Positions 1 through 64,000 of a stretch of 64,000 nucleotides of DNA are shown piece after piece (within the stretch, counting starts at the first letter, position 1; each line of letters starts with the position of its first letter). The position numbers were made by a program, and so were the translations under genes. The stretch is from Chloroflexota bacterium (GTDB lineage: Bacteria; Chloroflexota; Chloroflexia; QHBQ01; JADMIH01): assembly GCA_027317125.1 (NCBI GenBank), contig DAHVFG010000002.1:880-64879 (forward strand), written 5' to 3'. The notes beneath the pieces are model-generated. The model was given only the letters and a program-made list of their open reading frames with translations. It was not told the origin of the DNA and did not search any database.

Positions 1-221
1 GCAGCGGGTTTGTGCTCCTTCCCGCGTTATGTTAGAATGACGCTGCTCGCGCCATCGTTTTAGAAGGCACGTCGCGACCCTCTCTGCTGTGCAGTCGCAG
101 TGATGCAGCGGCGCGGCAATAGCAAAACGGATATTGTGATCCGACCAATCACACCTGGCGCAATCAGAAATCAGAAAAGTGAAGCACAGTATATCACAAC
201 AGGTAAAATTATTGCTTGCTG

Positions 222-416
222 GTAAATGTTCAGATTTAGGGTGGAGCAACCTTCTTGGGGTATCTGTGGAGGCGTACCCTTACGCACCCTCACCCCAAAC
301 CCCCTCTCCCATGAAGGGAGAGGGGGCTTTGTTGCTGGGGAGTATATCTCCCATGAAGGGAGAGGGGCATGGGGTGAGGGGAGGGACGCCCCTGCACCCC
401 AACTCTGAACGCTTAC
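222..416. mobile_element. MITE copy A (two-module form), nonautonomous GTAA..TTAC element
   Basis: Terminal inverted repeats gtaaatgttcaga (222-234) / tctgaacgcttac (404-416). Perfect 8-bp direct repeat GCTTGCTG at 214-221 and 417-424. Two internal palindromic modules ctcccatgaagggag. ORFs across it (179..460, 226..408) are repeat-derived. Confidence 0.85.
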
Positions 417-424
417 GCTTGCTG

Positions 425-456
425 CGCTACATAGTTATCTCGCTACATAGTTGTCT
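425..456 (+). repeat. Tandem 16-bp direct repeat (cgctacatagttatct / cgctacatagttgtct) abutting the GT4 start codon
   Basis: Two adjacent 16-mers with one mismatch at 425-440 and 441-456, followed by atagt and ATG at 462. No obvious SD. Confidence 0.8.
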
Positions 457-461
457 ATAGT

Positions 462-1634
462 ATGGCGAAGAAAGTTCGGGTTTTGCAGATCATAGATAAG
501 GTTGGGAACGCCGGTGCGGAGGTGTTGCAACGGACCTTTGCCGAGGGCCTGGACCGCACACGCTTCGACCTTTATGTTTGCGGTCTGCGCCCCCGGCCCG
601 GTTCTATAACCGTGCCCGCGCTAAAGGCTCTGGGTGTGCCTGTTATCGTTCTCAACCAGCACGCCTCCTACGACTTGCCCTCGCTACTGCGCCTAGTCAG
701 GTATATACGACGTCATAAAATTGATATTATACATACGCACCTGCAAGGTGCCGACATTATGGGGCGTATGGCTGGCTTTGCGACGCGACGGCCTGTGGTC
801 TCCACAATCCACAATGGGCTTATAGACCTCGATGAGGAGCCGCGCCACCGGCAACTCTTAGAGAGGTGGACAGCGCACCTGTGGTGCCGAAAGCTGGTAG
901 TGGTCTCGGAGCTATTGCGCGAAGAGGTGGCCCAGTGGTTCGGCTTCCCTCTGAGTCGTGTGCTAACCATCGCCAATGGTGTGGACACCGACCGCTTCTA
1001 TCGCAGGCCTGACTTTGATCGAGCCGCTGTCAAGCAGGCTCTGGTCGGTGGCGACTTCCCTCTGGTAACTAATCTTGCCCGGCTGACGCCGCAAAAAGGG
1101 CAGGAGTATCTGGTGAAAGCGGCCCGGGTCGTTACTCTATCGCGCCCTGATGTGCGCTTCGCCGTGCTGGGTGAAGGTCCTCTACTTGGTGATTTGCAGG
1201 AGCAGGCCGTTGAACTGGGAGTTGCCGACAACTTCGTTTTCGCCGGCTTTCGTGACAACGTGCCCGACATACTCGCCGCCAGCGATCTATTTGTCCTTTC
1301 ATCGCTCTGGGAGGGGATGCCGGTGGCGCTGCTCGAAGCTATGTCGGCGGGCTGTGCTACAGTGAGCACTGACGTGGGAGGAGTGGCCCAGGTGGTTCGG
1401 GATGGAGTTACAGGGTTGCTGGTGCCGCCAGCAGATGCCGAAACGCTGGCACTGAGCATTCTTCGCTGCATCAACGACCCCGGCCTTAGCAGGCGGCTTG
1501 GTGAGGCGGCACGCGCCGAGGTGGTTCGCAACTACAGCATGCGTGCCTGGGTCAGCAAGTGGGAAGATCTTTATTTGCACGAGCTTGGTATAAGGCTAGC
1601 GTCGCGGGCTGAAGATGCCTGTGGTGGCCGGTAG
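462..1634 (+). CDS. Glycosyltransferase family 4 (GT-B, GT1/GT4-type)
   Basis: 390-aa ORF. C-terminal motif SSLWEGMPVALLEAMSAGCATVSTDVGG...GLLVPP is typical of GT4 (E-x7-E). Confidence 0.85.
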   Translation: MAKKVRVLQIIDKVGNAGAEVLQRTFAEGLDRTRFDLYVCGLRPRPGSITVPALKALGVPVIVLNQHASYDLPSLLRLVRYIRRHKIDIIHTHLQGADIMGRMAGFATRRPVVSTIHNGLIDLDEEPRHRQLLERWTAHLWCRKLVVVSELLREEVAQWFGFPLSRVLTIANGVDTDRFYRRPDFDRAAVKQALVGGDFPLVTNLARLTPQKGQEYLVKAARVVTLSRPDVRFAVLGEGPLLGDLQEQAVELGVADNFVFAGFRDNVPDILAASDLFVLSSLWEGMPVALLEAMSAGCATVSTDVGGVAQVVRDGVTGLLVPPADAETLALSILRCINDPGLSRRLGEAARAEVVRNYSMRAWVSKWEDLYLHELGIRLASRAEDACGGR

Positions 1635-2868
1635 ACGGCTAATTGTGGCTTTTAGCGTTCCTGTCCTGTCTACACTACTACACTATATGCGAATATTCAA
1701 CATCCAGTCTTCAGCCTTCAGCTTTCAGCATTCGGCTTTCCCGCAGTATCATCTGCGTGCGATACACGAGGTGGCCGGTCTGCATGAGCTTGAAGATGCG
1801 TGGACTGACCTGCTGCTAGCCTCCCCCACTTCAACTGTCTTCTCGTCATTCCAGTGGTGTGACGCCTGGTGGCGGCACTTCGGCGGCGGAAAGAGGCTAA
1901 ACGTAGTCACGGTGCGCGACGGCTCCGGCGAGCTTGTAGGTGTCGCGCCGTTGATGGTGAGGCGCTTTGGCCCATTCCGTAAGCTGGAGTTCATCGGCGC
2001 TGGCCTCAGCGACTACAGTGACTTTGTAGTGCACCCACGCTGCGCGCAAGCGGCTATAGGCGTTATATTGACCTTCTTGCAAGGGCGCCACCGGGGTTGG
2101 GACCTGGGCGATCTGAGTGAAGTGCCTGCTCAATCTTCACTCCTCAGCTTCCTGCGGGCGCGCAGGATCAGCGGGTTGAACGTCACCTGCCTGCCTCAGA
2201 CCAACTGCCCGTTTATCGCGCTTCCCACCTCCTGGGAGGCATACGTTAGCGCCTTGCCCCGCAAGCGGCGTTACTATGTGTCATCATTCCCACGCAAATT
2301 CATGCGGGAGCAGGATGGCAGCCTGGAGGTAGTAGCCGAGAAGATGAAGGTCGAGGATGCTATTGCCACCTTCTATAAGCTGCACATGGCGCGTTGGGCG
2401 ACTAAAGACCAGAGCCTGAGCCATGAGCATACGGAGCAGGGCTTCCTTCCCTTTCTGGAGGAGGTATGTATGCGCTTTGCCGTAGCTGAAGAGAATCCCG
2501 CCCACGAGGGAAATCCTTCTCGTGGTTGGCTGCGGCTGGTTAGCCTGCGCGCCGGAAGTCAGGTTGTGGCTTCATCGGTTAATTTCCTGATGAATGGTAG
2601 ATGGAACAGTTATATGAAGGGCTTTGATCCGCAGTGGGCGGCCAGCAGGCCCGGCACTGTGCTTGACGCTCTGCGTATCGAACAGGCGATCAAGGAAGGA
2701 GCACGTCTGCTTGACTTTGGGCGCGGCGACGAAGCCTACAAGTCGGGCTTCGGAGCCACCAACAGCCAAAACAGACGTGTGCTTATGGCTACGGGCGCAC
2801 CTCGCTCGCGAGCAGCTTTCGCGCTGATGATGCTCCGCAACCGTTACCGCCGCTCGGCGCAATCATGA
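1615..2868 (+). CDS. GNAT-fold acetyltransferase, CelD/BcsL-like (cellulose-biosynthesis-associated family)
   Basis: 417-aa ORF overlapping the GT4 stop. LDFGRGDEAYKSGFGA and the overall layout resemble the CelD-like Acetyltransf_6 family. The start is uncertain; the alternative ATG at 1687 is possible. Confidence 0.6.
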   Translation: MPVVAGRRLIVAFSVPVLSTLLHYMRIFNIQSSAFSFQHSAFPQYHLRAIHEVAGLHELEDAWTDLLLASPTSTVFSSFQWCDAWWRHFGGGKRLNVVTVRDGSGELVGVAPLMVRRFGPFRKLEFIGAGLSDYSDFVVHPRCAQAAIGVILTFLQGRHRGWDLGDLSEVPAQSSLLSFLRARRISGLNVTCLPQTNCPFIALPTSWEAYVSALPRKRRYYVSSFPRKFMREQDGSLEVVAEKMKVEDAIATFYKLHMARWATKDQSLSHEHTEQGFLPFLEEVCMRFAVAEENPAHEGNPSRGWLRLVSLRAGSQVVASSVNFLMNGRWNSYMKGFDPQWAASRPGTVLDALRIEQAIKEGARLLDFGRGDEAYKSGFGATNSQNRRVLMATGAPRSRAAFALMMLRNRYRRSAQS

Positions 2869-3000
2869 GTTCTTTACAGCTCTAACTCACCTTATGCACG
2901 ACGGATCACCGAATAGCTACTGCTCCGTAAACCCTTTGGAAGCTTCGTCTCATCTTTGCGCTTTTGCGTTGCCTTTCGTCCTGTAATGGAACGGTTCGTG

Positions 3001-3036
3001 CTTATTCTCCATCAGCATTGGTTGATGGAGAATAAG
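3001..3036 (+). promoter_or_regulatory. Perfect 14-bp hairpin occluding the SD of the M4 protease gene
   Basis: cttattctccatca (3001-3014) and tgatggagaataag (3023-3036) are exact reverse complements with an 8-nt loop. The right arm contains GGAG and ends 1 nt before ATG 3037. Confidence 0.7.
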
Positions 3037-5697
3037 ATGCACAGTTGGATTTCTAGCAGACGCTATCTCACCGCCATGCAGATGGCGCTCTCAATGCTCG
3101 CAGCTGCGGCCCTCGTTAGCTCCTCCGGCAGCCTGGCCGCGCAGCAGGCGCTTTGGGCCTCAAGCGCCCGGCTTGTCAACGCTCTGGATACAAGCGTAAC
3201 TCTGGCTGCCTACACGGACACTCCCGGCCAGGCGCAATCGCCGGCGGTTGCATTCGACGCGCTCAATAGCCGTGCGGGGGGCACTCTCCAGGTCTACTGG
3301 GATCAGCAGACAGCTATTCCGCGTTTCCTCGCTGGCAATAGCAGCTCTGCTAGAATACCCTATGCACCAACCGCAGCCGAGCGGGGCAACCCTCTTGCCG
3401 TCGCGCGCGGCTTCCTCGATGAGAACCGTGCTCTTTTTCGCCTCGATGCTGTCGCAAACGACTTCGGCCCGGCGCGTATGGAGCCGGACGCGCAGCTACG
3501 CTTCTCCAATATTCGCCTGCCGCAAATCTACAACGGCATACCTGTTTACGGAAAAGAGATGGTCGTCAATCTCGATGAGCAGGGGCGGATAGTAGCGGTT
3601 GCCGGTCAATACGCGCCTGGCCTGAAGATTCCAAGCCAGCCGACAATTACCCGCGATCAGGCTGACCAAGTTGCTCTACAGGACCTGAAGGAGAGCTTGC
3701 TTGGCCCTGCGGAAAGCTCTACAGTTCAAGTAAACGTGCTCAGCGACAAGACGGCCCTATCGGTCTACGTGGATGAAAATGGCAAGGCGACGCTATCGTG
3801 GAATGTCAAAGTGCTCACCACCTCCCCTCTGGGTGAGTGGACTATCTTTGTCAACGCCCGCCGCCCTGTAGTTGTGCATGCCATAGATACCATCGACAAT
3901 CTGAAGAACCGCGAGACTTATAGCGCCGGCAATAGCACCGATATCCCAGGTCGGCTGCTGGTGCAGGAGGGAGAGCGCACGTCAGACCCTGTTGGGCAGG
4001 CGGCCCAGGACGATGCCGGTAAAGTCTACGATTATTACTTCAACACTTTCAAGCGCGATGCCATTGACGGGCAGGGTGGCACCCTGGTCTCTACTGTACA
4101 TTATGGCGCTAATTCCGAGGACGCTGAGAACGCCGCCTGGATAAGCGAAGCGCAGCAAATGGTGTACGGAGATGGGGGCACCATCTTCAAACCTCTCGCG
4201 TATGCCCTTGACGTAGCAGGGCACGAGTTTACACACGGCATCACAGATAACACCGCGCAACTCATCTACGAAGGGCAGTCGGGGGCGCTCAACGAGTCGT
4301 ACTCCGACGTCTTCGGCGCGATGATTGACCGCGCCAACTGGACGATTGGCGAAACAATCGTGAAATCGCCCCCTTACCCCGTCCCCTATCTGCGGAGCCT
4401 TCAGGACCCTGAGATCGGCGGTAATTACGACCCCTCGAACCCACTCACAGGCGTGGGCCAACCGGGAACCATGAGCAACTATGCTAACTTGCCTCTCAGC
4501 CGTAAGGCCGACAACGGCGGCGTGCATATCAACAGCGGCATCCCCAACCATGCTGCTTACTTCATCGCGCAGGCCATCGGCAAAGAGAAGATGGAGCAAA
4601 TATACTATCGTGCGCTCACACAGTATCTGACGCCCAATGCTAACTTCACGGACGCAGGGCGCGCCACCGTTCAGGCGGCGACCGACCTGTATGGCACAAC
4701 AGAGGTCAACGCTGTGCAAGCAGCTTTCAGGCAGGTGGGCATAGATGTCACCGGCTCGCAGACCGCCCCGGCGCCACCCGTGCAGCCCGGTAACTCAGGC
4801 GCGCCCACTCCTGGCCCCTCTCTACCTGTTCCCTCTGAGACCCTCCCGGCGGGCTGCCGTGAGCTGATCGCCAATGGCGGCTTTGAGGGCACCAACAGCT
4901 GGAATGAGGTAACCTCCAGCCAGACAGAGTTGATTGACCCACAACTGCCCCACACAGGCACGCAAAGTGCCTGGCTCGGGGGCACCGATAAGGAATCTGT
5001 GCAGTATATTTACCAGGACGTAGCCGTGCCCGCCAACGCTACCTCGGTCAGGCTGAGCTATTATCGCCTTGTTCACCAGGAGTTCTCAGGGCTTAGCGGC
5101 TTCTTCGCGAGCGACGCCACCTTTACCTCCCTCCTTGCTGATGTTAATGGCAACCAGATCGGGACTATTGAGAGCGTGTCGTCAAAGAACGGCGACGACA
5201 AGTGGCGGCAAGTGCAGTTCGAGCTTACTCGCTACGCAGGCCAGAACGTGCGCATCGTCTTCACGGCTGCTAACCCACGCGGCAACGTCAGTAGCTTTTT
5301 TGTTGACGATGTAACAATGCCTGCTTGCACCACAGGCCAGGCCCCCTCCGCCCCACCTACCTCCTCGCAGAACCAGGTCTATATCAACGGATATATCACA
5401 AGCGCCGACACAGGGCGTGGCATAGCGGGCGCCCAGATATTCATCCTCAACTCCGGTGTTACCGCCTCCGCCGCCGCACAGGATGGGCAGGTCACTGACG
5501 ATGAAGTGCTCACCTACGGCACCACCGATAGCAGAGGATACTACCAGACCGGAGACCCCGTGGCGCGAGGCAGCTCTTATAGCGTGATCATCCTAGCCAA
5601 CGGCTACCGGCCCGTGCTCGCTGACGCCGGCATATCCCTCTCCTCCGGCGCAACCAACCCCACAGAGATTGACGCCACAATGCGGGCAGGACGCTAA
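3037..5697 (+). CDS. Secreted M4 (thermolysin-like) zinc metalloprotease with C-terminal jelly-roll-like and carboxypeptidase-regulatory-like domains
   Basis: HEFTHG (HExxH), GALNESYSDVFG and GGVHINSGIPNHAAY motifs. N-terminal signal-like MALSMLAAAALVSSSGSLAAQQ. Pro-rich linker. C-terminal YINGYITSADTGRGIAGAQIFIL. Start at 3037 chosen for GGAG 7 nt upstream; the ORF is open from 2956. Confidence 0.9.
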   Translation: MHSWISSRRYLTAMQMALSMLAAAALVSSSGSLAAQQALWASSARLVNALDTSVTLAAYTDTPGQAQSPAVAFDALNSRAGGTLQVYWDQQTAIPRFLAGNSSSARIPYAPTAAERGNPLAVARGFLDENRALFRLDAVANDFGPARMEPDAQLRFSNIRLPQIYNGIPVYGKEMVVNLDEQGRIVAVAGQYAPGLKIPSQPTITRDQADQVALQDLKESLLGPAESSTVQVNVLSDKTALSVYVDENGKATLSWNVKVLTTSPLGEWTIFVNARRPVVVHAIDTIDNLKNRETYSAGNSTDIPGRLLVQEGERTSDPVGQAAQDDAGKVYDYYFNTFKRDAIDGQGGTLVSTVHYGANSEDAENAAWISEAQQMVYGDGGTIFKPLAYALDVAGHEFTHGITDNTAQLIYEGQSGALNESYSDVFGAMIDRANWTIGETIVKSPPYPVPYLRSLQDPEIGGNYDPSNPLTGVGQPGTMSNYANLPLSRKADNGGVHINSGIPNHAAYFIAQAIGKEKMEQIYYRALTQYLTPNANFTDAGRATVQAATDLYGTTEVNAVQAAFRQVGIDVTGSQTAPAPPVQPGNSGAPTPGPSLPVPSETLPAGCRELIANGGFEGTNSWNEVTSSQTELIDPQLPHTGTQSAWLGGTDKESVQYIYQDVAVPANATSVRLSYYRLVHQEFSGLSGFFASDATFTSLLADVNGNQIGTIESVSSKNGDDKWRQVQFELTRYAGQNVRIVFTAANPRGNVSSFFVDDVTMPACTTGQAPSAPPTSSQNQVYINGYITSADTGRGIAGAQIFILNSGVTASAAAQDGQVTDDEVLTYGTTDSRGYYQTGDPVARGSSYSVIILANGYRPVLADAGISLSSGATNPTEIDATMRAGR

Positions 5698-5703
5698 GAC
5701 GCT

Positions 5704-6666
5704 ATGCAAGACACCGCGGCCCAAAACGAATCCCCACAAGCGCAACACGTCTGTTGCATCTGCGGGCAACCTCTTTCCCCGCCTTACAACGTGATTAACC
5801 AACGTATTTACTGCGACCGCCATTTCGCCGTTGTGAACAGACAGCATCATGGCTTTTGGCGTTCAGCTCTCGCGCAAATAGCAGCAATGGGGCTATTTAG
5901 CGTGGTGGTAAGCCTGCTGGCAAGCTATGTTGGCCCTATTGACGATCCCTGGCGCGTCCCCGTAAGCGTAGCCCTCGTCCTTGTGCCGTCAGCGCTATGG
6001 CTCTACTACTTCTATTTGCAGGACCGTGACCGGCCCGAGCCGAAGACGCGCATCCTCGAAGTTTTCTTGCTTGCGATGCTTTTGACCGAAGCTGTCGGCT
6101 TTCCTCTGTTGCAGTGGTTCCGGCTGGATGACTGGGCATCGACTTTGAGCAGCATGTCGCTGCTGGCCTCTGTTCTGATCGCGGGTTTCCTCTGGCAGGG
6201 GATAACATATACTGCCGTGCGCGCCGTCGTGTATGCTACGACCGAGTTCGATGAGCGTATGGACGGCATTGTATACGGCACGATGGCCGGGCTAGGGGTG
6301 GGCACACTTCTCAACTTGCACTACGTGCTTGACAACGGTGGGGTGGCACTCGGCCCAGGCGTTGTGCAGATCGTTACAACAGCCCTCGCCCAGGCGTCAT
6401 TCGGCGGCGTAACCGGCTACTTTATGGCGCAGGCCAAGTTCGAGCACAGGCCCGTGTGGTGGGTACCCGCAGGGGTGGTTATCGCCGCGATAATGAACGG
6501 CCTCTTCCGGTGGTCGGTTAGCGAGGTGAGTGCGGACGGCCTCGCCGTTGACCCCTGGCGATCTCTTGTCCTCGGATTGGTGGCGTCGCTCGTGGCCTTC
6601 CTTGTGCTTCTTGGTCTCATGCACCAGGCCATGCGTGGCTCGCATACCGCTACGCTGGATCAATGA
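5704..6666 (+). CDS. PrsW-family-like polytopic membrane protein with N-terminal zinc ribbon (divergent)
   Basis: N-terminal CCICG..CDRHF. Multiple TM segments. DERMDGIVYGTMAGLGVG resembles the PrsW xDGxxYGxxxGxGF core. The other catalytic motifs are not clearly conserved. Confidence 0.5.
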   Translation: MQDTAAQNESPQAQHVCCICGQPLSPPYNVINQRIYCDRHFAVVNRQHHGFWRSALAQIAAMGLFSVVVSLLASYVGPIDDPWRVPVSVALVLVPSALWLYYFYLQDRDRPEPKTRILEVFLLAMLLTEAVGFPLLQWFRLDDWASTLSSMSLLASVLIAGFLWQGITYTAVRAVVYATTEFDERMDGIVYGTMAGLGVGTLLNLHYVLDNGGVALGPGVVQIVTTALAQASFGGVTGYFMAQAKFEHRPVWWVPAGVVIAAIMNGLFRWSVSEVSADGLAVDPWRSLVLGLVASLVAFLVLLGLMHQAMRGSHTATLDQ

Positions 6667-6761
6667 TTATGAATTACAAGACGTTCGCTATTATCTTGCC
6701 TGCCAGCTTACCGCTTACTTGTAATTCGCAGCTCGTAATTCCTCCACAAGCGAGATAGCTT

Positions 6762-7367
6762 ATGAGCCGAACGATAGATAATGTGACTGTGTGGCCTCTG
6801 CGCACTTTGCCCAAAGACATAGGAGTAGCTGCGGTTGTCTTGCTTGCCTTCCTGCTCGGCTTGCTTCTTCGCTTCTCGGTAGAAGGAAGCGCCAGGGGCT
6901 ACCAGGCAAGCGATCAGAGCTTCAGCATGTCCTATCCGGCCACCTGGCGCAGCGAGAGCATTACCAGTAGCGTACTGCTCAGGGTGGAGAACCCTCAGAC
7001 CGCATCGGCTTACAAGACCAATGTGACAGTTGAGGCCCGTGAGCTGGACCCTTCCAGCCCGCCAACTCTTCAGTCCCTTGTTGACAGGCGCGTAGTGCAG
7101 CATGGCACCCTCACAGCCTTTGATTTCCTCTCCAGCAGCGAGCGCACAGTTGACGGAGCAAAGGCTGCGGAGATCGACTACGCATTCGTCTCCCAGCCCA
7201 TTGGCACGTTGCGGACCATCTCACTGCCGGTAATCGTACAAAGTCGCGAATATATAGTGGTCACCAAAAACAAGGTATACTACATAGCGCTGGCAGCGCC
7301 GCAAAGCGACTTTGACAACGCCAGTGGGCAATTCGACCGGATGCTTCAGACGGTGAAAATACAATGA
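6762..7367 (+). CDS. Hypothetical membrane-anchored protein
   Basis: 201-aa ORF with one N-terminal TM (IGVAAVVLLAFLLGLLL) and an extracytoplasmic beta-rich domain. Its stop overlaps the next start (ATGA). Confidence 0.55.
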   Translation: MSRTIDNVTVWPLRTLPKDIGVAAVVLLAFLLGLLLRFSVEGSARGYQASDQSFSMSYPATWRSESITSSVLLRVENPQTASAYKTNVTVEARELDPSSPPTLQSLVDRRVVQHGTLTAFDFLSSSERTVDGAKAAEIDYAFVSQPIGTLRTISLPVIVQSREYIVVTKNKVYYIALAAPQSDFDNASGQFDRMLQTVKIQ

Positions 7368-7891
7368 AAAAGAAGCCCAGCAAAGATAAGCAGTTACAAG
7401 GACCACAGCCTCAGCACGTGCTCGGTAAGGTCCCCGGCGGCGACTTCGCCAGAGAGTTGGAGCCGACGCCACAAAGCACCGGTGAGGCGCAACCCAGCCC
7501 GCCACCCGCCGATGACAAGCTAGAGCTACCCGAGAACGCCCTGGTTGCCATGCGCAAGAGTGGAGGTCTTCGCTTCACGTCGGTAGAAGTGATAGTCCAC
7601 GTTGATGGCACGGTTACAGTGGAAGGCAGCGCGACACCTGGTATGACTATAGCCTCTCCTGCTCGGAAGCTGCGCGATGAGGAGCTTGCCGCGCTCTACA
7701 GGGCGCTCGATGAAGCCAACTTACAAGAGCTGCCCGCGCGGTCGGGGGTGCAAAACCCTGACGCTTACGTTTATGAGATCGTGGCACGTACAGCTTCAGG
7801 CACTTATGCCGCCGAACTATCCGATGGCAGCATACCTGCGCCGCTGGTCCCGTTGATCCGGCTGCTCGCGCAGTATACGGCCCGCCAATGA
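7364..7891 (+). CDS. Hypothetical protein, candidate emfourin-like (M4 protease inhibitor family) domain
   Basis: The C-terminal ~110 aa (RKSGGLRF...DEELAALYRALDEANLQELP...NPDAYVYEIV...IPAPLVPLIRLL) matches my recollection of the emfourin pattern. ATGA coupling to the upstream gene. An M4 protease lies 3 genes upstream. Confidence 0.4.
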   Translation: MKKKPSKDKQLQGPQPQHVLGKVPGGDFARELEPTPQSTGEAQPSPPPADDKLELPENALVAMRKSGGLRFTSVEVIVHVDGTVTVEGSATPGMTIASPARKLRDEELAALYRALDEANLQELPARSGVQNPDAYVYEIVARTASGTYAAELSDGSIPAPLVPLIRLLAQYTARQ

Positions 7892-8017
7892 GCAACAAAA
7901 CGTTGTTTCACAATTCAAGACCAATCACCCCTAACCCTCCCTATATGGCGGCATAAAATGGCTTGTCCCACGCCTGGCGCTACGTGGTACCTGGGAGTGG
8001 AAGGCATCTATTTCTAG

Positions 8018-10300
8018 ATGACAGCACTTCGGTCCACAACGCTTGCAAAGAGTGTTCGTTCTCTACTCCCGGCTGCAAGCCGCTTGTGGCACCTGGCGAC
8101 GCTTCTCATGATCGCTGCTCTCACTCTCGGCTTCACGCTGCTGGCGAAAGAGGTGTCGGGCGATGAGAAGGTAAGACTCGGAACGCCGGTAGACACTATC
8201 TACACTCCTCATGGTTTTTACGACTTAGAAAAGAGCGCCGAGCAAGGCACATATCGCTGGACCCTCCCCGACGCGCAAATCACTCTCCCAGGATGGGGGC
8301 CGGGCAGAATACATGTTATATTTCGGGGCGTGGAAGGCAGCGCAAGCTCCAGGGTGGCCACGCTTCTCTACAACGGCAGCGTAGTAGACCAGACCAGTAC
8401 TCGGCCCGGAGAAGCCTGGTCCCTCCAGGGCTGGGTCTCGACGCAGACTCGCAACCCCATAATCACCGTCACCTCACCGCCACTTGTCGCGCCTGGGGAC
8501 AACCGCTCCCTGGGCCTGCTAACCAGAGAATTGGAAATATATGCGCCTGATGCACGCCTTCGCGCCTTCCTGAATCTTGCGCTCCTGGGGTTTACAGCTA
8601 TACTGCTTTATCTCTCTGTGCTTGCCTGGTTCGGTAATCCGCTACTCGCGCTGAGCACGGGCGTTGCTATCCTCTCTCTGCTCGGCTCGCTCGTGGTCTA
8701 CCGCGACCGCTGGATGGCAACAGTGGTGTGGGTAGCTCCTGCTCTACTGTCAGGGCTTTTGCTGCTGGGGTTGGCGGGTGGGTGGGCACGGAGTGGCGTC
8801 CCTGATCGCGCCCCGGCGCGTGGCCCTGTCCGCAGGTGTTCTTTGCTGATTGTGCTGGCCCTTACTGCCTTTTTACTGCTACTGACACAGGGGTTCCTGA
8901 ACGCCTTCGACTCGGAGCGTATGTACAGTGTGGCCGGTGGGCTTGCAGAGCTTGGCCGCCCCAGCAGGTATCCAAGCCTCAACGGATACACCAAATACGG
9001 CTTTGGCTTGCCTCTGCTGGCGGTGCCGTTTTATTGGTTGGGCAAGCTTGGCACGCTGGTGGGCGGCAGCTATGATGCGATCACGCGCTTCACCGTCTCG
9101 ATGACCAACCTGCCTGTTACAGCGATAACTTGCTGGCTCCTTTATCGTGCATCCCGGCGCTTCGCGGGCATCGGCGCGTCACTGGCAGTGGCGGGCACTT
9201 ACCTGCTTGCGACCCCCGCGCTCAATTATGGCCGCACTTTCTTCTCGGAAACAGCAGGCGGTGCTCTCTTGCTCGCTGCCACGCTGCTAATCGTGCCGCC
9301 CCAGGGTGAGGTTGCACCTTCGCCTCGCCGCGTTGTGGTCGCGGGTGCGCTGCTAGGTGGGATGATATGGCTCAAGCCCGCGTTCGCGGTCTTCCTGCCC
9401 GCGCCCGGCCTGGTTGTAGTTGTGCTCTGGCTGCTGGCTGCACGCTCGAATGTGCATAAATCGCTTCCTGCTTTGCTGCGTCGTGCCGCGACTGCGCTCT
9501 TACTCTATTTCATTGGGCCTGTGGCAGCAGGTGTGGTGCAGATTCTCTACAACTTGCTGCGATACGCTCCTCTAGCCGATGCATGGCGTCGCACAGGCTA
9601 CGAGAAGGAGCCTGGCTTTACCACTCCTTTGTTGGAAGGGTTGGGCGGCCTGCTTTTCAGCCCAGGCAAGAGCCTCTTCCTCTTCGCGCCGCCCCTTATC
9701 CTTGCGCCACTGGGCCTGTGGCTCATGCATCGTCGCGGCCTGCTCGGTGGCAGAGTGGCCTACGTCCTGGTGGCGGCCCAGACGCTGGCGAGCCTTTTGT
9801 TCAATGCTACGTGGTGGGCCTGGACAGGTAATTTCGCCTGGGGCCCACGCCTTATCATACCTGTGCTGCCTTTGCTGACATGGACCCTCGCGCCCATCGG
9901 ACAGTACGCTATGCGCGGGGCTGCGAGCGCCATTGGCAAGCGCACGTCGCACAAGGCGTTGCTCTGGTTCTGGGGGGCGCTGGTTGTGCTGGGGGCGCTA
10001 GTGTCCATACCTGGAGCCCTGGTCAATTTCCAGCTCTACTTTGAGGAACATGGCCTTGTGCTGGCGGGCGACCCCGGCGAGGCCGCCACCATCTACGATC
10101 CCACCCACTCGCCCCTGATCGAAGAACCGGGCTACTTGCTTTCTGGTGTGACATCGGCAATACAGCGCCCCACGTTGCAAGATGCAGGGCTCCCCGGGGC
10201 GTGGGATGTACTGGTGCCTGGTGCGCTCACTCTGGTGTCAGTGGTGTTGCTGTGGGCGGCGCGCAGGCGTCCGCCAGGCGCTGTGGAGAATGCGGGGTGA
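8018..10300 (+). CDS. Large polytopic membrane protein, GT-C-type glycosyltransferase-like
   Basis: 760-aa ORF with an N-terminal ~150-aa soluble region followed by more than 12 hydrophobic segments. No sharp motif recognised. Confidence 0.45.
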   Translation: MTALRSTTLAKSVRSLLPAASRLWHLATLLMIAALTLGFTLLAKEVSGDEKVRLGTPVDTIYTPHGFYDLEKSAEQGTYRWTLPDAQITLPGWGPGRIHVIFRGVEGSASSRVATLLYNGSVVDQTSTRPGEAWSLQGWVSTQTRNPIITVTSPPLVAPGDNRSLGLLTRELEIYAPDARLRAFLNLALLGFTAILLYLSVLAWFGNPLLALSTGVAILSLLGSLVVYRDRWMATVVWVAPALLSGLLLLGLAGGWARSGVPDRAPARGPVRRCSLLIVLALTAFLLLLTQGFLNAFDSERMYSVAGGLAELGRPSRYPSLNGYTKYGFGLPLLAVPFYWLGKLGTLVGGSYDAITRFTVSMTNLPVTAITCWLLYRASRRFAGIGASLAVAGTYLLATPALNYGRTFFSETAGGALLLAATLLIVPPQGEVAPSPRRVVVAGALLGGMIWLKPAFAVFLPAPGLVVVVLWLLAARSNVHKSLPALLRRAATALLLYFIGPVAAGVVQILYNLLRYAPLADAWRRTGYEKEPGFTTPLLEGLGGLLFSPGKSLFLFAPPLILAPLGLWLMHRRGLLGGRVAYVLVAAQTLASLLFNATWWAWTGNFAWGPRLIIPVLPLLTWTLAPIGQYAMRGAASAIGKRTSHKALLWFWGALVVLGALVSIPGALVNFQLYFEEHGLVLAGDPGEAATIYDPTHSPLIEEPGYLLSGVTSAIQRPTLQDAGLPGAWDVLVPGALTLVSVVLLWAARRRPPGAVENAG

Positions 10301-10366
10301 TGCTTTGCGCCTTTGCCTTCCCTCGCGACCTCTATTTAGATGTAATCGCCCTGGACTCAGTACTGA

Positions 10367-10501
10367 GTAACTGTTCAGATTTAGGGTGGAGCAATCTTCT
10401 TGGGGTATCTGTACGCCCTCACCCCATGCCCCTCTCCCACAAGGGAGAGGGGCATGGGGTGAGGGGAGGGACGCCCCTGCACCCATACTCTGAACGCTTA
10501 C
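10367..10501. mobile_element. MITE copy B (one-module form)
   Basis: TIRs gtaactgttcaga / tctgaacgcttac. 8-bp repeat AGTACTGA at 10359-10366 and 10502-10509. That flank is itself part of a palindrome, so a TIR extension cannot be excluded here. Core ccctctcccacaagggagaggg. Confidence 0.8.
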
Positions 10502-10515
10502 AGTACTGATGTCAG

Positions 10516-10544
10516 TTGACTATTCAATTACCCGATGCTAAACT
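10516..10544 (+). promoter_or_regulatory. Sigma-70-type promoter of iolG
   Basis: TTGACT (10516-10521), 17-bp spacer, TAAACT (10539-10544). ATG of iolG at 10576. The -35 starts 6 bp after the MITE B TSD. Confidence 0.6.
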
Positions 10545-10575
10545 GGCTGGAGTTTCCCCTTATGAGGTTGTGTAC

Positions 10576-11604
10576 ATGACGATTCCCTTGAATGTCGCGT
10601 TGATAGGCGCTGGGCGCATCGGCCAGGTTCACGCCGATAACCTGGCCCGTGCTGTACCTCTTGCCCGTCTGGCAGGCATTGCCGATGTAAACGAACGAAC
10701 GGCCCAGGAAACGGCCCAGCGCGTGGGCTGCCCTCGCTGGACCACTGATGCGTTGGAGTTGATACGCGACCCGAGTGTGAATGGCGTGGTGATAGCCAGC
10801 CCCAACGCCACGCACGCCAGCCTGATTATCGCCTCAGCCGAGGCGGGTAAGCCGATCTTCTGCGAGAAACCGATTGATCGCGACCTGGCAAGAACCGATG
10901 AAGCGCTGGCCGCCGTTAGAGCCGCGGGCGTGCCTTTGCAGCTGGGCTTCCAAAGGCGTTACGATGCCGCGCATGTGTATTCGCAGCGCATGGTAGCCGA
11001 GGGTAAGCTTGGACGCCTCCTCCTCGTACACTCCCATACCCGCGACCCGGAGCCGCCGCCCGCGACTATACTCGCCGATTCAGGCGGGATATTCAAGGAT
11101 ACGTCTGTACACGATTTCGACGCCCTGCGCTGGATAGTGGGCGAGGAGATAGTGGAGGTCACAGCTACTGCGTCGGTTGGCCCCGCCACCGGCTTCACCT
11201 CCTCCGGTGAGCCTGACATGGCGGCTATTACCGTACGATTCGCAAACGATGTCATCGGGCAGATAGATGCTGTGCGGGGCGTGCTTTACGGCTACGATGT
11301 ACGTACCGAGATAATAGGGTCGGAAGCATCGGTTATGGGGGGTTATCATAACGCCACACCTGTCACGTTGTTCCGGCCCGACGCTGTTATACAGGATCAC
11401 GTGTTCTGGTTCCCCCAGCGCTTCGGCCAGGCCTATCTGGACGAGTTGAAGGCCTGGGCTGAGAACGTGACGGGGGGTAAGCCCGTCAGCCCCACAGGGT
11501 TCGACGGTCGCCAGGCCCTGGTAGTTGCGCAGGCGGCTGAGGAGAGCGTGAGGCGGGGCGGCCAGGCCATCAAAGTGCCCGCGCCCTCCAAAGCGCCATG
11601 CTAA
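10576..11604 (+). CDS. iolG: Inositol 2-dehydrogenase (Gfo/Idh/MocA family)
   Basis: N-terminal Rossmann motif VALIGAGRIGQVHADNLA and EKP motif (FCEKPI). iol genes nearby. Start at 10576 has GAGG 8 nt upstream; the ORF is open from 10516. Confidence 0.8.
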   Translation: MTIPLNVALIGAGRIGQVHADNLARAVPLARLAGIADVNERTAQETAQRVGCPRWTTDALELIRDPSVNGVVIASPNATHASLIIASAEAGKPIFCEKPIDRDLARTDEALAAVRAAGVPLQLGFQRRYDAAHVYSQRMVAEGKLGRLLLVHSHTRDPEPPPATILADSGGIFKDTSVHDFDALRWIVGEEIVEVTATASVGPATGFTSSGEPDMAAITVRFANDVIGQIDAVRGVLYGYDVRTEIIGSEASVMGGYHNATPVTLFRPDAVIQDHVFWFPQRFGQAYLDELKAWAENVTGGKPVSPTGFDGRQALVVAQAAEESVRRGGQAIKVPAPSKAPC

Positions 11605-11623
11605 GCTATCCTGATGGCGGGGA

Positions 11624-12766
11624 TCAAGAGGCTGCCTGGAAAGTGACCGGCAGGTGCTTTACGCCGTAGACGATAGCGCTGCCGGTGGCTTCGAGAGGCG
11701 TAGCGACATCCAATTTAATTTCTCTCAGCCGTTCCAGCATTAGCGTTATAGCGATTTTGCTTTCCAAGCGGGCGAGCGGCGCGCCAATGCAAAAGTGAAT
11801 GCCATGCCCGAAGGCGAGGTGCCTGTTCGGCGTCCTGCTGATGTCAAAGCGGTCGGGATCGGGGAACTGGGCTTCGTCGCGATTGGCCGAGCCGATCTGC
11901 GCGAGCACCATCTGGCCTTTGCGGATCTGCTCAGCACCGAGGGTCACATCAGCAGCGGCCCTGCGGTACATCATCTGTACAGGCGAGCGGTATCGCAAGA
12001 CTTCTTCGATAGCGGCGGGCATCAATTCGGGTGTGGCCCGCAACTGCTCCATGATCCCAGGGTTCTCGTTGAAGCAGAGAATAGCGTTGCCGATGAGGTT
12101 GGTGGTGGTTTCGTTCCCCGCCACGAGCAGCAGGATACAAAAGCCCAGCAACTCGCGCTGCGTCAGGTGTACTCCGTCGATTTGAGCTTCCAGTAAGGCG
12201 CTTATGAGGTCGTTCTTTCCCTCGTGGTGTTGCTCAATCAGTCCCAGGAAGTAACCGCTCATTTCGGCTTGCGGGTTGGTGGCGCCTCCGACGCCGGCTC
12301 CGACGATAGCATCAGACCAGGCTTTGAAGCGTGAGCGATCCTCCTGTGGTATTCCCAGCATTTCTGCGATCACAATCACGGGTAAGGGGTAGGCCAGGTC
12401 GTCAATCACGTCCATGCGTCCCTGGGCGACTACTCGGGCAAGCAGCTCGTTTACAATAGCAGTGATACGCTCCGAGAGAGCCGCCACAGCACGCGGAGTG
12501 AAAGCCTGCGTCACCAGGTTGCGCAGTTGCCGGTGCCGTGGTGGATCCATCGAAATCACGCTGGCGCTCAAAGGGTCGTCCTCATTCTCCCCGCCGCTAA
12601 AATTCGAAGAGAATGCGGCATGGTCAGAGAGGACGCGCATAACGTCGTTATAGCTGAACACCTGCCAGGTGTCATATGGCTCAAGGTAATAAACCGGGTG
12701 CATCTCACGCATCAGGCGGTAAGCCGGAAAGGGGTTTAGCCGCTGATCCTCAATAATTTTCTGCAC
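11624..12766 (-). CDS. Cytochrome P450
   Basis: Heme-binding loop FGHGIHFCIGAPLARLE, AGNETT (I-helix) and EVLRY (ExxR). GTG start with AGGAGGAG 7 nt upstream. Confidence 0.9.
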   Translation of the reverse strand: MQKIIEDQRLNPFPAYRLMREMHPVYYLEPYDTWQVFSYNDVMRVLSDHAAFSSNFSGGENEDDPLSASVISMDPPRHRQLRNLVTQAFTPRAVAALSERITAIVNELLARVVAQGRMDVIDDLAYPLPVIVIAEMLGIPQEDRSRFKAWSDAIVGAGVGGATNPQAEMSGYFLGLIEQHHEGKNDLISALLEAQIDGVHLTQRELLGFCILLLVAGNETTTNLIGNAILCFNENPGIMEQLRATPELMPAAIEEVLRYRSPVQMMYRRAAADVTLGAEQIRKGQMVLAQIGSANRDEAQFPDPDRFDISRTPNRHLAFGHGIHFCIGAPLARLESKIAITLMLERLREIKLDVATPLEATGSAIVYGVKHLPVTFQAAS

Positions 12767-13016
12767 CGTGTATGCTCCTCCTATCTATCGATTTTTAGAT
12801 AGCTTCTCCGGTTATTATCCGGCACAAAGATAATCACGTCAAAGCTGCGGGTTATGGTTCAGCCGAACGATGAATAGACCCTACAAAGTAAGCAATATTA
12901 CTGATGTACAACCAGCCTGTATCTGTTATATGTTGTTGGAAAGTGGACCGAGAGCCAGGATGATAACCGAGGAGGGAGCAGAAATGGACTGTATCAGCAG
13001 CATAGGAGCAGCAGCC

Positions 13017-13328
13017 ATGAGCCAGTCGCCCGAATATGACCCTGATGCAGTACTGAAAGTTGCGGCGCAGTCGCACCCCAATGCTATTGCCGGGGCAATC
13101 GCCGGCATAATACGCAGCCGAGGCCACGTTGAGATACAGGCAATCGGCCCAGGAGCAATTAACCAGGCGATCAAAGCTGTGGCTGTGGCGCGCGGCTATC
13201 TCCGCCCTGACTGCATAGAAATCGGCTTCATTCCATCCTTCTTCGAGGTTACAATCGGCGGCCAAGAAAGGACTGCTATGCGCCTGTTGGTCGAAGTGCA
13301 CACAGCAATCGCCCAGGATGAAATCTAG
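13017..13328 (+). CDS. spoVS: SpoVS family protein
   Basis: LKVAAQSHPNAIAGAIAGIIRSRGHVEIQAIGPGAINQAIKAVAVARGYL...TAMRLLV aligns along the whole of B. subtilis SpoVS as I remember it. Start at 13017 (AGGAG 8 nt upstream) or 12984; the ORF is open from 12870. Confidence 0.85.
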   Translation: MSQSPEYDPDAVLKVAAQSHPNAIAGAIAGIIRSRGHVEIQAIGPGAINQAIKAVAVARGYLRPDCIEIGFIPSFFEVTIGGQERTAMRLLVEVHTAIAQDEI

Positions 13329-13476
13329 GAAGAGCGCCTGCAACAGGTGGAAGCAGCGTTCAGTGCCCTGCCTCAAGGCCGTGTGGAAATTTGCGCCACG
13401 CCTGTGTCCTCCTCCGGATAATGGACGCAGGCCTTCCAGGGCGCGAGCGGATGTGGAAAACTCTGGTAACAGGCTA

Positions 13477-13505
13477 TTGACAGAGCAAGCAAGGGGCAGT
13501 ATACT
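13477..13505 (+). promoter_or_regulatory. Near-consensus sigma-70 promoter with no downstream CDS
   Basis: TTGACA (13477-13482), exact 17-bp spacer, TATACT (13500-13505). Confidence 0.7.
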
Positions 13506-13511
13506 AAGGCT

Positions 13512-13595
13512 ACTTCGAGATTACAACTTCGGTTGTAGGATCGAAGGAACAGGAACCCAGACGGTCCTCACGGATTGTTTGGGTTTTCTGTTTGT
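13512..13595 (+). ncRNA. Candidate small RNA (~85 nt): UUCG-capped hairpin plus intrinsic terminator
   Basis: Hairpin 1 (13513-13546): CUUCGA-GA-UUACAAC-UUCG-GUUGUAG-GA-UCGAAG. Hairpin 2 (13554-13585): 14-bp stem AACCCAGACGGUCC/GGAUUGUUUGGGUU with 3 G-U pairs that form only on the + strand, loop UCAC, then UUCUGUUUGU. No ATG or ORF. Confidence 0.55.
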
Positions 13596-13869
13596 GCTTC
13601 GCCCCACTCCGTCGGGTCGGCCGTTAATGCAGCTTTGCTCTGGGAGTTCAGGCAGTACTCGCCAGGTGATACGGTGGGTACAAAGCCAGGATTACTCAGT
13701 ATGCGTAAAGTAAGCTGTTAACCTGCCTTGCGCATTGGGGCGTTTGGCGAACAAACCGTGCGTTGTCACTCTGAACGCGGTCAAAATGACAATGACGAGA
13801 GGACCTGTCCAGGCTTACTTTCAAGCTGACCGAGAGAGGCGTCTGGCGTTAGTTGTCCCTCGCCTTGCA

Positions 13870-15072
13870 TCATGTGCACTGTTGACTGGCCGGGGGTTGT
13901 AATACAAGCGGAGTGCCCTCGGCTGCTAACCGCTCCAGCAGTGCCGTCGGATATTCCAGGCCCGGCAGTTCCTCTATCTCCTTTCGTAGGCGTTGTGCAG
14001 CTCGCCTGTAAGCTGGGTCGTATAACACTTCACGTGCAGCGTCCCCTATAGCCACGGCGCTGCGCCTCTCCGCCTCTATAACATGCGCCACCCCTAGCTC
14101 GGCGCAACTCTGGGCATTCTCCGGTTGGTCAGCAGCTATAGGGATAATCACCATCGGTAGGCCGAGGCTGAGAGCGTCCATCATTGTACCGGAGCCTCCA
14201 TGCGAGATTACCAGGTCGCAGTAGGGAAGCAACAACTTTTGAGGGATATAGCGTTCTACGTGCACATGCGCCGGCTGCTCGCCAAAATCCAGTGGATTTT
14301 GGTTGCGGCCAATAGTAATTATCAAGTTGATTGGTTCTTCTCGGAGAGCTTCAAGAATGGCCGAGTGGATCGGGGTCATATGGTTGAATACAGTGCCGAG
14401 GGTGGCGTATACAGTAGGTCGCTGCCCCAATTTGGCGACCCACCCCGGCAATTTTTCTTCGCCAGATTGACTGAACCCTGTATATCGAAATGGATGAGTG
14501 GTGGGTGGAACGGGAGACGATCGGCTCCAGAGGCTCGGTGGGCGTGGGGAGAGCAACAGATAGCGATAGAGCACATCAGCCGTCTCCGCGGGAGGGAGGC
14601 CGACTGATGCACGCAGTTGGTGGAGTGGTTCAGCCATTACCTCCAAAAAGCGCGTTCGGGCCGCCGTTATCTGGACGGCGGCGTGCGGGACCCCGTCGCA
14701 TTCGGCGGCGACGCAGCCCGCGAGCTCGGTGTTCTCCCGCACCACAACGTCGGGACGCCAGTCGCGTATAATGCCCAGCATGTCGGGGAGCGCGCGCTGT
14801 GCTCTTACGCCGGCGAAGACATACTTCAACGTAAAGTATGCCGGCTCCTGTGGGCCAAGCCCCGCCATTTGTTCTCTGCGCTGCCGCACTTCTTCATCGC
14901 TATCATCAACCCCCGCACGAAAACACCGGAAGCCGCTGGCCTCTATAACCGGGCGGAACCCCTGTGTTGAAGCGAATGCAACTTCGTGGCCTGACATTTC
15001 CAATGCCCGTGCAAGCGGGACGAGTGGGTGCCAGTGGCCGGAGCTTGGCTGACTGGTAAAGAGAACTCGCAT
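13870..15072 (-). CDS. GT1-family glycosyltransferase (MGT / UDP-glycosyltransferase type)
   Basis: 400 aa. C-terminal donor-binding signature HGGSGTMMDALSLGLPMVIIPIAADQPENA. Confidence 0.85.
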   Translation of the reverse strand: MRVLFTSQPSSGHWHPLVPLARALEMSGHEVAFASTQGFRPVIEASGFRCFRAGVDDSDEEVRQRREQMAGLGPQEPAYFTLKYVFAGVRAQRALPDMLGIIRDWRPDVVVRENTELAGCVAAECDGVPHAAVQITAARTRFLEVMAEPLHQLRASVGLPPAETADVLYRYLLLSPRPPSLWSRSSPVPPTTHPFRYTGFSQSGEEKLPGWVAKLGQRPTVYATLGTVFNHMTPIHSAILEALREEPINLIITIGRNQNPLDFGEQPAHVHVERYIPQKLLLPYCDLVISHGGSGTMMDALSLGLPMVIIPIAADQPENAQSCAELGVAHVIEAERRSAVAIGDAAREVLYDPAYRRAAQRLRKEIEELPGLEYPTALLERLAAEGTPLVLQPPASQQCT

Positions 15073-15164
15073 GGTGTTACCTCACATTACACGTGGTGGA
15101 GTGGGAGACGAGCTCCTCAGCGCTCATCGCCGGTCCTTAGCCCCCATTACTCGCAAACGAGGGT

Positions 15165-15200
15165 CCCTTGCAGCACCCCTTATCTGAACAGTACAGTTAC
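15165..15200. repeat. Right-end remnant of an older MITE (E-like subfamily)
   Basis: cccttgcagcaccccttatctgaacagtacagttac ends in ..tctgaac..ttac at 15200, directly abutting the AAAGCTAT target of copy C. No recognisable left end. Confidence 0.45.
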
Positions 15201-15208
15201 AAAGCTAT

Positions 15209-15443
15209 GTAAGTGTTCAGACTCAGGGTGGAGGGGCTAGCTTAGCCCCCTCTCCCTTCATGGGAGAGGGGGTTTGGGGGTGAGGGTGCGTAACGGTACG
15301 CCTCCACAGCTACTCCTTGCAGATTGCTACACCCCAACTCCTCTAAAAATGAGAAGGGTAGTAGTATAAAGGGGTGCTAAATCACTCGTATTTTCATTCG
15401 TAATGGTGACCCATAGGGTCATGGCTTACTCTGAACACTTACA
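15209..15443. mobile_element. MITE copy C (one module, ~90-bp extra internal segment)
   Basis: TIRs gtaagtgttcaga (15209-15221) / tctgaacacttac (15431-15443). Perfect 8-bp TSD AAAGCTAT at 15201-15208 and 15444-15451. Confidence 0.85.
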
Positions 15444-15457
15444 AAGCTATTCATACT

Positions 15458-15486
15458 GGACATAGACCTCGTAGAAGCGTACGATA
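15458..15486 (+). promoter_or_regulatory. Putative sigma-70-type promoter of the iolB operon
   Basis: TGGACA (15458-15463), 17-bp spacer, TACGAT (15481-15486). The -35 starts 6 bp after the MITE C TSD. iolB ATG at 15565. Confidence 0.5.
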
Positions 15487-15564
15487 AAGCTATACGAAAA
15501 GAGTGGGAAGCCAGACAACGAAATCTGAAACGTAACACACCTCATGTGATCAAGGAAGTGCTCC

Positions 15565-16470
15565 ATGCGCCAGTACAACGCAGATAACTTGATTGTTCAC
15601 CCGGGCAACTCATCTGAGCCTGATGTGGTCGTGGAGGTGACCCCTGAGATCGCCGGTTGGAACTACATTCACTTCCAGGTGCGCCGCCTTGAGCCTCAGC
15701 GCTCCTGGGCCTTCAATACCTCTGACAATGAGCTTGCGGTTGTGGTGCTGGGCGGCAGCCTGAGCGTCGCGTCGAACAGAGGCAAATGGCCGCAGGTGGG
15801 GCAGAGGAAGAACGTCTTCAGTGGCCTCCCCGCTGCCCTCTATCTCCCGCCGCACACCTCCTTCAGCGCGACGGCAGTGGCCGTCTGCGACTTCGCGGTC
15901 GCCTGGGCCTCCGCGGACCAGGATTACCCCCCCCGCCTTGTCACCCCCGCCGATGTTGAGGTTGAGATTCGTGGCGGCGATAACGCCACAAGACAGATCA
16001 ACAGCCTCCTGCCGCCCGGTTTCCCCTGCCAGAGGCTGGTGATCGTCGAGGTATACACGCCCGGCGGCAACTGGTCCAGCTACCCGCCGCATAAGCATGA
16101 CGTTCATAAAACCGACCCACAAGGCAAGCTTCTTGAGGCCGACCTGGAAGAGGTCTATTACTACAAGATAGATCGCCCGGAGGGTTATGCCTTACAGCGC
16201 ATCTATACCGCCCCCGAGTCGCCTTTGCACCGCGCCGGCTTTCCAATGGATAGTGTGCTTGTGCTGCGAGATAACGATGTGGCGCTGGTCCCTGAAGGCT
16301 ACCACCCGGTAAGCAGCCCGCCCGGCTACACCACCTATTACCTCAATGTGCTGGCGGGCAGTGCCCAATCGCTTGCTAACAGCGACGACCCGCAGTACTC
16401 ATGGGTCAAAGAGAGCTACCGGAGAGTGGACACGCGAGTGCCATTATACGATATATCAGATAAAGGTTAA
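15565..16470 (+). CDS. iolB: 5-deoxy-glucuronate isomerase
   Basis: 301-aa cupin-type protein (YPPHKHD...EEVYYY) in the position expected in an iol operon. AAGGAAG RBS. Confidence 0.8.
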   Translation: MRQYNADNLIVHPGNSSEPDVVVEVTPEIAGWNYIHFQVRRLEPQRSWAFNTSDNELAVVVLGGSLSVASNRGKWPQVGQRKNVFSGLPAALYLPPHTSFSATAVAVCDFAVAWASADQDYPPRLVTPADVEVEIRGGDNATRQINSLLPPGFPCQRLVIVEVYTPGGNWSSYPPHKHDVHKTDPQGKLLEADLEEVYYYKIDRPEGYALQRIYTAPESPLHRAGFPMDSVLVLRDNDVALVPEGYHPVSSPPGYTTYYLNVLAGSAQSLANSDDPQYSWVKESYRRVDTRVPLYDISDKG

Positions 16471-16474
16471 CATA

Positions 16475-17506
16475 GTGCAGAATGCGACCGGGACGTTCGA
16501 CGTGATAGCGATGGGCCGCTCCTCGATTGACCTCTACTCAAACGATATAGGCGCTCCTTTTGAGGAGATCACGAGCTTCGCCGCTTATGTAGGAGGCTGT
16601 CCAACTAACATCAGCGTGGGCACGCACAGATTAGGTCTGCGCTCGGCACTCCTTACGGCGGTGGGCGATGACCAGGTGGGTAACTTCATTCTCCATTTCC
16701 TGCAACGCGAAGGGGTCGAAACAGCTTTCATCCCGCGCAAGACGGGCAGGCGCTCCAGCGCTGTGCTCCTCGGCATCGAGCCGCCCGACCGCTTTCCCCT
16801 CACCTTTTACCGCGACAACTGCGCCGACATTGCGCTAAATGTAGACGACGTGGCGTCAGCCCCGATTGCTAGCAGTCATGTCTTGCTGATTACCGGCACA
16901 GGCATGAGCAAAGAGCCAAGCCGTAGCGCCACTCTCTTTGCCGCTGAAACGGCCAGGCAGGGGGGCACTACTGTGGCGCTGGATATAGACTTCCGCCCCG
17001 ACCAGTGGGCTGACCCGCGCGTCTTCGGGGCAACTATACGCTCGGCGCTACGGTTGGTGGATATAGCCATCGGCACGGAGGATGAGATAAACGCCGCCGT
17101 GCTCACTGAACCACAGCAAATAAGCCTCACTCACTCGCAACTCTCAGATGCCAGGGTGCGCGGCGACCCCGATGCAGCGAGCGCGGCCTTGCTTTCGCTG
17201 GGGCCGCAGGCGCTGATCCAAAAGCGGGGTGTAGAAGGGGCGCGCGTTCACCTGGCACAAAGCGATGGTCTCGCTGCTACTATTGACGTGCCCGGCTTTC
17301 CAGTGCAGGTAACAAATATCCTGGGGGCGGGCGACGCTTTTGCCTCCGGCTTCCTCTATGGCTATGTGAGCGGTTGGGACTGGCGCAAGGCTACACGCCT
17401 GGGCAATGCATGCGGCGCGATCCTGGTGACGAAACAGGGCTGCGCCAACTTTATGCCGACTTATGATGAGGCCATGAGCTTTATCGAGGAGCACGGGGGC
17501 TGGTGA
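16475..17506 (+). CDS. iolC: 5-dehydro-2-deoxygluconokinase (PfkB family)
   Basis: FDVIAMGRSSIDLYS N-terminus and the GAGDAF / PfkB C-terminal motif. GTG start at 16475 just after the iolB stop; the ORF is open from 16346. Confidence 0.8.
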   Translation: MQNATGTFDVIAMGRSSIDLYSNDIGAPFEEITSFAAYVGGCPTNISVGTHRLGLRSALLTAVGDDQVGNFILHFLQREGVETAFIPRKTGRRSSAVLLGIEPPDRFPLTFYRDNCADIALNVDDVASAPIASSHVLLITGTGMSKEPSRSATLFAAETARQGGTTVALDIDFRPDQWADPRVFGATIRSALRLVDIAIGTEDEINAAVLTEPQQISLTHSQLSDARVRGDPDAASAALLSLGPQALIQKRGVEGARVHLAQSDGLAATIDVPGFPVQVTNILGAGDAFASGFLYGYVSGWDWRKATRLGNACGAILVTKQGCANFMPTYDEAMSFIEEHGGW

Positions 17507-17535
17507 CAGTCAGACGAACCCGACGGAGCAGCACT

Positions 17536-19416
17536 ATGGGCGAGCAGACAACCAGGCGGCTGACGATGGCGCAAGCTGTCGTTGCTTTTCTGAGGAAGCA
17601 GTATGTGGAGCGCGACGGCGTAGAGCAGCCATTCTTCGCGGGCTGTTTCGGCATATTCGGGCATGGCAACATCGCGGGGATAGGGCAGGCGCTCCAACAA
17701 ATGCCGGAGTTCCGCTACTACCAGGCTCGCAACGAGCAGGCAATGGTACACGCCGCCACAGCTTACGCCAAGACGAAGAACAGGCTGCAAACCCTCGCCT
17801 GCACGTCGTCAATCGGCCCTGGCGCTACAAATATGGTCACAGGCGCTGCCACCGCCACTATAAACCGCTTGCCTGTGCTCCTTCTTCCTGGCGATATCTT
17901 TGCGCGGCGCAATGTTGCGCCAGTGCTCCAGCAACTTGAAGCGGACTTCACGCAGGATATATCGGTCAATGACTGCTTCAAGCCTGTGAGCTGCTACTGG
18001 GACCGCGTGGTGCGCCCGGAGCAGATCCTCACCTCCCTTCCAGAAGCCATGCGCGTGCTGACAAGCCCCAGCCAAACCGGGGCTGTGACCCTCGCCTTGC
18101 CCCAGGACGTGCAGGCTGAGGCGTATCCTTATCCCGCTGATTTCTTCAATAAGCGTGTAAGCCGCATCGCCCGCAACCGCCCCGACCGCCAGGCGATAGA
18201 GAGCGCGGCTGAGTGGATACGGCAGAGTAAGCGCCCGCTTCTAGTGGCAGGTGGCGGGGTAATTTACTCCGAGGCCGTCGAGACATTGCGCCGCTTCGTT
18301 GAGCAGACAGGCATTCCGGTTGGCGAGACGATGGCGGGCAAGGGAAGTCTCCTTTACAGCCACCCGCTAAATTTGGGGGCAATTGGCGTTACAGGCACAT
18401 TGGCCGCTAATCGCATCGCCCGTGACGCTGATCTGGTGATAGGCGTTGGCACGCGTTACAGCGACTTCACTACCGCCTCAAAAACTGCCTTCCAGCATCC
18501 TGATGTGCGCTTTATCAACATCAACGTGGCCGAGTTCGACGCGGCAAAGCAACACGCCCTTCCCCTGGTTGGCGATGCTAGAGTGACGCTCGAGGAGCTA
18601 TCCCAGTTGCTGGCGGGCTACAGCGTGGACCCTGACTACAGAGGCGCAGCCGAGCGATTGCACGATGAGTGGGAGCAGGAGGTAGAGCGCGTTTATAGCA
18701 TCCGCAACACTCCTCTCCCCAGCCAGGGCGAGCTTGTCGGGGCGGTGAACGAATTAAGTGGCGATAGAGCGATCATGGTCTGTGCAGCGGGCAGCTTGCC
18801 TGGCGACCTGCACAAGCTGTGGCGGGCGCGCAACCCCAAGAACTACCATCTCGAATATGGGTATAGCTGCATGGGTTACGAGATAGCGGGCGGCCTGGGA
18901 GTAAAGATGGCCGCGCCCGATAAAGATGTGTACGTGATGGTTGGCGACGGCTCTTACCTGATGATGAACAGCGAGATTGTCACCTCGATACAGGAAGGTT
19001 GCAAGCTGATTATCGTGCTGCTCGACAACCAGGGTTATAAGAGCATCGGCTCACTCAGCAGGTCGTTAGGGCAGGATGGCTTCGGCACCCGTTACGTCTA
19101 CCCGCAGAACGGCGTCTGGCCTACAGACACAGCGGGAGCGGAGGCTCAGACTTTGCCGGTGAATCTCGCTGAAAATGCCCGCAGCCTCGGCGCTCACGTG
19201 ATTGAGTGCGAAAGCTACGAAGACTTTACTTCCGCGATCGAGGCGGCACAAAAGAGCGACCGTACAACCGTGATATACATACAGAACGACCGCTACGTGG
19301 GCGTGCCAGGCTACGAAAGCTGGTGGGATGTGCCGGTAGCCGAGGTCAGCGAGATGCCTGCGGTGCAGGCTGCCCGCCGTGAGTGGGAAGTGATGAGAGC
19401 AAAGGAGGCAATATGA
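17536..19416 (+). CDS. iolD: 3D-(3,5/4)-trihydroxycyclohexane-1,2-dione acylhydrolase (ThDP-dependent)
   Basis: ~626 aa. N-terminus [21 protein letters not shown] resembles B. subtilis IolD. ThDP motif [11 protein letters not shown]. Start at 17536 with GGAG upstream. Confidence 0.85.
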
Positions 19417-20891
19417 TCCAGGATGGGCAACTGCTGAACTACATCGGAGGCGAATGGAGGCGCTCGCGTGCAGTCGAGTTTCTCGAAGTGATTAATCCGG
19501 CCACCGCCGAGAGTATTGTGCGCGTGCCCCTCACTCCAGGTGACGAAGTGGACGAGGCTGTCAAGCTGGCGCAAGGAGCCTTCGGCGACTGGCGGCGAAC
19601 CCCGCCCACCGAGCGCATCCAGTATCTCTTCAAGCTCAAGGGCTTGCTTGAGAGCCACTTTGATGAGATAGCACGCCTCACCACCCAGGAGTGCGGCAAG
19701 ACACTGGGTGAGTCTCAGGGCGAGTTGCAGCGCGGCATCGAGAATGTGGAGGTAGCCACAGGCATACCCTCCATGATGCAAGGCTACAACGCGGAGGATA
19801 TAGCCCGCGGCATAGACGAGCAGATGATACGCCAGCCGGTGGGCGTGGTGGCAGCTATTACTCCCTTCAATTTTCCGGCGATGATCCCCCTCTGGTTTCT
19901 CCCTTACGCCATAGCTTGCGGCAACTGCTTCATCCTGAAACCATCTGAGAAGGTGCCGATGACGATGAGCAAAGTCTTCGAGCTGATTGACCTGCTCGGC
20001 CTGCCGCCCGGCGTGATCAGCCTGGTGAATGGCGCGAAAGAGACGGTTGACGCCTTTCTCGATCACCCGGCGGTGCGGGCGATTTCCTTCGTGGGGTCGT
20101 CGCAGGTGGCAAAATACGTCTACGGCAGAGCAGCAAGCAACGGCAAGCGCGCACAGTGCCAGGGTGGGGCTAAGAACCCTGTCATTGTGCTGCCTGACGC
20201 GGATATGGAGATGGCTACTCGCATCATCGCCGACTCCTCTTTCGGCTGCGCCGGGCAGCGCTGCCTCGCCTCATCAGTGGCAATCACAGTGGGCGAAGCG
20301 CACAACAGCTTCAGGGATCATATTGTCGAGGCGGCAACCGCCCGCAAAGTGGGCTATGGCCTCGACCCTGGCACAGAAATGGGGCCGGTGATCAGCGCAC
20401 AGAGTAAGCAGCGTATCGAATGGTTGATCAGCCAGGGCGTGAGCAAGGGCGCTTCACTACTGGTTGACGGGCGCGAGCCACGCATATCAGGCTACGAGCA
20501 GGGTTATTTTGTCCGCCCGACCATCCTGGATAACGTGGACCCGCGCAGCGATATAGCGAATACCGAGATATTCGGGCCGGTGCTCAGCCTGATACACGTC
20601 GAGACGATTGATGAGGCGATTAGCCTGGTGAATACGTCGGCCTACGGCAATATGGCATGTCTCTTCACCAGCAGCGGAGCGGCGGCACGCAAGTTCCGCT
20701 ACGAGGCACAAGCAGGTAATATCGGCATCAATGTGGGTGTGGCCGCGCCTATGGCCTTCTTCCCCTTCTCCGGCTGGAAGGAGAGCTTTTTCGGCGACAT
20801 GCACGCGCAGGGCCGAGACGCCGTTGAGTTCTACACTCAGAAGAAAGTGGTAGTCGAGCGCTGGCCCAAAGAGTGGTCGCGCACGTTTTAG
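19413..20891 (+). CDS. iolA: CoA-acylating methylmalonate/malonate-semialdehyde dehydrogenase
   Basis: Aldehyde dehydrogenase family ([10 protein letters not shown] catalytic Cys, EIFGPV). ATGA overlap with the iolD stop. AGGAGG RBS. Confidence 0.85.
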
Positions 20892-20951
20892 CGATCAGTG
20901 GTCGGTGGTCGGTTTCTGGGCACTGACTGCTGACCGCAAGAAAGGGACATT

Positions 20952-21899
20952 ATGAACAACATTCGCGTTGCCAATGCGCCATGTTCGTGGGGCGCGCTTG
21001 AGTTTGAGGATATGGAGGGCGAGCAAATCGCCTACCCACAGATGCTCGACGAACTGCGCGACACGGGCTACACAGGCACCGAGCTTGGCGACTGGGGTTT
21101 CATGCCGACCGAGCCTGAGCTTCTGGCGCAGGAGCTAGACAAGCGCGACCTGGCAATGGTTGCGGCTTTCGTGCCCATAGCCTTCAAGTATCCCGAAGCT
21201 CAAGCACCGGGAGAGGTCGAAGCGCTCAAGGTGGCTCGCTTGCTAGCCTCGGTAGCGGAGAAGGGTGAGAGGGCGCGACCCCCTTTCCTCGTGCTGGCTG
21301 ATGACAATGGCGCCGACCCGTTGCGCACAAAGTTCGCGGGCCGCATCACCCCTGAAATGGGCCTGAGCCTTTCTGAGTGGGCGACATTTACGCAAGGGGC
21401 CGAGAGGGTCGCCCGCGCTGTGCGCGACGAGACCGGCCTGCTCACGGTTTTTCACCCACACTCTGCCGGGTATATAGAAACGCCCGGCGAAATCGCCCGC
21501 TTCCTCGAGATGACAGATTCCGATCTGATAGGTCTCGCCTTTGACACAGGGCATTATCTATACGGCACAGGGACCAACGACGGCGAGCGGGTGTTACAGG
21601 CGCTGGACCGCTTCGGCGCTCGGATACGGCATATGCACTTCAAGGATTGCCAGCCGGAGGTCGCCGGTCGCGCCCGCACCGATGGTTGGGACTATTTCAC
21701 GGCGGTGCGACATGGCCTCTTCTGCGAGTTGGGGCGGGGCGTCGTGCCATTCAAGGAGGTAGCTGCCTGGTTGGAAGCGCACAATTATCATGGCTGGATC
21801 GTCGTTGAGCAGGACGTACTGCCTGGCATGGGCAATCCCAAAGTCAGCGCACAGCGCAATCGCGACTACCTGCGGGCCGTCTCCCGCTTCGCGGGCTGA
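20952..21899 (+). CDS. iolE: myo-Inosose-2 dehydratase (xylose isomerase-like TIM barrel)
   Basis: 315 aa with N-terminus VANAPCSWG and a TIM-barrel fold. Lies within the iol operon. Confidence 0.75.
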
Positions 21900-21911
21900 G
21901 GAGCATAAAGA

Positions 21912-22949
21912 GTGGCGGAGCTCAGATTGAGCAAAGGCAAGATTGCCTCTCTTGATGCCTGTGCGGACGAGCGTGGGGTAATTACTGCTCTGGCGGTGGA
22001 CCACCGCACACCATTGCTCAAGGCGATTGCTGAAGCTCGTGGCCCTGAGGGGCAGACCACCGCCGAGGAGATGACTATCTTCAAGTCTGCGGTTACTCGT
22101 CTGCTCACACCCTACGCCAGCGCTATCTTGCTTGACCCTGAATACTCCCTTGAGGTGATAGGCCAGCGTGCTCCCGGAGCAGGCGTGCTCCTCGCTTATG
22201 AGAAAACAGGCTACGACCCTCAGGCGGGAGGCCGTCTGCCCGACCTCCTCCCTGAGTGGAGCGTTCGGCGACTGGCCGAGCGCGGTGCGAGCGGCGTGAA
22301 GATATTGCTCTACTATAATCCCTTCGACGACGCGGGCACAAACACCGTCAAAGAGGCTTTCGTCGAGAGGGTAGGGGCCGAGTGCGCCGCGCTCGATGTG
22401 GCTTTCTTCCTGGAGCCGATAACGTATGACGACAGCCTGGGCGACACCAAAGGAGCTGCATTCGCAAGGAAAAAACCGGACTATGTGACCCGCTCTATTG
22501 AGGAGTTCTCAAGGCCGCGCTACGGGGTAGATGTGCTCAAGGTGGAGGCTCCGGTAGAGATGAAGTTCGTCTCAGGCACAAGCTCTTTCGCAGGCGAGGC
22601 CGCTTACACACGCAGCGATGCTCTGGGCTTCTTCCGAGCCGCATCAGACGCCTCAAAGAAGCCTATGATTTATCTGAGCGCCGGGGTGAGCGACCAGGTC
22701 TTCCGCGAGATATTGGAGATGGCAGCAGAGGCCGGGGCTATCTACGCAGGCGTGCTTTGCGGGCGGGCTACCTGGCAAGGGGGCATAGAGGTATACGCAC
22801 GCGAGGGCGCTGAGGCATTGGAGAGATGGTTGCAAGATAAAGGCGCGGCGAACATGCAGGCGCTCAACCAACTCCTCGCCGCGAGCGCAAGGCCCTGGTG
22901 GACAGTGTACGGCGAGCGCGATGACCGTCCAGTCGCCACTGGCCGATGA
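21912..22949 (+). CDS. LacD/tagatose-bisphosphate-aldolase-family class I aldolase, probable DKGP aldolase of the iol pathway
   Basis: N-terminus ...ERGVITALAVDHR resembles LacD (GVISALAFDQRG). Last gene of the iol operon. GTG start with GAGGAG RBS. Confidence 0.65.
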   Translation: MAELRLSKGKIASLDACADERGVITALAVDHRTPLLKAIAEARGPEGQTTAEEMTIFKSAVTRLLTPYASAILLDPEYSLEVIGQRAPGAGVLLAYEKTGYDPQAGGRLPDLLPEWSVRRLAERGASGVKILLYYNPFDDAGTNTVKEAFVERVGAECAALDVAFFLEPITYDDSLGDTKGAAFARKKPDYVTRSIEEFSRPRYGVDVLKVEAPVEMKFVSGTSSFAGEAAYTRSDALGFFRAASDASKKPMIYLSAGVSDQVFREILEMAAEAGAIYAGVLCGRATWQGGIEVYAREGAEALERWLQDKGAANMQALNQLLAASARPWWTVYGERDDRPVATGR

Positions 22950-23207
22950 TCCTCTCCGTCTCCTGGGGGACCATTCTCCTATGCATAAATAACCATGAAG
23001 CCTGTATTGTACTGCGTGCAACTGATGTATGATTGAGGGGCGCCCTTAGCTCGCAACTCGTTCATTAGCGCCGAGCACATGTACAACCACGTGCAGCAAC
23101 CACGTGCAGTGGGCATTCTCCCGTACAGCAGTGTAACCGGCTCGCGTAACAGTTGAAGTAGCTCCCAGTCTATTTCAAGGCTTACTGTCACCCTCAAATT
23201 AGAATAG

Positions 23208-25106
23208 ATGCCGAGACTTTCACTTATCGCAAAGTTTTCCATTTCCAGCCTTTTGCTGTTGGCCGGGATTAGTGTGCTACTTGGGGTGGGTCTAACTCGG
23301 CAGTTTGAGCAGCAAGCAGTTGAGCAGCAAAAGCTGGCGCTGTCATCGCTGTTGCCGCCGGTAGTTGGACCTTACCTGACCCCTGATTTACTGGCAGATG
23401 GCGCTCATGGCCAGGGCTATCAGAGCATAGACCAGGCGCTTTCATACCTGGGCGGCCTCGGATTGGTTCATGCGAAACTGTGGGACAAGCAAGGTAGGAT
23501 CATTTACGCCGATGATGCATCACTGGTGGGCCAGCAGATGCCTCCAGGCCTGGAGCTTGTGCAGGCCCTGGCTGGAACAAGCGCAGCCGAGATCGTGCCA
23601 ACGAACACGTCCGGTAGCGATGAGGACCGGGGTTATGGCGAGCTGCTCAGAGTTTACACGCCTTTGCAATTGCCTGGCACAACCGACGTGGCCGTCGCCT
23701 TTGAGGGTTATTTTGATGCTGCTGACCTTCAGGAGAGGATTGACTACGTCAAGGGCTTTCTCTGGACAGGAGTAACCTTCGGTTTCCTCTTCGTCTATAC
23801 TTCGCTCTTCTTCATCGTCTATAACGCTTCGCGTAAGGTGACGCGCCAGAGCGAGGAGAACGCAGAGCTTTACAAAGAAGCACAGAATCGGCTGGAAGAA
23901 CGCAACAAGGCGGAAAAACAGACTCAGCGCCAGGTGGAGCGGCTCGCCGCGTTGCGCATCATTGACACCACTATCACCTCCAGCCTGGACCTTCGTGTAA
24001 CTCTAAATGTGATCCTCGATCAGGTTTGCACCCAACTCCGCGTGCACGCTGCCAGTATTTTGCTCCTTGACCCGGGCAGCGCGGTCATGACTTTTAGCGG
24101 CGGGCGCGGCTTTCGCTCAAACGCCATAATACAATCCTATGTAAGATGGGGAGAAGGGTTTCCGGGCAGCGCGGTTTCGGAGAGGCGCACCTTCGGCATT
24201 GCCTCCTTTGCTGAGATAGGCGATCCGAGGCGAGTTGCTCAGCTTGCGAATGAGGAGTTTGTCTCCTACTGCGTTGTACCGCTCATCGCCAAAGGCCAGG
24301 TAAAAGGAGTGCTTGAGGTTTTCCACCGTACTCCCCTGGAAGTTAACCAGGAATGGGTTGGCTTTTTGGAAGCTCTTGCCGGGCAAACGGCCATCGCTGT
24401 GGACAATGCTACCTTGTTCAATGACCTACAGCAATCGAACTTGAACCTGGCCCTCGCTTATGACATGACCCTTGAAGGGTGGTCTCGTGCGTTGGACCTG
24501 AGGGACAAAGAAACCGAAGGGCACACCCAGCGCGTGACCGAGATGACCGTCAAGCTGGGGCGATTCATCGGTGTAAGCGATGCCGAGCTACTACAGATGC
24601 GCAGGGGCGCGCTTCTACACGACATCGGCAAGATGGGCATTCCGGACTCTATCCTCTTGAAACCGGGGCCACTCACCGATGCTGAATGGGAGATTATGAG
24701 ATGTCACCCGGTGTACGCCTTTGAGTTGTTGTCGCCTATTCCTTACCTTAAAGGCGCCCTGGACATTCCCTATTGCCACCACGAGAAATGGGACGGAAGT
24801 GGTTATCCCAACAAGTTGAAAGGCGAGCAAATACCTTTCCCCGCCCGTATCTTCGCCATAGTAGACGTATGGGACGCGCTAAGCTCAGACAGACCTTACC
24901 GCAAGGCTCTACCAAGAGACCAGGTATATGCGCACCTCGCTGCGCAGTCAGGTCACCACTTTGATCCTCGCATTGTGCAGGCATTTTTCAAGATGGAGAT
25001 ACCCACGTTTTCTCAGTTATGCCCTCAGCACAGCCCGCTTACAAACTCCGGCCCTTTGTTGGCCCGCGACCTAACCGGCACTCTATCCCTGAGAGTGCCT
25101 CAGTAG
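23208..25106 (+). CDS. Membrane sensor - GAF - HD-GYP domain protein (c-di-GMP phosphodiesterase type)
   Basis: Two TM segments flank a periplasmic-type region, then a coiled coil. LHDIGKMGIP and HHEKWDGSGYP motifs. Confidence 0.85.
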   Translation: MPRLSLIAKFSISSLLLLAGISVLLGVGLTRQFEQQAVEQQKLALSSLLPPVVGPYLTPDLLADGAHGQGYQSIDQALSYLGGLGLVHAKLWDKQGRIIYADDASLVGQQMPPGLELVQALAGTSAAEIVPTNTSGSDEDRGYGELLRVYTPLQLPGTTDVAVAFEGYFDAADLQERIDYVKGFLWTGVTFGFLFVYTSLFFIVYNASRKVTRQSEENAELYKEAQNRLEERNKAEKQTQRQVERLAALRIIDTTITSSLDLRVTLNVILDQVCTQLRVHAASILLLDPGSAVMTFSGGRGFRSNAIIQSYVRWGEGFPGSAVSERRTFGIASFAEIGDPRRVAQLANEEFVSYCVVPLIAKGQVKGVLEVFHRTPLEVNQEWVGFLEALAGQTAIAVDNATLFNDLQQSNLNLALAYDMTLEGWSRALDLRDKETEGHTQRVTEMTVKLGRFIGVSDAELLQMRRGALLHDIGKMGIPDSILLKPGPLTDAEWEIMRCHPVYAFELLSPIPYLKGALDIPYCHHEKWDGSGYPNKLKGEQIPFPARIFAIVDVWDALSSDRPYRKALPRDQVYAHLAAQSGHHFDPRIVQAFFKMEIPTFSQLCPQHSPLTNSGPLLARDLTGTLSLRVPQ

Positions 25107-25138
25107 AAAGCCGCCCGCACCCTTTTACTCGCCGTCAG

Positions 25139-25168
25139 TTGCACGATACTCCCTTTATCGTATATAAT
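25139..25168 (+). promoter_or_regulatory. Sigma-70-type promoter upstream of the sulfurtransferase gene
   Basis: TTGCAC (25139-25144), 18-bp spacer, TATAAT (25163-25168). Confidence 0.55.
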
Positions 25169-25291
25169 GGTTCACACATAAACTAGGCGCAATGACTACA
25201 CGTGGCTACATGGGACGCTCGCCTTCGCATGGATGCGGGCACAAGCTTGCATAACTTTAGCAAGATGAAGTGTTACAAGGAGCAAACAGCA

Positions 25292-26254
25292 ATGGGAACA
25301 GCGAGCAACGTTGGACAAAGCAGTAGCCAGGCGGGCTACGCGCACCCCGAAGTGCTTGTGAGCACAGAATGGGTAGAGCAGCACCTGAACGACCGGAACA
25401 TCCGCATAATAGAGGCCGATGAGGATGTGTTGCTCTACGAGCAGGGGCATATCCCAGGTGCGGTAAAGCTGGACTGGCATACAGACTTGCAGGATGATCT
25501 GAGAAGAGACTATCTGGATAAAGCGGCCTTTGAGAAGCTCTGCGAGGCGCGGGGGATAAACAATGACACCACCGTCATCTTTTATGGCGATAAGAACAAC
25601 TGGTGGGCGACTTACGCCTTCTGGGTCTTTCAGCTATTCGGTCACACCAACGCCAGGGTTATGGACGGAGGCAGGCAGAAGTGGGTCGCCGAGCAGCTCC
25701 CCCTCACCAAAGATGTGCCTTCTTTCTCAGGGGGTAATTACAACTACACAGCACAGGAGCGCCGGGATGAGGGAATAAGGGCGTTCAGAGACGATGTGCT
25801 TGATATGCTCGATCCAGGCGAAGGGGTAGATGCGAGCAAAAACCGACGCAAGAGTCAAGCCAAGAAGCTCAAAGAAGGCGTAGCTCTGGTGGATGTACGC
25901 TCCGGCCCGGAGTACACGGGTGAGATGGTGCACATGGTCAACTACCCGCAGGAGGGAGCGCAACGAGGAGGACATATCCCAGGAGCGCGCAACATACCCT
26001 GGTCTCAGGCAGCGAAAGAAGATGGGACATTCAAAGGTGTAGAAGAGTTACGCAACATCTACGGCGGCGAAGGGATAGTAGTAGATAAAGACGTGGTTAC
26101 CTACTGCCGCATCGGAGAGCGCTCTTCCCACACGTGGTTCGTGCTGAAGTATCTCCTGGGCTACCCGCGCGTACGCAACTACGACGGCTCCTGGACGGAG
26201 TGGGGAAACCTGGTTGATGCGCCTATCGAGAAGGGCGCTGCTCCTCCCAGGTAG
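25292..26254 (+). CDS. Thiosulfate/3-mercaptopyruvate sulfurtransferase (tandem rhodanese)
   Basis: Active-site loop [12 protein letters not shown], then [10 protein letters not shown]. Start at 25292 with AAGGAG 9 nt upstream; the ORF is open from 25202. Confidence 0.85.
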
Positions 26255-26319
26255 CTCTCTTGTAACAGAAGGCACTCTCCCCTGACTACTTTTTACGGCT
26301 GAAGGGGCAACGACAGAGG

Positions 26320-26370
26320 CCAGAACAAACAAATAATCCCGCATCAGGCGGGATTATTTGTTTGTTCTGG
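26320..26370 (+). terminator. Perfect 23-bp-stem hairpin downstream of the sulfurtransferase gene
   Basis: ccagaacaaacaaataatcccgc / gcgggattatttgtttgttctgg with a 5-nt loop. The U-rich stretch is inside the 3' arm rather than after it. Confidence 0.6.
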
Positions 26371-26554
26371 CGAAGATAGATCCCTCTCTTGATGGTGTAC
26401 TCAAAGCTACTTCTGCAAGCGGGTAAAGCCCTGGGTTGGATGCCGAGCTAGACATCGTGCAGGGCGGCAATGCGTGGCATGTCTTATGCGAGTAGAAGGA
26501 TGGTCCTGGCTCTTGGACTGAAAGCGGCTATTCGTTTATGATGTGGAGTATACT

Positions 26555-27073
26555 ATGGCATTCACACTGAAAAGCTCGGTAATCTCGGACGGTGGCGCTA
26601 TAGCGCCACTTTATACATGCGATGGCCGCAATATATCACCGCCTCTGAACTGGGAAGACCCGCCTGCTGGCACAGCGGAGTTTGCTTTGCTTGTTGAGGA
26701 CCCCGACGCCCCTCACGGCGTCTTTACACATTGGGTGCTCTACGGATTGCTGCCGGAGGCAAACTCTCTTCCTGAGAATGTAATGCCAGGTGCTGATGGG
26801 CCGAATGGCAGCAAGCAGGGCAAGAACAGCGGGCAGCAGGTAGGTTATACAGGTCCATGCCCTCCTGGAGGCACCCACCGCTACGTCTTCAACCTCTACG
26901 CTCTTGATAGCGCCTTGGGCCTCACGGCGGGTGTTACCAAGACAGAGCTTTACGAGGCGATGGGCGGGCACATCATCGCGGAAGTCCAACTTGAGTGTAC
27001 ATACCGGAAGCGCCAGCCTGCTATCGAGGCCAAAGGTTCGGCAAAAGGGAACGACGGGGCCGGCGATCTGTAA
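26555..27073 (+). CDS. YbhB/YbcL family Raf-kinase-inhibitor-like protein (PEBP)
   Basis: VEDPDAPHGVFTHWVLY and GYTGPCPPGGTHRYVFNLYALD motifs. ATG 26555 with GGAG upstream. Confidence 0.85.
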   Translation: MAFTLKSSVISDGGAIAPLYTCDGRNISPPLNWEDPPAGTAEFALLVEDPDAPHGVFTHWVLYGLLPEANSLPENVMPGADGPNGSKQGKNSGQQVGYTGPCPPGGTHRYVFNLYALDSALGLTAGVTKTELYEAMGGHIIAEVQLECTYRKRQPAIEAKGSAKGNDGAGDL

Positions 27074-27152
27074 GTTGTTTACTTTATCTGGAGACTAGAC
27101 GCTTGTAGGTGTGGTTCTTATATACCACCTCTTACATGCTTGAGGAGATACA

Positions 27153-28409
27153 ATGCAACATTCCAGACGGTGGCTCGGTACAGTCGTGCTGCTTTTTTTG
27201 GCGCTGATAGCAGGCTTTGTGGCCGGTGTCGGTTTTGACCGCTTTGCTGCCAATCCAGCTTCCATCCCTCTTTCCTCCAGCGGCCAGCCTGGCAGCCTCG
27301 ACTACAATCTGATAAACCAGGCTTTGCGCACAGTTGACCGGCAGTACGTAGACCGCCCCGCCATAGTGTCAAAAACGCTCACATACGGGGCTATCAGCGG
27401 CATGGTAGATTCGCTCGGAGACACCGGGCACAGCCGCTTTCTTACTCCTGCTGACGTGCGCGAAGAGAGCAGTATGACAACGGGCGCGTTCGAAGGAATA
27501 GGAGCGGAGGTAGTGCAGAAGGATGGGCGGGTGGTGGTGGTGACCCCGCTTGACGGAAGCCCCGCGCAAAAAGCCGGTATAAAGCCTGGCGATGTAATGC
27601 TGCAAGTTAACGGCAAAAGCGTAGAGGGGCAAACGCTACAGGAAGTGGTCAGCCAGGTCTTAGGGCCAGCCGGCACTACGGTGCGTATCACAATATTGAC
27701 GCCAAAGACTAACCAGACGCGGGAGGTAACACTGGTTCGCGCCCGCATTACCTTGCGTAACGTCACCTGGCAGACGCTGCCAGGCACCGCTCTTGCTCAC
27801 ATTCGCATCGCCGAGTTCAGCAATGGCGTGAGCCGCGACCTTGCGCAGGCCATTCAGCAGGCACAGGCGCAGCAAGTAACAGGAATAGTGCTTGACCTGC
27901 GCAACGACCCGGGCGGCTTGCTCAACGAGGCTGTTGCAACAGCCAGCGACTTTATCACACGCGGCAACGTGCTGCTGGAGAAGGACGCCCAGGGGAAGGT
28001 GACGCCTGTGAAGGTTGAGCCGTCATCGGTCAGCGTGAGCCTGCCGATGGTGGTGCTGATCAATGAGGGAACCGCCAGCGCTTCCGAGATCGTAGCGGGG
28101 GCTATACAGGATGCAAAGCGTGCCCTACTTGTTGGCGCTACCACCTTCGGCACAGGCACAGTGCTCAACGAGTTTCCTCTCTCGGACGGCTCGGCTCTCT
28201 TGCTGGCGACAGAGGAATGGCTCACGCCGAGCGGCAGGGTTATCTGGCACCAGGGCATTGTTCCTGACCAGGCGGTTGCTCTGCCGCTGGACGCTAGTGT
28301 GCTCGTGCCCGAAGCCGAACAGCAATTAACATCCGGTCAACTGCAAACCAGCGGTGATACTCAACTTCTACGAGCTATTAGCATATTGAGTGGGCAACCG
28401 CAGAAGTAG
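27153..28409 (+). CDS. S41 family C-terminal processing peptidase (PDZ-containing)
   Basis: N-terminal TM, PDZ (GIKPGDVMLQVNG), LDLRNDPGGLL and VLINEGTASASEIVAGA motifs. Confidence 0.9.
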   Translation: MQHSRRWLGTVVLLFLALIAGFVAGVGFDRFAANPASIPLSSSGQPGSLDYNLINQALRTVDRQYVDRPAIVSKTLTYGAISGMVDSLGDTGHSRFLTPADVREESSMTTGAFEGIGAEVVQKDGRVVVVTPLDGSPAQKAGIKPGDVMLQVNGKSVEGQTLQEVVSQVLGPAGTTVRITILTPKTNQTREVTLVRARITLRNVTWQTLPGTALAHIRIAEFSNGVSRDLAQAIQQAQAQQVTGIVLDLRNDPGGLLNEAVATASDFITRGNVLLEKDAQGKVTPVKVEPSSVSVSLPMVVLINEGTASASEIVAGAIQDAKRALLVGATTFGTGTVLNEFPLSDGSALLLATEEWLTPSGRVIWHQGIVPDQAVALPLDASVLVPEAEQQLTSGQLQTSGDTQLLRAISILSGQPQK

Positions 28410-28466
28410 TTGGCGGCCGGTAGTCGGCACGGATAGGCGCAACGTAACCCAGCCACCGGCTACCCG

Positions 28467-28769
28467 CTACTTACCCTTGCTCGCCTCATTAGGCCCATGC
28501 CCTGCTTTACCCTCAGGCCCTGTCTCGTGTTGAAGCCTGCGGCTCAGGTGATTTTTCAACTCTTCGGCCTTTTGCATATCCTGCGCCTTGAAGCGCCGCC
28601 ACATCTCCTGCGCATCACTGTCCTTGTCTTGCTCTACATACTGATCATAGCGCCACAGGGCATCAACAATGTTGTGAAGAGCCTGTATCATGTTGTATGT
28701 GGCATCTGTCAGGGGTGTGTCGTGCGAGCCTTGAGCGCTGCCTACAGTACTTTTATTCTGGCTGTTCAT
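28467..28769 (-). CDS. Hypothetical small helical protein
   Basis: 100-aa ORF with a charged helical composition. No family recognised. Confidence 0.45.
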   Translation of the reverse strand: MNSQNKSTVGSAQGSHDTPLTDATYNMIQALHNIVDALWRYDQYVEQDKDSDAQEMWRRFKAQDMQKAEELKNHLSRRLQHETGPEGKAGHGPNEASKGK

Positions 28770-29106
28770 AAGAAGGGTCTCCTCTGGATTTTGTTACGGG
28801 CCAACTTGCTCCGGTGCGGCTGTTGTTTGAGCAACTCCCATGCCAGCCGCCGCTGCGTCCAGCGTGGGATCTCACTCTCAGGGGCTGGAAGGAGGGCCCG
28901 CTTGCGGCACTTATCTTGCAGTTTGCCATAATGGCGTGGTGCCCATGCCCAGTTGTCCTTTCTAGCCTTTCTGCCGTGCCTGCCGCTTACTTTGAACGAG
29001 GGCATATCCGTGCGGCAATGTACCGCCCACAAAAGAGTTGCGCGCGTTGCTCCCAGACGCTCTCCGTTCTTGCTCCATCTATCCGAATACAGGAGCCTTA
29101 TCTTAG

Positions 29107-30879
29107 GTGTACACTGTTTTGCTATCACAGGCTGCGCTCACAGCCAATCATCTAAAGCGTCGTGTCGCTGCTCTGGTCAAAAGGCTCGACACGCGACAGC
29201 CGAAGAGGCTAGCCGCGAAGCGGGATGTAGCCTGGGTTGGACCACGTGCGGAAAAATTCACTGAGAGCCTCATCAATAGTAGTGTTGATGGAATACTTGC
29301 CTTTGATGTTGACTGCCGCTACACTCTCTGGAATCCAGGCATGGAACGAATAACGGGTGTAAAGAGCTCAGTTGTGATAGGCAAATGTGCCTTCGAGGTC
29401 TTCCCTTTTCTCAAAGAAACGGGAGAGGACAACTATTTTTATGAGGCCCTCAGCGGCAAAACGGTGGTAGCCAAAGATAGGCCCTTCATTGTGCCGCAGA
29501 CCGGCCAGGACGGCTTTTTCGAGGGTTACTACTCGCCACTTTGTGACTCCCGTGGAAAGGTGATCGGGGCCTCTGCGGTAATACATGATATTACCGAGCG
29601 ATGCCGCATCGAAAAGGAGCTAAGGGAAAGCGAAAGTAAGTACCGTATGCTGGTGGAGCAAGCCTCCGATGGTATCGCCATATACGATAGGCAGGGCATG
29701 ATAGTTGAGGCGAACTCACAAGTTTGTGCTATGGTCCGGTACACACGCGATGAACTCCTCAGGCTCAACGTGACCGATGTTATTGCCCCGCACAATCTGG
29801 CGACTACTCCTCTGCGCTGGGAGAGCCTGAGCAGTGGCGAGTCTGTGATAGGCGAGCGGGTGCTGCTCTGCAAAGATGGGTCGCTTCTTCCTGTGGAGCT
29901 TAGCGCCAAGATGCTCAGCGATGGGCGCGTGCAGACAATCGTCCGAGATATTACAGTGCGTAAAAAGGCCGACGAGGCTATACGCCTGCTCAATGAGGAG
30001 TTGGAGGAGCGCGTCAGCACGCGCACCGCGGAGCTGGAGACCGCGATACACAAGCTGGAGGTCGAGATCGCAGAACGCGAGCGGGTGGAAGCTGAGCTTG
30101 CTGAGTTGCTCTCACGTGAGCAGGCTTCTCGTTCCATCGCCGAGGAGGCGGTACATGCTCGCGACGAACTCCTCTCGATTGTCTCTCATGACTTGAAGAA
30201 TCCGCTTGCAGCAATCAAGGGCAACACACAGTTGTTGCAAAAGCGGGCGGGTACTGGGCACGGGACCGAGAACCAGGCAAAACTCCTGAGGAGGATAGAC
30301 GAGGCCGCAACAAAAATGCTCTTACTTGTTGATGAGCTTATGGATTTTGGCCGCTTGCAGGGAGGCCAGCAACTTTCGCTACAGCTACGTTCAACAGACC
30401 TCGTGGAGCTAGTCCGGCAAGTAGTGGATGACCAGCAGCAGCGCACTAACATCCACAAAATAATCTTCGAGCCTTCTCTACCAGAGCTTGTGGGCCTCTT
30501 TGATGTACCACGACTTGAGCGGGTCATTACCAATTTACTCACCAACGCAATCAAATACAGCCCGGCCGTCGGAGAGATTAAGGTAGAGGTCGCCCAGGTG
30601 ACCGATGTAAGGGGGGCGCGCGCCAGGATCAGCGTGAGAGATCAGGGTCTGGGAATAGGCGCTGAGGAGCTGCCCCACATCTTCGAGTGGTTCCGACGTG
30701 CCGGTGAGCACTCAGGAAGGATAAGCGGCGCAGGTATTGGACTGGCAAATGCCCGTCAGGTAATAGAGCAGCATGGCGGTTCAATCAGCGTAGAAAGCAT
30801 TGAAGGAAAAGGCTCAACCTTCACGATCGAACTGGCTATCACTGCTCCCTCGTCGGAGAGAAACGACGCACAGCATTGA
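29107..30879 (+). CDS. PAS-PAS sensor histidine kinase
   Basis: Two PAS modules, a coiled coil, HisKA box SIVSHDLKNPLAAI, and HATPase N/G boxes (NLLTNAIKYS, GAGIGLA). GTG start uncertain. Confidence 0.85.
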   Translation: MYTVLLSQAALTANHLKRRVAALVKRLDTRQPKRLAAKRDVAWVGPRAEKFTESLINSSVDGILAFDVDCRYTLWNPGMERITGVKSSVVIGKCAFEVFPFLKETGEDNYFYEALSGKTVVAKDRPFIVPQTGQDGFFEGYYSPLCDSRGKVIGASAVIHDITERCRIEKELRESESKYRMLVEQASDGIAIYDRQGMIVEANSQVCAMVRYTRDELLRLNVTDVIAPHNLATTPLRWESLSSGESVIGERVLLCKDGSLLPVELSAKMLSDGRVQTIVRDITVRKKADEAIRLLNEELEERVSTRTAELETAIHKLEVEIAERERVEAELAELLSREQASRSIAEEAVHARDELLSIVSHDLKNPLAAIKGNTQLLQKRAGTGHGTENQAKLLRRIDEAATKMLLLVDELMDFGRLQGGQQLSLQLRSTDLVELVRQVVDDQQQRTNIHKIIFEPSLPELVGLFDVPRLERVITNLLTNAIKYSPAVGEIKVEVAQVTDVRGARARISVRDQGLGIGAEELPHIFEWFRRAGEHSGRISGAGIGLANARQVIEQHGGSISVESIEGKGSTFTIELAITAPSSERNDAQH

Positions 30880-30939
30880 GAGCGAAAGGGAATTACGGCT
30901 GCCAGCTTTGTCTTTGCCTAGAGCGCGCCGCGCGGCAGC

Positions 30940-31266
30940 CTAACTCCGGCCCGCCCTACATAGCTCTCTATATTCAGGGTCAACAATTTCAATGTACTGA
31001 GGGTGGAGCTGAATATAGCTCGTAACAAAAGGGCACCGGGGGATTACCGTCAGCCGTCGGGCGTGCGCGTCTTGCAGAGCTGCCTCTACCAGCTTGCTGC
31101 CAATGCCCTGCCCCTCAAGCTCTTCGGGCACTTCAGTATGAGTGAAGACTACGCACTCGCCGGAGAGGGTGTAGTCCAGAAACGCGACATATCCGGGCAG
31201 AATAGCTTCAAAGCGATGTGCAGCTTCATTGTTTTTGACCGTTAGGCTATCAGGGTTCACAGTCAT
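30940..31266 (-). CDS. Small GNAT-like acetyltransferase (YjdJ-type)
   Basis: 108 aa. HTEVPEELEGQGIGSKLVEAAL...IPRCPFV pattern. Confidence 0.7.
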   Translation of the reverse strand: MTVNPDSLTVKNNEAAHRFEAILPGYVAFLDYTLSGECVVFTHTEVPEELEGQGIGSKLVEAALQDAHARRLTVIPRCPFVTSYIQLHPQYIEIVDPEYRELCRAGRS

Positions 31267-31492
31267 GATTTATGTCTCTAAATTGCTTGCTGAGATTGTG
31301 CAGGATAACGGACCCTATGCCTCTGCCCTGAGACAGAGCGACGGGCTGAACAGAGTAAGTATGTAACACAGACGGGAAATCTATATTGCATATTATAGCA
31401 TTATTATGACGCTAGGAAGGACGGAAGGTGCGATGGTGAGCAGCTTACTTCGCAAGATGAGTTAGCACGTAGCACTCAGCTACCGGAAAGGT

Positions 31493-32293
31493 ATGGCATC
31501 TGTGGAGAGGAAAGTAGTAATTATAACAGGCGCGTCCAGCGGAATCGGGCGAGCAGTGGCTTTGTTGGCTGCTCGCAAAGGGTACTGTGTGGTGCTCAAC
31601 GCTCGGCGGGGAGGCTTGCTGGCGGAAGTGGCCCGCAAGATAGAAGCCGACGGCGGTAAGGCGATTGCTGTGGTGGGTGACATGACACGTTTAGAAGACC
31701 AGAGGCGATTGGTCAATGAGGCAATAAGCCAATTCAGGCGAATAGATATACTTGTCAACAATGCGGGACTCCCTCTGCCCACGAGCTTCAGCGCGGCGGA
31801 GCCGGAGGAGTTGCGGCGCCAGTGGGACGTAAACGTGACCGCCCTTTCTACCCTGACGCGTATCGCGCTGCCTTATCTGCGTGAATCAGGGGGGGTGGTG
31901 GTGAATATCGGCTCATCTATCAGCCGTTTCGCTGTGCCTGGCATGGGCAACTACAGCCCGACCAAGATCGCAGTAGCCGGACTGAGCGACGCCTTGCGTA
32001 GAGAGCTAACCGCCCAGGGGGTAGATGTTTGCCTGGTAGAGCCTGGCCCTATCGCCACCGAATTCACCGAGCGGGCAGGTGGAGACAGAGGCAGCTATTC
32101 ACCGCTTTCCATCTCAGCAGCAGAGGCTGCGGTGCCGATTGTGCGTCTCTTCCAGCACCCGCGCAGCCGTATTGTCGTGCCCGGCTGGCTTGGGCCGGTG
32201 CTGCTGGTGGCAGGCGTGCTGATGCGCGTAGCCTCTCCACTGGTTGATGCAGTTTTCTTCGCTCTCGTGAGGCGTCGTATGCATCGCCGCTAA
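31493..32293 (+). CDS. SDR family oxidoreductase
   Basis: TGASSGIGRAVA, NNAG and YSPTK motifs, plus a hydrophobic C-terminal tail. Confidence 0.85.
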   Translation: MASVERKVVIITGASSGIGRAVALLAARKGYCVVLNARRGGLLAEVARKIEADGGKAIAVVGDMTRLEDQRRLVNEAISQFRRIDILVNNAGLPLPTSFSAAEPEELRRQWDVNVTALSTLTRIALPYLRESGGVVVNIGSSISRFAVPGMGNYSPTKIAVAGLSDALRRELTAQGVDVCLVEPGPIATEFTERAGGDRGSYSPLSISAAEAAVPIVRLFQHPRSRIVVPGWLGPVLLVAGVLMRVASPLVDAVFFALVRRRMHRR

Positions 32294-32316
32294 GAGAGTG
32301 CTCGTGCAAGCCGTGC

Positions 32317-33540
32317 TCAGGGTAGCAAACCGGCAGTCATGTGCCATAAGCGCACCGTGCCATCGTCGGACGCCGAAGCAAGGGTCCGCCCATCTGGTGC
32401 CCAGGCGACACTGTTCACCTGGGCATTATGCCCTCTGAGGGTTGCCCACAATGTGCCATTGGCTAGCCACAAGCGCACCGCCTTATCATTGCTGCCCGAA
32501 GCTAGCAGACCCCCGGTGCGGTTCCAGGCCACGCTGCTTACCGATGCCCTGATCGACAGGTGATTGGCTATCGTGGTGCCATCCGGCTTCCAGAAACTCA
32601 CGCCGTTGCCGCCCGCCAGGGTTCGGCCATCGGGTGACCATGCGAGAGCGTCCACGTTCCCATTATTTTGTATGCTCGTGGTTACATTGCCTGCGGTATC
32701 GTAGATTTCGATATTTCCGCTCTCGTCGCCTATCGCCCAGCGGGTGCTATCTGGCGACCAGGCCAGCGCCCAGGCGGGTGTACCTCCTGCGGTGTGAGCT
32801 ACCTCTACACCATCGGCACGCCACAGCTTGTAATCGGTGGCCCCTCCGACTAGCCACTTGCCGTCGGGCGACCAGGCCAGATTGAAGAACTTGCCGCCAC
32901 TGTCCAGAGTACGCATCGTACGCAGCAAGGTGCCGTCGGGCCGCCAGAGTTGCACGGTGGGCATAGGGAAAGTCACGATCGAAGCTACAGCCAACGTCTT
33001 GCCATCGGGCGACCAGGCCAGGCCAAAGACAGTACCGGCCCCGCTGTTTATGGTGCGGGCCGGAGAGCCATCACGGTGCCACAAGCGAACGGTTTGGTCC
33101 CGTGAACCCGATGCCAGCAGGGTGCCATCAGGCGACCACGCCAGGCTAAAAATGCCGTCCGTGTGGCCTCGCAAGGCGGGAAGTGGAGTGCCGTCAGACT
33201 TCCACAGGCGCACCTGTGGGTCTCCTCCATTACTTCCCAGCGCGCCTGAGCCTGCGGCCAGGAAAGTGCCATCCGGCGACCATACCAGGCTGGTGACAGG
33301 CGTAATGATGCCGGTTAGCAGGGTTGAGGTGATTGCCGGGCCGATTTGCGTCGCCGTGGGCGGGGTGGGCGACAGGGCTTGGCTTGTGCTCGTCGGCCCA
33401 GGTGGCGTCTCACCCGCCGTGGTTTGAGCGCGGGTAGCGCTTGGGACGGGGCGGGTATCAGGCGCGGGACCAGGGGCAGAGCTGAGCTCGCAGCCGGAAC
33501 TCAGCGTCAGCAACATCACAAGGACAAGAGCGCGAGCCAT
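32317..33540 (-). CDS. WD40-repeat beta-propeller lipoprotein
   Basis: Lipobox LTLSSGC, a Thr/Pro-rich linker, and repeated WSPDG..LASGS.D.TVRLW units. Confidence 0.85.
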   Translation of the reverse strand: MARALVLVMLLTLSSGCELSSAPGPAPDTRPVPSATRAQTTAGETPPGPTSTSQALSPTPPTATQIGPAITSTLLTGIITPVTSLVWSPDGTFLAAGSGALGSNGGDPQVRLWKSDGTPLPALRGHTDGIFSLAWSPDGTLLASGSRDQTVRLWHRDGSPARTINSGAGTVFGLAWSPDGKTLAVASIVTFPMPTVQLWRPDGTLLRTMRTLDSGGKFFNLAWSPDGKWLVGGATDYKLWRADGVEVAHTAGGTPAWALAWSPDSTRWAIGDESGNIEIYDTAGNVTTSIQNNGNVDALAWSPDGRTLAGGNGVSFWKPDGTTIANHLSIRASVSSVAWNRTGGLLASGSNDKAVRLWLANGTLWATLRGHNAQVNSVAWAPDGRTLASASDDGTVRLWHMTAGLLP

Positions 33541-33591
33541 ACGCTGACCTCAATCGGAAATGTAGCACTGAGTAGTGATTCATCACTCCGA

Positions 33592-33620
33592 ATCTTATAC
33601 TATGGTGCACCACATGTCAA
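33592..33620 (-). promoter_or_regulatory. Putative sigma-70-type promoter of the WD40 lipoprotein gene
   Basis: On the minus strand: TTGACA (33620-33615), 17-bp spacer, TAAGAT (33597-33592). The -35 lies 6 bp from the MITE D TSD. Confidence 0.5.
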
Positions 33621-33634
33621 GACCAATTGAGGGC

Positions 33635-33798
33635 GTAAGTGTTCAGGTTAGGGGTATAGCAATCTTCAAGGAGTGGCTGTGGAGGCGTACCCTTACATAC
33701 CCTTACGTACCCTCACCCCCAACCCCCTCTACCTTCATGGGAGAGGGGGTTGGGGGTGAGGGGCGGGACACCTCTGCACCCTTACTCTGAACACTTAC
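33635..33798. mobile_element. MITE copy D (one-module form)
   Basis: TIRs gtaagtgttcagg / tctgaacacttac. Perfect 8-bp TSD TTGAGGGC at 33627-33634 and 33799-33806. Confidence 0.85.
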
Positions 33799-33806
33799 TT
33801 GAGGGC

Positions 33807-33907
33807 GTAAGGATTCAGATTTTGGGTTGAGAAGCTGTGCGGGTAAGAGCGGGGCGCTGCTTTGCCCTTGCAGTTACATCGTCTGTACCCTAATCCTGAA
33901 CGTTTAC
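33807..33907. mobile_element. MITE copy E (short variant lacking the CCCTCTCCC module)
   Basis: gtaaggattcagattttgggt ... accctaatcctgaacgtttac. Left flank TTGAGGGC vs right flank TTCAGTGC (6/8 identical). Confidence 0.65.
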
Positions 33908-33987
33908 TTCAGTGCCAATCAAGGTAGGCTCTTGTGCCTGGCTGTGTGGGCGTGTCACATTTTGCTACAGGCTTGTACAAAGGTGTG

Positions 33988-34950
33988 CTACGCAAACTGT
34001 GGAATCACATCACGGGCGAACCTTTGCAATGGCTCCTGGTCGTAGGCTACACGCGGTATGTAGATAATAAAATAGGTGACTCCTGCTTCGACCAGAGGCT
34101 CCAGGCGAGCGCGTATTTGCTCAGGTGTGCCAACCCACACAGATTCGGCGTACTCCTGATAGCTCTTGTTGCCTCTCGCCGCGGCGGTCGCCTTCTCAGG
34201 ATTATCCCCTTCTTTGAGCAAAAATACGTCGCGGCTGGTCGAGCGAATGATCTCATCATAGTTGCGCCCCAGATCATCACAATGCTTCTTCAACACCTCG
34301 AACTTGTGACGCAAGGTATCCACATCGCCTCCTACATTGCAGGCGTTTGCGTACTGCGCCACCAGCTTCAGCGTTACGCGCTCTCCGCCGCCGCCGATCC
34401 AGAATGAGGGGTGGGGCTTCTGCACACCTTTCGGCTCGTTTATCGGCTTGTCTATGGTGTAATAGTTGCCGCTAAACTGCGGGTAGTCCTCGGTCCACAT
34501 CGAGTGGATGATGCGGCACGCCTCGCGAAACGCCTTCATCCGGTCGGGCACTTCGGGGAAACCATATCCGTAGGCGCGCCATTCGTTCTCGTACCAGCCC
34601 GCGCCGAGGCCAAAGAGCAACCGCCCATTGCTCATAACGTCCACAGTGGATGCCATCTTCGCCAGCAGCGCGGGGTTGCGGTAGCCGTTGCAGGTGACCA
34701 TCTGGCCGATTTTGATCCGGCTGGTATCGCGGGATAGCCCCGCTGTACTTATCCAGGCTTCGAAGGTGGTTTCAAGCTCCGGTGTTGGGACCGTATGGAA
34801 GTGGTCATAGACCCATACGGAATCGTAGCCGCTTTCCTCCGCAACTTGCGCCACTCGCGTCATCGCCTCGTACTGCTCGACCGGATCGCGAATCTCTGTG
34901 AGGTCCAGCCTCCAGCCCTGCGGCACGAAAAGACCAAAAGTTATCGCCAT
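33988..34950 (-). CDS. LLM-class (luciferase-like) F420-dependent oxidoreductase
   Basis: FGLFVPQGW N-terminus, GLGAGWYENEW, PHPSFWIGGGGE. Start at 34950 or 34959; the ORF is open to 35037. Confidence 0.8.
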   Translation of the reverse strand: MAITFGLFVPQGWRLDLTEIRDPVEQYEAMTRVAQVAEESGYDSVWVYDHFHTVPTPELETTFEAWISTAGLSRDTSRIKIGQMVTCNGYRNPALLAKMASTVDVMSNGRLLFGLGAGWYENEWRAYGYGFPEVPDRMKAFREACRIIHSMWTEDYPQFSGNYYTIDKPINEPKGVQKPHPSFWIGGGGERVTLKLVAQYANACNVGGDVDTLRHKFEVLKKHCDDLGRNYDEIIRSTSRDVFLLKEGDNPEKATAAARGNKSYQEYAESVWVGTPEQIRARLEPLVEAGVTYFIIYIPRVAYDQEPLQRFARDVIPQFA

Positions 34951-35373
34951 AATATACATCGTCCTTTCAATATGAGTGTACTCGTAACTGAACCACCTGT
35001 GAGCCATTAAAAAAGTCTGCTCTTTGCAGGCCCCCACCTATCCTTTGCCAGTTAATCAAGTCTCATGCCAGAGGTTGTGCTTTCTCTATGTAGACTTGCT
35101 GGAGGTAGGTTGAGAAGCCAGGGTCACTTGCTCTCCTTGAAGCTATACCACTACAACTTTACGGAGTAAATGCGTAAAAGCCTCTGGGAATCTTTTGCGC
35201 TAAACTAACATCGTCTCTGGCTAAGGCATCACCGGTTGGTTATGCTACATGAGCCGGCGTTACAGAGCGTATGCCACAACAGCGTGACACGCTTGGCATG
35301 AGTCGTGATGAGACATCGCTTCGGAGCTTTTTCGTTTGCCGTTCGTTACAACTACTTTATAGAAAGTTATTTT

Positions 35374-37458
35374 ATGCTGCATAGCTCTTTGCTGGAAGTC
35401 GTCCAGGCTGTAACCCGCGCGGCCAATGAGGCAACAACTATAGAAGCCGCTGCTCAGGTCTGCCTGGACAGTGTATGTGACTTTACGGGCTGGCCGGTTG
35501 GGCATCTCTACCTCGTCGCTGCTACACAATCCCAGCACGCTCAACCGGAGCAATCCTTAGGACCAGCACTCTACGGGCCTGGGCAGCAACAAGAACGGGC
35601 GCCTTTGCAGCTGGCAGCCACTGACGTGTGGCACCTTGGCAATCCTCAGAGATTCCAGCGCTTTCGTGAAGCAACGGAATCTATGGAGCTTCCACCTGGC
35701 GTTGGGCTTCCCGGTCAGGTCGCGCAAGCAGGCGGTCCGGTTTGGGTAGCTGATGTAACCCATGATCCTAATTTCCCCAGGCAGCAAATTGCCGCCGATG
35801 CTGGAATCAAGGCTGCTTTTGCTTTCCCTGTGTGGGCTGAAACGGAGATCGTAGCCGTTTTGGAGTTCTTTGCCCTGGCTGTTATAGAACCTGACGCGCC
35901 ACTACTGGAAGCCATGTCGCACGTGGGGATTCAGCTTGGACGTGTGGTAGAACGCCAGCGCGCGGAGGAAGCGCTGCGCGCATCGGAGCTGCGGTTTCGC
36001 TCTGTGGCGCAGTCTGCTAACGACGCTATAATTTCCTCTGACAGCTCAGGTAAGATCACCTTCTGGAACAACGGAGCGCGAGTTATCTTCGGTTATAGCG
36101 AGGAAGAGGTGCTCGGTAAACCTCTGACAGTGCTGATGCCCGCCCGCTATCTTACCAGCCACATGGAGGGGATAGAGCGGGTGAATACGACGGGTGAAAC
36201 CCGCATCATCGGCAAAACAGTTGAACTGTACGGGCTGCGCAAGGATGGAAGTGAATTTCCGCTTGAGCTATCGCTTGCTACCTGGACTACATCGGGAGGT
36301 ACATTCTACACAGGGATCATAAAGGACATCACCGAGCGAGCGCTGGCAACTGAAGAGCTTATGCAGCTGAATGAGGAGTTGGAACGCAGAGTGGCTGAGC
36401 GTACTTCGGAGCTCGAAGCTCAGGAGGCGATTCTTACTGCTACCTTTGAAGCCACTCCCATCGGCATAGTGCTGGGCGATACGCAATTGAGAGTTGTCAA
36501 CTTCAACTCAGAGTGGGCGCGCATTATGGGTGTGGACCTCGGCGCCGCGAAGGGCAGGCTCATATTTGAGGTTGTGCCCTCAGCAGAAGAAAGAAGGGGT
36601 TTGTACGAGCAGACGCTAACGGGTACTCCTGTAGACCTGGCAGGTGCGCCGATGCGGCCTGCATACGACACAACAGAACATTACTACGATGTGCATATGC
36701 GCCCGGTCCGCGATAGCTCAGGCTCGATTACGGGGTTGCTGTCTGCGGTAGTTGACGTTACTCAGCGTGTAACTGCTGACAGGCAAAAGAATGAGTTCAT
36801 CACTCTCGCATCGCATGAGCTGAATACGCCGATAGCTGCAATCCGTGGCTATGCTCAACTTGCCCTCCGTGTTTCCAATGGCCTTCAGGATGAGCGTATA
36901 ACACGAGCGCTCGAAAGGATTGATGATCAGACAAAGCGGATGGCCTTTCTGGTGGAAGACTTGCTGGACGTGGCGCACGTGCAGCGCGGCACGCTTGCTC
37001 TGAAGCGCCAGCCGCTCGATCTGGTCAGCCTTGTGCAGCAAAGTGTCGAGGAGTTTCGCGTCAGAACCCCGGATTTTACCTTTGTTACCGATCTACCTGG
37101 TGCGCCTCTCATGGTCGCTGCGGACCCTCTGCGCATTCGACAAGTACTAACAAATCTGGTAGAGAATGCTGTTAAATACTCACTCAGCCGGCGTGTGGTG
37201 GAGATTACTGTGACATCGGCCACTTCGGAGGCGGTCGTGGCGGTGCGCGACCACGGTATAGGTGTGCCTGGCGAGCAGCAAAGCAAGATTTTCCAGCAGT
37301 TCTTCAGGTCGAACAATATCCAACAACACCGGAGCGGGCTGGGGTTAGGGCTCTTCATCTCCAAAGAGATAGTATCACAGCATGGTGGGCGCATCTGGCT
37401 CGCTTCAGCGCCGGGAAGTGGGAGCACATTCTACTTCTCACTCCCTGCTGCTACATAG
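35374..37458 (+). CDS. GAF-PAS-PAS sensor histidine kinase
   Basis: GAF-like N-terminus, two PAS modules, HisKA FITLASHELNTPIAAI, and HATPase (NLVENAVKYS, GLGLGLF). Start uncertain; the ORF is open from 35305. Confidence 0.85.
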   Translation: MLHSSLLEVVQAVTRAANEATTIEAAAQVCLDSVCDFTGWPVGHLYLVAATQSQHAQPEQSLGPALYGPGQQQERAPLQLAATDVWHLGNPQRFQRFREATESMELPPGVGLPGQVAQAGGPVWVADVTHDPNFPRQQIAADAGIKAAFAFPVWAETEIVAVLEFFALAVIEPDAPLLEAMSHVGIQLGRVVERQRAEEALRASELRFRSVAQSANDAIISSDSSGKITFWNNGARVIFGYSEEEVLGKPLTVLMPARYLTSHMEGIERVNTTGETRIIGKTVELYGLRKDGSEFPLELSLATWTTSGGTFYTGIIKDITERALATEELMQLNEELERRVAERTSELEAQEAILTATFEATPIGIVLGDTQLRVVNFNSEWARIMGVDLGAAKGRLIFEVVPSAEERRGLYEQTLTGTPVDLAGAPMRPAYDTTEHYYDVHMRPVRDSSGSITGLLSAVVDVTQRVTADRQKNEFITLASHELNTPIAAIRGYAQLALRVSNGLQDERITRALERIDDQTKRMAFLVEDLLDVAHVQRGTLALKRQPLDLVSLVQQSVEEFRVRTPDFTFVTDLPGAPLMVAADPLRIRQVLTNLVENAVKYSLSRRVVEITVTSATSEAVVAVRDHGIGVPGEQQSKIFQQFFRSNNIQQHRSGLGLGLFISKEIVSQHGGRIWLASAPGSGSTFYFSLPAAT

Positions 37459-37467
37459 TGAGGGGGG

Positions 37468-37761
37468 TTAGTAGTGTCGTGTGGCGCGGCCAGGATTATA
37501 AGGGCGCTCTTGTAGCTCTTTCAGGCACGCTTTGCAAACATCTAACATATATCCCGGCTGCGGATGGCCGCCCGCGTACTCAGGCACCAGGCGCTTGATC
37601 ATCTCGTAGTCGCCCGTCACTGAATAACGGTGTGTACAGATACCCTCATCGGCTTGTAGCAATCTCGCACTGGCTTCCTGCGCCAGGCAGCTGGGGCAGT
37701 GCAGCCGGTAAGATGTGTTAGGGCAGCCCGGCGTCAGGCATTTAGCTGTTGTATGTAGCAT
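37468..37761 (-). CDS. Hypothetical Cys-rich (zinc-ribbon-like) protein
   Basis: 97-aa ORF with CxxxxC..CxxC and CxxC pairs. No family recognised. Confidence 0.35.
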   Translation of the reverse strand: MLHTTAKCLTPGCPNTSYRLHCPSCLAQEASARLLQADEGICTHRYSVTGDYEMIKRLVPEYAGGHPQPGYMLDVCKACLKELQERPYNPGRATRHY

Positions 37762-37865
37762 TGAACGCTCCTTTACTGGTAGTTAGCGTTGATCCGAGCT
37801 TGCCTACCTTAAGAAGGCGCTTGAAGGCAAACGTCTCCACTTGACGGCAGGCCCGGGGCGGCCCT

Positions 37866-38201
37866 TCATGTTGGCTTGCCTGGGTGGTGCCACAGGACGC
37901 CACGTGGTAACTGACCCAGCGCCTGGAGCACCTCGCAATCACAGCTTGCACCCAGTTCTTCGAGGGCCTGGATAGCGGACGCTACATGCTGCCTGGCCAC
38001 GCCTGTGCTTAGAATATCGCGGGTAAAGCGGAAGTCGCCGTAGCATCCAATGGTCAGCACAAGGCGTAGACGTCCCGCCAGGCTGTCGGGGTGGATCCCC
38101 AGAGCGGCGAGTTGGTCCAGCTCTTCCTGGCGGAGAATGCGTCCCTCCGGGCCGCCACGCTGATGCCCACCGGGCGCTCTCGTTCTTTTATCTGACATCA
38201 C
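37866..38201 (-). CDS. Hypothetical protein
   Basis: 111-aa ORF with no good RBS and no family recognised. Confidence 0.3.
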   Translation of the reverse strand: MMSDKRTRAPGGHQRGGPEGRILRQEELDQLAALGIHPDSLAGRLRLVLTIGCYGDFRFTRDILSTGVARQHVASAIQALEELGASCDCEVLQALGQLPRGVLWHHPGKPT

Positions 38202-38540
38202 GGCTCGCAGATTAAGCTCCTAAAGGAGGCGTGCAATGAATCTCTACAGAACGGCCTTGGTCGGCGAAAGTCAGCTTTTCGAGTAGAGCCTGTACGTTTA
38301 TTGCGTGAAGCTACAGAGGCCCAATGTGGCGGCGACGGCGGTTGTGCTGCTCCGTGTAGTCATGAGGTTAGCGATAAGTCGGGCGGCGATCATCTGGAGC
38401 CTTTTGTTGCAAGCTTCGGTATCGCAGTCTCTCCTGTTCACCTTGCACTATACCACCTTTGGCCTCGGCCCGCAACGGCCCAGGCGGCTACTCCCTTCGC
38501 CCTGTTCGCGGTCCTTAGCAGCGTTGCCTCAACTTGTCGC

Positions 38541-39329
38541 TTATGTGCTGGCTGCTGGCGGTTGTCCGTCGTCTCCTGTGGAAGCGGAGTTACTGCCTGA
38601 TTTATCGCGGTGGAAGTCGGCGGGCGGCTCGGCATAGCGCTGCAAGCCTGCGCCTGGCCCCAGTTCACTGGCAGGCACAGATAGCCTTTTTGCTTTGCAT
38701 TCCAGTGCGAACGCCAGCAGACCTACAACGCTGTCGAGGTCGAGCACAGTGGTGTTTACAGTAATGTCATAGAGGTGCGCATCTTCGGGGCTTTGATGGT
38801 GTTCTGCCGCTAGAAAGCGAACCCGGTCGCGGTCTTTATGCTGTATGCGCGCCTGCGCTGCTGCGCGATCAATTCTTTCGCGCTGCATGACATAGGCAAT
38901 CCGCTCTTCGAGGCTGGCGACGACCCGCACGTGGAGGACGTCGCGGCGGTCTCGCAGCAGTATTTGGGCGCCTCGGCCCACTATTACTGAGTGCCCTGTC
39001 GCCAGTGCGCCCTCTACAACACGATGCCGCGCTTCATCATAAGCGTCAGAAGAGGTCATAAGTTGAACCGGTATGCCGACGGGCGCAGGTGATTGAAGCA
39101 CAGTGAGGCCACTCAGAATCCGCGACACGATCCCCTCCACGTGCTCGTCGTGCGTTTCTGCTTCGGCCTCACTCACTCCCAGAGCTTTCGCAACCTCCAC
39201 TACCACTTCATGGTCAATCAGCTGCCACCCCAGGCGCGTGGCGAGGCGCGCCGCGATCTCCCCACCACCGCTGCCGTATTCGCGTGAAATGGTAACCGCT
39301 CGCATTCTGGAAATCTCTGCTTCTTTCAT
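38541..39329 (-). CDS. Cytidylate kinase-like family protein (P-loop)
   Basis: ITISREYGSGGGEIAARLATRLGW N-terminal signature. Start at 39329 with GGGAGGA 5 nt upstream; the ORF is open to 39350. Confidence 0.75.
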   Translation of the reverse strand: MKEAEISRMRAVTISREYGSGGGEIAARLATRLGWQLIDHEVVVEVAKALGVSEAEAETHDEHVEGIVSRILSGLTVLQSPAPVGIPVQLMTSSDAYDEARHRVVEGALATGHSVIVGRGAQILLRDRRDVLHVRVVASLEERIAYVMQRERIDRAAAQARIQHKDRDRVRFLAAEHHQSPEDAHLYDITVNTTVLDLDSVVGLLAFALECKAKRLSVPASELGPGAGLQRYAEPPADFHRDKSGSNSASTGDDGQPPAAST

Positions 39330-39485
39330 CTTGTCCTCCCGACTTACCATTAGTGGTTACAGCAGATATTCTACGACAAAGTTCCAAAGTTAGACAGGCC
39401 GTTGAAAGATGAACATGGGGATTTGCCGATCTGGGCAAAGACCTTTGCCTTCAGTTTAGAGCAATAGCCTGCTCGCCTCTATAAA

Positions 39486-39715
39486 GTAGGTGTTCAGCGT
39501 AGGGGTGGAGGGCTAAGCCCTTGATGGGATTACAGGAGCCAAGCCCTTGTGCACTCCCCATGAGTAAAGCCCCCTCTCCCTTCATGGGAGATATACTCCC
39601 CAGCAATAAAGCCCCCTCTCCCTTCATGGGAGAGGGGCATGGGGTGAGGGCAGATGGCGCAACACCCGCACGGATATCCCAGGAAGATTGCTCCGCCCCA
39701 ACTCTGAACATTTAC
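39486..39715. mobile_element. MITE copy F (two-module form, inverted relative to copy A)
   Basis: TIRs gtaggtgttcagc / tctgaacatttac. Perfect 8-bp TSD TCTATAAA at 39478-39485 and 39716-39723. The internal segment is the reverse complement of copy A's inter-module segment. Confidence 0.85.
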
Positions 39716-39729
39716 TCTATAAATCGCTC

Positions 39730-39759
39730 TTGACAGGAGCTTGCTGCCCATGTTATATA
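39730..39759 (+). promoter_or_regulatory. Sigma-70-type promoter of the tetR-ABC operon
   Basis: TTGACA (39730-39735). The -10 is TGtTATATA (extended-10-like, 39751-39759; 18-bp spacer). The -35 starts 6 bp after the MITE F TSD. Confidence 0.65.
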
Positions 39760-39777
39760 ATTGATTGACCAATCAAT
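39760..39777. promoter_or_regulatory. 18-bp perfect palindrome, probable TetR operator
   Basis: ATTGATTG-AC-CAATCAAT lies immediately downstream of the -10 and 19 bp upstream of the tetR ATG. Confidence 0.65.
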
Positions 39778-39795
39778 CAACAAGAGGGTAGGTGA

Positions 39796-40440
39796 ATGTC
39801 GCCATCACGGGACGAGCAGGATTATGAGGGCAAGCGCCAGCAGATCATCGATGGTGCGCTGAGCGTCTTTGCCCGCAAAGGCTTCGAGAAGGCTACTAAC
39901 AGAGAGATCGCCGACGCGGCGCGGATCGGCTCGCCGGGGCTGATTTACCATTACTTCAACGACAAGGCCGACCTCTTTCGACAGGTGCTAGAGGAGCGCG
40001 CTCCTGCCTTGCAGTTGGTCATGCATGGCGATGAGATGATGGATTTGCCGCCGCGCCAGGTGCTCACCACGCTCGGTAACTCATTCCTGGCAACGCTCGG
40101 TGGACCTGTGCCGATAGCGATGTTCAAGATGATGCTGGGCGAGGCGGTGCGGCGTCCGGTAGTGGCCGAGATGTTCAACAAGATCGGGCCTGGGCGCGGC
40201 CTCAGCTTCCTGGCTCGTTACCTGGCTCACCAGATGGACCTCGGCGTGCTGCGCCGCACCGACCCCGGAGCCGCGGCTCGCTGCTTTATGGGCCCTCTGC
40301 TGCTGTTTCTGCTAACACAGCAGGTATTCGTGCAACCGGATGCCTCATCGCTGAGCGGTGAGACGATGGTTGTCACGGCCGTAGACATTTTTCTCTCCGG
40401 TATGCAGGTAAACGAGGAGGAGAGAGAAGAGAGCGTCTAA
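39796..40440 (+). CDS. TetR/AcrR family transcriptional regulator
   Basis: N-terminal HTH (GFEKATNREIADAARIGSPGLIYHYF). Confidence 0.9.
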   Translation: MSPSRDEQDYEGKRQQIIDGALSVFARKGFEKATNREIADAARIGSPGLIYHYFNDKADLFRQVLEERAPALQLVMHGDEMMDLPPRQVLTTLGNSFLATLGGPVPIAMFKMMLGEAVRRPVVAEMFNKIGPGRGLSFLARYLAHQMDLGVLRRTDPGAAARCFMGPLLLFLLTQQVFVQPDASSLSGETMVVTAVDIFLSGMQVNEEEREESV

Positions 40441-40482
40441 CTCTCTTTTTCGACTTTCGTTGACTGCTAATCAGTCAAAGCT

Positions 40483-41304
40483 ATGCTGATCAAGCTGATT
40501 AATGGAGGGCACGTGGAAAATATAGAGGCGAATGGCTCAGGCAAGATGGAAGTGGGCTGTGTTGTAGAGGCGAGTAATCTGGTCAAGACCTTCAGGGAGG
40601 TAAGAGCGGTGGATGGCCTTGACCTTTGCATCCCCGAAGGAGTGACATTCGGGTTGCTGGGGCCGAATGGCTCCGGGAAGACCACATTCATCAGGCTGAT
40701 TGCCGGGCTGGCGCTGCCCACGTCGGGTCAGCTAAGGGTGTTGGGTTGGCGGATGCCTGAGCAGGCGGTGCATGTGAGGCCAAAGATTGGCTATATGACG
40801 CAGCAGCAGGCCCTGTACAACGACCTGTCGGTTTGGGAGAATGTGCAGTTTTTTGCCCGCATATTTGGTCTAAACAACAAGGAACAAAGGGATGAGCAGG
40901 TGGCCGAAGTGCTGAGGCTGGTGGAGCTGCTTGATCGCAAAAACTCCCTCGTGGCTGTGCTGAGCGGCGGCATGAAGCAGCGCCTTTCACTTGCTTGCGC
41001 GCTGGTGCATCGTCCTGAGCTTCTCTTGCTCGACGAGCCGACGGTGGGAGTAGACCCGCAGCTGCGCCAGACCTTCTGGGGTTACTTCCGCACCCTCAAT
41101 GAGCGCGGGGTTACGATAGTTGTGTCGAGCCACGTTATGGACGAAGCTGAGCGTTGCGACCGCCTGGGCTTGGTACGCAACGGCAAGCTGCTGGCGCAAG
41201 GCACGCCCTCCGATCTCAGATGCATGGGCGGCAGCGACAACCTTGAAAATGCTTTTCTCTCTCTGGCAGGGAGGGTAGGTCAAGGGCAGGAGGCAGCAAG
41301 ATGA
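40483..41304 (+). CDS. ABC transporter ATP-binding protein
   Basis: Walker A GPNGSGKT, signature LSGGMKQRL, Walker B LLLLDEP. Start at 40483 or 40546. Confidence 0.9.
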   Translation: MLIKLINGGHVENIEANGSGKMEVGCVVEASNLVKTFREVRAVDGLDLCIPEGVTFGLLGPNGSGKTTFIRLIAGLALPTSGQLRVLGWRMPEQAVHVRPKIGYMTQQQALYNDLSVWENVQFFARIFGLNNKEQRDEQVAEVLRLVELLDRKNSLVAVLSGGMKQRLSLACALVHRPELLLLDEPTVGVDPQLRQTFWGYFRTLNERGVTIVVSSHVMDEAERCDRLGLVRNGKLLAQGTPSDLRCMGGSDNLENAFLSLAGRVGQGQEAAR

Positions 41305-42452
41305 GCATGGCGCGTATCTGGGCAATCACCGGGCGAATCATCGCGCAATTCAGACGGGATCACCGCTCGCTGGCGCTCCTCTTTGTCGCTCCGCTAGTGG
41401 TGATGGCGCTGCTGGGCTACGTCTTTCGGGCGCAGGAGGGTGGCACGACCAGCCTGGCGGTTGTCAACATGGACAATCCCCCCGCCGGGCAAACGAGCCT
41501 GGCCCGGCAGGTGATAAGCAGTCTCAAGTCGGACTCTGCGCTGGCGGTGAGTGAGATGGGGCGGGCGGAGGCCGAAAAAGAGGTAAGAGAAGGCACAGAG
41601 CGCGTGGCGCTCGTTTTCGGCACCGACTTCACTCAGCAGCTGCTCAAGGAGCGCAAGTCGAGGGTAGAGGTTGTGGTGGAGGGGTCGAATCCGGCGCAGG
41701 CCGGTGGCGCGCTGGCTGCGGTGGGGCAATCGCTACAGGCGAGCGCACCTACTTTGCTCAAAGCGCTTGCGCCGCCTGCGATCTCGGCTCTTGTGCCGCA
41801 GGGCAACCCGTTGCAGGTAGGGGTGACACGGCTCTACGGCAGCGCGGACCTCAAGATGCTCGACTTCTTCGCGCCGATGTTTATTGCCTACATAGCCTTC
41901 TTCCTGATATTCTTACTGACGAGCGTCTCCTTCCTGCGGGAGCGCACGCAAGGCACTATGGAGCGGTTGGCCGCGTCGCCTGTGACCCGGCTGGAGCTTG
42001 CACTGGGCTACATGCTCGGTTTCGGTTTCTTCGCGATGATACAGGCCACCGTGCTCCTCCTCTTTACTATTTACGCTTTACAGGTAAAATATAGCGGCAA
42101 CTTGGTTTCGATCTTTGTTGTGACGGCGGCGCTGGTGCTGGGGGCGGTGAACCTGGGGATATTTTTGTCGGCATTTGCACGCAACGAGCTGCAAGCTATA
42201 CAATTTATACCGTTGGTGATACTGCCGCAGGTGCTGTTATCGGGACTGCTCTGGCCTGTGCAGGATATGCCCACCTGGTTACAGGTAATAGCTCGCGTGA
42301 TGCCGCTTACCTATGCAATTGATGCGCTGACGGATATCATGATCAGAGGTAAAAGCCTGGCGGCTACTGCTCTGCCTCTGCTGGTGCTCTTCGGCTTTGC
42401 AGTGTTGCTAGCGGTGCTGGCTGCCGGCAGCGTCAGGCGTGAAGTGGCGTAA
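41301..42452 (+). CDS. ABC-2 type transporter permease
   Basis: 383 aa with an N-terminal TM, a large loop and six C-terminal TM segments. ATGA overlap with the ATPase gene. Confidence 0.85.
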   Translation: MSMARIWAITGRIIAQFRRDHRSLALLFVAPLVVMALLGYVFRAQEGGTTSLAVVNMDNPPAGQTSLARQVISSLKSDSALAVSEMGRAEAEKEVREGTERVALVFGTDFTQQLLKERKSRVEVVVEGSNPAQAGGALAAVGQSLQASAPTLLKALAPPAISALVPQGNPLQVGVTRLYGSADLKMLDFFAPMFIAYIAFFLIFLLTSVSFLRERTQGTMERLAASPVTRLELALGYMLGFGFFAMIQATVLLLFTIYALQVKYSGNLVSIFVVTAALVLGAVNLGIFLSAFARNELQAIQFIPLVILPQVLLSGLLWPVQDMPTWLQVIARVMPLTYAIDALTDIMIRGKSLAATALPLLVLFGFAVLLAVLAAGSVRREVA

Positions 42453-42560
42453 TTCCATCTGACCACTATAGAGATACGGAGGCTCAGTGACAGCTTCTCG
42501 ACCGGTTTATTGTGCAGATGCCGTTTGCTCCGATACCCCGGAGGGCTGGACCTTGCCCTT

Positions 42561-44150
42561 ATGAAAATTGACAAAGGACCCTGGCTCTTTGGATCGTTCT
42601 TCCTGGGCGGCTTCGAGTGCTCGACCCACCTTACTCTTGAGGGCCATCGCCTCGATATGATAGCCGCTACGCAGCACGACCTGCTCGCGCAGGAAGACTA
42701 CCGCCTCTGTCGTGCCGCCGGTATCAACGCAATCCGCGAGTCGGCCCGGTGGCCCATTGCAGACCGGCGTGGCGCGCTACATCTCGGAAGTGTGCGTAAG
42801 CTCGCGAGGCTGGGCAGAGAGGAGGGCATGATACAAATCTGGGACCTGATGCACTACGGTTACCCGGACGACCTGGACCCCTTCTCAACTGAGTTCGTTA
42901 CGCGCTTTGCGGCGTTTGCGAGAGCGGTTGCAACGATCGTGCGCGAGGAGAGCGAAGGCCAAAGCTGGTATACGCCCATCAATGAAATATCGTACACGGC
43001 CTGGGCAGCAGGCGAGGTCGGATATATGGCTCCTTTCGCGCATAGTCGTGGAGGTGACTATAAGCGCGTGCTGGTGAAAGCCGCAATCGCGGCCACAAAT
43101 GCTATTTGGGAGGTAGACCCCGCCGCCTGTATACTCACAGTGGACCCACTTGTGCATCTACACGCGCCGGTGGGGAGGCCCGACTTGAAGCCCCAGGCTG
43201 ACTTTTTCAATCGTTATGTAGTAACAGAAGCGTTTGACCTTCTTGCGGGGCGCATTGAGCCGGAACTGGGAGGGAGCAAGGCCCACCTCGGCGTCGTAGG
43301 TTTCAACTACTACGCAGGTAACCAGTGGACTATCCCTACACCTGAGCTACCGCAGCGTTTCCTGGATTGGGCTGACCCTCAGTGGGTGCCACTTAGCCGG
43401 ATGCTGGTTGAGCTTGGGGCGCGCTACGAGGCGCCGCTCATAATCGCTGAGACAGGCTCCTCCGCTGATGAACGAGCGCTCTGGCTGGCTCACCTGACGG
43501 GCGAAGTGCAGCAGGCGCTGGCGGAAGGTGTGAATCTACAGGGCATCTGTCTCTATCCCGTCATAAGCTCCCCTGATTGGGAGGACCCGACGGCTTTCTT
43601 CGATGGGGGCGTCTTTGACGTAGCGCCGCAGCCCGGCGGCAAGCTAACACGCGTGCTTTCTCCTGTTGTTGCGGGCGCTCTCCACTCGGCTCAGGACATC
43701 CTCGATCCAGGCCACACTATAGATGGAGCGCTTCTACGCATTGAGGGGCAGGAAGCAGCAGTTACGACCTATGGTTTCGTGAAGCCTCTCGAAAGCGTGC
43801 GCTTCAAACCCGACAACTTTTCCTACCGAACCCTCGCCGCGGGCAACGATTTGATTGTTGAGGTATATGGTTTCGAGCCGGGAGGCTCACTCCCGTCTCA
43901 TCGCCACAACCAGACGGAGCACGTCTTGACTTTTCTGTCAGGCAGGGGCGCTGTGTGCATCGGCGACCGGTGCATCAAGGTGCAGGAGGGAGAGAGCATA
44001 GTGATCCCCGCAGGGCTGTACCACAGCATAATCAACTACACCACGCAGCGCCTGGTTGTCCAGCAGGTGAGCGCGCCCAGGCCCTGGGACGCTCGCTTCG
44101 ACGGCCCCCACCCCGCCAACCTTGAGGCGGCAGGCTCCCAGGGCGGCTGA
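42561..44150 (+). CDS. GH1-like TIM-barrel protein fused to a C-terminal cupin domain
   Basis: N-terminus FLGGFECSTH and IIAETGS resemble GH1-like proteins. C-terminal HRHNQTEHVLTFLSG..GESIVIPAGLYH is cupin-like. The ORF is open from 42510. Confidence 0.5.
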   Translation: MKIDKGPWLFGSFFLGGFECSTHLTLEGHRLDMIAATQHDLLAQEDYRLCRAAGINAIRESARWPIADRRGALHLGSVRKLARLGREEGMIQIWDLMHYGYPDDLDPFSTEFVTRFAAFARAVATIVREESEGQSWYTPINEISYTAWAAGEVGYMAPFAHSRGGDYKRVLVKAAIAATNAIWEVDPAACILTVDPLVHLHAPVGRPDLKPQADFFNRYVVTEAFDLLAGRIEPELGGSKAHLGVVGFNYYAGNQWTIPTPELPQRFLDWADPQWVPLSRMLVELGARYEAPLIIAETGSSADERALWLAHLTGEVQQALAEGVNLQGICLYPVISSPDWEDPTAFFDGGVFDVAPQPGGKLTRVLSPVVAGALHSAQDILDPGHTIDGALLRIEGQEAAVTTYGFVKPLESVRFKPDNFSYRTLAAGNDLIVEVYGFEPGGSLPSHRHNQTEHVLTFLSGRGAVCIGDRCIKVQEGESIVIPAGLYHSIINYTTQRLVVQQVSAPRPWDARFDGPHPANLEAAGSQGG

Positions 44151-44187
44151 GGCGATTTGCTCAGGGGTGGCGACTGAGCAAATCGCC
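44151..44187 (+). terminator. 14-bp-stem hairpin immediately after the stop codon
   Basis: ggcgatttgctcag / ctgagcaaatcgcc with a 9-nt loop and a weak U-tract. Confidence 0.5.
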
Positions 44188-44350
44188 CTCCTCGTTATAT
44201 ACGCGGGTCCTGGATGAGAAGCAGTATAAGGTGGGGTGCCGCTCTGGTACCATCTACCTATTCCGCTTTACACATTAGAACGCTACAATGAAACAGCTAA
44301 AGGTGCGGGCTGATCACTCTTCGGAGTGATCGGTCCGCGCTGTCTCTCTC

Positions 44351-44440
44351 CACAGGAAAAAGGCAAACTCGTCGAAAGGCGAGGACGCAAAGCCATTGGA
44401 TCTAAGGCTCATTAGAGCTATGACAGCCAGGTTGCCCGGC
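44351..44440 (+). promoter_or_regulatory. c-di-GMP-I (GEMM-I) riboswitch aptamer
   Basis: CACAGG..AAAGGCAAAC, then CUCGUC-GAAA-GGCGAG hairpin (44368-44383), GACGCAAAGCC (44384-44394), tetraloop-receptor-like UCUAAG..CUAUGA around the GGCUC/GAGCU hairpin, and AGCCAGGUUGCC (44425-44436). This is collinear with the V. cholerae Vc2 aptamer as I recall it. Confidence 0.8.
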
Positions 44441-44520
44441 AATGACATATTTGCCACTGCGCTATTACAACGTTGACAGTGTGGCTTTATCGTCGCCCAA
44501 AATTGCCTGCAACGGCTGTC

Positions 44521-44537
44521 GTTCCTCAAGGAGGAAC
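44521..44537 (+). promoter_or_regulatory. SD-sequestering hairpin at the SLH gene start
   Basis: GUUCCUC-AAG-GAGGAAC. The right arm is the SD (AAGGAGG), 1 nt before UAUG (ATG 44539). Confidence 0.6.
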
Positions 44538-44538
44538 T

Positions 44539-46509
44539 ATGTACGTTTGCAGCAGTAGCAGTCACCCACAAAGCGAGCGGCTGACATGCGCCCCTCCCCA
44601 CTGCGAAAGCAGTGAGCCTTCTTGTCCACAGTTCCCCTGGGCGCAGCCGAAAAGCCGCGCGGTCCGGTTAGTCCTCCTTGCTATTCCTGTGCTGGCGTTC
44701 TACTTTGGCGGTTTATACACTCCCGCCGGAGCAGCTGCAGCGTCTGAACCGCCGTGCGGGCGCACCCAGTTTGTTGATGTTTGCACCGGCGACTGGTTTT
44801 ATCCGCCAGTCAGCGACCTGACCGCGATTGGCGCGATCTCCGGCTACGCCGACGGAACTTTTCAGCCGAACAATAACGTAACACGCGCCCAGCTCGCAAA
44901 AATTGTAGTGCTCTCCACAGAATTAGATGGGCCGCTCCCCTCTACCAACACCTTTGCTGATGTGCCTGCAACCAACGTCTTCTTCCCCTGGGTCGAAGTT
45001 GGGGCCGCGAACGGGCTGGTATCGGGCTATAGCTGCGGAGGGCCGGGAGAGCCTTGTGACGACTTGCGGCGGCCCTATTTTCGGCCCACCGCCATCGCGA
45101 ATCGAGGGCAGGTTGCCAAAATGGTCATGCTCGCCGGCGGCTCAGACCCCTACTTTCCAGATGTTCCTCTCTTCGCCGATGTGCCAGCCGACAACCCCTA
45201 CTATGGTTATGTGAACAGTGTGAGCCGTGACGGTATAATCAGTGGCTACTCTTGTGGAGGACCGGGAGAGCCTTGCGACGCCCAGAACACCCCATACTTC
45301 AGGCTTTACAATACAACGACAAGAGCTCAGGCTTCTAAGATGATCGATCGTGTGCGAGGCCATCGCGCCACCCCTTCCCCTACGGCCACACGCTCCACAA
45401 CCACTACGACCCGCACCCGCACCCCTGGCGCGACGTCTACGTACGTGCCAACACAGACGCCTCAGGCGAGCACTACCCGTACGCCTTCGCGAACTCCCAG
45501 CCGAACGCCAACTACTGCCGCGTGGACAGCTACTCGCACCGCGACTCCCTCAGGCGGCACGCCTACAGCATCATCTACTATACCCCCTGGCGGTTCGGGG
45601 ATAACAGCCAATGACCCTATACCCTGCCCACTCTATCCCGCGGATAACATCTGGAACAAACGAATTGATGCGCTCCCCACTCAGATTATGTCGGATGCAT
45701 ACGTAGCCACGATAGGCACGAATGGAACGCTGCACTCGGGTTTCGCGATGGGGATGTGGCAGGGCTTCTCTATTGGCAACCCTTACAACGCGGTAGCTAC
45801 GGCCCAACCGATGGCGGTGATCACTTTTACCGACTACCCTAGCCAGAGTGACCCAGGGCCCTATCCTTTCCCCGATGGTGCGCTCATCGGCGGGGCCACA
45901 TGGCTCACGCCCGTGCCGACCAGCGGTGACAGACATGTGTCCATCGTGAGAGGAGGGGACTGCACTCTCTTCGAGACGTGGCATTCAAGTCCTGTGGGCC
46001 CCGGTGAGTGGACAGCGGCCAACGGCGCTATCTTCAACCTTAACTCCAACGCCCTCAGGCCCGATGGCTGGACCTCTGCGGACGCCGCGGGCTTCGCGAT
46101 ACTACCCGCGCTTATCAAGTACGATGAAGTAGAGGCGGGGCTGATCACGCACGCCGTGCGGGTTACAGCGCCAATGAACACGATTCGCAGCAGCCACGTG
46201 TGGCCCGCACGGCACTCCGACGGCACCAACAGCAGCTCGAGCGCACCCCCCATGGGTACACGCTTCAGGCTGAAGGCTAACGTTGACATATCCAGCTTCA
46301 CACCCCGCCTTCAAGTGATCTTGCAGGGGCTAAAGAGCTACGGAATGTTCCTGGCCGACTCGGGTGACGCATGGCAGATAGATGGCACGCCCGACCAGCG
46401 TTGGGATGACAGCGAGCTGTACGACCTCAACCGCTTGCCTGGCTCCGATTTCGAGGCGGTAGATGAGTCGGGCCTTATGATAGACCCCAACTCCGGCCAG
46501 AGCCGCTAA
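44539..46509 (+). CDS. SLH-domain cell-surface protein with Thr/Pro-rich linker and uncharacterised C-terminal domain
   Basis: Three SLH repeats (F.DV...GYADGTFQPNNNVTRAQLAKIVV etc.) and linker TRSTTTTTRTRTPG...TPSRTPSRTP. Start at 44539 with a strong AAGGAGG; the ORF is open from 44473. Confidence 0.8.
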   Translation: MYVCSSSSHPQSERLTCAPPHCESSEPSCPQFPWAQPKSRAVRLVLLAIPVLAFYFGGLYTPAGAAAASEPPCGRTQFVDVCTGDWFYPPVSDLTAIGAISGYADGTFQPNNNVTRAQLAKIVVLSTELDGPLPSTNTFADVPATNVFFPWVEVGAANGLVSGYSCGGPGEPCDDLRRPYFRPTAIANRGQVAKMVMLAGGSDPYFPDVPLFADVPADNPYYGYVNSVSRDGIISGYSCGGPGEPCDAQNTPYFRLYNTTTRAQASKMIDRVRGHRATPSPTATRSTTTTTRTRTPGATSTYVPTQTPQASTTRTPSRTPSRTPTTAAWTATRTATPSGGTPTASSTIPPGGSGITANDPIPCPLYPADNIWNKRIDALPTQIMSDAYVATIGTNGTLHSGFAMGMWQGFSIGNPYNAVATAQPMAVITFTDYPSQSDPGPYPFPDGALIGGATWLTPVPTSGDRHVSIVRGGDCTLFETWHSSPVGPGEWTAANGAIFNLNSNALRPDGWTSADAAGFAILPALIKYDEVEAGLITHAVRVTAPMNTIRSSHVWPARHSDGTNSSSSAPPMGTRFRLKANVDISSFTPRLQVILQGLKSYGMFLADSGDAWQIDGTPDQRWDDSELYDLNRLPGSDFEAVDESGLMIDPNSGQSR

Positions 46510-46565
46510 GTATACCTCAGAAGGGAATTGTAGAAGTGGAGAGGCACCGAGCAACCAATAAGCGC

Positions 46566-46598
46566 AAGCCCGCCTGTAGTTCAACTACAGGCGGGCTT
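46566..46598. terminator. Bidirectional intrinsic terminator between convergent genes
   Basis: aagcccgcctgtagt / actacaggcgggctt is a perfect 15-bp stem, followed by tttat. Confidence 0.75.
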
Positions 46599-46631
46599 TT
46601 ATGCGGCCCAGAGTACTAAGGTGCGAGAATA

Positions 46632-47249
46632 TTAGGCTGTGGCGCTGACGTTGGTTTCGGCCTCAGCTTCTTTCTCCGCCTGCTCTGTGCTCTTCACGGC
46701 CTCGATGTTCAGGTCAAGCTTGACCTTATCGCCGACCAGCACGCCGCCTGTCTCCAGGGCCACGTTCCAGTTGAGATCAAAGTCCTTGCGGTTGACAGTG
46801 GTTGTGGCGGAGAAGCCTATGGCCTCCGCGCCGTAGGGAGTTACACCGCGCCCCTCGTAGGTGGTGTTGAGGGTAACTTCTTTGGTTATGCCACGTATCG
46901 TGAGGTCACCGACGATGTTGTACTCGTCACCTCCCTTAGGCTCGATGCGTTTGCTCTTGAAGGTGATAGTCGGGTACTGCTCTACCAGAAAGAAGTCGCC
47001 TGAGCGCATGTGCGTGTCACGCTGCTCAGCGCCTGTGGTGATGGTTGCTACCTGGATCGTGGCCTCGACTGAGGAGTTCGCGATCTTCTCCTCGTCGAAT
47101 CGAATAGTGCCTTCTACATCAGGGAACCGGCCCCGCACGTTGGCGATCATCATGTGCTTGGCGACGAACTCCACTGTGCTGTGAGCGGCGTCTATCTTCC
47201 ATGTGCTTGTCTTGATATTTGTCGGGGTTTGTACGATTGTGTTAGCCAT
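46632..47249 (-). CDS. YceI family protein
   Basis: WKIDAAHSTVEFVAKHMMIANVRGRF N-terminal signature. AGGAGG RBS. Confidence 0.85.
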   Translation of the reverse strand: MANTIVQTPTNIKTSTWKIDAAHSTVEFVAKHMMIANVRGRFPDVEGTIRFDEEKIANSSVEATIQVATITTGAEQRDTHMRSGDFFLVEQYPTITFKSKRIEPKGGDEYNIVGDLTIRGITKEVTLNTTYEGRGVTPYGAEAIGFSATTTVNRKDFDLNWNVALETGGVLVGDKVKLDLNIEAVKSTEQAEKEAEAETNVSATA

Positions 47250-47317
47250 TTATCGCCTCCTACTTATTGTTTAACTATCTACTATTTATACGTCAACTAT
47301 GGGGCCAAAAAGAACAT

Positions 47318-47806
47318 CTAGTGCTGTCTGATGGAATTGTCCAGCGTCTGGAGTATCTCGCGTAATGCAGCCAGTTGTTGGGGTGTCAGCCCCGACATGT
47401 GCTCGCGAACGAACTCGCTATAAGCAGGTACAGCTTCCTTCGCCAGTCTTTCGCCCTCTGCCGTCAGATGAAGCAAGTTAGGGCGGCGGTCTTCGGGATC
47501 GCTACGCCTCTCCACAAGACCATGAGCCGACATTCTGTCAATAAGCCCACACACGTTGCCTTTTGTAACAAGCAACTTCTGGGCCAGAGCCTGCTGGGTT
47601 ATACCTTGCTCCTGGCTGAGCAGAGCCAGCACGTCATACTGGGCGAGCGTCAGGTCGTAATTATCGAGGTGGTCCATCAGGTGACGTTGCATCTTATCGT
47701 AGACGCGCACCAGATATAACCACGCAGACATTGACGAACCACACGCCTCACCTAGCTGCTGAGGCGGCGCTTCCGTTGTGATCTCTGTCTCCATAAAATT
47801 GCTCAT
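47318..47806 (-). CDS. MarR family transcriptional regulator
   Basis: Winged HTH (LTLAQYDVLALL...GITQQALAQKLLVTKGNVCGLIDRM...GLVERR.DPEDRR). Confidence 0.9.
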   Translation of the reverse strand: MSNFMETEITTEAPPQQLGEACGSSMSAWLYLVRVYDKMQRHLMDHLDNYDLTLAQYDVLALLSQEQGITQQALAQKLLVTKGNVCGLIDRMSAHGLVERRSDPEDRRPNLLHLTAEGERLAKEAVPAYSEFVREHMSGLTPQQLAALREILQTLDNSIRQH

Positions 47807-47820
47807 TCACTTATAGTATA

Positions 47821-47849
47821 TATATAAACTATTTTGCGCGATTTGTCAA
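47821..47849 (-). promoter_or_regulatory. Sigma-70-type promoter of the marR-yceI operon (very short leader)
   Basis: On the minus strand: TTGACA (47849-47844), 17-bp spacer, TATATA (47826-47821). marR ATG at 47806. The -35 lies 6 bp from the MITE G TSD. Confidence 0.65.
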
Positions 47850-47863
47850 GCCCCCGCTAAGCT

Positions 47864-48062
47864 GTAACTGTTCAGAGTAGGGGTAGAGGCAATCTGCAAG
47901 GAGTAGCTGTGGAGGCGTACCCTCACCTAGCCTCACCCTCCCTCACCCCCAAACCCCCTCTCCCATGAAGGGAGAGGGGGCTTTCTCCCTCACCCCATGC
48001 CCCTCTCCCATGAAGGGAGAGGGGGCTAGGCTGGCCCATCCACCCTTAGTCTGAACGCTTAC
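47864..48062. mobile_element. MITE copy G (two-module form)
   Basis: TIRs gtaactgttcaga / tctgaacgcttac. Perfect 8-bp TSD GCTAAGCT at 47856-47863 and 48063-48070. Confidence 0.85.
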
Positions 48063-48147
48063 GCTAAGCTCAGCTCGCATGTTGGATTTTTGCCGCAGCT
48101 TGTTGCCCGCTTACCTTCGGCCAAACGAAAAGAAGGGCTCGGTTGGC

Positions 48148-49314
48148 CTAGTTGCCGCCGGTTCCGGTGAGAAAGGCCTGCAACGCATCAGCATATGCCA
48201 GCGCAATCGCCTGGCGTACGCTCTCTTTGTTGAGTTGAGCTGCTTGCTCAGGTGAGCTTACGTAAAGCGACTCGGCTAAAACGCCCGGCATGGCAGTAGC
48301 CCTTACGTGCCTCGGTGGGTTCACAGGCCCGAGCAAGAACAAATGTTGAGGAGGAACTGAAGAATCGGTGTTCAGATCGGTGACCAACCCCGCCCCGTCA
48401 GGCGTGTAGCCCGCATCTGCAAGTTTAGAATCAAGCTGGTCGCTCACCAGATGGCCCAACTGCTTGCTCTGCTCAGCAAAGTTGCAGTCAGAGTCGCCAC
48501 AATATACCACCTGCACATCCTGGCGTTCCACCACAGACGGGTCGCCTCCATTCGCGTGGATGCTCAGAAAGACTTCAGCCTTGAAGTTGTTGAGGATATC
48601 CACCCGCTCCTGCAAGTCATCACCCGATGCGCCCACTATGCCGTCGCCATTGGCATCGGCGGGCCAGGGGGCGGTGAAGGTGTCGGCGGCCTCTCGAGTG
48701 AGCACAACTGCAGCCCCGCGAGCGCGCAGCAAATCGCGGGTGCGCAATGCCACGTCAAGGTTGAAGTCGTCCTCGGACAATATGAGCTTGCCTGTGTCAG
48801 GGTCTGTGAGCACTGCGCCGGCATCACCTCGCGGGCCATGCCCCGGATCAAGCCCGATGCGCCGCCCGTAGAGTGGCAGCTGAGCGCTCGCGCTAATTGT
48901 GCCTGCCGGCTTCGGCAGCAGGTTGAGCGGAGTGGCTGTGAGGGGGAGTGGACCTGAGCTTAGAAACGATCCGGCCGCTGTGATCGCGGGCGTGGCGCCG
49001 AGTGAAGTAGAACCGGTGGCCACAGGGGAGATGGTGCGTGAGGCAGATGAGGCGTTCAAGTAAGTCGCCCCGCCGGTTATAAGCAGCCAAAGCACCGGCA
49101 ACACCACCAGCGATAGCGATAGAGCGCCCAGCCATCGAATCCAGCGACTTCTTCTCTCTTTTCTCGTCTGTAGCAGGCTGAGATACAGCTTTTGCGCGGG
49201 CGGCTCGCCTGGCTCTTGCTCTGTGTTGTCTACCATACCCGGTTTTCCCTCTCCGATTCCATAATTTAATTGCGCACCGTAGTCCATGCACCAGCCCAAC
49301 CCACTGGGTACCAT
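48148..49314 (-). CDS. N-acetylmuramoyl-L-alanine amidase (Amidase_3) with N-terminal membrane anchor
   Basis: IGLDPGHGPRGDAGAV and FLSIHANGG motifs, plus a TM at WLGALSLSLVVLPVLWLLI. Start uncertain; TAATG overlap with the upstream gene. Confidence 0.8.
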   Translation of the reverse strand: MVPSGLGWCMDYGAQLNYGIGEGKPGMVDNTEQEPGEPPAQKLYLSLLQTRKERRSRWIRWLGALSLSLVVLPVLWLLITGGATYLNASSASRTISPVATGSTSLGATPAITAAGSFLSSGPLPLTATPLNLLPKPAGTISASAQLPLYGRRIGLDPGHGPRGDAGAVLTDPDTGKLILSEDDFNLDVALRTRDLLRARGAAVVLTREAADTFTAPWPADANGDGIVGASGDDLQERVDILNNFKAEVFLSIHANGGDPSVVERQDVQVVYCGDSDCNFAEQSKQLGHLVSDQLDSKLADAGYTPDGAGLVTDLNTDSSVPPQHLFLLGPVNPPRHVRATAMPGVLAESLYVSSPEQAAQLNKESVRQAIALAYADALQAFLTGTGGN

Positions 49315-50744
49315 TACGGTGTCAGTCTGGATATTCGGTTGCGGCCTTCTTCGACTATCACCAGGCGGCCTGAGCTATCGATGCCTAACCCCTGCGGCAG
49401 TTTGAGGCCCGATGTGAGGAGTTGCATCTTGCCCGTAACCGGGTCTATCCGTACGATGTCGCCGCCCAGGGAGTTGACGTAGATGCTGCCGTCTGTGCCC
49501 ACTATTACATCGTCAGGCTGATATATGCTAGCTAGCCTGGTGCGGCTGCCATTTGCACGCAATCTGTAGACCGCGTTGCCGAACTCGTCCACCACTATGA
49601 TGTTGCCATCCGGCTCAACAGCAGCGCCCACGGGCCGCACAAAGCCGGTTGCTATCGTCTTGAGAGAAGTGCCGTCGCGGCTCATCCGTAGCAGCCGTCC
49701 GTTAGGACTATCAGGCACAAGTATATCGCCTGTGGCCCGATCTATACCGAGGCCATCCACACCATCCTTGCTTGTGTTGTTCACAAGCTGGCGCAGCAGC
49801 TTTATACGCCCGGTCTGGTAGTTGATCTCGAGGATGCGGTTGGTTGCCTGGTCAGCTACGATAATCGCGCCATCATTGCTCACCACCAGACCCTCGGGTC
49901 CTGCCAGGCCACTTGCCAGCACGTGGGGCGACCCCGTCCCGCCGCTGATAACGTTGACCGCTTTATTGCCGAAGTCCCCGAAGATTATATCTCCCGAAGG
50001 CGCGACCACCACGTCGTCGGGGCTGCCGAACCCGCTCGCCACAACCTCTAACGTCCCTCTGGCCACGGGCGCTGGTGTTGGTGTTGGTACCGTAATAGGG
50101 CCGTATCTGGCTCGATAACGGAACGCCCCCAATTGGGAGAGCAGCACATCATAGGGCGCGGCGTTTTCAGGGTGCAACTCGAAGACCGCTCGCTCGAAGT
50201 ATTGCACTCGGTAGCTCTTGCCGTTCAACGCGCTCACCTCGGTGAACTCGTCAGATATCGGATAGCCTTGCTGCGCCACCCCGCCGTTTTGCTGCCAGTA
50301 TTGCAGGAAGCGCCCACCCAGTCTCTTACCCGTTTGGGAGAAGAGCACCGAGCCTGCTGAGGTATTGGGCTGCTGACCGGCTGCCCCATTCGGATACCTT
50401 TCTTTGTAGCGGAAGTCGCCCAGCAGGGATAAGAGCACATCATTGGGTGCGGCATTTTCGGGATGAAGCTCGAAGAGCGCTCGCTCAAAGTACTGTACGG
50501 TGTAATTTTTACCGTCCGTGTCGCTCTTCTCTTGCATCTGCTCGGAGATCGGATAGCCTTGCTGCGCCACCCCGCCGTGTGATTGCCAGTAGTCAAGGAA
50601 TCTGCCTTTGACGGTGTGTCCAGTTTGTGGGAAGGTGCGCGAATTGCTCTGCGCGCTGGCAGGTGCTAAAGGCAGGGCAGTTACTAAAAGTGCAAAGAGG
50701 CTCAACCCTGACAACCATGATAGCCTGGTTCTACTGCTTATCAT
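49314..50744 (-). CDS. Secreted protein: two ~65-aa tandem repeats plus a C-terminal NHL/SMP-30-like beta-propeller
   Basis: Signal peptide LSLFALLVTALPLAPASAQ. Repeats FLxYWQxxGGVAQQGYPIS...YFERAxFELHPENAAPxDVLLSxLG occur twice. Propeller-type repeats follow (G.A..PDG.I.V.D). Start at 50744 with AAAGGAAG RBS. Confidence 0.7.
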   Translation of the reverse strand: MISSRTRLSWLSGLSLFALLVTALPLAPASAQSNSRTFPQTGHTVKGRFLDYWQSHGGVAQQGYPISEQMQEKSDTDGKNYTVQYFERALFELHPENAAPNDVLLSLLGDFRYKERYPNGAAGQQPNTSAGSVLFSQTGKRLGGRFLQYWQQNGGVAQQGYPISDEFTEVSALNGKSYRVQYFERAVFELHPENAAPYDVLLSQLGAFRYRARYGPITVPTPTPAPVARGTLEVVASGFGSPDDVVVAPSGDIIFGDFGNKAVNVISGGTGSPHVLASGLAGPEGLVVSNDGAIIVADQATNRILEINYQTGRIKLLRQLVNNTSKDGVDGLGIDRATGDILVPDSPNGRLLRMSRDGTSLKTIATGFVRPVGAAVEPDGNIIVVDEFGNAVYRLRANGSRTRLASIYQPDDVIVGTDGSIYVNSLGGDIVRIDPVTGKMQLLTSGLKLPQGLGIDSSGRLVIVEEGRNRISRLTP

Positions 50745-51757
50745 CTTATACTTCCTTTCACCCACGATAGCTTGCTTCCGGCTGCACGGCGTGGCACCCC
50801 GGCCACTTAATGGGCCGCAAAGTGTTGTGGCGTCTACCGGCATAGAAGTATCACTCTTTGTGTCGTCATAAGGTGAGTATATAAGTTTGCACGAGTGCAG
50901 TTCAATCAGGGCGTTTCAAGGAGGGTATCGAATTGGGCGTGCTCAGCCTGCGCTGCCCAACAAAACTGAGGCTTGTTAGCGCACGCCAACTGCCTTACAC
51001 AACCAGTTTACAGAGTGAGCCTTAGAATAAGGCTATAGAAAAATTAAGAAATGGTGAGAAGATGATCGGGATGGCCTGGCCTGTGCCGTCTCTGTAATCA
51101 CGATGTCGCCTTTTGTCTGCAACTTGTATATCGTCCTGGAGACCGCTATTCGATATATACGGGAAGCTCTTTTGCTCGTCCTGCGGGTGGATCGCGTACT
51201 TATCTCCCCGGAATCTCCTGGTGCGACAGTCGGCCCAGGGACGTACGACATAAACTGGCGAAGGGAGGAGAAGATTCGGTTTCGCCACAAGCCAGCGTGG
51301 GCTGAACGGTTTAGGTGGGTAGTCGTCCGCGCGAACCAATAGCCACCGACAGGCCCACAACCTTACCTATCTCCCCGCCCCTGGCAGCCAGCATCAGCAC
51401 GCAGGCTGCGGAGAAGTGCCGTAGGCTGTGGCACACCTCTACTCCGCCAGGCCAGCGATCTCTAAGTGTACCTGCCCAGCCTTGTGCGGTGCCGGCGTAG
51501 GGCCCGTTTGTAGTAGCAGACAACTGTTGTGTTAGTAGAGACCATCTCCCGCGCAGACATGCCAGCACAAGTCGTGCCTGCATGCGCATAGCGACTGGCA
51601 CAGAAGTTGCTTGGTGGTAGAGGCATCTAGCAGCGTGAGAGCGGCTCTGTTGGCTGAGGCACATACCTGGTAATATGGCTGCAAACCTTATGTGGAAGCC
51701 GACACCGCCCCGAGTGCGCTGAAGAACAATCATATTTGTACCTTCAGGAGGCATTTA

Positions 51758-52549
51758 ATGAGGTTCTTGACTGATTCGGGAAAGGCACCGTTGGGCAGAT
51801 TCACCATCCTGATGGCCGTTGTTGCCCTTGGCTTTGCGGCACTGGGGATCGCCCCAACTCGCGCCTGGGCTAGCCACGATCCTTTGATGTCACCGGATCT
51901 GCAGAAGATCGAGGCGTCGAAGGGTCAGAACGCCGAAATCGCGTTCATGAACATGATGATAAACCATCATCAGGGCGCCCTGGATATGGGTCAGCTTGCT
52001 CTCAGTCGCTCGAACCGCCAGGAGATAAAGGCCATCGCCCAGCAGATGATCGATTCCCAGAGCGCGGACAAGCAGAAGATGATCGGCTGGTTGCAGCAGT
52101 GGTACGGCCTGGTTCCTGAGCCTCCCTCGCCGGGGATGCAGCAGCGCATGACGATGGACATGACCAAGCTTCAGAGCCTGACAGGGGACGATTTTGACCG
52201 CGAGTGGCTGCTGACCTTCAGGATGCATCATACCACGGCAATTGAGGCATCGACATTGCTCCTGCCCCGTGCCGTGCATCCTGAGCTGAAGGACCTGGCC
52301 CAGAAGACTATTGACAGCCAGGTGGCCGAGCGGCAGCAGTTTGTTACATGGCTGCAACAGTGGTTCAACTTGACTGTGCCTGCCTCTCCGGGGCCTGGCG
52401 AAGCTGGTGGCGCGACTGGCGGTCAACCGGTCGGCATGCCGAGCACAGGCGCCGGCGACAGCGTACAGACCGCGTTCATGCTCGCTCTTCTCGCGATGGC
52501 GGCAGGCGGCTTGATGCTGGGCGCCCATTTACTCCGCAAGCGGGCTTAG
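51758..52549 (+). CDS. DUF305 family protein with C-terminal sortase-type sorting signal
   Basis: Two DUF305-like halves (FMNMMINHHQGALDM; FRMHHTTAIE). The C-terminus is MPSTGAG, then a hydrophobic stretch, then RKRA. AGGAGG RBS 6 nt upstream. Confidence 0.75.
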   Translation: MRFLTDSGKAPLGRFTILMAVVALGFAALGIAPTRAWASHDPLMSPDLQKIEASKGQNAEIAFMNMMINHHQGALDMGQLALSRSNRQEIKAIAQQMIDSQSADKQKMIGWLQQWYGLVPEPPSPGMQQRMTMDMTKLQSLTGDDFDREWLLTFRMHHTTAIEASTLLLPRAVHPELKDLAQKTIDSQVAERQQFVTWLQQWFNLTVPASPGPGEAGGATGGQPVGMPSTGAGDSVQTAFMLALLAMAAGGLMLGAHLLRKRA

Positions 52550-52567
52550 GCATAACGGCGTGCGGAG

Positions 52568-52592
52568 GGCGACATCTCGTGTGGATGTCGCC
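52568..52592 (+). terminator. Intrinsic terminator after the DUF305 gene
   Basis: ggcgacatc / gatgtcgcc is a 9-bp stem with a 7-nt loop, followed by T-rich ttctgcgtgagctgttttt. Confidence 0.65.
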
Positions 52593-52764
52593 TTCTGCGT
52601 GAGCTGTTTTTCTCTCTGCTCGGAGAGGGCCTCACTTCTTCCGCCGATCAAACAAGTTGATCTCCCCTACCGCCCCTTTAACCAATCAGCTGGGCACCCC
52701 GCCTTCGCTCCCTGGCCGGAGTGCAGTGATAAAGCTGCGCTTTGTGGCGCGTTGGCGTGCCTGC

Positions 52765-53391
52765 TCAGGGGTCGCTCCTGAGCAGGGTGGTGACCCCCGC
52801 CGCCCGCAGGATTGAGGAGATCACCTCCTGTTGGGCTAGAGCTTCGCTGACAAAATCCATATTATCAGTGTCGATGCTGAGCACGGGCGCGTCGTGGTAC
52901 CGCTCAAAGAAGGCGTCGTACAAGCGCATCAGGTCAGCAATATAGGCACGCTCCATCATCCGTTCGAAGGAACGATCTCGTTGGTAAATGCGGGACATCA
53001 GCACATCCAGAGAAGCAGTTAGATAGACTACCAGGTCAGGGGTGGGCACCTGCCGCGCCAGCGCATCGTATATCTGGTCAAAGAGGTCCAGCTCGGTGCT
53101 ACGCAGGTTCAAGCCCGCGAAGAGGCGTGTCTTGGCGAAGAGATAGTCGCCCACCAGGTCGCCCACAGCGAGAGCAACCTTGACGGTGGATTCCTGGTGG
53201 CGGTAGCGATTGAGCAGGAAAAAGACCTCGGTCTGGAAGGCATAGTGTTCACGGTCAGAGTAGAAGTTGCCCAGAAATGGGTTCTCTTCGAACTGCTCGA
53301 ATAAAGTGCGCACTCCGAAGTGCTTGCCTAGGGTACGTGTCAGCGCCGTTTTACCAACGCCTATAACGCCCTCTATCACAATGTATGTCAT
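52765..53391 (-). CDS. Deoxynucleoside kinase
   Basis: P-loop IVIEGVIGVGKTAL, EENPFL..FY and the DR motif region (YQRDRSFE). Confidence 0.85.
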   Translation of the reverse strand: MTYIVIEGVIGVGKTALTRTLGKHFGVRTLFEQFEENPFLGNFYSDREHYAFQTEVFFLLNRYRHQESTVKVALAVGDLVGDYLFAKTRLFAGLNLRSTELDLFDQIYDALARQVPTPDLVVYLTASLDVLMSRIYQRDRSFERMMERAYIADLMRLYDAFFERYHDAPVLSIDTDNMDFVSEALAQQEVISSILRAAGVTTLLRSDP

Positions 53392-53510
53392 TTACCCACT
53401 CTCCATCCTCATTTTGCTTACCAGGTAGCCCAACCAACTCGTAATAATGTGCCGGTTCGCCACCCTCTTTTTACAACAGAACCACTATAACAGGCGACGC
53501 CGGATGCAAT

Positions 53511-53691
53511 GTAAATGTTCAGATTTAGGGTGGAGGGGCGTCCCTCCCCTCACCCCATGCCCCCTCTCCCTTCATGGGAGAGGGGGCTGTAATCACCCCT
53601 GTAACCCCGTCAGGGGCAGGTGATGGCAGATGGTGCAACACCCGCACAGATACCCTAAGAAGGTTGCTCCACCCTAAATCTGAACGCTTAC
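53511..53691. mobile_element. MITE copy H (one-module form, inverted relative to A/B)
   Basis: TIRs gtaaatgttcaga / tctgaacgcttac. Perfect 8-bp TSD GATGCAAT at 53503-53510 and 53692-53699. Confidence 0.85.
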
Positions 53692-53760
53692 GATGCAATA
53701 CACAGTAGCAATGACCAATGCACAATACAGAGTAGACAATATGCCAGCTTACTGGTTGCG

Positions 53761-53851
53761 ATAAGAGTTCAGATTGGGGGTGAGGGCGGGTGGCGGTACA
53801 CCCGCACAGCTACCTCTTGACCTTGGTTCTACCCTGAACCTGAACTCTTAC
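53761..53851. mobile_element. MITE copy I (short degenerate variant, no clean TSD)
   Basis: ataagagttcaga ... cctgaactcttac. The inverted repeat appears to extend outward (gttgcg / cgcaac), so the boundaries are uncertain. Confidence 0.5.
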
Positions 53852-53881
53852 CGCAACTGCTAAGATAACCACCGACTACTG

Positions 53882-53890
53882 TGATATAAT
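53882..53890 (+). promoter_or_regulatory. Extended -10 promoter element upstream of the LarC-like gene
   Basis: TGaTATAAT is a perfect extended -10. No clear -35. Confidence 0.5.
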
Positions 53891-53981
53891 GATCCGGCTC
53901 ACAGCTTTGTGAGTTCCCCTCAGCGCGATCTACACCTCTGGCAGGCGGGCGAGAAGTCGGTTAGCACAACTTTATGCACAT

Positions 53982-54899
53982 ATGCACATAGCTTACTTCG
54001 ATTGCTTTGCGGGTATATCGGGCGATACACTGCTGGCCTCCCTACTGGATGCCGGTTTGTCCCTCGATTCCCTGCGAGCCGAGATCGATAAGTTGCCCCT
54101 CAAGAACTGCCATTTAGAGGTGGAGAGGGTGGCGCGGCAAGGCATCGCAGGGGTGTGCATATATATGGCAGGGGAGTTTCTCCCGCACAGCTACCCCATG
54201 ATTGGGCGCACCAGCAGACCGGCAAGCCCTGTAACTCCCTCCGACAGAGTATACAGCACTGATCTGGCGAGCATCATCAGCGAGAGCAGCCTGCCGGCTG
54301 TCGTAAAGCAAACTTCGCTTTGCGTGTTGAAGAGGATAGCCGAAGCCGAAGCCAGAGTACGCGTGGTTAGCTCGCGCCAGAGCCAGCTACCTGAGACATA
54401 CAGCGTGCGCACTCTAATAGAGATAACGGGCAGCATAGCCGGGTTAGCATTGTTGGGAATAGACAGGGTAGAGTGCTCGCCCCTGCACGTGGGCGGTGGC
54501 ATGATCAGGACGGAGCAAGGGCTGGTACCTGCACTCGCGCCTGTCACCGCCGAAATCCTGCGCGCCGCATCTGTACCTATCTACGGTAGCGACGTGAACA
54601 GCGAGATGGTTACACCCACAGGAGCCGCAGTAATAAACACGGTTGCCTCCGCCTTCGGCCCTATGCCTGCTATGAGGGTAGAATCGGTCGGCTATGGCGC
54701 CTGCCCGCAAGACGGCAATCAAGGCTACAACCTCTTACGCCTGATGCTGGGAGAAGCTACCATCTCCTTCAGCACGCCCCCACCAGCCGCGACACCTGAC
54801 AGTGAGGATAAGGCCGCACCTCCCGAAGAGTGGATCCCCCTGACCGTAACAGGCCACCAGCATAGTGGCCGCCAGCGAGTCATCAGCAAAGCCAATTGA
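53982..54899 (+). CDS. LarC-family (DUF111) N-terminal-domain protein, divergent and lacking the C-terminal domain
   Basis: MHIAYFDCFAGISGDTLLASLLDAGL and TPTGAAVI..GYGAC motifs. Only 305 aa. Confidence 0.6.
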   Translation: MHIAYFDCFAGISGDTLLASLLDAGLSLDSLRAEIDKLPLKNCHLEVERVARQGIAGVCIYMAGEFLPHSYPMIGRTSRPASPVTPSDRVYSTDLASIISESSLPAVVKQTSLCVLKRIAEAEARVRVVSSRQSQLPETYSVRTLIEITGSIAGLALLGIDRVECSPLHVGGGMIRTEQGLVPALAPVTAEILRAASVPIYGSDVNSEMVTPTGAAVINTVASAFGPMPAMRVESVGYGACPQDGNQGYNLLRLMLGEATISFSTPPPAATPDSEDKAAPPEEWIPLTVTGHQHSGRQRVISKAN

Positions 54900-55113
54900 C
54901 GGCTGGCGATTGGACAGCAGCACGCACGTGGCTTTGGCGCAGGCGAGGTATTAGTAGCACCGACACAAAAGGTGAGACCGAAGGCACAGGTGTGGTAGAA
55001 GGTCCCATTAACGTATCATCGCGCCAGGGGAAAAAAGCATTCACGCTCACCACCTTCTCTTCCCCTTGGGCCTGCCAGTCCCGCCTCCCTTGGCGATTCC
55101 GCCGCCTCGATGC

Positions 55114-55770
55114 CTAGCCTGCGATCAAGCCTATTTCCAGCAGGCGGAGGAGATGTGAGGCCTTTTCTTTGGGGAGAGTATCCAGGGCGAGTTGCAGCTT
55201 CTCGGCACTGTGGCCTGCGGGGCGCATTGCGTGGAGAATGCGGTGGGTGAGTTGTGTCTCATTTTTGAGGGTGCTCTCGGCTAGAAGGAACTCGATAGGC
55301 ACAACAGCCACTTCTAGCCCCTCGAAGGGCACACGTTTAATTGGAGCGTGCGCCGCTTTGGAGACCGGATCAGGGCGGAAAGTCTGCACATAAGAGACCT
55401 GCACCGTCTGCCCATCAACATGCCATCGCCCAAGCCATGTAGCACGCCCACCCACGCTCCAGGCCACGATGCGCTGGTGAACATTGCTGCGCCAGCTTTC
55501 CGCAGGGGCGAGGTTTCCTCCCCGGCGGTAGACTATGGTAGCGCCGATTGGGCCTTCGAGCGGCTTCATAAAGTGCGCGAAGTACGCGGTGGCAACGGGC
55601 GAAATAGCTCTGAAGTCTATACGCTCAGCCTCTACCTGCACACCTTGCAAAGCCAGGGCAGCATCGCCGGAGAGGAGCCAGGGGACAGGGGTGCGGGTGG
55701 TCGGTTCGTATACACGCTGGAGGCTTTGCCGCAAGGTCTCTGCCCAACGGCCTGTCTTTGGTACACACAT
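55114..55770 (-). CDS. Hypothetical protein, possible nucleotidyltransferase-fold
   Basis: WLLSGDAALALQGVQVEAERIDF weakly resembles the NTase G[SG]...acidic pattern. No firm family. Confidence 0.35.
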   Translation of the reverse strand: MCVPKTGRWAETLRQSLQRVYEPTTRTPVPWLLSGDAALALQGVQVEAERIDFRAISPVATAYFAHFMKPLEGPIGATIVYRRGGNLAPAESWRSNVHQRIVAWSVGGRATWLGRWHVDGQTVQVSYVQTFRPDPVSKAAHAPIKRVPFEGLEVAVVPIEFLLAESTLKNETQLTHRILHAMRPAGHSAEKLQLALDTLPKEKASHLLRLLEIGLIAG

Positions 55771-55903
55771 AGCTCTATTACCTCACTCTCTAACTCTCAG
55801 AATACTCTAATCAAACTCTAAACAATCTCGTGGATCAGGAATCGATATCCTGGCAGATGCAAGTAACCGTAGGATGCACAGACTACTGATCCTGGCCCCT
55901 GCT

Positions 55904-57103
55904 TCAGTCGCCCAGCCAGTTCCGCATAAGCTGGAGCGGCTCCTCATACTCAGTCTCAGCAGCCACCGAGCGATTGTGCAAACCTCTACCCCCCGGCTCT
56001 TCACGTCGCTGCTCGTCGGCGCAATGGCGAATAAGAGCCACCGCCCGCTGGAGGTCAGATTGGGAGATGGCCGCCGCCTGGAAGCGGATTAGCTCGGCGT
56101 TGAGGGTAATCAGGAAATCGCCCGCGCCAAGCAGGTTATCAGCGCCCGAGCCTTTCACGCCCGTCGCCAGGCGGGCGGCGTCAGGAGAGGGCATCGAACC
56201 TGTTATGCGCGCACCCCACTGGCTGTAAACACTTCTCAGCATTTCGGGCCGCTCGGCTGAGACTATAACATGGATGTTGTGCAGGCTGCCTGATGCGAGC
56301 AGGCGTGAAAGGGCTTCAACAGCTTCATCCCAAGCGCGGCGGTTGGAGCCGTTGCAAAGGAGATCAGCACCGTCAATGATTATCGTTAGCTCAGGCTCGG
56401 AGAGGGGGTTACTGTTGAATATGGCTTCGCTAACAACTTCCTCGTCGAAGAAAAGCTCATCGTCGTCCAAGACGCTGGCGCGACGTTCCAGGACGCGCAA
56501 AGCCCAGCGCAAGCTCACCATCACCTCGACCGAGCCGGTAGCTATTGGGCAAGCAAGGTGCGGCAGACCTTCCAGCCCACGAAAGGTGATGCTATCGCCT
56601 GTGCAGTCGAGGAGAAGCAGGCGCAGAGAATCGGGCGAGTTATGCAAAGCAAGGGATAAGGCCATGCCTCTCAAGAGGCTGCTTTTCCCTGCGGAATGGT
56701 TGCCCGTAACAACGGCAGGCTCTACATCGGGGGAGTTGAGCCGTAACAGTAAAGGCGTGCCCTCGGTATCCACACCCAGGATGGCAGTAACAGGCGGCAC
56801 TACATCGGCCACTCGTTGCACCAGTGGCAAGAGGCGCACCGGCACAGGATCGGGGCGTGGCACCTCCAGGTAAACACCGTCATCGCCTGGCGCTAACCGG
56901 CAAGAGACCACACCTAGAGAGTCGGCCACTTCTGGTACGATAGGGGCGATTTGCGCGGGCCGCACCCCGGGAGGCAGCTCTATGTGGAAGTGAGCCAGCC
57001 GGGGCGACAGCCTGCCGCCGTCTATTCTCGCCGCGATACCATGAGTATGAAGTACGTATTCTATGCTGTTGGCCTGGCGGTCCAGAATATCTCGCAGTGC
57101 CAT
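55904..57103 (-). CDS. FtsK/SpoIIIE-like ATPase-domain protein, soluble, with degenerate Walker B
   Basis: Collinear with the FtsK motor: GVDTEGTPLLL..VTGNHSAGKSSLL (Walker A), LLLLD, TIIIDGADLL (DG instead of DE), NIHVIVSAERPE (vs GIHLILATQRPS), GAGDFL. No TM region and no gamma domain. Confidence 0.7.
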   Translation of the reverse strand: MALRDILDRQANSIEYVLHTHGIAARIDGGRLSPRLAHFHIELPPGVRPAQIAPIVPEVADSLGVVSCRLAPGDDGVYLEVPRPDPVPVRLLPLVQRVADVVPPVTAILGVDTEGTPLLLRLNSPDVEPAVVTGNHSAGKSSLLRGMALSLALHNSPDSLRLLLLDCTGDSITFRGLEGLPHLACPIATGSVEVMVSLRWALRVLERRASVLDDDELFFDEEVVSEAIFNSNPLSEPELTIIIDGADLLCNGSNRRAWDEAVEALSRLLASGSLHNIHVIVSAERPEMLRSVYSQWGARITGSMPSPDAARLATGVKGSGADNLLGAGDFLITLNAELIRFQAAAISQSDLQRAVALIRHCADEQRREEPGGRGLHNRSVAAETEYEEPLQLMRNWLGD

Positions 57104-57171
57104 CTCGGATAACCTCAGTAAATTTAGAAGTCAGGGATTAAAGGTCAGATACGAACCCTGGCCCTTGATCC

Positions 57172-57900
57172 CTACTGGTTGCTCTTTAGCACTACCGTCA
57201 CCACCCCTTGCACCTTGACGGGGTCGCACTCCACAGAACCGTCGCGGTGGTTGGCGAAAAGGCGGATCGGGTCGGTGGAGGCGGTTGCCGACTGGAGAAA
57301 GATGTGGTCGCGTCGCTTATAGAATCGCTTGAGGGTGGAGAGCCCCTCAGAGCCTCCGGCTTCGCCTTCGATAAAGCTGGCTACTACGAAGTCGCCATCC
57401 TCGGCCCAGTTCTGGGGGCGAACAATTACCACATCTCCCGGCTGGATGCCGACGTGGGTCATGGAGGTGCCGCGCACTCGGAGAGCGTAAGCCCCGCCTC
57501 TTGCCAGCGCCTTATCAACGACCACGCCGCCTTCATAGTCGAGACAGTCGTACTCCTGGAAGGCCACGGTGACATCGTACTGGCCCGCGGCTATCTCACC
57601 GATCACCGGCAGGCGAGAGGAGTTGGCTGAAACTTTGCCCGTATCTTCATATCGCTGCAAGCGAGCGACGTAGACACTACGGTTGTAGCGGTTGCGCTCT
57701 CTGAGCTCCCCGGCTTCGGGCTGAGAGGCGCGCTCGGAGCCAAGCACTTTGTAAGCGGCGATGTCGGGCTTGCACGAGCGCAGGCTGACAGGCGTAAGCT
57801 GGCCCTGCGCCCCAGTGGCGCGGGTGAAGCGCGCCCATGCGGGCTCTGGCCCCGGCTGCGGCCCGCGTGAAGCTTGTAGCCCCGGCAAACGTATTACCAT
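57172..57900 (-). CDS. LexA-like S24 peptidase paralog with non-HTH N-terminal region
   Basis: C-terminal domain carries a cleavage-site-like PVIGEIAAGQ, Ser motif RGTSM and Lys motif LKRFYKR. The N-terminal ~95 aa are basic and low-complexity with no recognisable wHTH. ATG 57900 has AAGGAGG 7 nt upstream. Confidence 0.7.
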   Translation of the reverse strand: MVIRLPGLQASRGPQPGPEPAWARFTRATGAQGQLTPVSLRSCKPDIAAYKVLGSERASQPEAGELRERNRYNRSVYVARLQRYEDTGKVSANSSRLPVIGEIAAGQYDVTVAFQEYDCLDYEGGVVVDKALARGGAYALRVRGTSMTHVGIQPGDVVIVRPQNWAEDGDFVVASFIEGEAGGSEGLSTLKRFYKRRDHIFLQSATASTDPIRLFANHRDGSVECDPVKVQGVVTVVLKSNQ

Positions 57901-58104
57901 GCAAACAACCTCCTTATCCACATCTACTGCGTCTCACCTGGTGAAAGACTAAAGTATAAAGCTTCCTCAATCCCAACTCTCAGGTAGCACGCGCCATCCG
58001 GTTGGATGGGGAACCGGCCAGGGGTTGAGGCCCGGGCCGGCGCACGCTGCCACTCGTATCGGCGGATACTACTCTCGACTCGTTCAATTTCTTTGCCTCA
58101 CACC

Positions 58105-58803
58105 TTACTCGATGCGGCGAATCACACCTACCACACGGCCTTTTATCTCTATGTTGTCCGGGTCGGTGAATATAGGCTGCATGGTGCTGTTGGCGGGCTG
58201 GAGGCGCACACGCCCATCTTCGAGGTAGAACCTCTTGAGGGTGGCCTCTTGCTCGGTTTTGAGCCATGCAGCGACCGTCTGGCCGTTCTCCGCTGTCTCC
58301 TGAGCCTCCATGATGACGAGGTCACCATCGTTGATGAGGGCGTCTACCATTGAGGTACCCTTCACACGGAGCGCATACAGGCGGTCTATATGCGGGATGT
58401 GCCTGCCCAGGAGGTCGCCTGCTACTTCCACCACGTCTTCTGTGGCTGTGCCCATACGGATATCATCGAGCACAGGTATAGGTGAGCCGGCAGCGATTGG
58501 CGAAGGAGCAATGGGTATGGTGTAGAAAGGCTGGCGACTGCGGCTGCGGCCTGTATTGTCTATAAGCTCGATAGCCCGCGACTTGTTGCGGTCGCGCCGT
58601 ATGTGGCCGGCCTCCTCCAGCGCCCTGAGGTTGTAGTCCACAACGGAGGTCGAGGTGTTGCCCGACGTGGTGCGAACCAACCCTGCGCGCTCTACTTCGC
58701 TCTTGATCTCGCGTATTGAAGGGGCATAGCTATGCTCCTGCATGAACTCGCGGATGAAGCTCAGGATAAAACGTTGGCGATCCGATAATTTCTTCTTTTT
58801 CAT
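58105..58803 (-). CDS. lexA: LexA repressor
   Basis: N-terminal wHTH (LSDRQRFILSFIREFMQEHSYAPSIREI), KGTSM and TLKRFY motifs. A LexA box lies in its promoter. Confidence 0.9.
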   Translation of the reverse strand: MKKKKLSDRQRFILSFIREFMQEHSYAPSIREIKSEVERAGLVRTTSGNTSTSVVDYNLRALEEAGHIRRDRNKSRAIELIDNTGRSRSRQPFYTIPIAPSPIAAGSPIPVLDDIRMGTATEDVVEVAGDLLGRHIPHIDRLYALRVKGTSMVDALINDGDLVIMEAQETAENGQTVAAWLKTEQEATLKRFYLEDGRVRLQPANSTMQPIFTDPDNIEIKGRVVGVIRRIE

Positions 58804-58881
58804 GATAAAGTGCCTCTCTAGTGTTACCTGGGCTTATAACTGGGTCTTTGTGAACTGAACCCCCTGCGTGCCCTATTCGGA

Positions 58882-58910
58882 ATATATCATAGAACGTTAG
58901 TTCTTGTCAA
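58882..58910 (-). promoter_or_regulatory. lexA promoter with embedded LexA (SOS) box
   Basis: On the minus strand: TTGACA (58910-58905), a 17-bp spacer containing the perfect palindrome AGAAC-N4-GTTCT (58891-58904), and -10-like ATATAT (58887-58882). Confidence 0.75.
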
Positions 58911-59138
58911 TACCTTTATGCACGAATATCGAACAAATATGCTGATTCATACTGCACAATGCATATCAGGTGAGGGTTTGGGTAAGCAGTATCTATCTCT
59001 GACATAATATGCATTACCAGGCGCTTCACGCGTAGCGCCCCTACGTACCATGCCGTGGTGTGACTTATATCCTATTCCTTGTAGGCGGTAGGTAATGTAG
59101 AATAACTTTGTTGAATAGCATTCAGTGAGGGATTTGTT

Positions 59139-59747
59139 ATGCGCGAACTTATCAATGTAATACCTTTTTTTGATGTGATTAGCACAGTGCTTCTTGCCTT
59201 TTTCATTTATGTGGGGTGGAAGCACGGCACACCGAAGGCCTTGTTGATCATAGCTTCGATCTATACAGGTTTTCTGCTCGCCTCGATTTACTACCACCTG
59301 ACAGCGCTCTTCCTGGTGAAGATGTTCGGACTGAGTAAAGGGTTCGCCTCGGACCTCATTGGCTTTATCACCATTGATCTGCTGGTGTCGCTATTGATGG
59401 TGGCACTTCTTCTCAATCTCTTCTCCCATGTGAAGATTGGCGGGAAGCTGATGGTCTTCGATAGGATAATGGGTGCGCTCCTGGGGCTGGTCGCGGGCGG
59501 AATCGTAATCAGCATCTTTGTTACGCTGATGAAAGTGCCATACGAGGACAATAAGCAGAACGTGGATGTCGCCAGGGACCTCCCGCTCATGCAGCTTTTC
59601 AATAGCGAGTACAAAAAATCAATACTGGCTCCCCGCTTTGTGCTGGCGGCTCCGCTGCTGGCAACAAGCGTAAAGCCAATGCTGCCCCCCGAAGCCCAGA
59701 AGAAGGGGGCTGTGCCTCTACTGGCAGGGGCTGTACCACCAAAGTAG
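59139..59747 (+). CDS. CvpA family membrane protein
   Basis: 202 aa with four hydrophobic segments and a CvpA-like N-terminus (INVIPFFDVISTVLLAFFIYVGWKHG). Confidence 0.65.
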   Translation: MRELINVIPFFDVISTVLLAFFIYVGWKHGTPKALLIIASIYTGFLLASIYYHLTALFLVKMFGLSKGFASDLIGFITIDLLVSLLMVALLLNLFSHVKIGGKLMVFDRIMGALLGLVAGGIVISIFVTLMKVPYEDNKQNVDVARDLPLMQLFNSEYKKSILAPRFVLAAPLLATSVKPMLPPEAQKKGAVPLLAGAVPPK

Positions 59748-59844
59748 CCGCCGCATCGGTCTATAAAGCGGTAGTGCGCCCTGCCGCCTCTAGGTGTTGC
59801 GCCCACAGCAAGCGAGCATTGTGCTGAGGCAACACCCTGTCTTG

Positions 59845-59891
59845 AAAACAAAAGCAATAGCCCCGCCTAGGGGAGCTATTGCTTTTGTTTT
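59845..59891 (+). terminator. Long hairpin downstream of cvpA-like gene
   Basis: aaaacaaaagcaatagc / gctattgcttttgtttt is a 17-bp stem around a ccccgcctagggga core. The 3' arm is U-rich. Confidence 0.6.
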
Positions 59892-60148
59892 GCTCTAACC
59901 TATTCTCCCCCTACAGGGAAAGGGGTTAGTAGAGGTGTGATTACCCCGATGTAAGAGGTAATTGAGCTTTCTGTAAAAACCCCTATACTGAAAGCCCCTC
60001 TGTGGTTACGCCATTAAACACCTCCAGAGCATTGGTTTGCAGCACCAAAAGTAAAAGGCGCATAACAGAATGGGTTATCTCACCGTTGTAAATGTCGCAA
60101 TCCGTAATTAACGAGTGCCATGCTACATGGCGCTGGATAGGGGGGCAG

Positions 60149-60292
60149 ATGGAGAAAAGCAATTTGCAGCTCGGGCTGGCCGAGTTGACAAGAACGGGAC
60201 GGCGCGGAGGGTGTAGCTGTTGTAGCTTCACGGTGTTGGGGCTGATGGCTCTTCCACTACTTACTGTGATTTTCTTTTTTGTGGCTCGTTAG
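60149..60292 (+). CDS. Hypothetical small membrane protein
   Basis: 47 codons from ATG 60149 with a C-terminal TM FTVLGLMALPLLTVIFFFV. Weak evidence only. Confidence 0.3.
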   Translation: MEKSNLQLGLAELTRTGRRGGCSCCSFTVLGLMALPLLTVIFFFVAR

Positions 60293-60325
60293 TTAGCTGC
60301 AATTCTAGCTGGAGGAGAGTAAAAG

Positions 60326-60607
60326 ATGGGTGGTTGTCTTGGATTCATCGTTATGCTCATTATGTTGAGTGTGCTCGGCTGGCTCATTGACCTGATTGTG
60401 CCTGGCCGAATGCCTTATGGCTGGCTGGGTGGTATCGTAGCCGCGATAATCGGCGGTCTAATTGGCGGCTTCATATTCGGCAACTTCGGGCCTGCGGCAA
60501 GTTTCGGTGGCTGGACGCTATCGTTCATACCTGCCCTGCTTGGCGGCATTATCCTCGGCTTTATCGTGCGCTTTGTCATGGGATCACAGCGACGCTCGAC
60601 CTTATAG
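60326..60607 (+). CDS. GlsB/YeaQ/YmgE family stress-response membrane protein
   Basis: Gly-rich TM pattern GWLGGIVAAIIGGLIGGFIFG. GGAGGAG RBS. Confidence 0.8.
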   Translation: MGGCLGFIVMLIMLSVLGWLIDLIVPGRMPYGWLGGIVAAIIGGLIGGFIFGNFGPAASFGGWTLSFIPALLGGIILGFIVRFVMGSQRRSTL

Positions 60608-60621
60608 AAAGGGCTATTGAG

Positions 60622-60840
60622 ATGGCGCGGGGACGTAAAAGCAAAGGTAAGGGTAAAGGTAAAGGCTTAACGCTGCTGGGCCTCCTGGCAGGTGCGGCGG
60701 TTGGAGGTGCAATTGGCCTCTTCTACACACCGACTACCGGCGAGAAGAACCGCCAGCGACTCGGCGAATGGGCCGCCAACAGGCTGCAAAATGTACAGCA
60801 AAAGACGCAAGGCGTAGTTGAGGGCATGCGACAAGCCTGA
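60622..60840 (+). CDS. YtxH domain-containing protein
   Basis: GLLAGAAVGGAIGLFYTPTTGEKNRQRL signature. Confidence 0.75.
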   Translation: MARGRKSKGKGKGKGLTLLGLLAGAAVGGAIGLFYTPTTGEKNRQRLGEWAANRLQNVQQKTQGVVEGMRQA

Positions 60841-60870
60841 TGGCTGCCCGGCAGCCAAAGGAGAAAGGAT

Positions 60871-61026
60871 ATGCTAAGAGGAATGCGTACTGCTATCAAA
60901 TACTTCACCATAGGGTTGCTTGCCGGGCTGCTCTTTGCCCCACGCAAGGGCGATGAGACGCGCAAAATCCTGGTGGAGCGAGGCAAAGAGTATGTACAGG
61001 AAGCCATGAATAGTTCAGGCGGGTGA
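60871..61026 (+). CDS. Small YtxH-like protein (51 aa, below the ORF-track cutoff)
   Basis: Hand-translated: MLRGMRTAIKYFTIGLLAGLLFAPRKGDETRKILVERGKEYVQEAMNSSGG. AAAGGAGAAAGG RBS upstream. Confidence 0.65.
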   Translation: MLRGMRTAIKYFTIGLLAGLLFAPRKGDETRKILVERGKEYVQEAMNSSGG

Positions 61027-61117
61027 CAAAACTCATAGCTTGATTATCGCTAATCGGAAGGGCCGTCAACCTACGGCCTGAGAGGTTCAGTACTACGCGA
61101 CAAAGGAGGTGAGAAAG

Positions 61118-61390
61118 ATGCTTACAATCATTGGTTGGATCATCATAGGATTGATCGCCGGCTGGCTTGCCAGTATGATTATGGGACGCGGCGGCTATGG
61201 AGTGGTAGGCGACATAATCGTCGGTTTGATCGGCGCGATAGTGGGCGGCTTCCTGGCTTCTCTGCTGGGATTGGGAGGCTTGAACAGTAGTGACCCTATT
61301 AGCTGGGGCAGCCTGATTATCGCGATAATCGGCGCGATTATACTTATCGCCATTGTACGCGCCCTTTCCGGCAATAGATCTCGTGTCTAG
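61118..61390 (+). CDS. GlsB/YeaQ/YmgE family stress-response membrane protein (second copy)
   Basis: MLTIIGWIIIGLIAGWLASMIMG..GDIIVGLIGAIVGGFL. AGGAGG 8 nt upstream of ATG 61118. Confidence 0.8.
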   Translation: MLTIIGWIIIGLIAGWLASMIMGRGGYGVVGDIIVGLIGAIVGGFLASLLGLGGLNSSDPISWGSLIIAIIGAIILIAIVRALSGNRSRV

Positions 61391-61397
61391 AGGCAAC

Positions 61398-61430
61398 GGC
61401 GCAGGCTCGCAAGACCCTGCGTCTATTTAT
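61398..61430 (+). terminator. Intrinsic terminator (GCAA-capped hairpin plus T-tract)
   Basis: ggcgcagg(c)tc-GCAA-ga(c)cctgcgtc followed by tatttattt. Confidence 0.7.
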
Positions 61431-61443
61431 TTAAGGATAGCGG

Positions 61444-61514
61444 GTGCGACCGGCGGAATAGCAATGAGATAGCAAGCACGAAGGCTTTGTTTTATTCCCT
61501 GTTGCCGGTCGCGC
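61444..61514 (+). promoter_or_regulatory. Long structured element in the leader of a small membrane-protein gene
   Basis: gcgaccggc-ggaata ... tattcc-ctgtt-gccggtcgc gives 15+ bp of pairing enclosing a 32-nt loop. It ends 30 nt before ATG 61544. Confidence 0.45.
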
Positions 61515-61543
61515 GTTATCAGTCGTCAAAGTAGGAGGCTCTA

Positions 61544-61711
61544 ATGGGTCAAGTAAACGTAAATACACCAGGCGACAGCGGGGGTGGCAGCGCCGCCGCC
61601 ATTGTTCTGGTGGTTGTAGTGTTGATAGTGCTGGTGTTGCTGGTACTCTGGTTGACCGGCGCGTTCGGCACACGCACTACGAGCGAGATTTTCCAGATTA
61701 TGGGTGTTTAG
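61544..61711 (+). CDS. Small single-TM protein (55 aa, below the ORF-track cutoff)
   Basis: Hand-translated: MGQVNVNTPGDSGGGSAAAIVLVVVVLIVLVLLVLWLTGAFGTRTTSEIFQIMGV. AGGAGG 6 nt upstream. Confidence 0.6.
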   Translation: MGQVNVNTPGDSGGGSAAAIVLVVVVLIVLVLLVLWLTGAFGTRTTSEIFQIMGV

Positions 61712-61786
61712 CCGCCGAACGCCGCCCACAAAAGGTGCGAAGTACGTGGTTGACGTTTTAGGAAACGACGCGCAAGGAAGCTGGGT

Positions 61787-63472
61787 GTGGCCGAGCGTAG
61801 CAGATTAGCTCTCCTTACCCGGTTCCGCATCCCGCCTTTCGCGCCCTGTATCCAGTACGTAACACCTTCTGCAGCTTTCACAACCCGCCTTCAGGCGCGA
61901 GTTGTCCCGTTGCTCCTGTTGGGAGCGAGCGGGGCGATCTCGCGCATCTTTTTTGTGCGGCCCACGCCGATAAATTGGGATTCGGTGCAGTTCAGCCTGG
62001 CGCTCGACACCTTCGATTTGCATAGCCACCAACCACACCCACCGGGCTATATCCTCTACGTAGAGTCGGGCCGCCTGTTGCGCTTTGTGCTGGAGTTCGC
62101 CGGCTTACAAGGCGGGGTGAGTAGCGCGAATGTTGCCCTCTCAATTTTAAGTGTCCTATTCAGCGCGGTGGCTGTGCCGCTCATTTACTGGCTCACGCTC
62201 AAGGTCTTTGAGGACAAAGTAGTGGCGATTAGCTCATCGCTGCTGCTCCTGGGGTCGCCCCTCGCCCTCTATAATGGCGCGGTAGGGCTTACCTACCTGC
62301 CTGAGATGGCGCTGGGCATGTGCGTGGCAGGGCTGGCGTGGCGGGTCAAAGGCTCGGAAGGCGCTACAGAGGCCGTTTTGCTGGGGGTGGCGCTGGGAAT
62401 AGCAGGCGGCGTAAGGCAAACTAGCCTCATAGTGCTTTTGCCTCTTTGCGTATGGGCCTTGCGGGGCAATAAAGCTCCGGCGCGGCGAAGATGGCTGGCG
62501 TTCGGCACAGCGCTGGCGCTTGCCTCTCTGGCATGGCTAACGCCCCTCCTTGTTATGTCGGGCGGGCTTGGCGCTTATCTATATGAGAATGAGTTGCAGG
62601 CGGCTGCTGTGGCAGGGCGCACCGCACTGGTGGAGACCGGACTCGACGGGGTTGCTTTCAATATAACTTTCGAGATGCTGGCGCTTGGCACAGGGCTAGC
62701 CTTTGGGCTGGTGCCTCTGGGGTTGTGGACTGCTAGAGTGTTGCGTTTTACTCTTATGCACAAGGCTAAAGCTTTTTTATTCTTCTGGGTATTGCCGCCG
62801 ATTGTTCTCTATGCAGTAAGCCATGTGGGGCAGTATGGATATTTGCTCGTGGCGCTGCCGCCACTGCTTATCTTGTCGGCGTTATGCGCCAGGATGCTGG
62901 GCGAGCAGCTTGCGCATAAAAAGGGCGTGAGCGAAGCGGCGGGGCTGCTGATCGCTATTGCCCTGTCGGTGGTATCAGCCGGTTATTTTGCGCTGGCGCA
63001 AGGCCCTGTCACCGCAGCCAACATAACTGAGAATAACAACCACTGGGAAGCCGTGAAGTCCGGCCTGGCGAGCCTTACTGCTCGTGAGGGGAACATTGCC
63101 CTGGTGATGGGGGTGGAGTGGGCTGGGCCCTTTAGAGAGGCAGGATATCTGCTCCCCAACTATCGCTCTTACGCGCTGGGCTATGGGCGAAACGGTGAGT
63201 TCGGAGCGCTCTTCACGGCCTACGGGGGGCAATCAAGCTACGGGTTGCCATACCCTGTAGCGAAGACGTACCTTCCCCTCCCCTCCGGCACACGCACTAT
63301 CGTGGCGCTGGACGACGCTACGGCCAGGATGGTAGCCGGTGAGGGAGGCGTGCGCGCCGTTTCATTAGCTGATGGTTCCTCGTTGTATCTACTGCACTCA
63401 GACAAGGCTGACATAGAGGGTCTAATCATAAAGCCGGAGCAGTTAGAGGCAGTGTACAGCAGCCGGCCGTGA
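61787..63472 (+). CDS. GT-C-type polytopic membrane protein (DUF2723/TMEM260-like)
   Basis: INWDSVQFSLALDTFDLHSHQPHPPGYILYV near the first loop (HPPGY hallmark as I recall it), followed by more than 10 TM segments. GTG start uncertain. Confidence 0.5.
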   Translation: MAERSRLALLTRFRIPPFAPCIQYVTPSAAFTTRLQARVVPLLLLGASGAISRIFFVRPTPINWDSVQFSLALDTFDLHSHQPHPPGYILYVESGRLLRFVLEFAGLQGGVSSANVALSILSVLFSAVAVPLIYWLTLKVFEDKVVAISSSLLLLGSPLALYNGAVGLTYLPEMALGMCVAGLAWRVKGSEGATEAVLLGVALGIAGGVRQTSLIVLLPLCVWALRGNKAPARRRWLAFGTALALASLAWLTPLLVMSGGLGAYLYENELQAAAVAGRTALVETGLDGVAFNITFEMLALGTGLAFGLVPLGLWTARVLRFTLMHKAKAFLFFWVLPPIVLYAVSHVGQYGYLLVALPPLLILSALCARMLGEQLAHKKGVSEAAGLLIAIALSVVSAGYFALAQGPVTAANITENNNHWEAVKSGLASLTAREGNIALVMGVEWAGPFREAGYLLPNYRSYALGYGRNGEFGALFTAYGGQSSYGLPYPVAKTYLPLPSGTRTIVALDDATARMVAGEGGVRAVSLADGSSLYLLHSDKADIEGLIIKPEQLEAVYSSRP

Positions 63473-63480
63473 GGCGCGTG

Positions 63481-63508
63481 AAAGGAGCCAATGTAAAGGA
63501 GCCAATGT
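63481..63508 (+). repeat. Perfect 14-bp tandem duplication carrying SD plus ATG-TAA start-stop units
   Basis: aaaggagccaatgt occurs twice (63481-63494, 63495-63508), followed by aa and then ATG 63511. Confidence 0.85.
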
Positions 63509-63510
63509 AA

Positions 63511-64000
63511 ATGATACCACTCGGAGACACCGGCACACCACAAGGGCAACGCTTCCCCATTGTGAACGTTACTCTGATCGTGATCAACGTCATAATATTC
63601 CTGATCCAGTTGTCGGTGGGCGATCCGATAAACAATGGCTGGACGTTGATACCGCGGGAGATTACGACAGGCGTAGACCTGAAGGGCCTTGAGCAGTTAC
63701 CGGACGGCTCTACAATACAGTTGTACGCAGCCCCTCTCAACAACGTTTATTTGACCCTTCTAACCTCTATGTTCATGCATGGTGGGTGGCTGCACATTGG
63801 CGGCAATATGCTCTTCCTCTTTATCTTTGGTGACAACGTAGAGGAAAACTTTGGCTCGCTGAAGTATCTCGTCTTTTACCTGATCTGCGGCTTCGCGGCG
63901 GACATTACGCAGATATTCCTCGGCGGCCCCGACTCGCTTATTCCTAACCTGGGCGCATCAGGAGCAATTGCCGGAGTGTTAGCGGCGTACATAGTGCTCT
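63511..64000 (+). CDS. Rhomboid family intramembrane serine protease (3' end outside window)
   Basis: Hand-translated: MIPLGDTG..FPIVNVTLIVINVIIFL..MFMHGGWLHIGGNMLFLFIFGDNVE..GASGAIAGVLAAY (HxxxN and GxSG motifs). The frame is open to the window edge. Confidence 0.8.
   Translation, partial: MIPLGDTGTPQGQRFPIVNVTLIVINVIIFLIQLSVGDPINNGWTLIPREITTGVDLKGLEQLPDGSTIQLYAAPLNNVYLTLLTSMFMHGGWLHIGGNMLFLFIFGDNVEENFGSLKYLVFYLICGFAADITQIFLGGPDSLIPNLGASGAIAGVLAAYIVL

Follow-up and report, generated by a model that had tools for sequence, protein, structure and literature searches.

What are the short GTAA..TTAC repeats scattered through the window (the whole 64,000-nt stretch of DNA that was analysed), and which transposase could have moved them? 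The elements are very probably MITEs that depend on a transposase encoded by an insertion sequence (IS) of the IS66 family, known from related uncultured Chloroflexia.

Repeat elements in the window

Read directly at every coordinate listed here, the family comprised nine elements (91-234 bp) and a single end remnant. A preliminary description of this DNA had given the same count, with sizes of 100-235 bp.

222..416, + strand, MITE A, 195 bp; target site duplication (TSD) GCTTGCTG at 214-221 and 417-424; IRL-like arm (…GGTGGAGCAAC…) on the left, IRR-like arm (…GGTGCAGGGGCG…) on the right
10367..10501, + strand, MITE B, 135 bp; TSD AGTACTGA at 10359-10366 and 10502-10509
15165..15200, no strand, right-end remnant, degenerate (…GCACCCCTTATCTGAACAGTACAGTTAC), additional bases within the terminus
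15209..15442, - strand, MITE C, 234 bp; TSD AAAGCTAT at 15201-15208 and 15443-15450
33635..33798, + strand, MITE D, 164 bp; TSD TTGAGGGC at 33627-33634 and 33799-33806
33807..33907, no strand, short variant E, 101 bp; good termini, different interior
39486..39715, - strand, MITE F, 230 bp; TSD TCTATAAA at 39478-39485 and 39716-39723
47864..48062, + strand, MITE G, 199 bp; TSD GCTAAGCT at 47856-47863 and 48063-48070
53511..53691, - strand, MITE H, 181 bp; TSD GATGCAAT at 53503-53510 and 53692-53699
53761..53851, no strand, short variant I, 91 bp; left terminus ATAAGAG

All copies were intergenic, between ORFs of at least 100 aa, in agreement with the preliminary description; only short, unsupported ORFs crossed them, and the elements are non-coding. 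They sum to ~1.57 kb (2.4% of the window), with a density of one per ~7 kb. The pattern GTAANNRTTCAG with at most one mismatch had 20 matches in the window against 4.66 expected, a number reached by 0 of 100 shuffles, and 18 of the 20 were accounted for by the two ends of each of the nine elements. When all elements were used as blastn-short queries, the remainder of the window yielded neither additional copies nor fragments.

The seven perfect and differing 8-bp repeats reported before abutted the termini exactly as had been claimed. The conserved terminal inverted repeat (TIR) was ~25 bp long instead of the 13 bp proposed, element C ended at 15442 instead of 15443, and duplication was not limited to the seven copies, since the flanks of E (TTGAGGGC / TTCAGTGC) also matched at 6/8 positions, which suggests from the sequence an older insertion. 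For I no TSD was found, and its flanks (TGGTTGCG / CGCAACTG) were inverted complements at 6/8 positions. With diverged interiors and the decayed signatures of E and I, part of the family in the window is old.

MITE A was located 45 bp upstream of a glycosyltransferase ORF (462-1634) and formed a long hairpin (-106 kcal/mol, z = -6.5). The ends of MITE B were 96-97% identical to A, and its hairpin was near-perfect (-89 kcal/mol, z = -10.7); it seems to derive from an A-like copy by internal deletion, and it sits at a synteny break relative to contig L069 of the sister MAG. The hairpins of E and I had z = -3.3 and z = -4.2, respectively. MITE C was composite, with an inverted G-like element bearing a decayed IRL-like terminus, then ~105 bp of AT-richer sequence ending in a good terminus ('end 3' arm, common to L008 5131 and L013 2597). 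The left terminus of MITE F was GTAG; in both F and H the IRL-like arm was on the right, and in H the IRR-like arm was on the left.

Terminal inverted repeats and target site duplications in related genomes

The TIR consensus of ~25 bp, GTAAGyGTTCAGAnTTrGGGTGsAG, was conserved at each of the 18 element ends in the window and at the ends of the ISs, and many MITE ends started with GTAAGCGTTCAG…. A genome scan with the 25-bp TIR pattern gave 68 loci, of which 65 belonged to Chloroflexia/Chloroflexota MAGs, and TIR-marked elements were found in at least nine uncultured Chloroflexia MAGs. The 25-bp TIR was the conserved part, with interiors that were modular and changed between species.

When TSDs were tabulated for the 61 TIR pairs from the window and the 68 related loci, the octamers were perfect in 25 pairs, with one mismatch in 8 and two mismatches in 8. 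The signature first described for seven copies thus extended to 41/61 pairs with 0-2 mismatches, while in the displaced-octamer control no pair had two or fewer. The octamers all differed from each other.

Parent insertion sequences

Complete ISs bounded by the same kind of TIR were identified in other Chloroflexia genomes or metagenomes.

L073, 3997-5463, complete IS, 1467 bp, one ORF, perfect 8-bp TSD GGGATCTG
L075, complete IS, 1422 bp, same 25-bp TIR, without TSD
L088, complete IS, 1456 bp, same TIR, without TSD; on a short-read contig that may be chimeric

Each carried one transposase ORF of 452-486 aa, which started ~45-50 bp from IRL and whose reading frame ended inside the right TIR. 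Their termini were GTAAGTGTTCAG…, and the TIRs were similar to those of the window copies, not identical; 'GGTGGAGCAAT' was present in both the L073 IRL and the left-type arm of the MITEs, out to about position 30. The transposases scored 269-277 bits on NCBIfam NF033517 (271 bits for P0165, against an IS66 equivalog cut-off of 180), matched PF03050 (DDE_Tnp_IS66) with E-values of 1e-43 to 1e-46, and also matched PF13005 (zf-IS66).

Partial copies told the same. Three contigs of one MAG (L058/L015/L068) ended inside a ~99% identical TIR-initiated repeat, which encoded the C-terminus of an IS66 transposase with its stop codon in the TIR, and in L070, L071, L072, L001 and L029 a transposase 3' end, or a decayed fragment, was linked to the TIR; L058, L070, L071 and L072 each carry the right end of an IS, bearing the MITE TIR. 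IS66 transposase and TIR were linked in ten independent contexts (L058/L015/L068, L070-L073, L075, L088, L001, L029). Three further IS copies with at least 90% identity were located on one 1.15-Mb contig.

Judged by sequence, the parent IS belongs to the IS66 family and is of the single-ORF ISBst12-group type. The preliminary description had supposed an IS66-like parent elsewhere and proposed a search for a full-length IS with matching ends; L073, L075 and L088 in related Chloroflexia are such ISs, of the ISBst12-group type and not the three-ORF type. It had also seen no transposase gene in the window, where tblastn with 120 IS66-family transposases gave no match; no IS66-family transposase was revealed in ~70 kb of sister-MAG contigs examined either.

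Empty sites in the sister MAG

The sister MAG JADEYI01 had 87-88% nucleotide identity to the window over 10 and 11 kb of synteny. Elements were absent from its orthologous sites of A (contig L069), F and G (contig L076), as the preliminary description would have expected of empty sites, while the single octamer was seen at F only. There the alignment across the insertion point was gap-free, with one octamer GCTCTAAA identical at 6/8 positions; the flanks at A and G were too diverged to display a clean single octamer. Elsewhere the sister MAG carried its own copies of the window type, whose TSDs agreed at 7/8 positions. Since three of three testable sites differ at ~12% divergence and the sister MAG holds private copies, this insertion polymorphism points to activity after the split of the two genomes.

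Transposition model and alternative explanations

The elements are small, code for no transposase, have common TIRs and TSDs of fixed length and differing sequence, and their TIRs match those of ISs in related genomes; mobility is indicated by filled versus empty sites in the sequence comparison with the sister MAG. They are a known kind of element, this assignment is well supported, and the mechanism is not new. A full-length IS copy would supply the DDE transposase in trans, which would recognise the ~25-bp TIR and join the ends of the element to target DNA cleaved with an 8-bp stagger; gap repair would then leave the 8-bp duplication. Interiors would be free to vary; as they are built of G+C-rich palindromic modules, each element could fold into a long hairpin. 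We infer the mobilisation in trans and a parent in the source genome, as well as any present activity there and the chemistry, cut or copy.

The family might instead be a fossil one, consisting of IS66-derived MITEs whose parent was lost from the source genome and whose copies are immobile relics, which may persist because their hairpins, lying between genes, are neutral or of some use. The parent was absent from the window and the sister-MAG contigs examined, decay is seen in the ends or TSDs of E, I and the remnant, and interiors differ between copies, all as such a history would leave them. However, 7/9 copies keep perfect TSDs and good termini, the ends of A and B are 96-97% identical, related genomes hold intact multicopy parents, and 3/3 testable sites differ from a ~12% diverged genome with private copies, so loss of mobility is rather unlikely.

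Much less room is left for REP/BIME-like palindromes that owe their spread to a RAYT (HUH tyrosine) transposase or to recombination, with incidental GTAA..TTAC ends. The interiors are indeed G+C-rich palindromes, the CCCCTCTCCC/GGGAGAGGGG module is found in unrelated phyla as well, and copies in related MAGs include GTAG-tagged stem-loops like those described for REPs, Chloroflexi included (PMC3733652). But REPs make no TSDs, and here 41/61 pairs have octamer repeats with 0-2 mismatches; the 25-bp TIR is conserved and not the palindromes, whose modules in the window are confined to TIR-bounded units, and an IS66-family transposase gene lies between copies of the same TIR. Contradicted by TIRs, TSDs and this gene, the REP/BIME reading is highly improbable, and DDE-type transposition, which the preliminary description had preferred to REP/BIME, is borne out by the 61-pair TSD signature and the sister-MAG empty sites.

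Families other than IS66 also make 8-bp TSDs, so MITEs of another DDE family with such TSDs (ISL3, IS1595, IS256, IS6) might resemble IS66 by coincidence. This is the least probable of the readings, contradicted by the IS66 transposase ORFs or fragments that end in or next to the MITE TIR in ten independent contexts and by termini matching those of ISDge4 and ISKpn15 of the ISBst12 group (PMC12898284).

End-adjacent insertions

New copies were repeatedly located exactly 8 bp from the end of a resident element. Four junctions had an exactly 8-bp spacer (D|TTGAGGGC|E, remnant|AAAGCTAT|C, L008 5410|8 bp|5419 and L061 2725|8 bp|2734), and in both window junctions the perfect TSD of the newer element was the spacer itself: MITE D was inserted into the 8 bp abutting the left end of E, whose left flank is the right TSD of D, and the 8 bp adjoining the remnant (15165-15200) is the target duplicated by C. 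Tentatively, an ISBst12-like transposase may prefer the 8 bp abutting a resident end, giving head-to-tail arrays and neighbours with a common TSD. If true, end-targeting would add a mechanistic feature to the little-studied IS66/ISBst12 transposases, akin to the IR-targeting of IS30, and it could explain the origin of composite/modular MITEs such as C.

Significance and comparison with known systems

The family is a clean, well-populated natural example of MITEs of the IS66/ISBst12 lineage, whose transposition mechanism is still poorly characterised (PMC12898284). In the literature searched no description of an IS66/ISBst12-derived MITE was found, which is no proof that none exists. From the sequences, the cross-species comparison suggests the cis requirement, namely ~25 conserved terminal bp with everything inside replaceable. 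In Chloroflexia MAGs the family also accounts for the density of intergenic repeats, for small ORFs that are spurious and for contigs that break at the parent IS, and its elements could serve as strain markers since they mark recent insertion polymorphism between ~12%-apart genomes. The current understanding of transposition is unchanged by these elements.

REP/BIME and the window elements are both G+C-rich intergenic palindromes, with GTAG-tagged stem-loops inside some related-MAG copies, but REPs are without 25-bp TIRs or TSDs and depend on RAYT, a different enzyme class, so they are not the same kind.

Canonical IS66 members are ~2.5 kb long, with tnpA and tnpB as additional genes upstream of tnpC. 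At 1422-1467 bp and with a single ORF, without tnpA/tnpB, the complete ISs identified in this study are too short for that and were filed under the ISBst12 group, not canonical IS66. Shared with the canonical group (IS66, IS679, ISPsk01) are GTAAGCG-type termini, 20-30-bp IRs, 8-bp direct repeats and a TnpC-type DDE transposase (PMC11946415, PMC12888890); IS66 IRs of 20-30 bp start with GTAAGCG and are flanked by 8-bp direct repeats (PMC11946415).

The ISBst12 group is the single-ORF one, and its member ISDge4 from Deinococcus geothermalis combines the TIR GTAACTGCTCAGCA with an 8-bp direct repeat and a transposase of 449 aa (PMC12898284). ISKpn15 from Aeromonas/Klebsiella plasmids was checked and is 1534 bp long, with IRL GTAAGTATTCACC and TSD GGCTGCAT on both sides. 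The parent ISs resemble this group in their one ORF, size, above-cut-off IS66-family HMM hits, 8-bp TSD and termini (GTAAGTGTTCAG… vs GTAACTGCTCAGCA in ISDge4 and GTAAGTATTCACC in ISKpn15), whereas their transposase shares <30% identity with the closest annotated relatives on plasmids, the host is an uncultured Chloroflexia, and the window elements are non-coding 91-234-bp derivatives, not ISs.

Several bacterial MITEs have been tied to a parent IS, including MITEPye1/IS1182 of Paracoccus, the Cardinium MITE/IS982, Nezha and RUP (PMC11578231, PMC9769881, PMC3733652). Like these, the window elements are small, non-coding and intergenic, with IS-matching TIRs, TSDs and the potential to form long hairpins; they differ in their IS66 parent, their density of one per ~7 kb and their species-variable modular interiors.

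Termini and duplications of the window elements

All ten stretches in the window, namely nine MITEs (A to I) and a degenerate right end beside C (the remnant), were read directly. The nine elements start with GTAA(N2)GTTCAG and end with its reverse complement, with F (GTAG) and I (ATAA) as exceptions. Allowing at most one mismatch, GTAANNRTTCAG had 20 matches in the window (expected, 4.66); 0 of 100 shuffles reached this count, and the two ends of each of the nine elements account for 18 of the matches. Alignment of these 18 ends revealed conservation over about 25 bp (GTAAGyGTTCAGAnTTrGGGTGsAG), and the terminal inverted repeat (TIR) length of 13 bp given in the preliminary description was not borne out. 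The seven octamer duplications which it had placed immediately outside the termini were found exactly there; for C the target-site duplication (TSD) stood, while the right end lies at 15442, one base off the earlier reading. The flanks of E, TTGAGGGC and TTCAGTGC, agree at 6 of 8 positions, and the left one is the right TSD of D. Element I is without TSD:

Window 53753-53859 including flanks, element I; flanks TGGTTGCG and CGCAACTG, inverted complements at 6 of 8 positions

These flanks lengthen the inverted repeat of element I outward, and no general excess of such flanks was observed among 61 TIR pairs. Every one of the nine copies lies between ORFs, as had been described. Together, the elements occupy 2.4% of the window (G+C 57%) at a density of one per about 7 kb, and no extra copy or fragment was present elsewhere in it. 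Rfam held no family for them. The sole Rfam match in the window was a riboswitch, and the periodic repeats of about 70 and 140 bp in one gene are ordinary WD40 repeat units:

Window 44352-44439, + strand, c-di-GMP-I riboswitch (RF01051; 84 bits, gathering threshold 35), a short distance upstream of ORF 44473-46509
Window 32743-33288, periodic repeats inside the WD40-repeat gene 32317-33540 (- strand)

Arms and interiors

Two arm types recur beyond the TIR, …GGAGCAAYCTTCTTGGGGTATCTGTGGAGGCGTACC and …GCAGGGGCGTCCCTCCCCTCACCCC, so the elements have an orientation, which is shared by A, B, D and G and reversed in C, F and H. A third subterminal arm, GTAAGCCATGACCCTAYGGGYCACCATTACGAATGAAAATA, was common to three places:

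Window 15336-15442, right end of C
L008 (locus of a related MAG) 5131-5190
L013 (locus of a related MAG) 2597-2650

This odd right arm of C was considered as an IS end and rejected, since at its two other places no transposase was attached and it was on no IS end seen.

Palindromes rich in G+C, CCCCCTCTCCC-loop-GGGAGAGGGGG and CCCTCACCCC/GGGGTGAGGG, make up the interiors, and the elements fold into long hairpins, with z = -10.7 for B and z = -6.5 for A. The internal palindrome CCCTCACCCC…CCCCTCTCCC-loop-GGGAGAGGGG was located at 287-329, 10414-10456 and 47941-48028 of the window and in other MITE interiors, and in the window it was confined to TIR-bounded elements. When element A was searched against plasmids by blastn, only this palindrome was matched, at 86-91% over 40-50 nt; the plasmids belong to Vitreoscilla, Azospirillum, Oscillatoria and Pseudanabaena. 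These phyla are unrelated, so the palindrome module is far more widespread than the MITE. GTAG-tagged stem-loops, such as GTAGGGGCGAACCTTGTGTTCGCCC and GTAGGGGCACGGCGCTGACGTGCCC, occurred in MITE copies of other Chloroflexia MAGs (L008 5190-5400, L013 2660-2860, the ends of L003 and L027, and others). They look like the GTAG REPs of Chloroflexi (PMC3733652), and MITEs and REP-like units apparently occur nested within one another. A promoter and terminator scan gave one terminator-like hairpin (in A) and overall no enrichment, thus no regulatory role is claimed.

Distribution and duplications beyond the window

The 25-bp TIR pattern was scanned with one genome per species, giving at least 68 loci. 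Among the matches listed, 65 of 68 came from uncultured Chloroflexia/Chloroflexota MAGs of at least nine assemblies, and the remaining three look like chance matches. TIRs lying 60-450 bp apart at the listed loci and in the window formed 61 pairs; their flanking octamers were perfect duplications in 25, with one mismatch in 8 and two mismatches in another 8. The 25 perfect octamers were all mutually different, and with the right octamer displaced by 8 bp none of the 61 pairs came within two mismatches. The duplications noticed in the window were thus found in the wider family too.

Between species the TIR was retained while arms and interiors were wholly different, which is expected if the transposase selects on the TIR alone. 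Among the listed matches (68 loci), ORFs next to orphan TIRs were mostly ordinary genes. One was an IS110-family (DEDD) transposase gene, at L045 4784-5893, about 100 bp inward from the orphan right end of a MITE, where IS110 may have inserted into the MITE.

Empty sites in a sister MAG

Comparison of the loci all-against-all gave no usable filled and empty pairs, at identities of about 70%. The 760-aa protein of the window (8018-10300) falls in a 90%-identity cluster with MBF6613527.1 of a Chloroflexi MAG. P0002, 87% identical to the 760-aa protein, is encoded on L069, a 21-kb contig of MAG GCA_015470965.1 (the sister MAG) in synteny with window 1-10300 (about 88% nucleotide identity); L076 of the same MAG covers window 39717-50914 at 86-87%. 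The TIR was absent from the orthologous places of both contigs. At site F, the window without the element and one octamer aligned gap-free to L076 across the insertion point, with a single GCTCTAAA in L076 against two copies of TCTATAAA in the window. The empty site with a single octamer, by which the preliminary description proposed to check the insertions, was thus seen at F; sites A and G were element-free in the sister MAG (with exactly agreeing lengths at A), and their intergenic DNA was too diverged for a clean octamer. The sister MAG carried window-type copies at other loci (L079 and L080), with TSDs agreeing at 7 of 8 positions. Together with the absences at the window sites, these copies place insertions in both lineages after their split.

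Two further differences were observed on L069. MITE B is at a synteny break (window 10301-10515 against L069 11376-19981), with 8.6 kb of sugar ABC-transporter genes in the sister MAG between the orthologues of its two flanking genes; B has a perfect TSD, so a simple MITE-MITE recombination scar is disfavoured. An insertion of about 590 bp with a DDE_5 transposase fragment lies at L069 8402-8991 and is missing at window 7893-7901.

The parent insertion sequence

The window had been described as free of transposase genes, and searches for an IS66-type gene were empty there and in about 70 kb of the sister MAG. All ends were sorted by the sequence after the TIR, and only through contigs that end inside a repeat was the parent recognised. 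One arm was on three contigs of MAG JBBRDO01, each stopping 167-319 bp into a repeat of about 99% identity, as is typical where a long multicopy element breaks short-read assemblies. Read towards the end, the 319 bp of this repeat encode the C-terminal part of an IS66-family transposase (…DTNLAERSIRPVVVMRKVSGG…; Pfam DDE_Tnp_IS66, E = 3.6e-10; NCBIfam transpos_IS66, E = 7.6e-21), with the stop codon inside the TIR. Homologous fragments of L070, L071 and L072 likewise run into the same TIR, and L001 and L029 hold decayed versions.

The 100-aa C-terminal fragment as query returned fragments only. Full-length transposases were reached once the frameshifted L071 copy had been reconstructed as a protein and used as query. 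It had 3306 relatives; the best were of 450-486 aa, and most of these lay on contigs of 1.4-2.2 kb. Three complete ISs with matching ends were found in related genomes, in agreement with the IS66-like parent proposed earlier:

L073 3997-5463, complete IS, 1467 bp, perfect TSD GGGATCTG
L075 3952-5373, complete IS, 1422 bp, no TSD
L088 608-2063 (short-read contig), complete IS, 1456 bp, no TSD

The IS of L073 has a single ORF, IRL GTAAGTGTTCAGACTTGAGGTGGAGCAATTT and IRR GTAAGTGTTCAGACTAATGGTGTAGAGGG, and is intact, with a gene for a resolvase on one side and one for a Tn3-family transposase on the other (L073 3279-8820). On NF033517, which has a cut-off of 180 bits, the transposases scored 269-277, and they contain DDE_Tnp_IS66 as well as zf-IS66. 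Three further copies with at least 90% identity were on one 1.15-Mb contig. The IRL and the first arm type of the MITEs have GGTGGAGCAAT in common, and the second arm type is similar to the IRR, so an origin of the MITEs by internal deletion of the parent would fit these sequences.

Spacing of neighbouring elements

Four pairs of neighbours were separated by exactly 8 bp, the length of the TSD:

Window 33799-33806, spacer between D and E
Window 15201-15208, spacer between the remnant and C
L008 5411-5418, spacer between neighbours
L061 (related locus) 2726-2733, spacer between neighbours

In other close pairs the elements were 10 and 17 bp apart. At both window junctions the more recent insertion has a perfect TSD, and the octamer it duplicated is exactly the one adjoining the older end. 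Insertion might be targeted to resident element ends, a tentative reading because in L008 and L061 the partner that does not share the TSD has no TSD of its own.

Proposed mobilisation and comparison with known systems

The best-supported explanation is that the MITEs are mobilised in trans by an IS-encoded DDE transposase. This enzyme would use the 25-bp TIRs as its substrate and cut the target with a stagger of 8 bp. If they were REP/BIME elements, neither the TSDs nor the physical linkage of the TIR to an IS66-type gene would be accounted for, and both contradict that view. The same duplications and linkage contradict an assignment to MITEs of another transposase family. The feature is real and its interpretation in the preliminary description is correct.

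IRs of the IS66 family are 20-30 bp long, begin with GTAAGCG and are accompanied by 8-bp direct repeats (PMC11946415), with GTAAGCGTCCGGCGAACTCACCTT and GTAACCGTCCGGGCA as examples (PMC12888890). The Chloroflexia ISs do not have the canonical IS66 architecture (tnpA, tnpB and tnpC in about 2.5 kb), and the parent belongs with the ISBst12 group of single-ORF members (PMC12898284). In ISDge4 of this group the transposase has 449 aa, the direct repeat 8 bp and the TIR the sequence GTAACTGCTCAGCA (PMC12898284); this TIR is identical to the left end of window element G at 12 of the first 14 bases (GTAACTGTTCAGAG). The hallmarks were confirmed on an annotated relative from an Aeromonas plasmid, ISKpn15, a single-ORF element of 1534 bp with IRL GTAAGTATTCACC and with GGCTGCAT on both flanks. 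The Chloroflexia transposase is less than 30% identical to any plasmid-borne relative. The limited set of literature searched held no paper on IS66- or ISBst12-derived MITEs or on MITEs of Chloroflexia. The kind of element is already known; what is new is this family of MITEs, together with the ISBst12-like lineage of its parent in Chloroflexia.

Follow-up and report, generated by a model that had tools for sequence, protein, structure and literature searches.

Promoter-anchored insertion of an IS66-family element and its MITEs in Chloroflexia-type bacteria

Why should copies of a small transposable element lie at one fixed distance upstream of the promoters of several different genes? The question is raised by a 64,000-nucleotide stretch of DNA from a Chloroflexota bacterium (the window), which holds nine elements with the termini GTAANNGTTCAG...CTGAACNNTTAC. 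Perfect 8-bp TSDs flank seven of the nine (A, B, C, D, F, G and H), and all coordinates were re-read:

222-416: MITE A, TSD GCTTGCTG at 214-221 and 417-424
10367-10501: MITE B, TSD AGTACTGA at 10359-10366 and 10502-10509
15209-15442: MITE C, TSD AAAGCTAT at 15201-15208 and 15443-15450
33635-33798: MITE D, TSD TTGAGGGC at 33627-33634 and 33799-33806 (GCCCTCAA as listed with its minus-strand promoter)
33807-33907: MITE E, short subfamily, beginning exactly 8 bp past D, flanks TTGAGGGC/TTCAGTGC (6/8 matching)
39486-39715: MITE F, TSD TCTATAAA at 39478-39485 and 39716-39723
47864-48062: MITE G, TSD GCTAAGCT at 47856-47863 and 48063-48070 (AGCTTAGC as listed with its minus-strand promoter)
53511-53691: MITE H, TSD GATGCAAT at 53503-53510 and 53692-53699
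53761-53851: MITE I, short subfamily, left terminus ATAAGAGTTCAG, flanks TGGTTGCG/CGCAACTG, which do not match as a TSD

The left TSD of MITE C adjoins the degenerate end of an older element (..TATCTGAACAGTACAGTTAC, 15181-15200).

The first-pass annotation described a shared layout on one side of five of the seven clean-TSD copies (B, C, D, F and G), in which the TSD is followed by 6 bp and a TTGACA-like hexamer, and this, after 17 bp, by a -10 hexamer. All five were confirmed on re-reading, and the probability of at least five of seven by chance in the window is 1.4e-9. The promoters, each a consensus prediction, are as follows:

10510-10544, plus strand: promoter beside B, to an iolG-like gene (ATG 10576); spacer TGTCAG, -35 TTGACT at 10516-10521, 17 bp, -10 TAAACT at 10539-10544
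15451-15485, plus strand: promoter beside C, to iolB (ATG 15565); spacer TCATAC, -35 TGGACA at 15457-15462, 17 bp, -10 TACGAT at 15480-15485
33592-33626, minus strand: promoter beside D, to a WD40 gene (ATG 33540); spacer TTGGTC, -35 TTGACA at 33620-33615, 17 bp, -10 TAAGAT at 33597-33592
39724-39761, plus strand: promoter beside F, to a tetR-family gene (ATG 39796); spacer TCGCTC, -35 TTGACA at 39730-39735, 17 bp, -10 TTATAT at 39753-39758, or alternatively TATAAT three bases on at 39756-39761 with a 20-bp spacer
47821-47855, minus strand: promoter beside G, to a marR-family gene (ATG 47806); spacer GGGGGC, -35 TTGACA at 47849-47844, 17 bp, -10 TATATA at 47826-47821

By Pfam, the neighbouring genes encode GFO/IDH/MocA (iolG-like), IolB, WD40, TetR and MarR proteins. 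No in-register promoter was seen on either side of MITE A, and none that was convincing on the flanks of MITE H. An extended -10 (TGATATAAT) lies to the right of MITE I, out of register. The hexamers lie beyond the TSD, as originally proposed, and are the host gene's own: two element-free iolG orthologues (L242, 92% identical, and L243, 72%) retain the TTGACT promoter, which thus pre-dates the insertion.

In an unbiased scan we tabulated the offset of TTGACA-like hexamers from the element terminus in 322 unique outward flanks of high-confidence termini among the matches listed, from the window and from loci in other assemblies, a sample that leans on JADEYI01 and several Chloroflexia MAGs. The peak is sharp. 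At offset 14, TTGACA (at least 5/6) occurs in 55 of the 322 flanks listed; elsewhere it averages 1.2 flanks per offset and never exceeds 4 (binomial p = 4e-72). When the window is excluded, 51 of the 306 flanks listed have it at offset 14. Among the matches listed, there are 66 full-promoter calls at this offset, and TATAAT-like hexamers peak at offsets 37 (35 flanks) and 38 (17 flanks); all offsets except 13-16 are at background level in the flanks listed. Insertions of this element family of Chloroflexia-type bacteria fall, nearly to the base, 14 bp ahead of the -35 of an ordinary promoter. A recognisable promoter is absent on both sides of 17 of 48 paired elements, as it is for A and H in the window, either because targeting is incomplete or because old promoters have been lost to decay.

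The register is not specific to MITEs. Their parent is an insertion sequence of ∼1.45 kb from Chloroflexia-type bacteria, with a single ORF, in the ISBst12-like group of the IS66 family, whose transposase carries DDE_Tnp_IS66 (1e-48) and zf-IS66 domains. Full-length copies hold the same register, including examples with perfect TSDs (L233, L237), and promoter-side insertion is thus a property of the autonomous parent, which the first-pass annotation overlooked. A collinear sister clade of transposases, 45% identical and with similar IRs and TSDs of 8 bp, served as a negative control; none of its 5 insertion sites has an in-register promoter. A search for a domain in the targeting transposase that is extra to this non-targeting clade found none, and an AlphaFold model (pLDDT 55) was too poor to use.

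Insertion is also oriented. The annotation had held that promoter side is independent of internal orientation, a claim that the wider sample contradicts. In the window, the same element end faces the promoter in four of five cases (D, G, C and F); the exception is B, among the few copies in which the GC-rich, non-IRR-like end does so. Of 36 elements with a one-sided promoter, 33 were scorable (3 ties): 28 have the AT-richer, IRR-like end towards the promoter and 5 the opposite end (p = 7e-5). Among full-length ISs, by our own count, a -35 of at least 5/6 stands at offset 14 in 8 of 14 flanks on the IRR side and in none of 12 on the IRL side (hypergeometric p ∼0.002). The transposase stop codon lies within the IRR end.

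Conservation in the target is confined to the -35 and -10, together with a near absence of C (3/61) at offset 49, about the expected +1. No consensus is seen in the TSD or the 6-bp spacer, or from -89 to -36 (information content at most ∼0.3 bit per position). Sites picked by their -10 alone (n = 63) have the -35 composition T52 T53 G53 A28 C41 A28, which we take to resemble ordinary sigma-70 -35 statistics and not a super-consensus. An in-register TAnnnT accompanies 39 of 55 good -35 sites (71%), compared with 18 of 200 TTGACA-like hexamers (9%) in the ORF-free parts of these loci, an "intergenic" control drawn with a crude ORF mask. Where the -35 matches at just 3/6, an in-register -10 is still present in 14 of 45 flanks, compared with 0 at control offsets. 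These two results make a target motif of N8-N6-TTGACA only, one of three explanations first offered, insufficient, and targeting of whole promoters rather than bare hexamers fits best. The -10 enrichment could also come from post-insertion favouring of copies beside live promoters.

Some sites have been used more than once. Among the tail-to-head neighbours listed, nine pairs lie exactly 8 bp apart, two 7 bp and three 9 bp, with almost no other gaps up to 40 bp. In five stacks inspected by eye (D/E in the window, L180, L187, L190 and L226), the promoter-proximal member is paired, with a matching TSD (at most 1 mismatch). D is this member in the window; E abuts the right TSD of D and its own flanks match at 6/8, so that E appears to be the older hit in the same register and D looks like a younger one at a single 8-bp target.

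We propose, with reasonable though not strong confidence, that the target is selected by the core promoter, anchored on the -35, and probably through promoter-bound RNA polymerase. That the selection operates at integration, not through retention afterwards, is very probable; that RNA polymerase or sigma reads the promoter is a more tentative suggestion. The transposition machinery of this clade would pick its target by the core promoter and make 8-bp staggered cuts, leaving 6 bp between the duplicated 8 bp and the first T of a downstream sigma-70-type -35. The element end would then come to lie at about -50, with the promoter directed away from the element and the IRR end toward the promoter. 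The ruler would be fixed on the -35, while the -10 floats with its usual 17/18-bp spacer. The transposase-IRR complex may dock on the promoter-bound holoenzyme around the alpha-CTD zone or through sigma region 4, which seems likelier than that the transposase reads the hexamer itself. Since the core promoter is left intact on one side, the site would still be a target and could be hit again, giving stacks that share one 8 bp. The likely logic is that of a safe haven, about -50 being the closest upstream point that spares the core promoter, with thousands of potential target sites per genome.

Direct reading is the strongest rival, although we consider it unlikely. Here a DNA-binding part of the transposase itself would recognise a TTGnnn or TTGACA-like hexamer and cut 6 and 14 bp away, and the excess of complete promoters would be due to survival of non-coding insertions only. 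A single-protein IS would need no partner, the -35 and not the -10 sets the register, TTG is the best-conserved feature, and the in-register TAnnnT is missing at 16 of the 55 good -35 sites. However, given that only 9% of bare ORF-free hexamers have this TAnnnT, neutral insertions at promoter-less hexamers should be common, and with 71% at insertion sites they are not. Sites with a 3/6 -35 and a strong in-register -10 are also used, and the -35 profile matches that of ordinary promoters. It is less probable still, and in our view improbable, that the promoter mimics a second IRL, with the transposase synapsing the IRR with it and inserting alongside. The parent IRL reads element end, 7 nt, TTCA(G/C)A, 17-18 nt and TATAGT/TATGGT (the transposase ATG is at ∼49), which is almost the target geometry of TSD edge, 6 nt, TTGACA, 17 nt and TATAAT. 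The IRR adjoins the promoter, and the resulting IRR-spacer-"IRL" order would explain the orientation specificity. Yet the register is one base off, position 3 of the target hexamer is G in 53 of 63 sites and C in 1 of 63 while the IR core has C throughout, neither a trace of GTAAGT in the 6-bp spacer nor of IR sequence in the promoter spacer is seen, and the transposase binds the IRR without any -10.

Of the three original explanations, selection by promoter architecture fits best and retention is the least likely. Under retention, insertion would be near-random between genes and only copies at about -50 would persist, with the element end regulatory or insulating, for example as a class-I activator position site or a terminator hairpin. 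Regulatory MITEs are known in other bacteria, the TIR would occupy about -50 to -62, and the elements contain a strong G+C hairpin that in one copy is terminator-like by score; in F, however, this hairpin is directed the wrong way to insulate the promoter. Neutral off-register intergenic copies could not be removed by selection, yet offsets outside 13-16 are background, and a single register is shared by full-length ISs and MITE subfamilies of unrelated interiors. The exact 8-bp linkers of the stacks imply that the same phosphodiesters were used repeatedly. Because this stacking, the orientation rule of full-length ISs and the single-base sharpness are not predicted by it, we regard retention as very improbable. 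A composite repeat in which the "promoter" travels with the element, or a by-product of the terminus search, has a negligible chance of being correct and is a formal possibility only; many of the loci come from few assemblies. The flanks share just two hexamers and the TSD differs at every copy, the orthologous iolG promoter is present without the element, and the search patterns used element-internal bases only. In-register promoters are absent from sequences of unrelated phyla that match the terminus pattern by chance, and the sister IS clade also lacks such promoters.

The annotation knew of no such targeting for bacterial MITEs, and the literature we searched holds no description of promoter-anchored targeting for bacterial transposons. 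The closest relatives are in the ISBst12 group (ISDge4 of Deinococcus geothermalis, ISBst12 of Geobacillus), which shares GTAA-starting termini (ISDge4 GTAACTGCTCAGCA, here GTAACTGTTCAG), direct repeats of 8 bp, a single ORF whose product of ∼450-470 aa has DDE_Tnp_IS66 and zf-IS66 domains, and the lack of tnpA/tnpB. Unlike in the present clade, promoter-anchored or oriented target choice is unreported for this group or the IS66 family; insertions of ISDge4 and of an IS66 element of Frankia were obtained under selection within coding regions (PMC12898284, PMC11946415).

Tn7/TnsD at attTn7, the IS1202 subgroup at XerCD sites, and IS1397/ISKpn1 and IS110-family elements in REP sequences likewise insert at a fixed distance and orientation and spare genes, but each is confined to one or a few particular sequences, while the targets here are generic sigma-70-type promoters with ∼12 loosely conserved bases. 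IS911 and IS30 make IR-targeted, oriented insertions at a fixed distance from a sequence resembling an element end. The promoter geometry of the parent IRL recalls these systems, although the target hexamers fit the sigma-70 consensus (G3) and not the IR core (C), with no further IR similarity. Promoter-creating or promoter-carrying ISs and MITEs (outward -35 in an IR, hybrid promoters, "mobile promoters", Correia elements) also place an element end beside a neighbour gene's promoter; here, by contrast, both hexamers are outside the element, beyond the TSD, and present in the element-free orthologue. The yeast Ty3/Ty1, Dictyostelium TRE and S. pombe Tf1 retrotransposons dock on the transcription machinery and so integrate at fixed sites ahead of transcription units, and they resemble the present elements in their set distance from the transcription start, safe haven upstream of genes and repeated hits. 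They are eukaryotic LTR and non-LTR retroelements whose integrase contacts TFIIIB, Pol III or Sap1, whereas ours is a bacterial DDE transposon that may contact the transcription machinery.

Repeat scanning and terminus searches of the window recover nine short elements, MITEs A to I, bounded by GTAANNGTTCAG...CTGAACNNTTAC:

222-416, MITE A: perfect 8-bp target site duplication (TSD), in-register promoter absent
10367-10501, MITE B: perfect 8-bp TSD, promoter layout on the right flank
15209-15442, MITE C: perfect 8-bp TSD, promoter layout on the right flank
33635-33798, MITE D: perfect 8-bp TSD, promoter layout on the left flank
33807-33907, MITE E: left flank identical to the TSD of D, TTGAGGGC, right flank TTCAGTGC (6/8)
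39486-39715, MITE F: perfect 8-bp TSD, promoter layout on the right flank
47864-48062, MITE G: perfect 8-bp TSD, promoter layout on the left flank
53511-53691, MITE H: perfect 8-bp TSD, in-register promoter absent
53761-53851, MITE I: no clean TSD

The elements are 91-234 bp long, code for nothing and occur nine times in 64 kb, and they have terminal inverted repeats (TIRs) in common with a 1.45-kb insertion sequence (IS) along with the 8-bp TSDs of that IS, as expected of MITEs. To the right of B, C and F, and to the left of D and G, a 6-bp spacer separates the TSD from a TTGACA-like hexamer, and a -10-like hexamer follows 17 bp later, ahead of a gene; Pfam identifies the genes beside B, C, D, F and G as iolG-like, IolB, WD40, TetR and MarR, respectively. 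This fixed register was proposed in the first-pass annotation and is confirmed here with coordinates rechecked base by base. With a per-copy chance of ~0.9%, the probability that at least five of seven window copies fall in register is ~1.4e-9. The annotation was also correct in placing the hexamer outside the element, as the -35 starts outside the TSD, 14 bp away from the element, and also occurs in an element-free orthologue. The arrangement thus differs from an outward or hybrid promoter, in which at least the -35 is inside the element end.

The core of the MITEs is a perfect G+C hairpin, CCCCTCTCCC(TTCAT/ATGAA)GGGAGAGGGG, which is found in all larger copies (in F at 39613-39637, minus strand) and is present twice in A, F and G. 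No known RNA family in Rfam overlaps the elements of the window. An insulator or terminator role for the internal hairpin was considered and rejected, the one intrinsic-terminator-like call (in F) being on the strand that points away from the promoter. Element C (15330-15442; also loci L106, L141 and L214 from other assemblies) represents a subfamily whose promoter-proximal end, GTAAGTGTTCAGAGTAAGCCATGACCC...GGGTCACC, is unlike that of the other window copies, and which holds ~100 bp of additional internal sequence. Abutting the right TSD of A, 6 bp before a glycosyltransferase ATG (462), is a tandem direct repeat (425-456; CGCTACATAGTT(A/G)TCT, two copies) that looks like an operator. An extended -10-like motif, TGTGATATA(C/A)T, occurs out of register to the left of A (186-199, minus strand, 28 bp from the element end) and to the right of I (53881-53890, 33 bp from the element end), and may mark a second promoter type that does not serve as a ruler. 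Elsewhere in the window, a c-di-GMP-I riboswitch aptamer (44352-44439, plus strand; Rfam RF01051, 84 bits, E 4e-15) lies upstream of a 678-aa ORF (44473-46509), and a 194-nt direct repeat of 74% identity (50116-50309 and 50407-50600, 291 bp apart), within a 509-aa ORF (49314-50843, minus strand), is probably an internal protein repeat.

Full-length elements of 1428-1502 bp, with termini as in the MITEs and one ORF of 440-470 aa from ~position 49, are found at many metagenome loci. Both these elements and the window copies begin GTAANNGTTCAG, and their left and right inverted repeats (IRL and IRR) are the same over ~17 nt; the IS66 family is defined by TIRs of ~20-30 bp beginning GTAA(GCG) (PMC11946415). 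The 8-bp target duplication is perfect for seven window copies, is seen in 52 paired elements overall among the matches listed, and is perfect in the full-length copies at loci L173, L233 and L237. The 469-aa ORF of another full-length copy, L198, matches DDE_Tnp_IS66 (PF03050, 1e-48) and zf-IS66 (PF13005, 2e-6), as does the L173 ORF (8.5e-47 and 4.8e-7). The IRR reads GGGGTA(A/G)A in 11 of the 11 full-length copies examined, and the ORF stop codon lies inside it (..CCTTTACCCCAAATCTGAACAGTTAC) in L198 and L173. Within IS66, the ISBst12 group has a lone transposase ORF, the accessory genes tnpA and tnpB being absent (PMC12898284). ISDge4 has ends GTAACTGCTCAGCA, 8-bp DRs and a 449-aa transposase (PMC12898284), and its transposition is reported to be copy-and-paste. 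With GTAA termini, 8-bp repeats, one ORF and neither tnpA nor tnpB, the element therefore belongs, by sequence, to a known family, the IS66/ISBst12 group plus derived MITEs. Some of the MITEs have one end that is recognisably IRR-like and another that is IRL-like.

Many transposase homologues share 70-100% identity; one is labelled Roseiflexaceae and another sits on an 11.26-Mb Chloroflexia chromosome. A tblastn search of plasmids gave only distant haloarchaeal IS66 elements and is uninformative on generality. No relative of the transposase came up when PDB sequences were searched with a profile, the IS66 family being without a solved structure, and an AlphaFold2 model built with 30 close homologues was poor (pLDDT 55, pTM 0.34). 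In full-length copies (L233 1448-1500, L237 1453-1500, L198 1773-1725), the TTCA(G/C)A core of the IRL is laid out as a -35 with TATAGT/TATGGT 17-19 bp on; a transposase mRNA from this predicted promoter would be nearly leaderless, with the inverted repeat core doubling as the -35.

The first-pass annotation had suggested tabulating the distance from TSD to -35 across many copies. Genome and metagenome scans with patterns built solely from element-internal bases together gave at least 231 loci; true copies are from MAGs labelled Chloroflexia or Chloroflexota and from one Anaerolineales MAG, in a sample clustered in few assemblies, while matches in unrelated phyla are chance and were reused as negative controls. 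We counted offsets outward from the element end to the first base of the -35, such that offset 14 is the TSD plus the 6-bp spacer. Among the matches listed, 55 of 322 unique flanks with high-confidence termini, scanned outward at all offsets, have TTGACA (≥5/6) at offset 14, compared with 5, 3 and 2 flanks at offsets 15, 16 and 13 and a mean of ~1.2 (maximum 4) elsewhere (binomial p 4e-72). The distribution is thus peaked rather than flat beyond the window as well, and with the window left out 51 of 306 flanks among those matches are still at offset 14. TATAAT-like hexamers in the same matches are most frequent at offset 37, with 35 flanks, followed by offset 38, with 17. The sharp -35 register, with the -10 at its usual 17/18-bp spacing, indicates a ruler anchored on the -35. 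For paired elements with TSDs among the matches listed, a full promoter is called on exactly one side in 31 of 48, on neither in 17 and on both in none. Such a fixed distance from a recognised feature, here offset 14, is typical of host-factor-guided site-selective transposons such as Ty3 with TFIIIB or Tn7 with TnsD.

What is found at this register is more than a hexamer. In-register TAnnnT accompanies 39 of the 55 good -35s, versus 0 at control offsets. For TTGACA-like hexamers in general at these loci, the figure is 18 of 200 in ORF-free DNA and 60 of 2167 within ORFs. Where the -35 matches at just 3/6 positions, a strong in-register -10 is still present in 14 of 45 flanks. This excess over bare hexamers, and the weak -35s with good -10s, lead us to conclude that the target is a complete predicted promoter rather than a bare hexamer. 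Flanks picked on the -10 alone have a -35 composition of T52 T53 G53 A28 C41 A28 (of 63), resembling what we take to be ordinary sigma-70 statistics. Only four features stand out in the target: the two hexamers (-35 and -10), a faint trace of TG, and an almost complete lack of C (3/61) at offset 49, which is approximately the expected +1 position of the predicted promoter. Neither the TSD nor the 6-bp spacer has a consensus in the flanks of the matches listed, and the interval from -89 to -36 is featureless in reconstructed pre-insertion sites, with no UP-element or other upstream determinant seen there.

The insertions also have a preferred orientation. The same layout borders the IRR of long-contig copies that have perfect TSDs: the flank of L233 reads GAATCACG-AAGGGC-TTGACA-17-TATATA, followed by a TetR gene, and that of L237 reads GCTCATAT-GAGAAT-TTGACC, followed by a peptidase gene. 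Across unique full-length sites, a ≥5/6 match at offset 14 occurs beside the IRR in 8 of 14 flanks and beside the IRL in 0 of 12 (hypergeometric p ~0.002); full-length copies with a promoter have it on the IRR side only, so that orientation relative to the feature is fixed. At 6/6 long-contig loci reached via close transposase homologues, the gene downstream runs in the same direction as that of the transposase. The first-pass annotation had stated that the promoter side does not track element orientation, and this fails in the larger sample: in 36 MITEs with a one-sided promoter, the AT-richer, IRR-like end (GGGGTAAA.. or GGGGTGGAGCAATCTTC..) is proximal in 28, against 5 with the opposite end proximal and 3 ties (p 7e-5). 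Four window copies (D, G, C and F) have the IRR-like end toward the promoter, B being the exception.

At the iolG locus, the promoter pre-dates the element and can be seen without it. The closest iolG homologue (locus L242, JADEYI01; 92% identity) has TTGACT-17-TAAACT and the same leader with the element absent, and a TTGACT promoter recurs in a 72% homologue (L243). The homology that the window shares with L242 starts exactly at the -35, which puts the right breakpoint inside the 14 bp of the insertion register. Between a 760-aa gene and the iolG promoter, L242 has an 8.6-kb ABC-transporter/GFO-IDH operon (JADEYI010001222.1, 1333-9940) that is missing at window 10289-10516; the TSDs of MITE B nevertheless match. 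A search for empty sites among the collected loci returned only artefacts of TIR similarity.

The same site can be hit repeatedly. Gaps of up to 40 bp between neighbouring elements, among the matches listed, are exactly 8 bp in nine cases, with 7 bp in two, 9 bp in three, and 16 and 21 bp in one each. In the window stack, E is, judging from the flanks, the earlier insertion and D the later one into the same 8 bp (TTGAGGGC), and C adjoins the degenerate end of an older element at 15181-15200. In all five stacks inspected (window D/E, L180, L187, L190 and L226), the element nearer the promoter is a paired one whose TSD copies match (≤1 mismatch). Recent mobility is suggested indirectly by the perfect TSDs, the stacks and the orthologous site that lacks the element.

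Retention of favourable insertions by selection would be a very improbable source of this pattern. A determinant that is retained on the promoter side is expected to give 8-bp stacks, and selection after insertion hardly gives them. Related elements served as controls. A sister transposase clade (45% identical, collinear, with similar inverted repeats and perfect 8-bp TSDs; hosts labelled Thermomicrobiales, Chloroflexota and Actinomycetes) has an in-register promoter at 0 of 5 independent sites. A different MITE family of 114-367 bp with the same GTAACNGTTCAGACT termini, in Dehalococcoidia MAGs (L078 7399-7765, L069 4471-4584, L033 and L093), has clean 8-bp TSDs in L069 and L078, yet no promoter at the register in these two. 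In Leucobacter coleopterorum (L099 545-2002, NZ_CP049933.1), a degenerate 1.46-kb IS66-family element with ends GTAACTGTTCAG, an 8-bp TSD (GTTTTACA), a DDE_Tnp_IS66/zf-IS66 fragment and a broken transposase ORF likewise has no in-register promoter; it adjoins the gene for an 880-aa LuxR-type regulator. Neither intergenic survival nor the search itself therefore accounts for the specificity, which, from this comparison, is a derived trait of one clade. An extra targeting domain was considered and rejected, as the targeting and non-targeting transposase clades are collinear. These comparisons establish the integration geometry, the -35 anchoring, the orientation, the site re-use and the independence from the MITE interior, and we infer that promoter selection very probably occurs at integration itself.

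Integration involves cuts at about -50 and -42 of the predicted promoter, giving a TSD from -49 to -42. In this zone, sigma region 4 comes together with the alpha-CTD and with class I/II activators. The use of whole promoters, the ordinary -35 statistics and the acceptance of weak -35s with good -10s point to promoter-bound RNA polymerase holoenzyme as the reader of the target, a candidate we consider plausible at just under an even chance. Direct readout of the hexamer by the transposase is unlikely. A target mistaken for a second IRL adjoining the IRR is suggested by the promoter-like layout of the parent IRL (element end, 7 nt, TTCA(G/C)A, 17/18 nt, TATAGT/TATGGT and an ATG at ~position 49); however, target position 3 is G where the inverted repeat has C, which lowers its weight, the register is off by one base and other inverted repeat bases are absent, making such mimicry quite improbable. 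With the holoenzyme as reader, the transposase could dock onto sigma region 4 at the -35 or onto the alpha-CTD zone beside it. Taken whole, an ISBst12-like DDE transposase that selects its targets by such docking and inserts at ~-50 in one orientation is a tentative proposal.

Target choice by bacterial IS is usually described as near-random, directed by a short motif, or tied to one special site. To our knowledge, the IS66 family is widespread and mechanistically almost unstudied. We found no description of -35-registered insertion in the full-text literature or IS66 papers, a search that covered few subscription journals. Other IS66 members have been recovered within genes (PMC12898284, PMC11946415). 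A core promoter read as a generic functional signal, with single-base precision and a preferred orientation, would be a new target-selection class for prokaryotic DDE transposons. Such targeting would explain the high MITE density (nine in 64 kb) at little gene damage. It predicts that core promoters in these genomes are systematically cut off from the regulatory DNA upstream of them, and the insertions may act as an evolution-made annotation of predicted promoters for a phylum that has received little study. Should RNA polymerase or sigma be the reader, the transposase-holoenzyme coupling is directly testable and could provide a small, single-protein means of integrating DNA next to promoters. 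The nearest site-selective analogues in logic among bacteria are Tn7, IS1202 at Xer sites and REP-targeting IS, while in targeting logic the nearest are the eukaryotic Ty3, Ty1 and Tf1; if true, the proposal would give Ty3/Ty1 targeting a counterpart in prokaryotes and provide a natural genome-wide marker of sigma-70 promoters.

Follow-up and report, generated by a model that had tools for sequence, protein, structure and literature searches.

Tandem IS66-type MITEs beside predicted sigma70 promoters point to repeated insertion at a promoter-anchored octamer in a Chloroflexota genome

The stretch of Chloroflexota DNA analysed here (64,000 nucleotides, referred to as the window) carries two short elements in tandem upstream of a gene for a WD40-repeat protein. 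The two elements are separated by a single octamer that also lies on the promoter side of the pair. The features of this first locus are listed below, with coordinates counted from the first letter of the window.

32317-33540, minus strand: WD40-repeat gene (Pfam WD40 on the open reading frame)
33592..33620, minus strand: predicted sigma70-type promoter of the WD40 gene, with -35 TTGACA at 33620-33615, -10 TAAGAT at 33597-33592 and a 17-nt spacer, from a consensus scan
33621..33626: 6-bp spacer separating the octamer from the -35 hexamer, equal in length family-wide and without sequence preference
33627..33634: target-site duplication copy 1, TTGAGGGC, promoter-proximal and considered still usable as a target
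33635..33798: MITE copy D, 164 bp, ends GTAAGTGTTCAG...CTGAACACTTAC, with an 8/8 duplication and end-model scores of 23.2 + 27.4 bits
33799..33806: target-site duplication copy 2, TTGAGGGC, the shared octamer, which is both the right duplicate of D and the left flank of E
33807..33907: MITE copy E, 101 bp, ends GTAAGGATTCAG...CTGAACGTTTAC, the distal member, with end-model scores of 18.6 + 19.1 bits
33908..33915: third octamer copy, decayed, TTCAGTGC, 6/8 against TTGAGGGC
Reconstructed empty site: ...GCACTGAA/GCCCTCAA-ttggtc-TTGACA

Read from 33627 to 33915, the order is TTGAGGGC, D (164 bp), TTGAGGGC, E (101 bp), TTCAGTGC, and the array stands 6 bp from the predicted TTGACA-17-TAAGAT promoter. 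The original prediction had described D and E as tandem elements sharing TTGAGGGC, with an outer flank of E that matches this octamer at 6/8, and the coordinates, the duplications and the end-model scores confirm that description. A chance match of at least 6/8 between TTCAGTGC and TTGAGGGC has a binomial probability of 0.0042. The proposed membership of E in the family is supported by its two end scores, and both of its ends have E-values of ~1e-4 under a profile built on 18 window termini.

A second locus upstream of a KduI/IolB-family gene has the following features.

15165..15200: right terminus of a putative older, degraded member (C0), ...TCTGAACAGTACAGTTAC, ending at 15200 (nhmmer 15174-15191, E=0.8)
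15201..15208: shared octamer AAAGCTAT, the left duplicate of C, abutting the old C0 terminus
15209..15442: MITE copy C, 234 bp, promoter-proximal, with an 8/8 duplication and end-model matches
15443..15450: promoter-proximal octamer AAAGCTAT, followed by 6 bp to the hexamer
15457..15485, plus strand: predicted promoter of the KduI/IolB-family gene, TGGACA-17-TACGAT, 6 bp past the octamer, from a consensus scan
15565-16470, plus strand: KduI/IolB-family gene (Pfam KduI/IolB)
Reconstructed empty site: AAAGCTAT-tcatac-TGGACA

Between 15165 and 15485 a degraded family end is followed by AAAGCTAT, C, AAAGCTAT, 6 bp and TGGACA-17-TACGAT. From the terminus at 15200 through to TGGACA, the second locus reads as the original prediction had described it. 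On score alone C0 is weak, although it is the best sub-threshold match in the window. Its reverse complement reads GTAA[CTGTA]CTGTTCAGATAAGGGGTG (also written GTAA[CTGTA]CTGTTCAGATAAGGGGTGCTGC), a family terminus with a 5-bp insertion. Removing these 5 bp raises the end-model score from 6.8 to 11.6 bits and extends the nhmmer alignment from model positions 5-22 to positions 1-22. The GTAA terminus of C0 is correctly oriented and lies exactly 8 bp from the terminus of C, a placement with an estimated chance probability of ~3e-4. Given this placement and the sub-threshold score, we accept C0 as a putative decayed family end, with weaker scores than E, and its body may reach back to ~15076. No match of at least 6/8 to AAAGCTAT that could be the far-side duplicate of C0 was found upstream, and the left end of C0 is not recoverable.

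Nine copies, A to I, were delimited in the 64-kb window (9-10 by count). They are non-coding and 91-234 bp long, and seven of them are flanked by perfect 8-bp direct repeats. The window terminus pattern GTAAnnGTTCAG...CTGAACnnTTAC, allowing at most one mismatch, has 23 matches against 4.3 expected, and a repeat finder joins the copies by their termini and by a palindromic core rich in G/C. The copies outside the two tandem loci are as follows.

222..416: copy A, duplication GCTTGCTG, canonical promoter absent at the standard offset
10367..10501: copy B, duplication AGTACTGA, followed by 6 bp and then TTGACT (10516-21)-17-TAAACT
39486..39715: copy F, duplication TCTATAAA, followed by 6 bp and then TTGACA (39730-39735)
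47864..48062: copy G, duplication GCTAAGCT, with 6 bp and TTGACA (47849-47844)-17-TATATA on the minus strand
53511..53691: copy H, duplication GATGCAAT, promoter absent at the standard offset
53760-53851: copy I, degraded, 68 bp from H, promoter absent at the standard offset

We rejected a known RNA family as the identity of these elements: the single Rfam match in the whole window is a riboswitch unrelated to them, which leaves that reading unsupported. A comparison with plasmids found no similarity. The elements have the properties of MITEs, being short (under ~300 bp), non-coding and dispersed, with inverted ends (GTAA...TTCAG) and 8-bp duplications. Relatives came from two sources: species-representative genomes were scanned for abutting ends, with the matches listed falling mostly in other lineages, and metagenome sequence was scanned for a single end. 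The metagenome loci amount to ~0.8 Mb, mostly from one assembly (JADEYI01), and counts drawn from them are counts among the matches listed. They hold the same family, with copies up to 93% identical to copy A, and supply at least 200 or so further family ends. Among the matches listed, 209 of 228 termini from the window and metagenome loci have GTAA. The closest MITE relatives, again among the matches listed, are in Chloroflexia/Chloroflexota MAGs, which together with the nearest protein homologue (79%, described below) makes a Chloroflexota host probable.

Several relatives are autonomous elements of 1.4-1.6 kb with family termini, 8-bp duplications and one long ORF. One of these (L207, 542-2005) is 1464 bp long and has the ends of the window MITEs; its only long ORF encodes 478 aa with Pfam matches to DDE_Tnp_IS66 (E=7e-44) and zf-IS66. 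A single ORF with the same two domains is found in L021 (1565- and 1529-bp copies), L063 (1432 bp) and L096 (Ktedonosporobacter). Because autonomous 1.4-1.6-kb relatives combine the same ends with an IS66 ORF, we assign the window elements, on sequence grounds, to MITEs derived from a single-ORF IS66-family IS of the ISBst12 type. The 64-kb window itself contains no autonomous copy and holds non-autonomous derivatives only.

The inverted repeats of the IS66 family start with 5'-GTAA and its members are flanked by an 8-bp direct repeat; elements of the ISBst12 group are ~1.5 kb long and have one ORF, lacking the accessory genes tnpA/tnpB. ISDge4, of the ISBst12 group of this family, has ends GTAACTGCTCAG, given also as GTAACTGCTCAGCA, and an 8-bp repeat (PMC12898284). 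The autonomous relatives resemble ISBst12/ISDge4 in having a single transposase ORF of ~450-500 aa with the IS66 DDE domain, a length of ~1.5 kb, GTAA ends and an 8-bp repeat (PMC12898284). ISDge4, however, was recovered from within a coding gene in a phenotypic selection.

With the family defined, we gathered at least 228 family termini in ~0.86 Mb (window plus metagenome loci) and scored their outward flanks. Offsets were counted from the element terminus, so that offset 14 equals the 8-bp duplication plus 6 bp. An exact TTGACA occurs at offset 14 in 23 of 223 flanks, compared with 0-2 at any other offset, and hexamers matching TTGACA at 5/6 or better occur there in 41 of 223 flanks, compared with at most 4 elsewhere. 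In the opposite orientation, exact TGTCAA is found at none of the offsets in the 223 flanks, and matches of at least 5/6 are scattered, with a maximum of 10 at one offset. The offset-14 result was unchanged when near-duplicate flanks were removed.

The 41 offset-14 flanks also have TAnAAT 17 bp downstream, and their octamer and 6-bp spacer carry essentially no information content. Family-wide, a -10 hexamer lies 17-18 bp past the -35: -10-like hexamers fall at offsets 37, 38, 39 and 40 in 33, 20, 5 and 3 flanks, respectively (61/213), versus at most 4 at offsets elsewhere. In 34 more flanks a correctly placed -10 (at least 5/6), often preceded by TGn, accompanies a weaker -35 (TTGCxx, TTGTCx). 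In promoters with an 18-nt spacer the -35 stays fixed at offset 14 and the -10 shifts, which places the anchor at or near the -35. The autonomous copies in L207, L138 and L193 have identical promoter geometry. Within the window, five of the eight intact copies have a hexamer 6 bp past the duplication (B, TTGACT; C, TGGACA; D, F and G, TTGACA), and by our own arithmetic the probability that 5 of 16 flanks match at 5/6 or better at one offset is ~1e-8. Roughly one third of the elements, including A, H and I in the window, lack a promoter at the standard offset.

The insertions are also oriented. The promoter-proximal end is of X type, beginning GGTGGAGCAATCTTC..., in 43 cases, of Y type in 5 and ambiguous in 14, and copy D has its X-type end toward the promoter. 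These data strongly support a predicted sigma70-type promoter as the target determinant, with its -35 starting exactly 6 bp past the duplication, the promoters themselves being consensus predictions. A different account holds that insertion is random, that the sites close upstream of promoters are the only ones where it is tolerated, and that two insertions chanced to survive next to each other; an intergenic insertion upstream of a core promoter is plausibly low-cost. Selection of this kind, however, gives no single-base precision, and offset 14 stands out from its immediate neighbours by 23 exact hexamers to 0-2; nor can it yield a 43:5 orientation bias or exact 8-bp spacing between neighbours. 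Single-base precision, orientation and a preference-free octamer exclude passive retention, and we leave it next to no probability. The original prediction had favoured active target selection, and the offset-14 precision, the orientation bias and the 8-9-bp gaps between neighbours described below all support that choice.

With the determinant outside the duplication, the promoter-side octamer keeps its geometry after insertion and each insertion regenerates the target. A target regenerated on the promoter side means in turn that a second anchored insertion must fall between the resident element and the promoter. We looked at spacing in 36 neighbouring tail-to-head end pairs, picked independently of their flanks from the window and metagenome loci among the matches listed. 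The gap is 8 bp in seven pairs, 9 bp in three and 12 bp in one, and at least 53 bp in all others. At the first window locus the three octamers, counted from the promoter, are 8/8, 8/8 and 6/8, and in C0/C the two promoter-side octamers are recoverable. We infer that E inserted first and D second at the first locus, and that C0 preceded C at the second. The order E and then D, with D placed between E and the promoter, had been proposed at the outset and agrees with a determinant outside the octamer, the greater divergence of E and the 6/8 match of the outer octamer. When BLAST relatives were sought among all family copies, D had 229 matches, and E and C0 had none; E and C0 appear to be the most diverged members, which fits their being older.

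The rate of tandem occupancy can be compared with simple expectation. The window has 26 strong promoter-like sites, 5 of which carry an element, and at this occupancy a Poisson model of re-hitting gives ~10-13% of occupied sites doubly hit, against an observed tandem fraction of ~10% (own arithmetic). On this rough comparison, extra attraction to occupied sites seems unneeded.

Other tandem pairs also bear on the order of the members. In window D/E, L156 and L172 it is the promoter-proximal member that has the perfect duplication, whereas the promoter-side members of L127 and L155 have no matching flanks. Both members point in the same direction in L172 and L177, and in the triple array of L208 three elements in a row share TCGCACAA. 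The outer flank of the distal member in L172 is unrelated, and the IS of L207 has differing octamers on its two sides. For L127, L155, L172 and L207, rearrangement or movement of a dimer as a unit must be invoked. Orientation typing of degraded ends was too noisy in L127, L155, L207 and L208.

Orthologous sites were sought through the proteins encoded around the elements. The nearest homologue of the window's LLM oxidoreductase is 79% identical and lies in a Herpetosiphonaceae MAG (L115), at a locus that is not syntenic. Exact-protein searches with the WD40, IolB and LLM proteins found no record, a cluster search gave the window's own protein alone, and no orthologous site that was empty or singly occupied was recovered.

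Tandem pairs could in principle arise by segmental duplication, or by unequal recombination between copies or octamers, which the original prediction had named as the outcome that would speak against it. This origin is formally possible for near-identical pairs, and some pairs are of equal length (L172, 182 bp each). The alignment of D (164 bp) with E (101 bp), however, is confined to the terminal repeat of ~25 bp, the two being internally unrelated, and C and C0 likewise differ from each other. We consider segmental duplication ruled out by the D/E alignment at both window loci; as the origin of the tandem it is most improbable.

We also weighed movement of D-octamer-E to the promoter as one composite unit. 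Such units appear to exist in the family: L105 reads CTCTGCGC, IS, CCGAGGCG, IS, CTCTGCGC, with matching outer duplicates around a foreign spacer, and CCGAGGCG flanks a copy elsewhere in the same genome (L063). Insertion as a unit would leave matching duplicates on the outside and an unrelated sequence between the elements. The window array is the reverse of this: its spacer equals the promoter-side outer octamer TTGAGGGC (8/8), and it is the octamer on the far side that has decayed (6/8). A pre-formed dimer is thus very unlikely as the origin of D/E.

The spacing between neighbours bears on a further possibility, that an incoming element is recruited by transposase occupying the terminal repeat of an element already in place, integrates directly beside that end and re-duplicates its 8-bp flank, independently of any promoter. 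Capture of this kind would resemble the IR-targeting of IS30 and IS911. Where ends with this IS66-type terminus abut in other, unrelated lineages, the gap lengths peak sharply at 8 bp (48 cases among the matches listed), followed by 7 bp (19) and 9 bp (11), against 1-5 cases at each of the other lengths from 0 to 16. Arrays of full-length IS copies with three octamers occur in Solirubrobacterales (L003, L021, L029), and the paired elements of L155 and L180 apparently look toward different, opposite promoters and yet stand 8-9 bp apart, which hints at some attraction to resident ends. Single copies, however, already have the fixed promoter geometry, so that the anchor operates where there is no resident end, and a promoter anchor by itself predicts both the shared octamer and the ~10% tandem rate. 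The arrays of other lineages, too, tend to be bordered by a constant motif on one of their outer sides, which is TTGCAG at +6 for Solirubrobacterales and TTGACA at +7/8 for the 'Dehalococcoidia' MAGs, and hence do not discriminate between a promoter anchor and capture by a resident end. In all four clear cases the member with the intact duplication is on the promoter side. We regard promoter-independent capture as an unlikely explanation, though less remote than the composite unit, and it may make some contribution.

Starting from the observed family identity, promoter geometry, orientation bias and 8-9-bp neighbour spacing, we propose that MITEs of the IS66/ISBst12 type inserted repeatedly at a promoter-anchored octamer, an explanation that as a whole we consider probable. 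The transposase would make 8-bp staggered cuts at an octamer lying at roughly -42 to -49 of a sigma70-type promoter, so that 6 bp separate the end of the duplicated octamer from the downstream -35, and would insert the element with one particular end toward the promoter. After each insertion the promoter would again have an octamer copy beside it in the original geometry. Nothing resembling target immunity is visible, and a later transposition could hit the octamer again to give promoter, 6 bp, T, young element, T, old element, T'. At the first locus E would have been the old element and D the young one, and at the second locus the degraded element would have come first and C later.

How the promoter is read is a separate matter. 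The simplest idea is that TTGACA is read out directly, and there is a clear preference for strong -35 hexamers. Among flanks whose -35 matches TTGACA at only 0-2 positions, a -10 is still correctly placed in 8 of 120, against a background of 1.2% (P ~1e-4). A -10 in its proper place despite a weak -35, together with an asymmetric complex, suits recognition of a holoenzyme-bound promoter. We favour, over direct read-out of TTGACA, some contact with promoter-bound RNA polymerase or sigma. More specifically, we speculate that single-ORF IS66-type transposases dock on promoter-bound holoenzyme, at sigma region 4 or the alpha C-terminal domain, and do not read the DNA, a tentative proposal that we would sooner doubt than accept. 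If true, docking on holoenzyme would mean that the strategy proposed for TnGBS, ISLre2 and ISKra4 arose here independently, and each active sigma70 promoter would be a reusable, orientation-specific pad for MITE arrays.

Junctions of abutting elements have precedents. IS30, IS21 and IS911 show IR-targeting and form (IS)2 dimers, in which the copies abut at duplication-length spacing. These junctions join identical copies and are reactive transposition intermediates, whereas D/E and C0/C are made of different, diverged, non-autonomous and apparently stable elements. An element that favours a site and duplicates it on insertion leaves its target intact, and tandem dimers with the duplication at their junction result, as described by McGurk and Barbash 2018 (PMC5932611), who also cite bacterial IS dimers. 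The dimers of the Drosophila P element, hobo and R1 (PMC5932611) follow the same double-insertion logic, but there it is mostly the duplicated motif itself that is preferred. Here the octamer is uninformative and the determinant lies 6 bp outside it, which fixes the position of the younger member. Ty3 (PMC6673722) and Ty1 target RNA polymerase III promoters via the transcription machinery and not via the target sequence, and tolerate repeat hits at one gene; they are eukaryotic retroelements that use integrase-TFIIIB or Pol III contacts, whereas for the present system a protein contact is a proposal.

The nearest functional parallel is in bacteria. TnGBS, ISLre2 and ISKra4, which have Mutator-like transposases, insert in an oriented manner 15-17 bp from the repeat end to the -35 of sigmaA/sigma70 promoters, and contact with RNA polymerase has been proposed (Brochet 2009; Guerillot 2014; PMC3942029). 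Shared with the present family are a DDE transposase, a fixed distance (14 bp from the inverted-repeat end here), orientation set by end asymmetry and an intact core promoter. The transposases differ, in that ours carry DDE_Tnp_IS66 and zf-IS66, and the family is accordingly a functional analogue and not a member of the Mutator-like group; Pfam gives only IS66-family domains in the autonomous relatives, whereas the Mutator-like (p-MULT) transposases carry a signature motif linked to promoter specificity. Most copies here are MITEs stacked in tandem, and we have not seen stacking described for TnGBS, ISLre2 or ISKra4 (PMC3942029), a survey that does not mention IS66. In the literature searched, which is incomplete, we found no report on the target specificity of IS66/ISBst12, or on MITEs in Chloroflexi or stacked at promoters. 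Tandem pairs are to be expected as a side effect wherever a targeting rule of this known kind operates; what is new is its occurrence in an unrelated transposase family and its single-base precision on MITEs.

IS66/ISBst12 would thereby join, as a second and unrelated transposase family, the very few bacterial transposons that target promoters with single-base precision. With a landing pad that is not consumed, MITEs can pile up head to tail upstream of one gene, and the order of elements in such an array gives their relative ages. The offset-14 rule offers a means of mapping promoters in poorly studied Chloroflexota-like genomes, and ~60 predicted promoters were placed in this way in 0.8 Mb. 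The system is compact (an ORF of ~480 aa and 25-bp ends) and could be used to probe how the transcription machinery is read, or to deliver cargo upstream of promoters that are left intact. Each insertion displaces the sequence upstream of -42, where UP elements and activator sites lie, and the elements may in this way rewire regulation. Copy C belongs to a composite subfamily (relatives L196, L163 and L172) with an extra module of ~107 bp on its promoter side.

In the genome-collection scan (loci L001-L114), the spacer between abutting GTAA...TTCAG ends was 8 bp in 48 junctions among the matches listed, 7 bp in 19 and 9 bp in 11, compared with 1-5 junctions at each remaining length from 0 to 16. 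These junctions were drawn from Lachnospiraceae, Solirubrobacterales, 'Dehalococcoidia' MAGs, Planctomycetota and others. In 26 of these 48 8-bp junctions, among the matches listed, one of the two elements had the spacer sequence again as its duplicate on the far side. Two further loci lie on one MAG contig, CBDCPE010000004.1. At L105 3290-6176, two IS copies surround the spacer CCGAGGCG and are jointly bounded by the duplication CTCTGCGC. The copy at L063 232-1671 has as its own duplication CGCCTCGG, which is this spacer in reverse complement. Together, these two loci suggest that a tandem dimer can move as a single unit. At metagenome locus L208 (1672-2130) the array comprises three consecutive family members, the third of them degraded, with TCGCACAA at both junctions and TTGCACAA on the left outer side. 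No promoter was recognisable on either outer side of this array.

Full-length, 1.5-kb IS66-type copies were found in Solirubrobacterales MAGs (L003, L005, L021, L023 and L029), where tandems with a triple identical octamer are frequent. On one outer side of these arrays, the duplication is followed by 6 bp with a final T, then TTGCAG (TTACAG once), then G. We found no clear -10 after the TTGCAG motif beside these copies, and one copy adjoins the 3' end of a tRNA gene. The TTGCAG flank may be a sequence-specific target as opposed to a promoter. In four Lachnospiraceae MITEs, a -35-like hexamer begins 21 bp past the duplication, which puts it at offset 29 counted from the terminus, and a -10 lies approximately 17 bp further on:

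L001, L045, L086 and L094: TTGATT, TTGACC, TTGACG and TTGCAA

Offset 29 was also the commonest promoter offset in 173 Firmicutes flanks (n = 6, among the matches listed), a count based on small numbers and a heterogeneous element set.

The metagenome loci include pairs in which the same insertion occupies homologous, diverged sites:

L134 1681-1875 and L167 9910-10085: shared insertion
L177 7855 and L220 6412: shared insertion

The flanks of these pairs are ~85% identical, and therefore the JADEYI01 assembly contains related genomes, from which occupancy polymorphisms might be recoverable.

Within the window, copy C is a member of a composite subfamily, in which the canonical element lacks approximately its last 11 bp and is joined to a ~107-bp module (…CTCTAAAAATGAGAAGGG…CCATAGGGTCATGGCTTACTCTGAACACTTAC) that provides the new terminus. 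This module of copy C is found elsewhere at 92-93% identity. Loci with the module or the composite subfamily are:

Window 15336-15442: ~107-bp module, copy C
L172 8450-8560: ~107-bp module / composite subfamily
L196, L154 and L205: ~107-bp module / composite subfamily

Copies H and I (53511-53851) are separated by 68 bp, unlike the duplication spacing. The left end of copy I is damaged (GATAAGAG…), no matching flanks were found around it, and its right flank carries an extended -10, TGaTATAAT, at a non-standard distance. Most copies (A, B, C, D, F, G and H; e.g. 33723-33762) share a near-perfect internal palindrome, CCCCTCTCCC-(TTCATG/ATGAAG)-GGGAGAGGGG, bordered by CCCTCACCCC/GGGGTGAGGG. As DNA or RNA, this palindrome could fold into a strong hairpin, which may serve in transposase binding or as a terminator, or may have no role.

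The window also holds a 194-nt direct repeat (50116-50309 and 50407-50600; 74% identity, 291-nt spacing) with no relation to the MITE family. The sole Rfam match in the window was a riboswitch aptamer:

44352-44439, + strand: c-di-GMP-I riboswitch aptamer (84 bits; gathering score 35)

A stretch 95% identical to this aptamer is present in metagenome locus L177.
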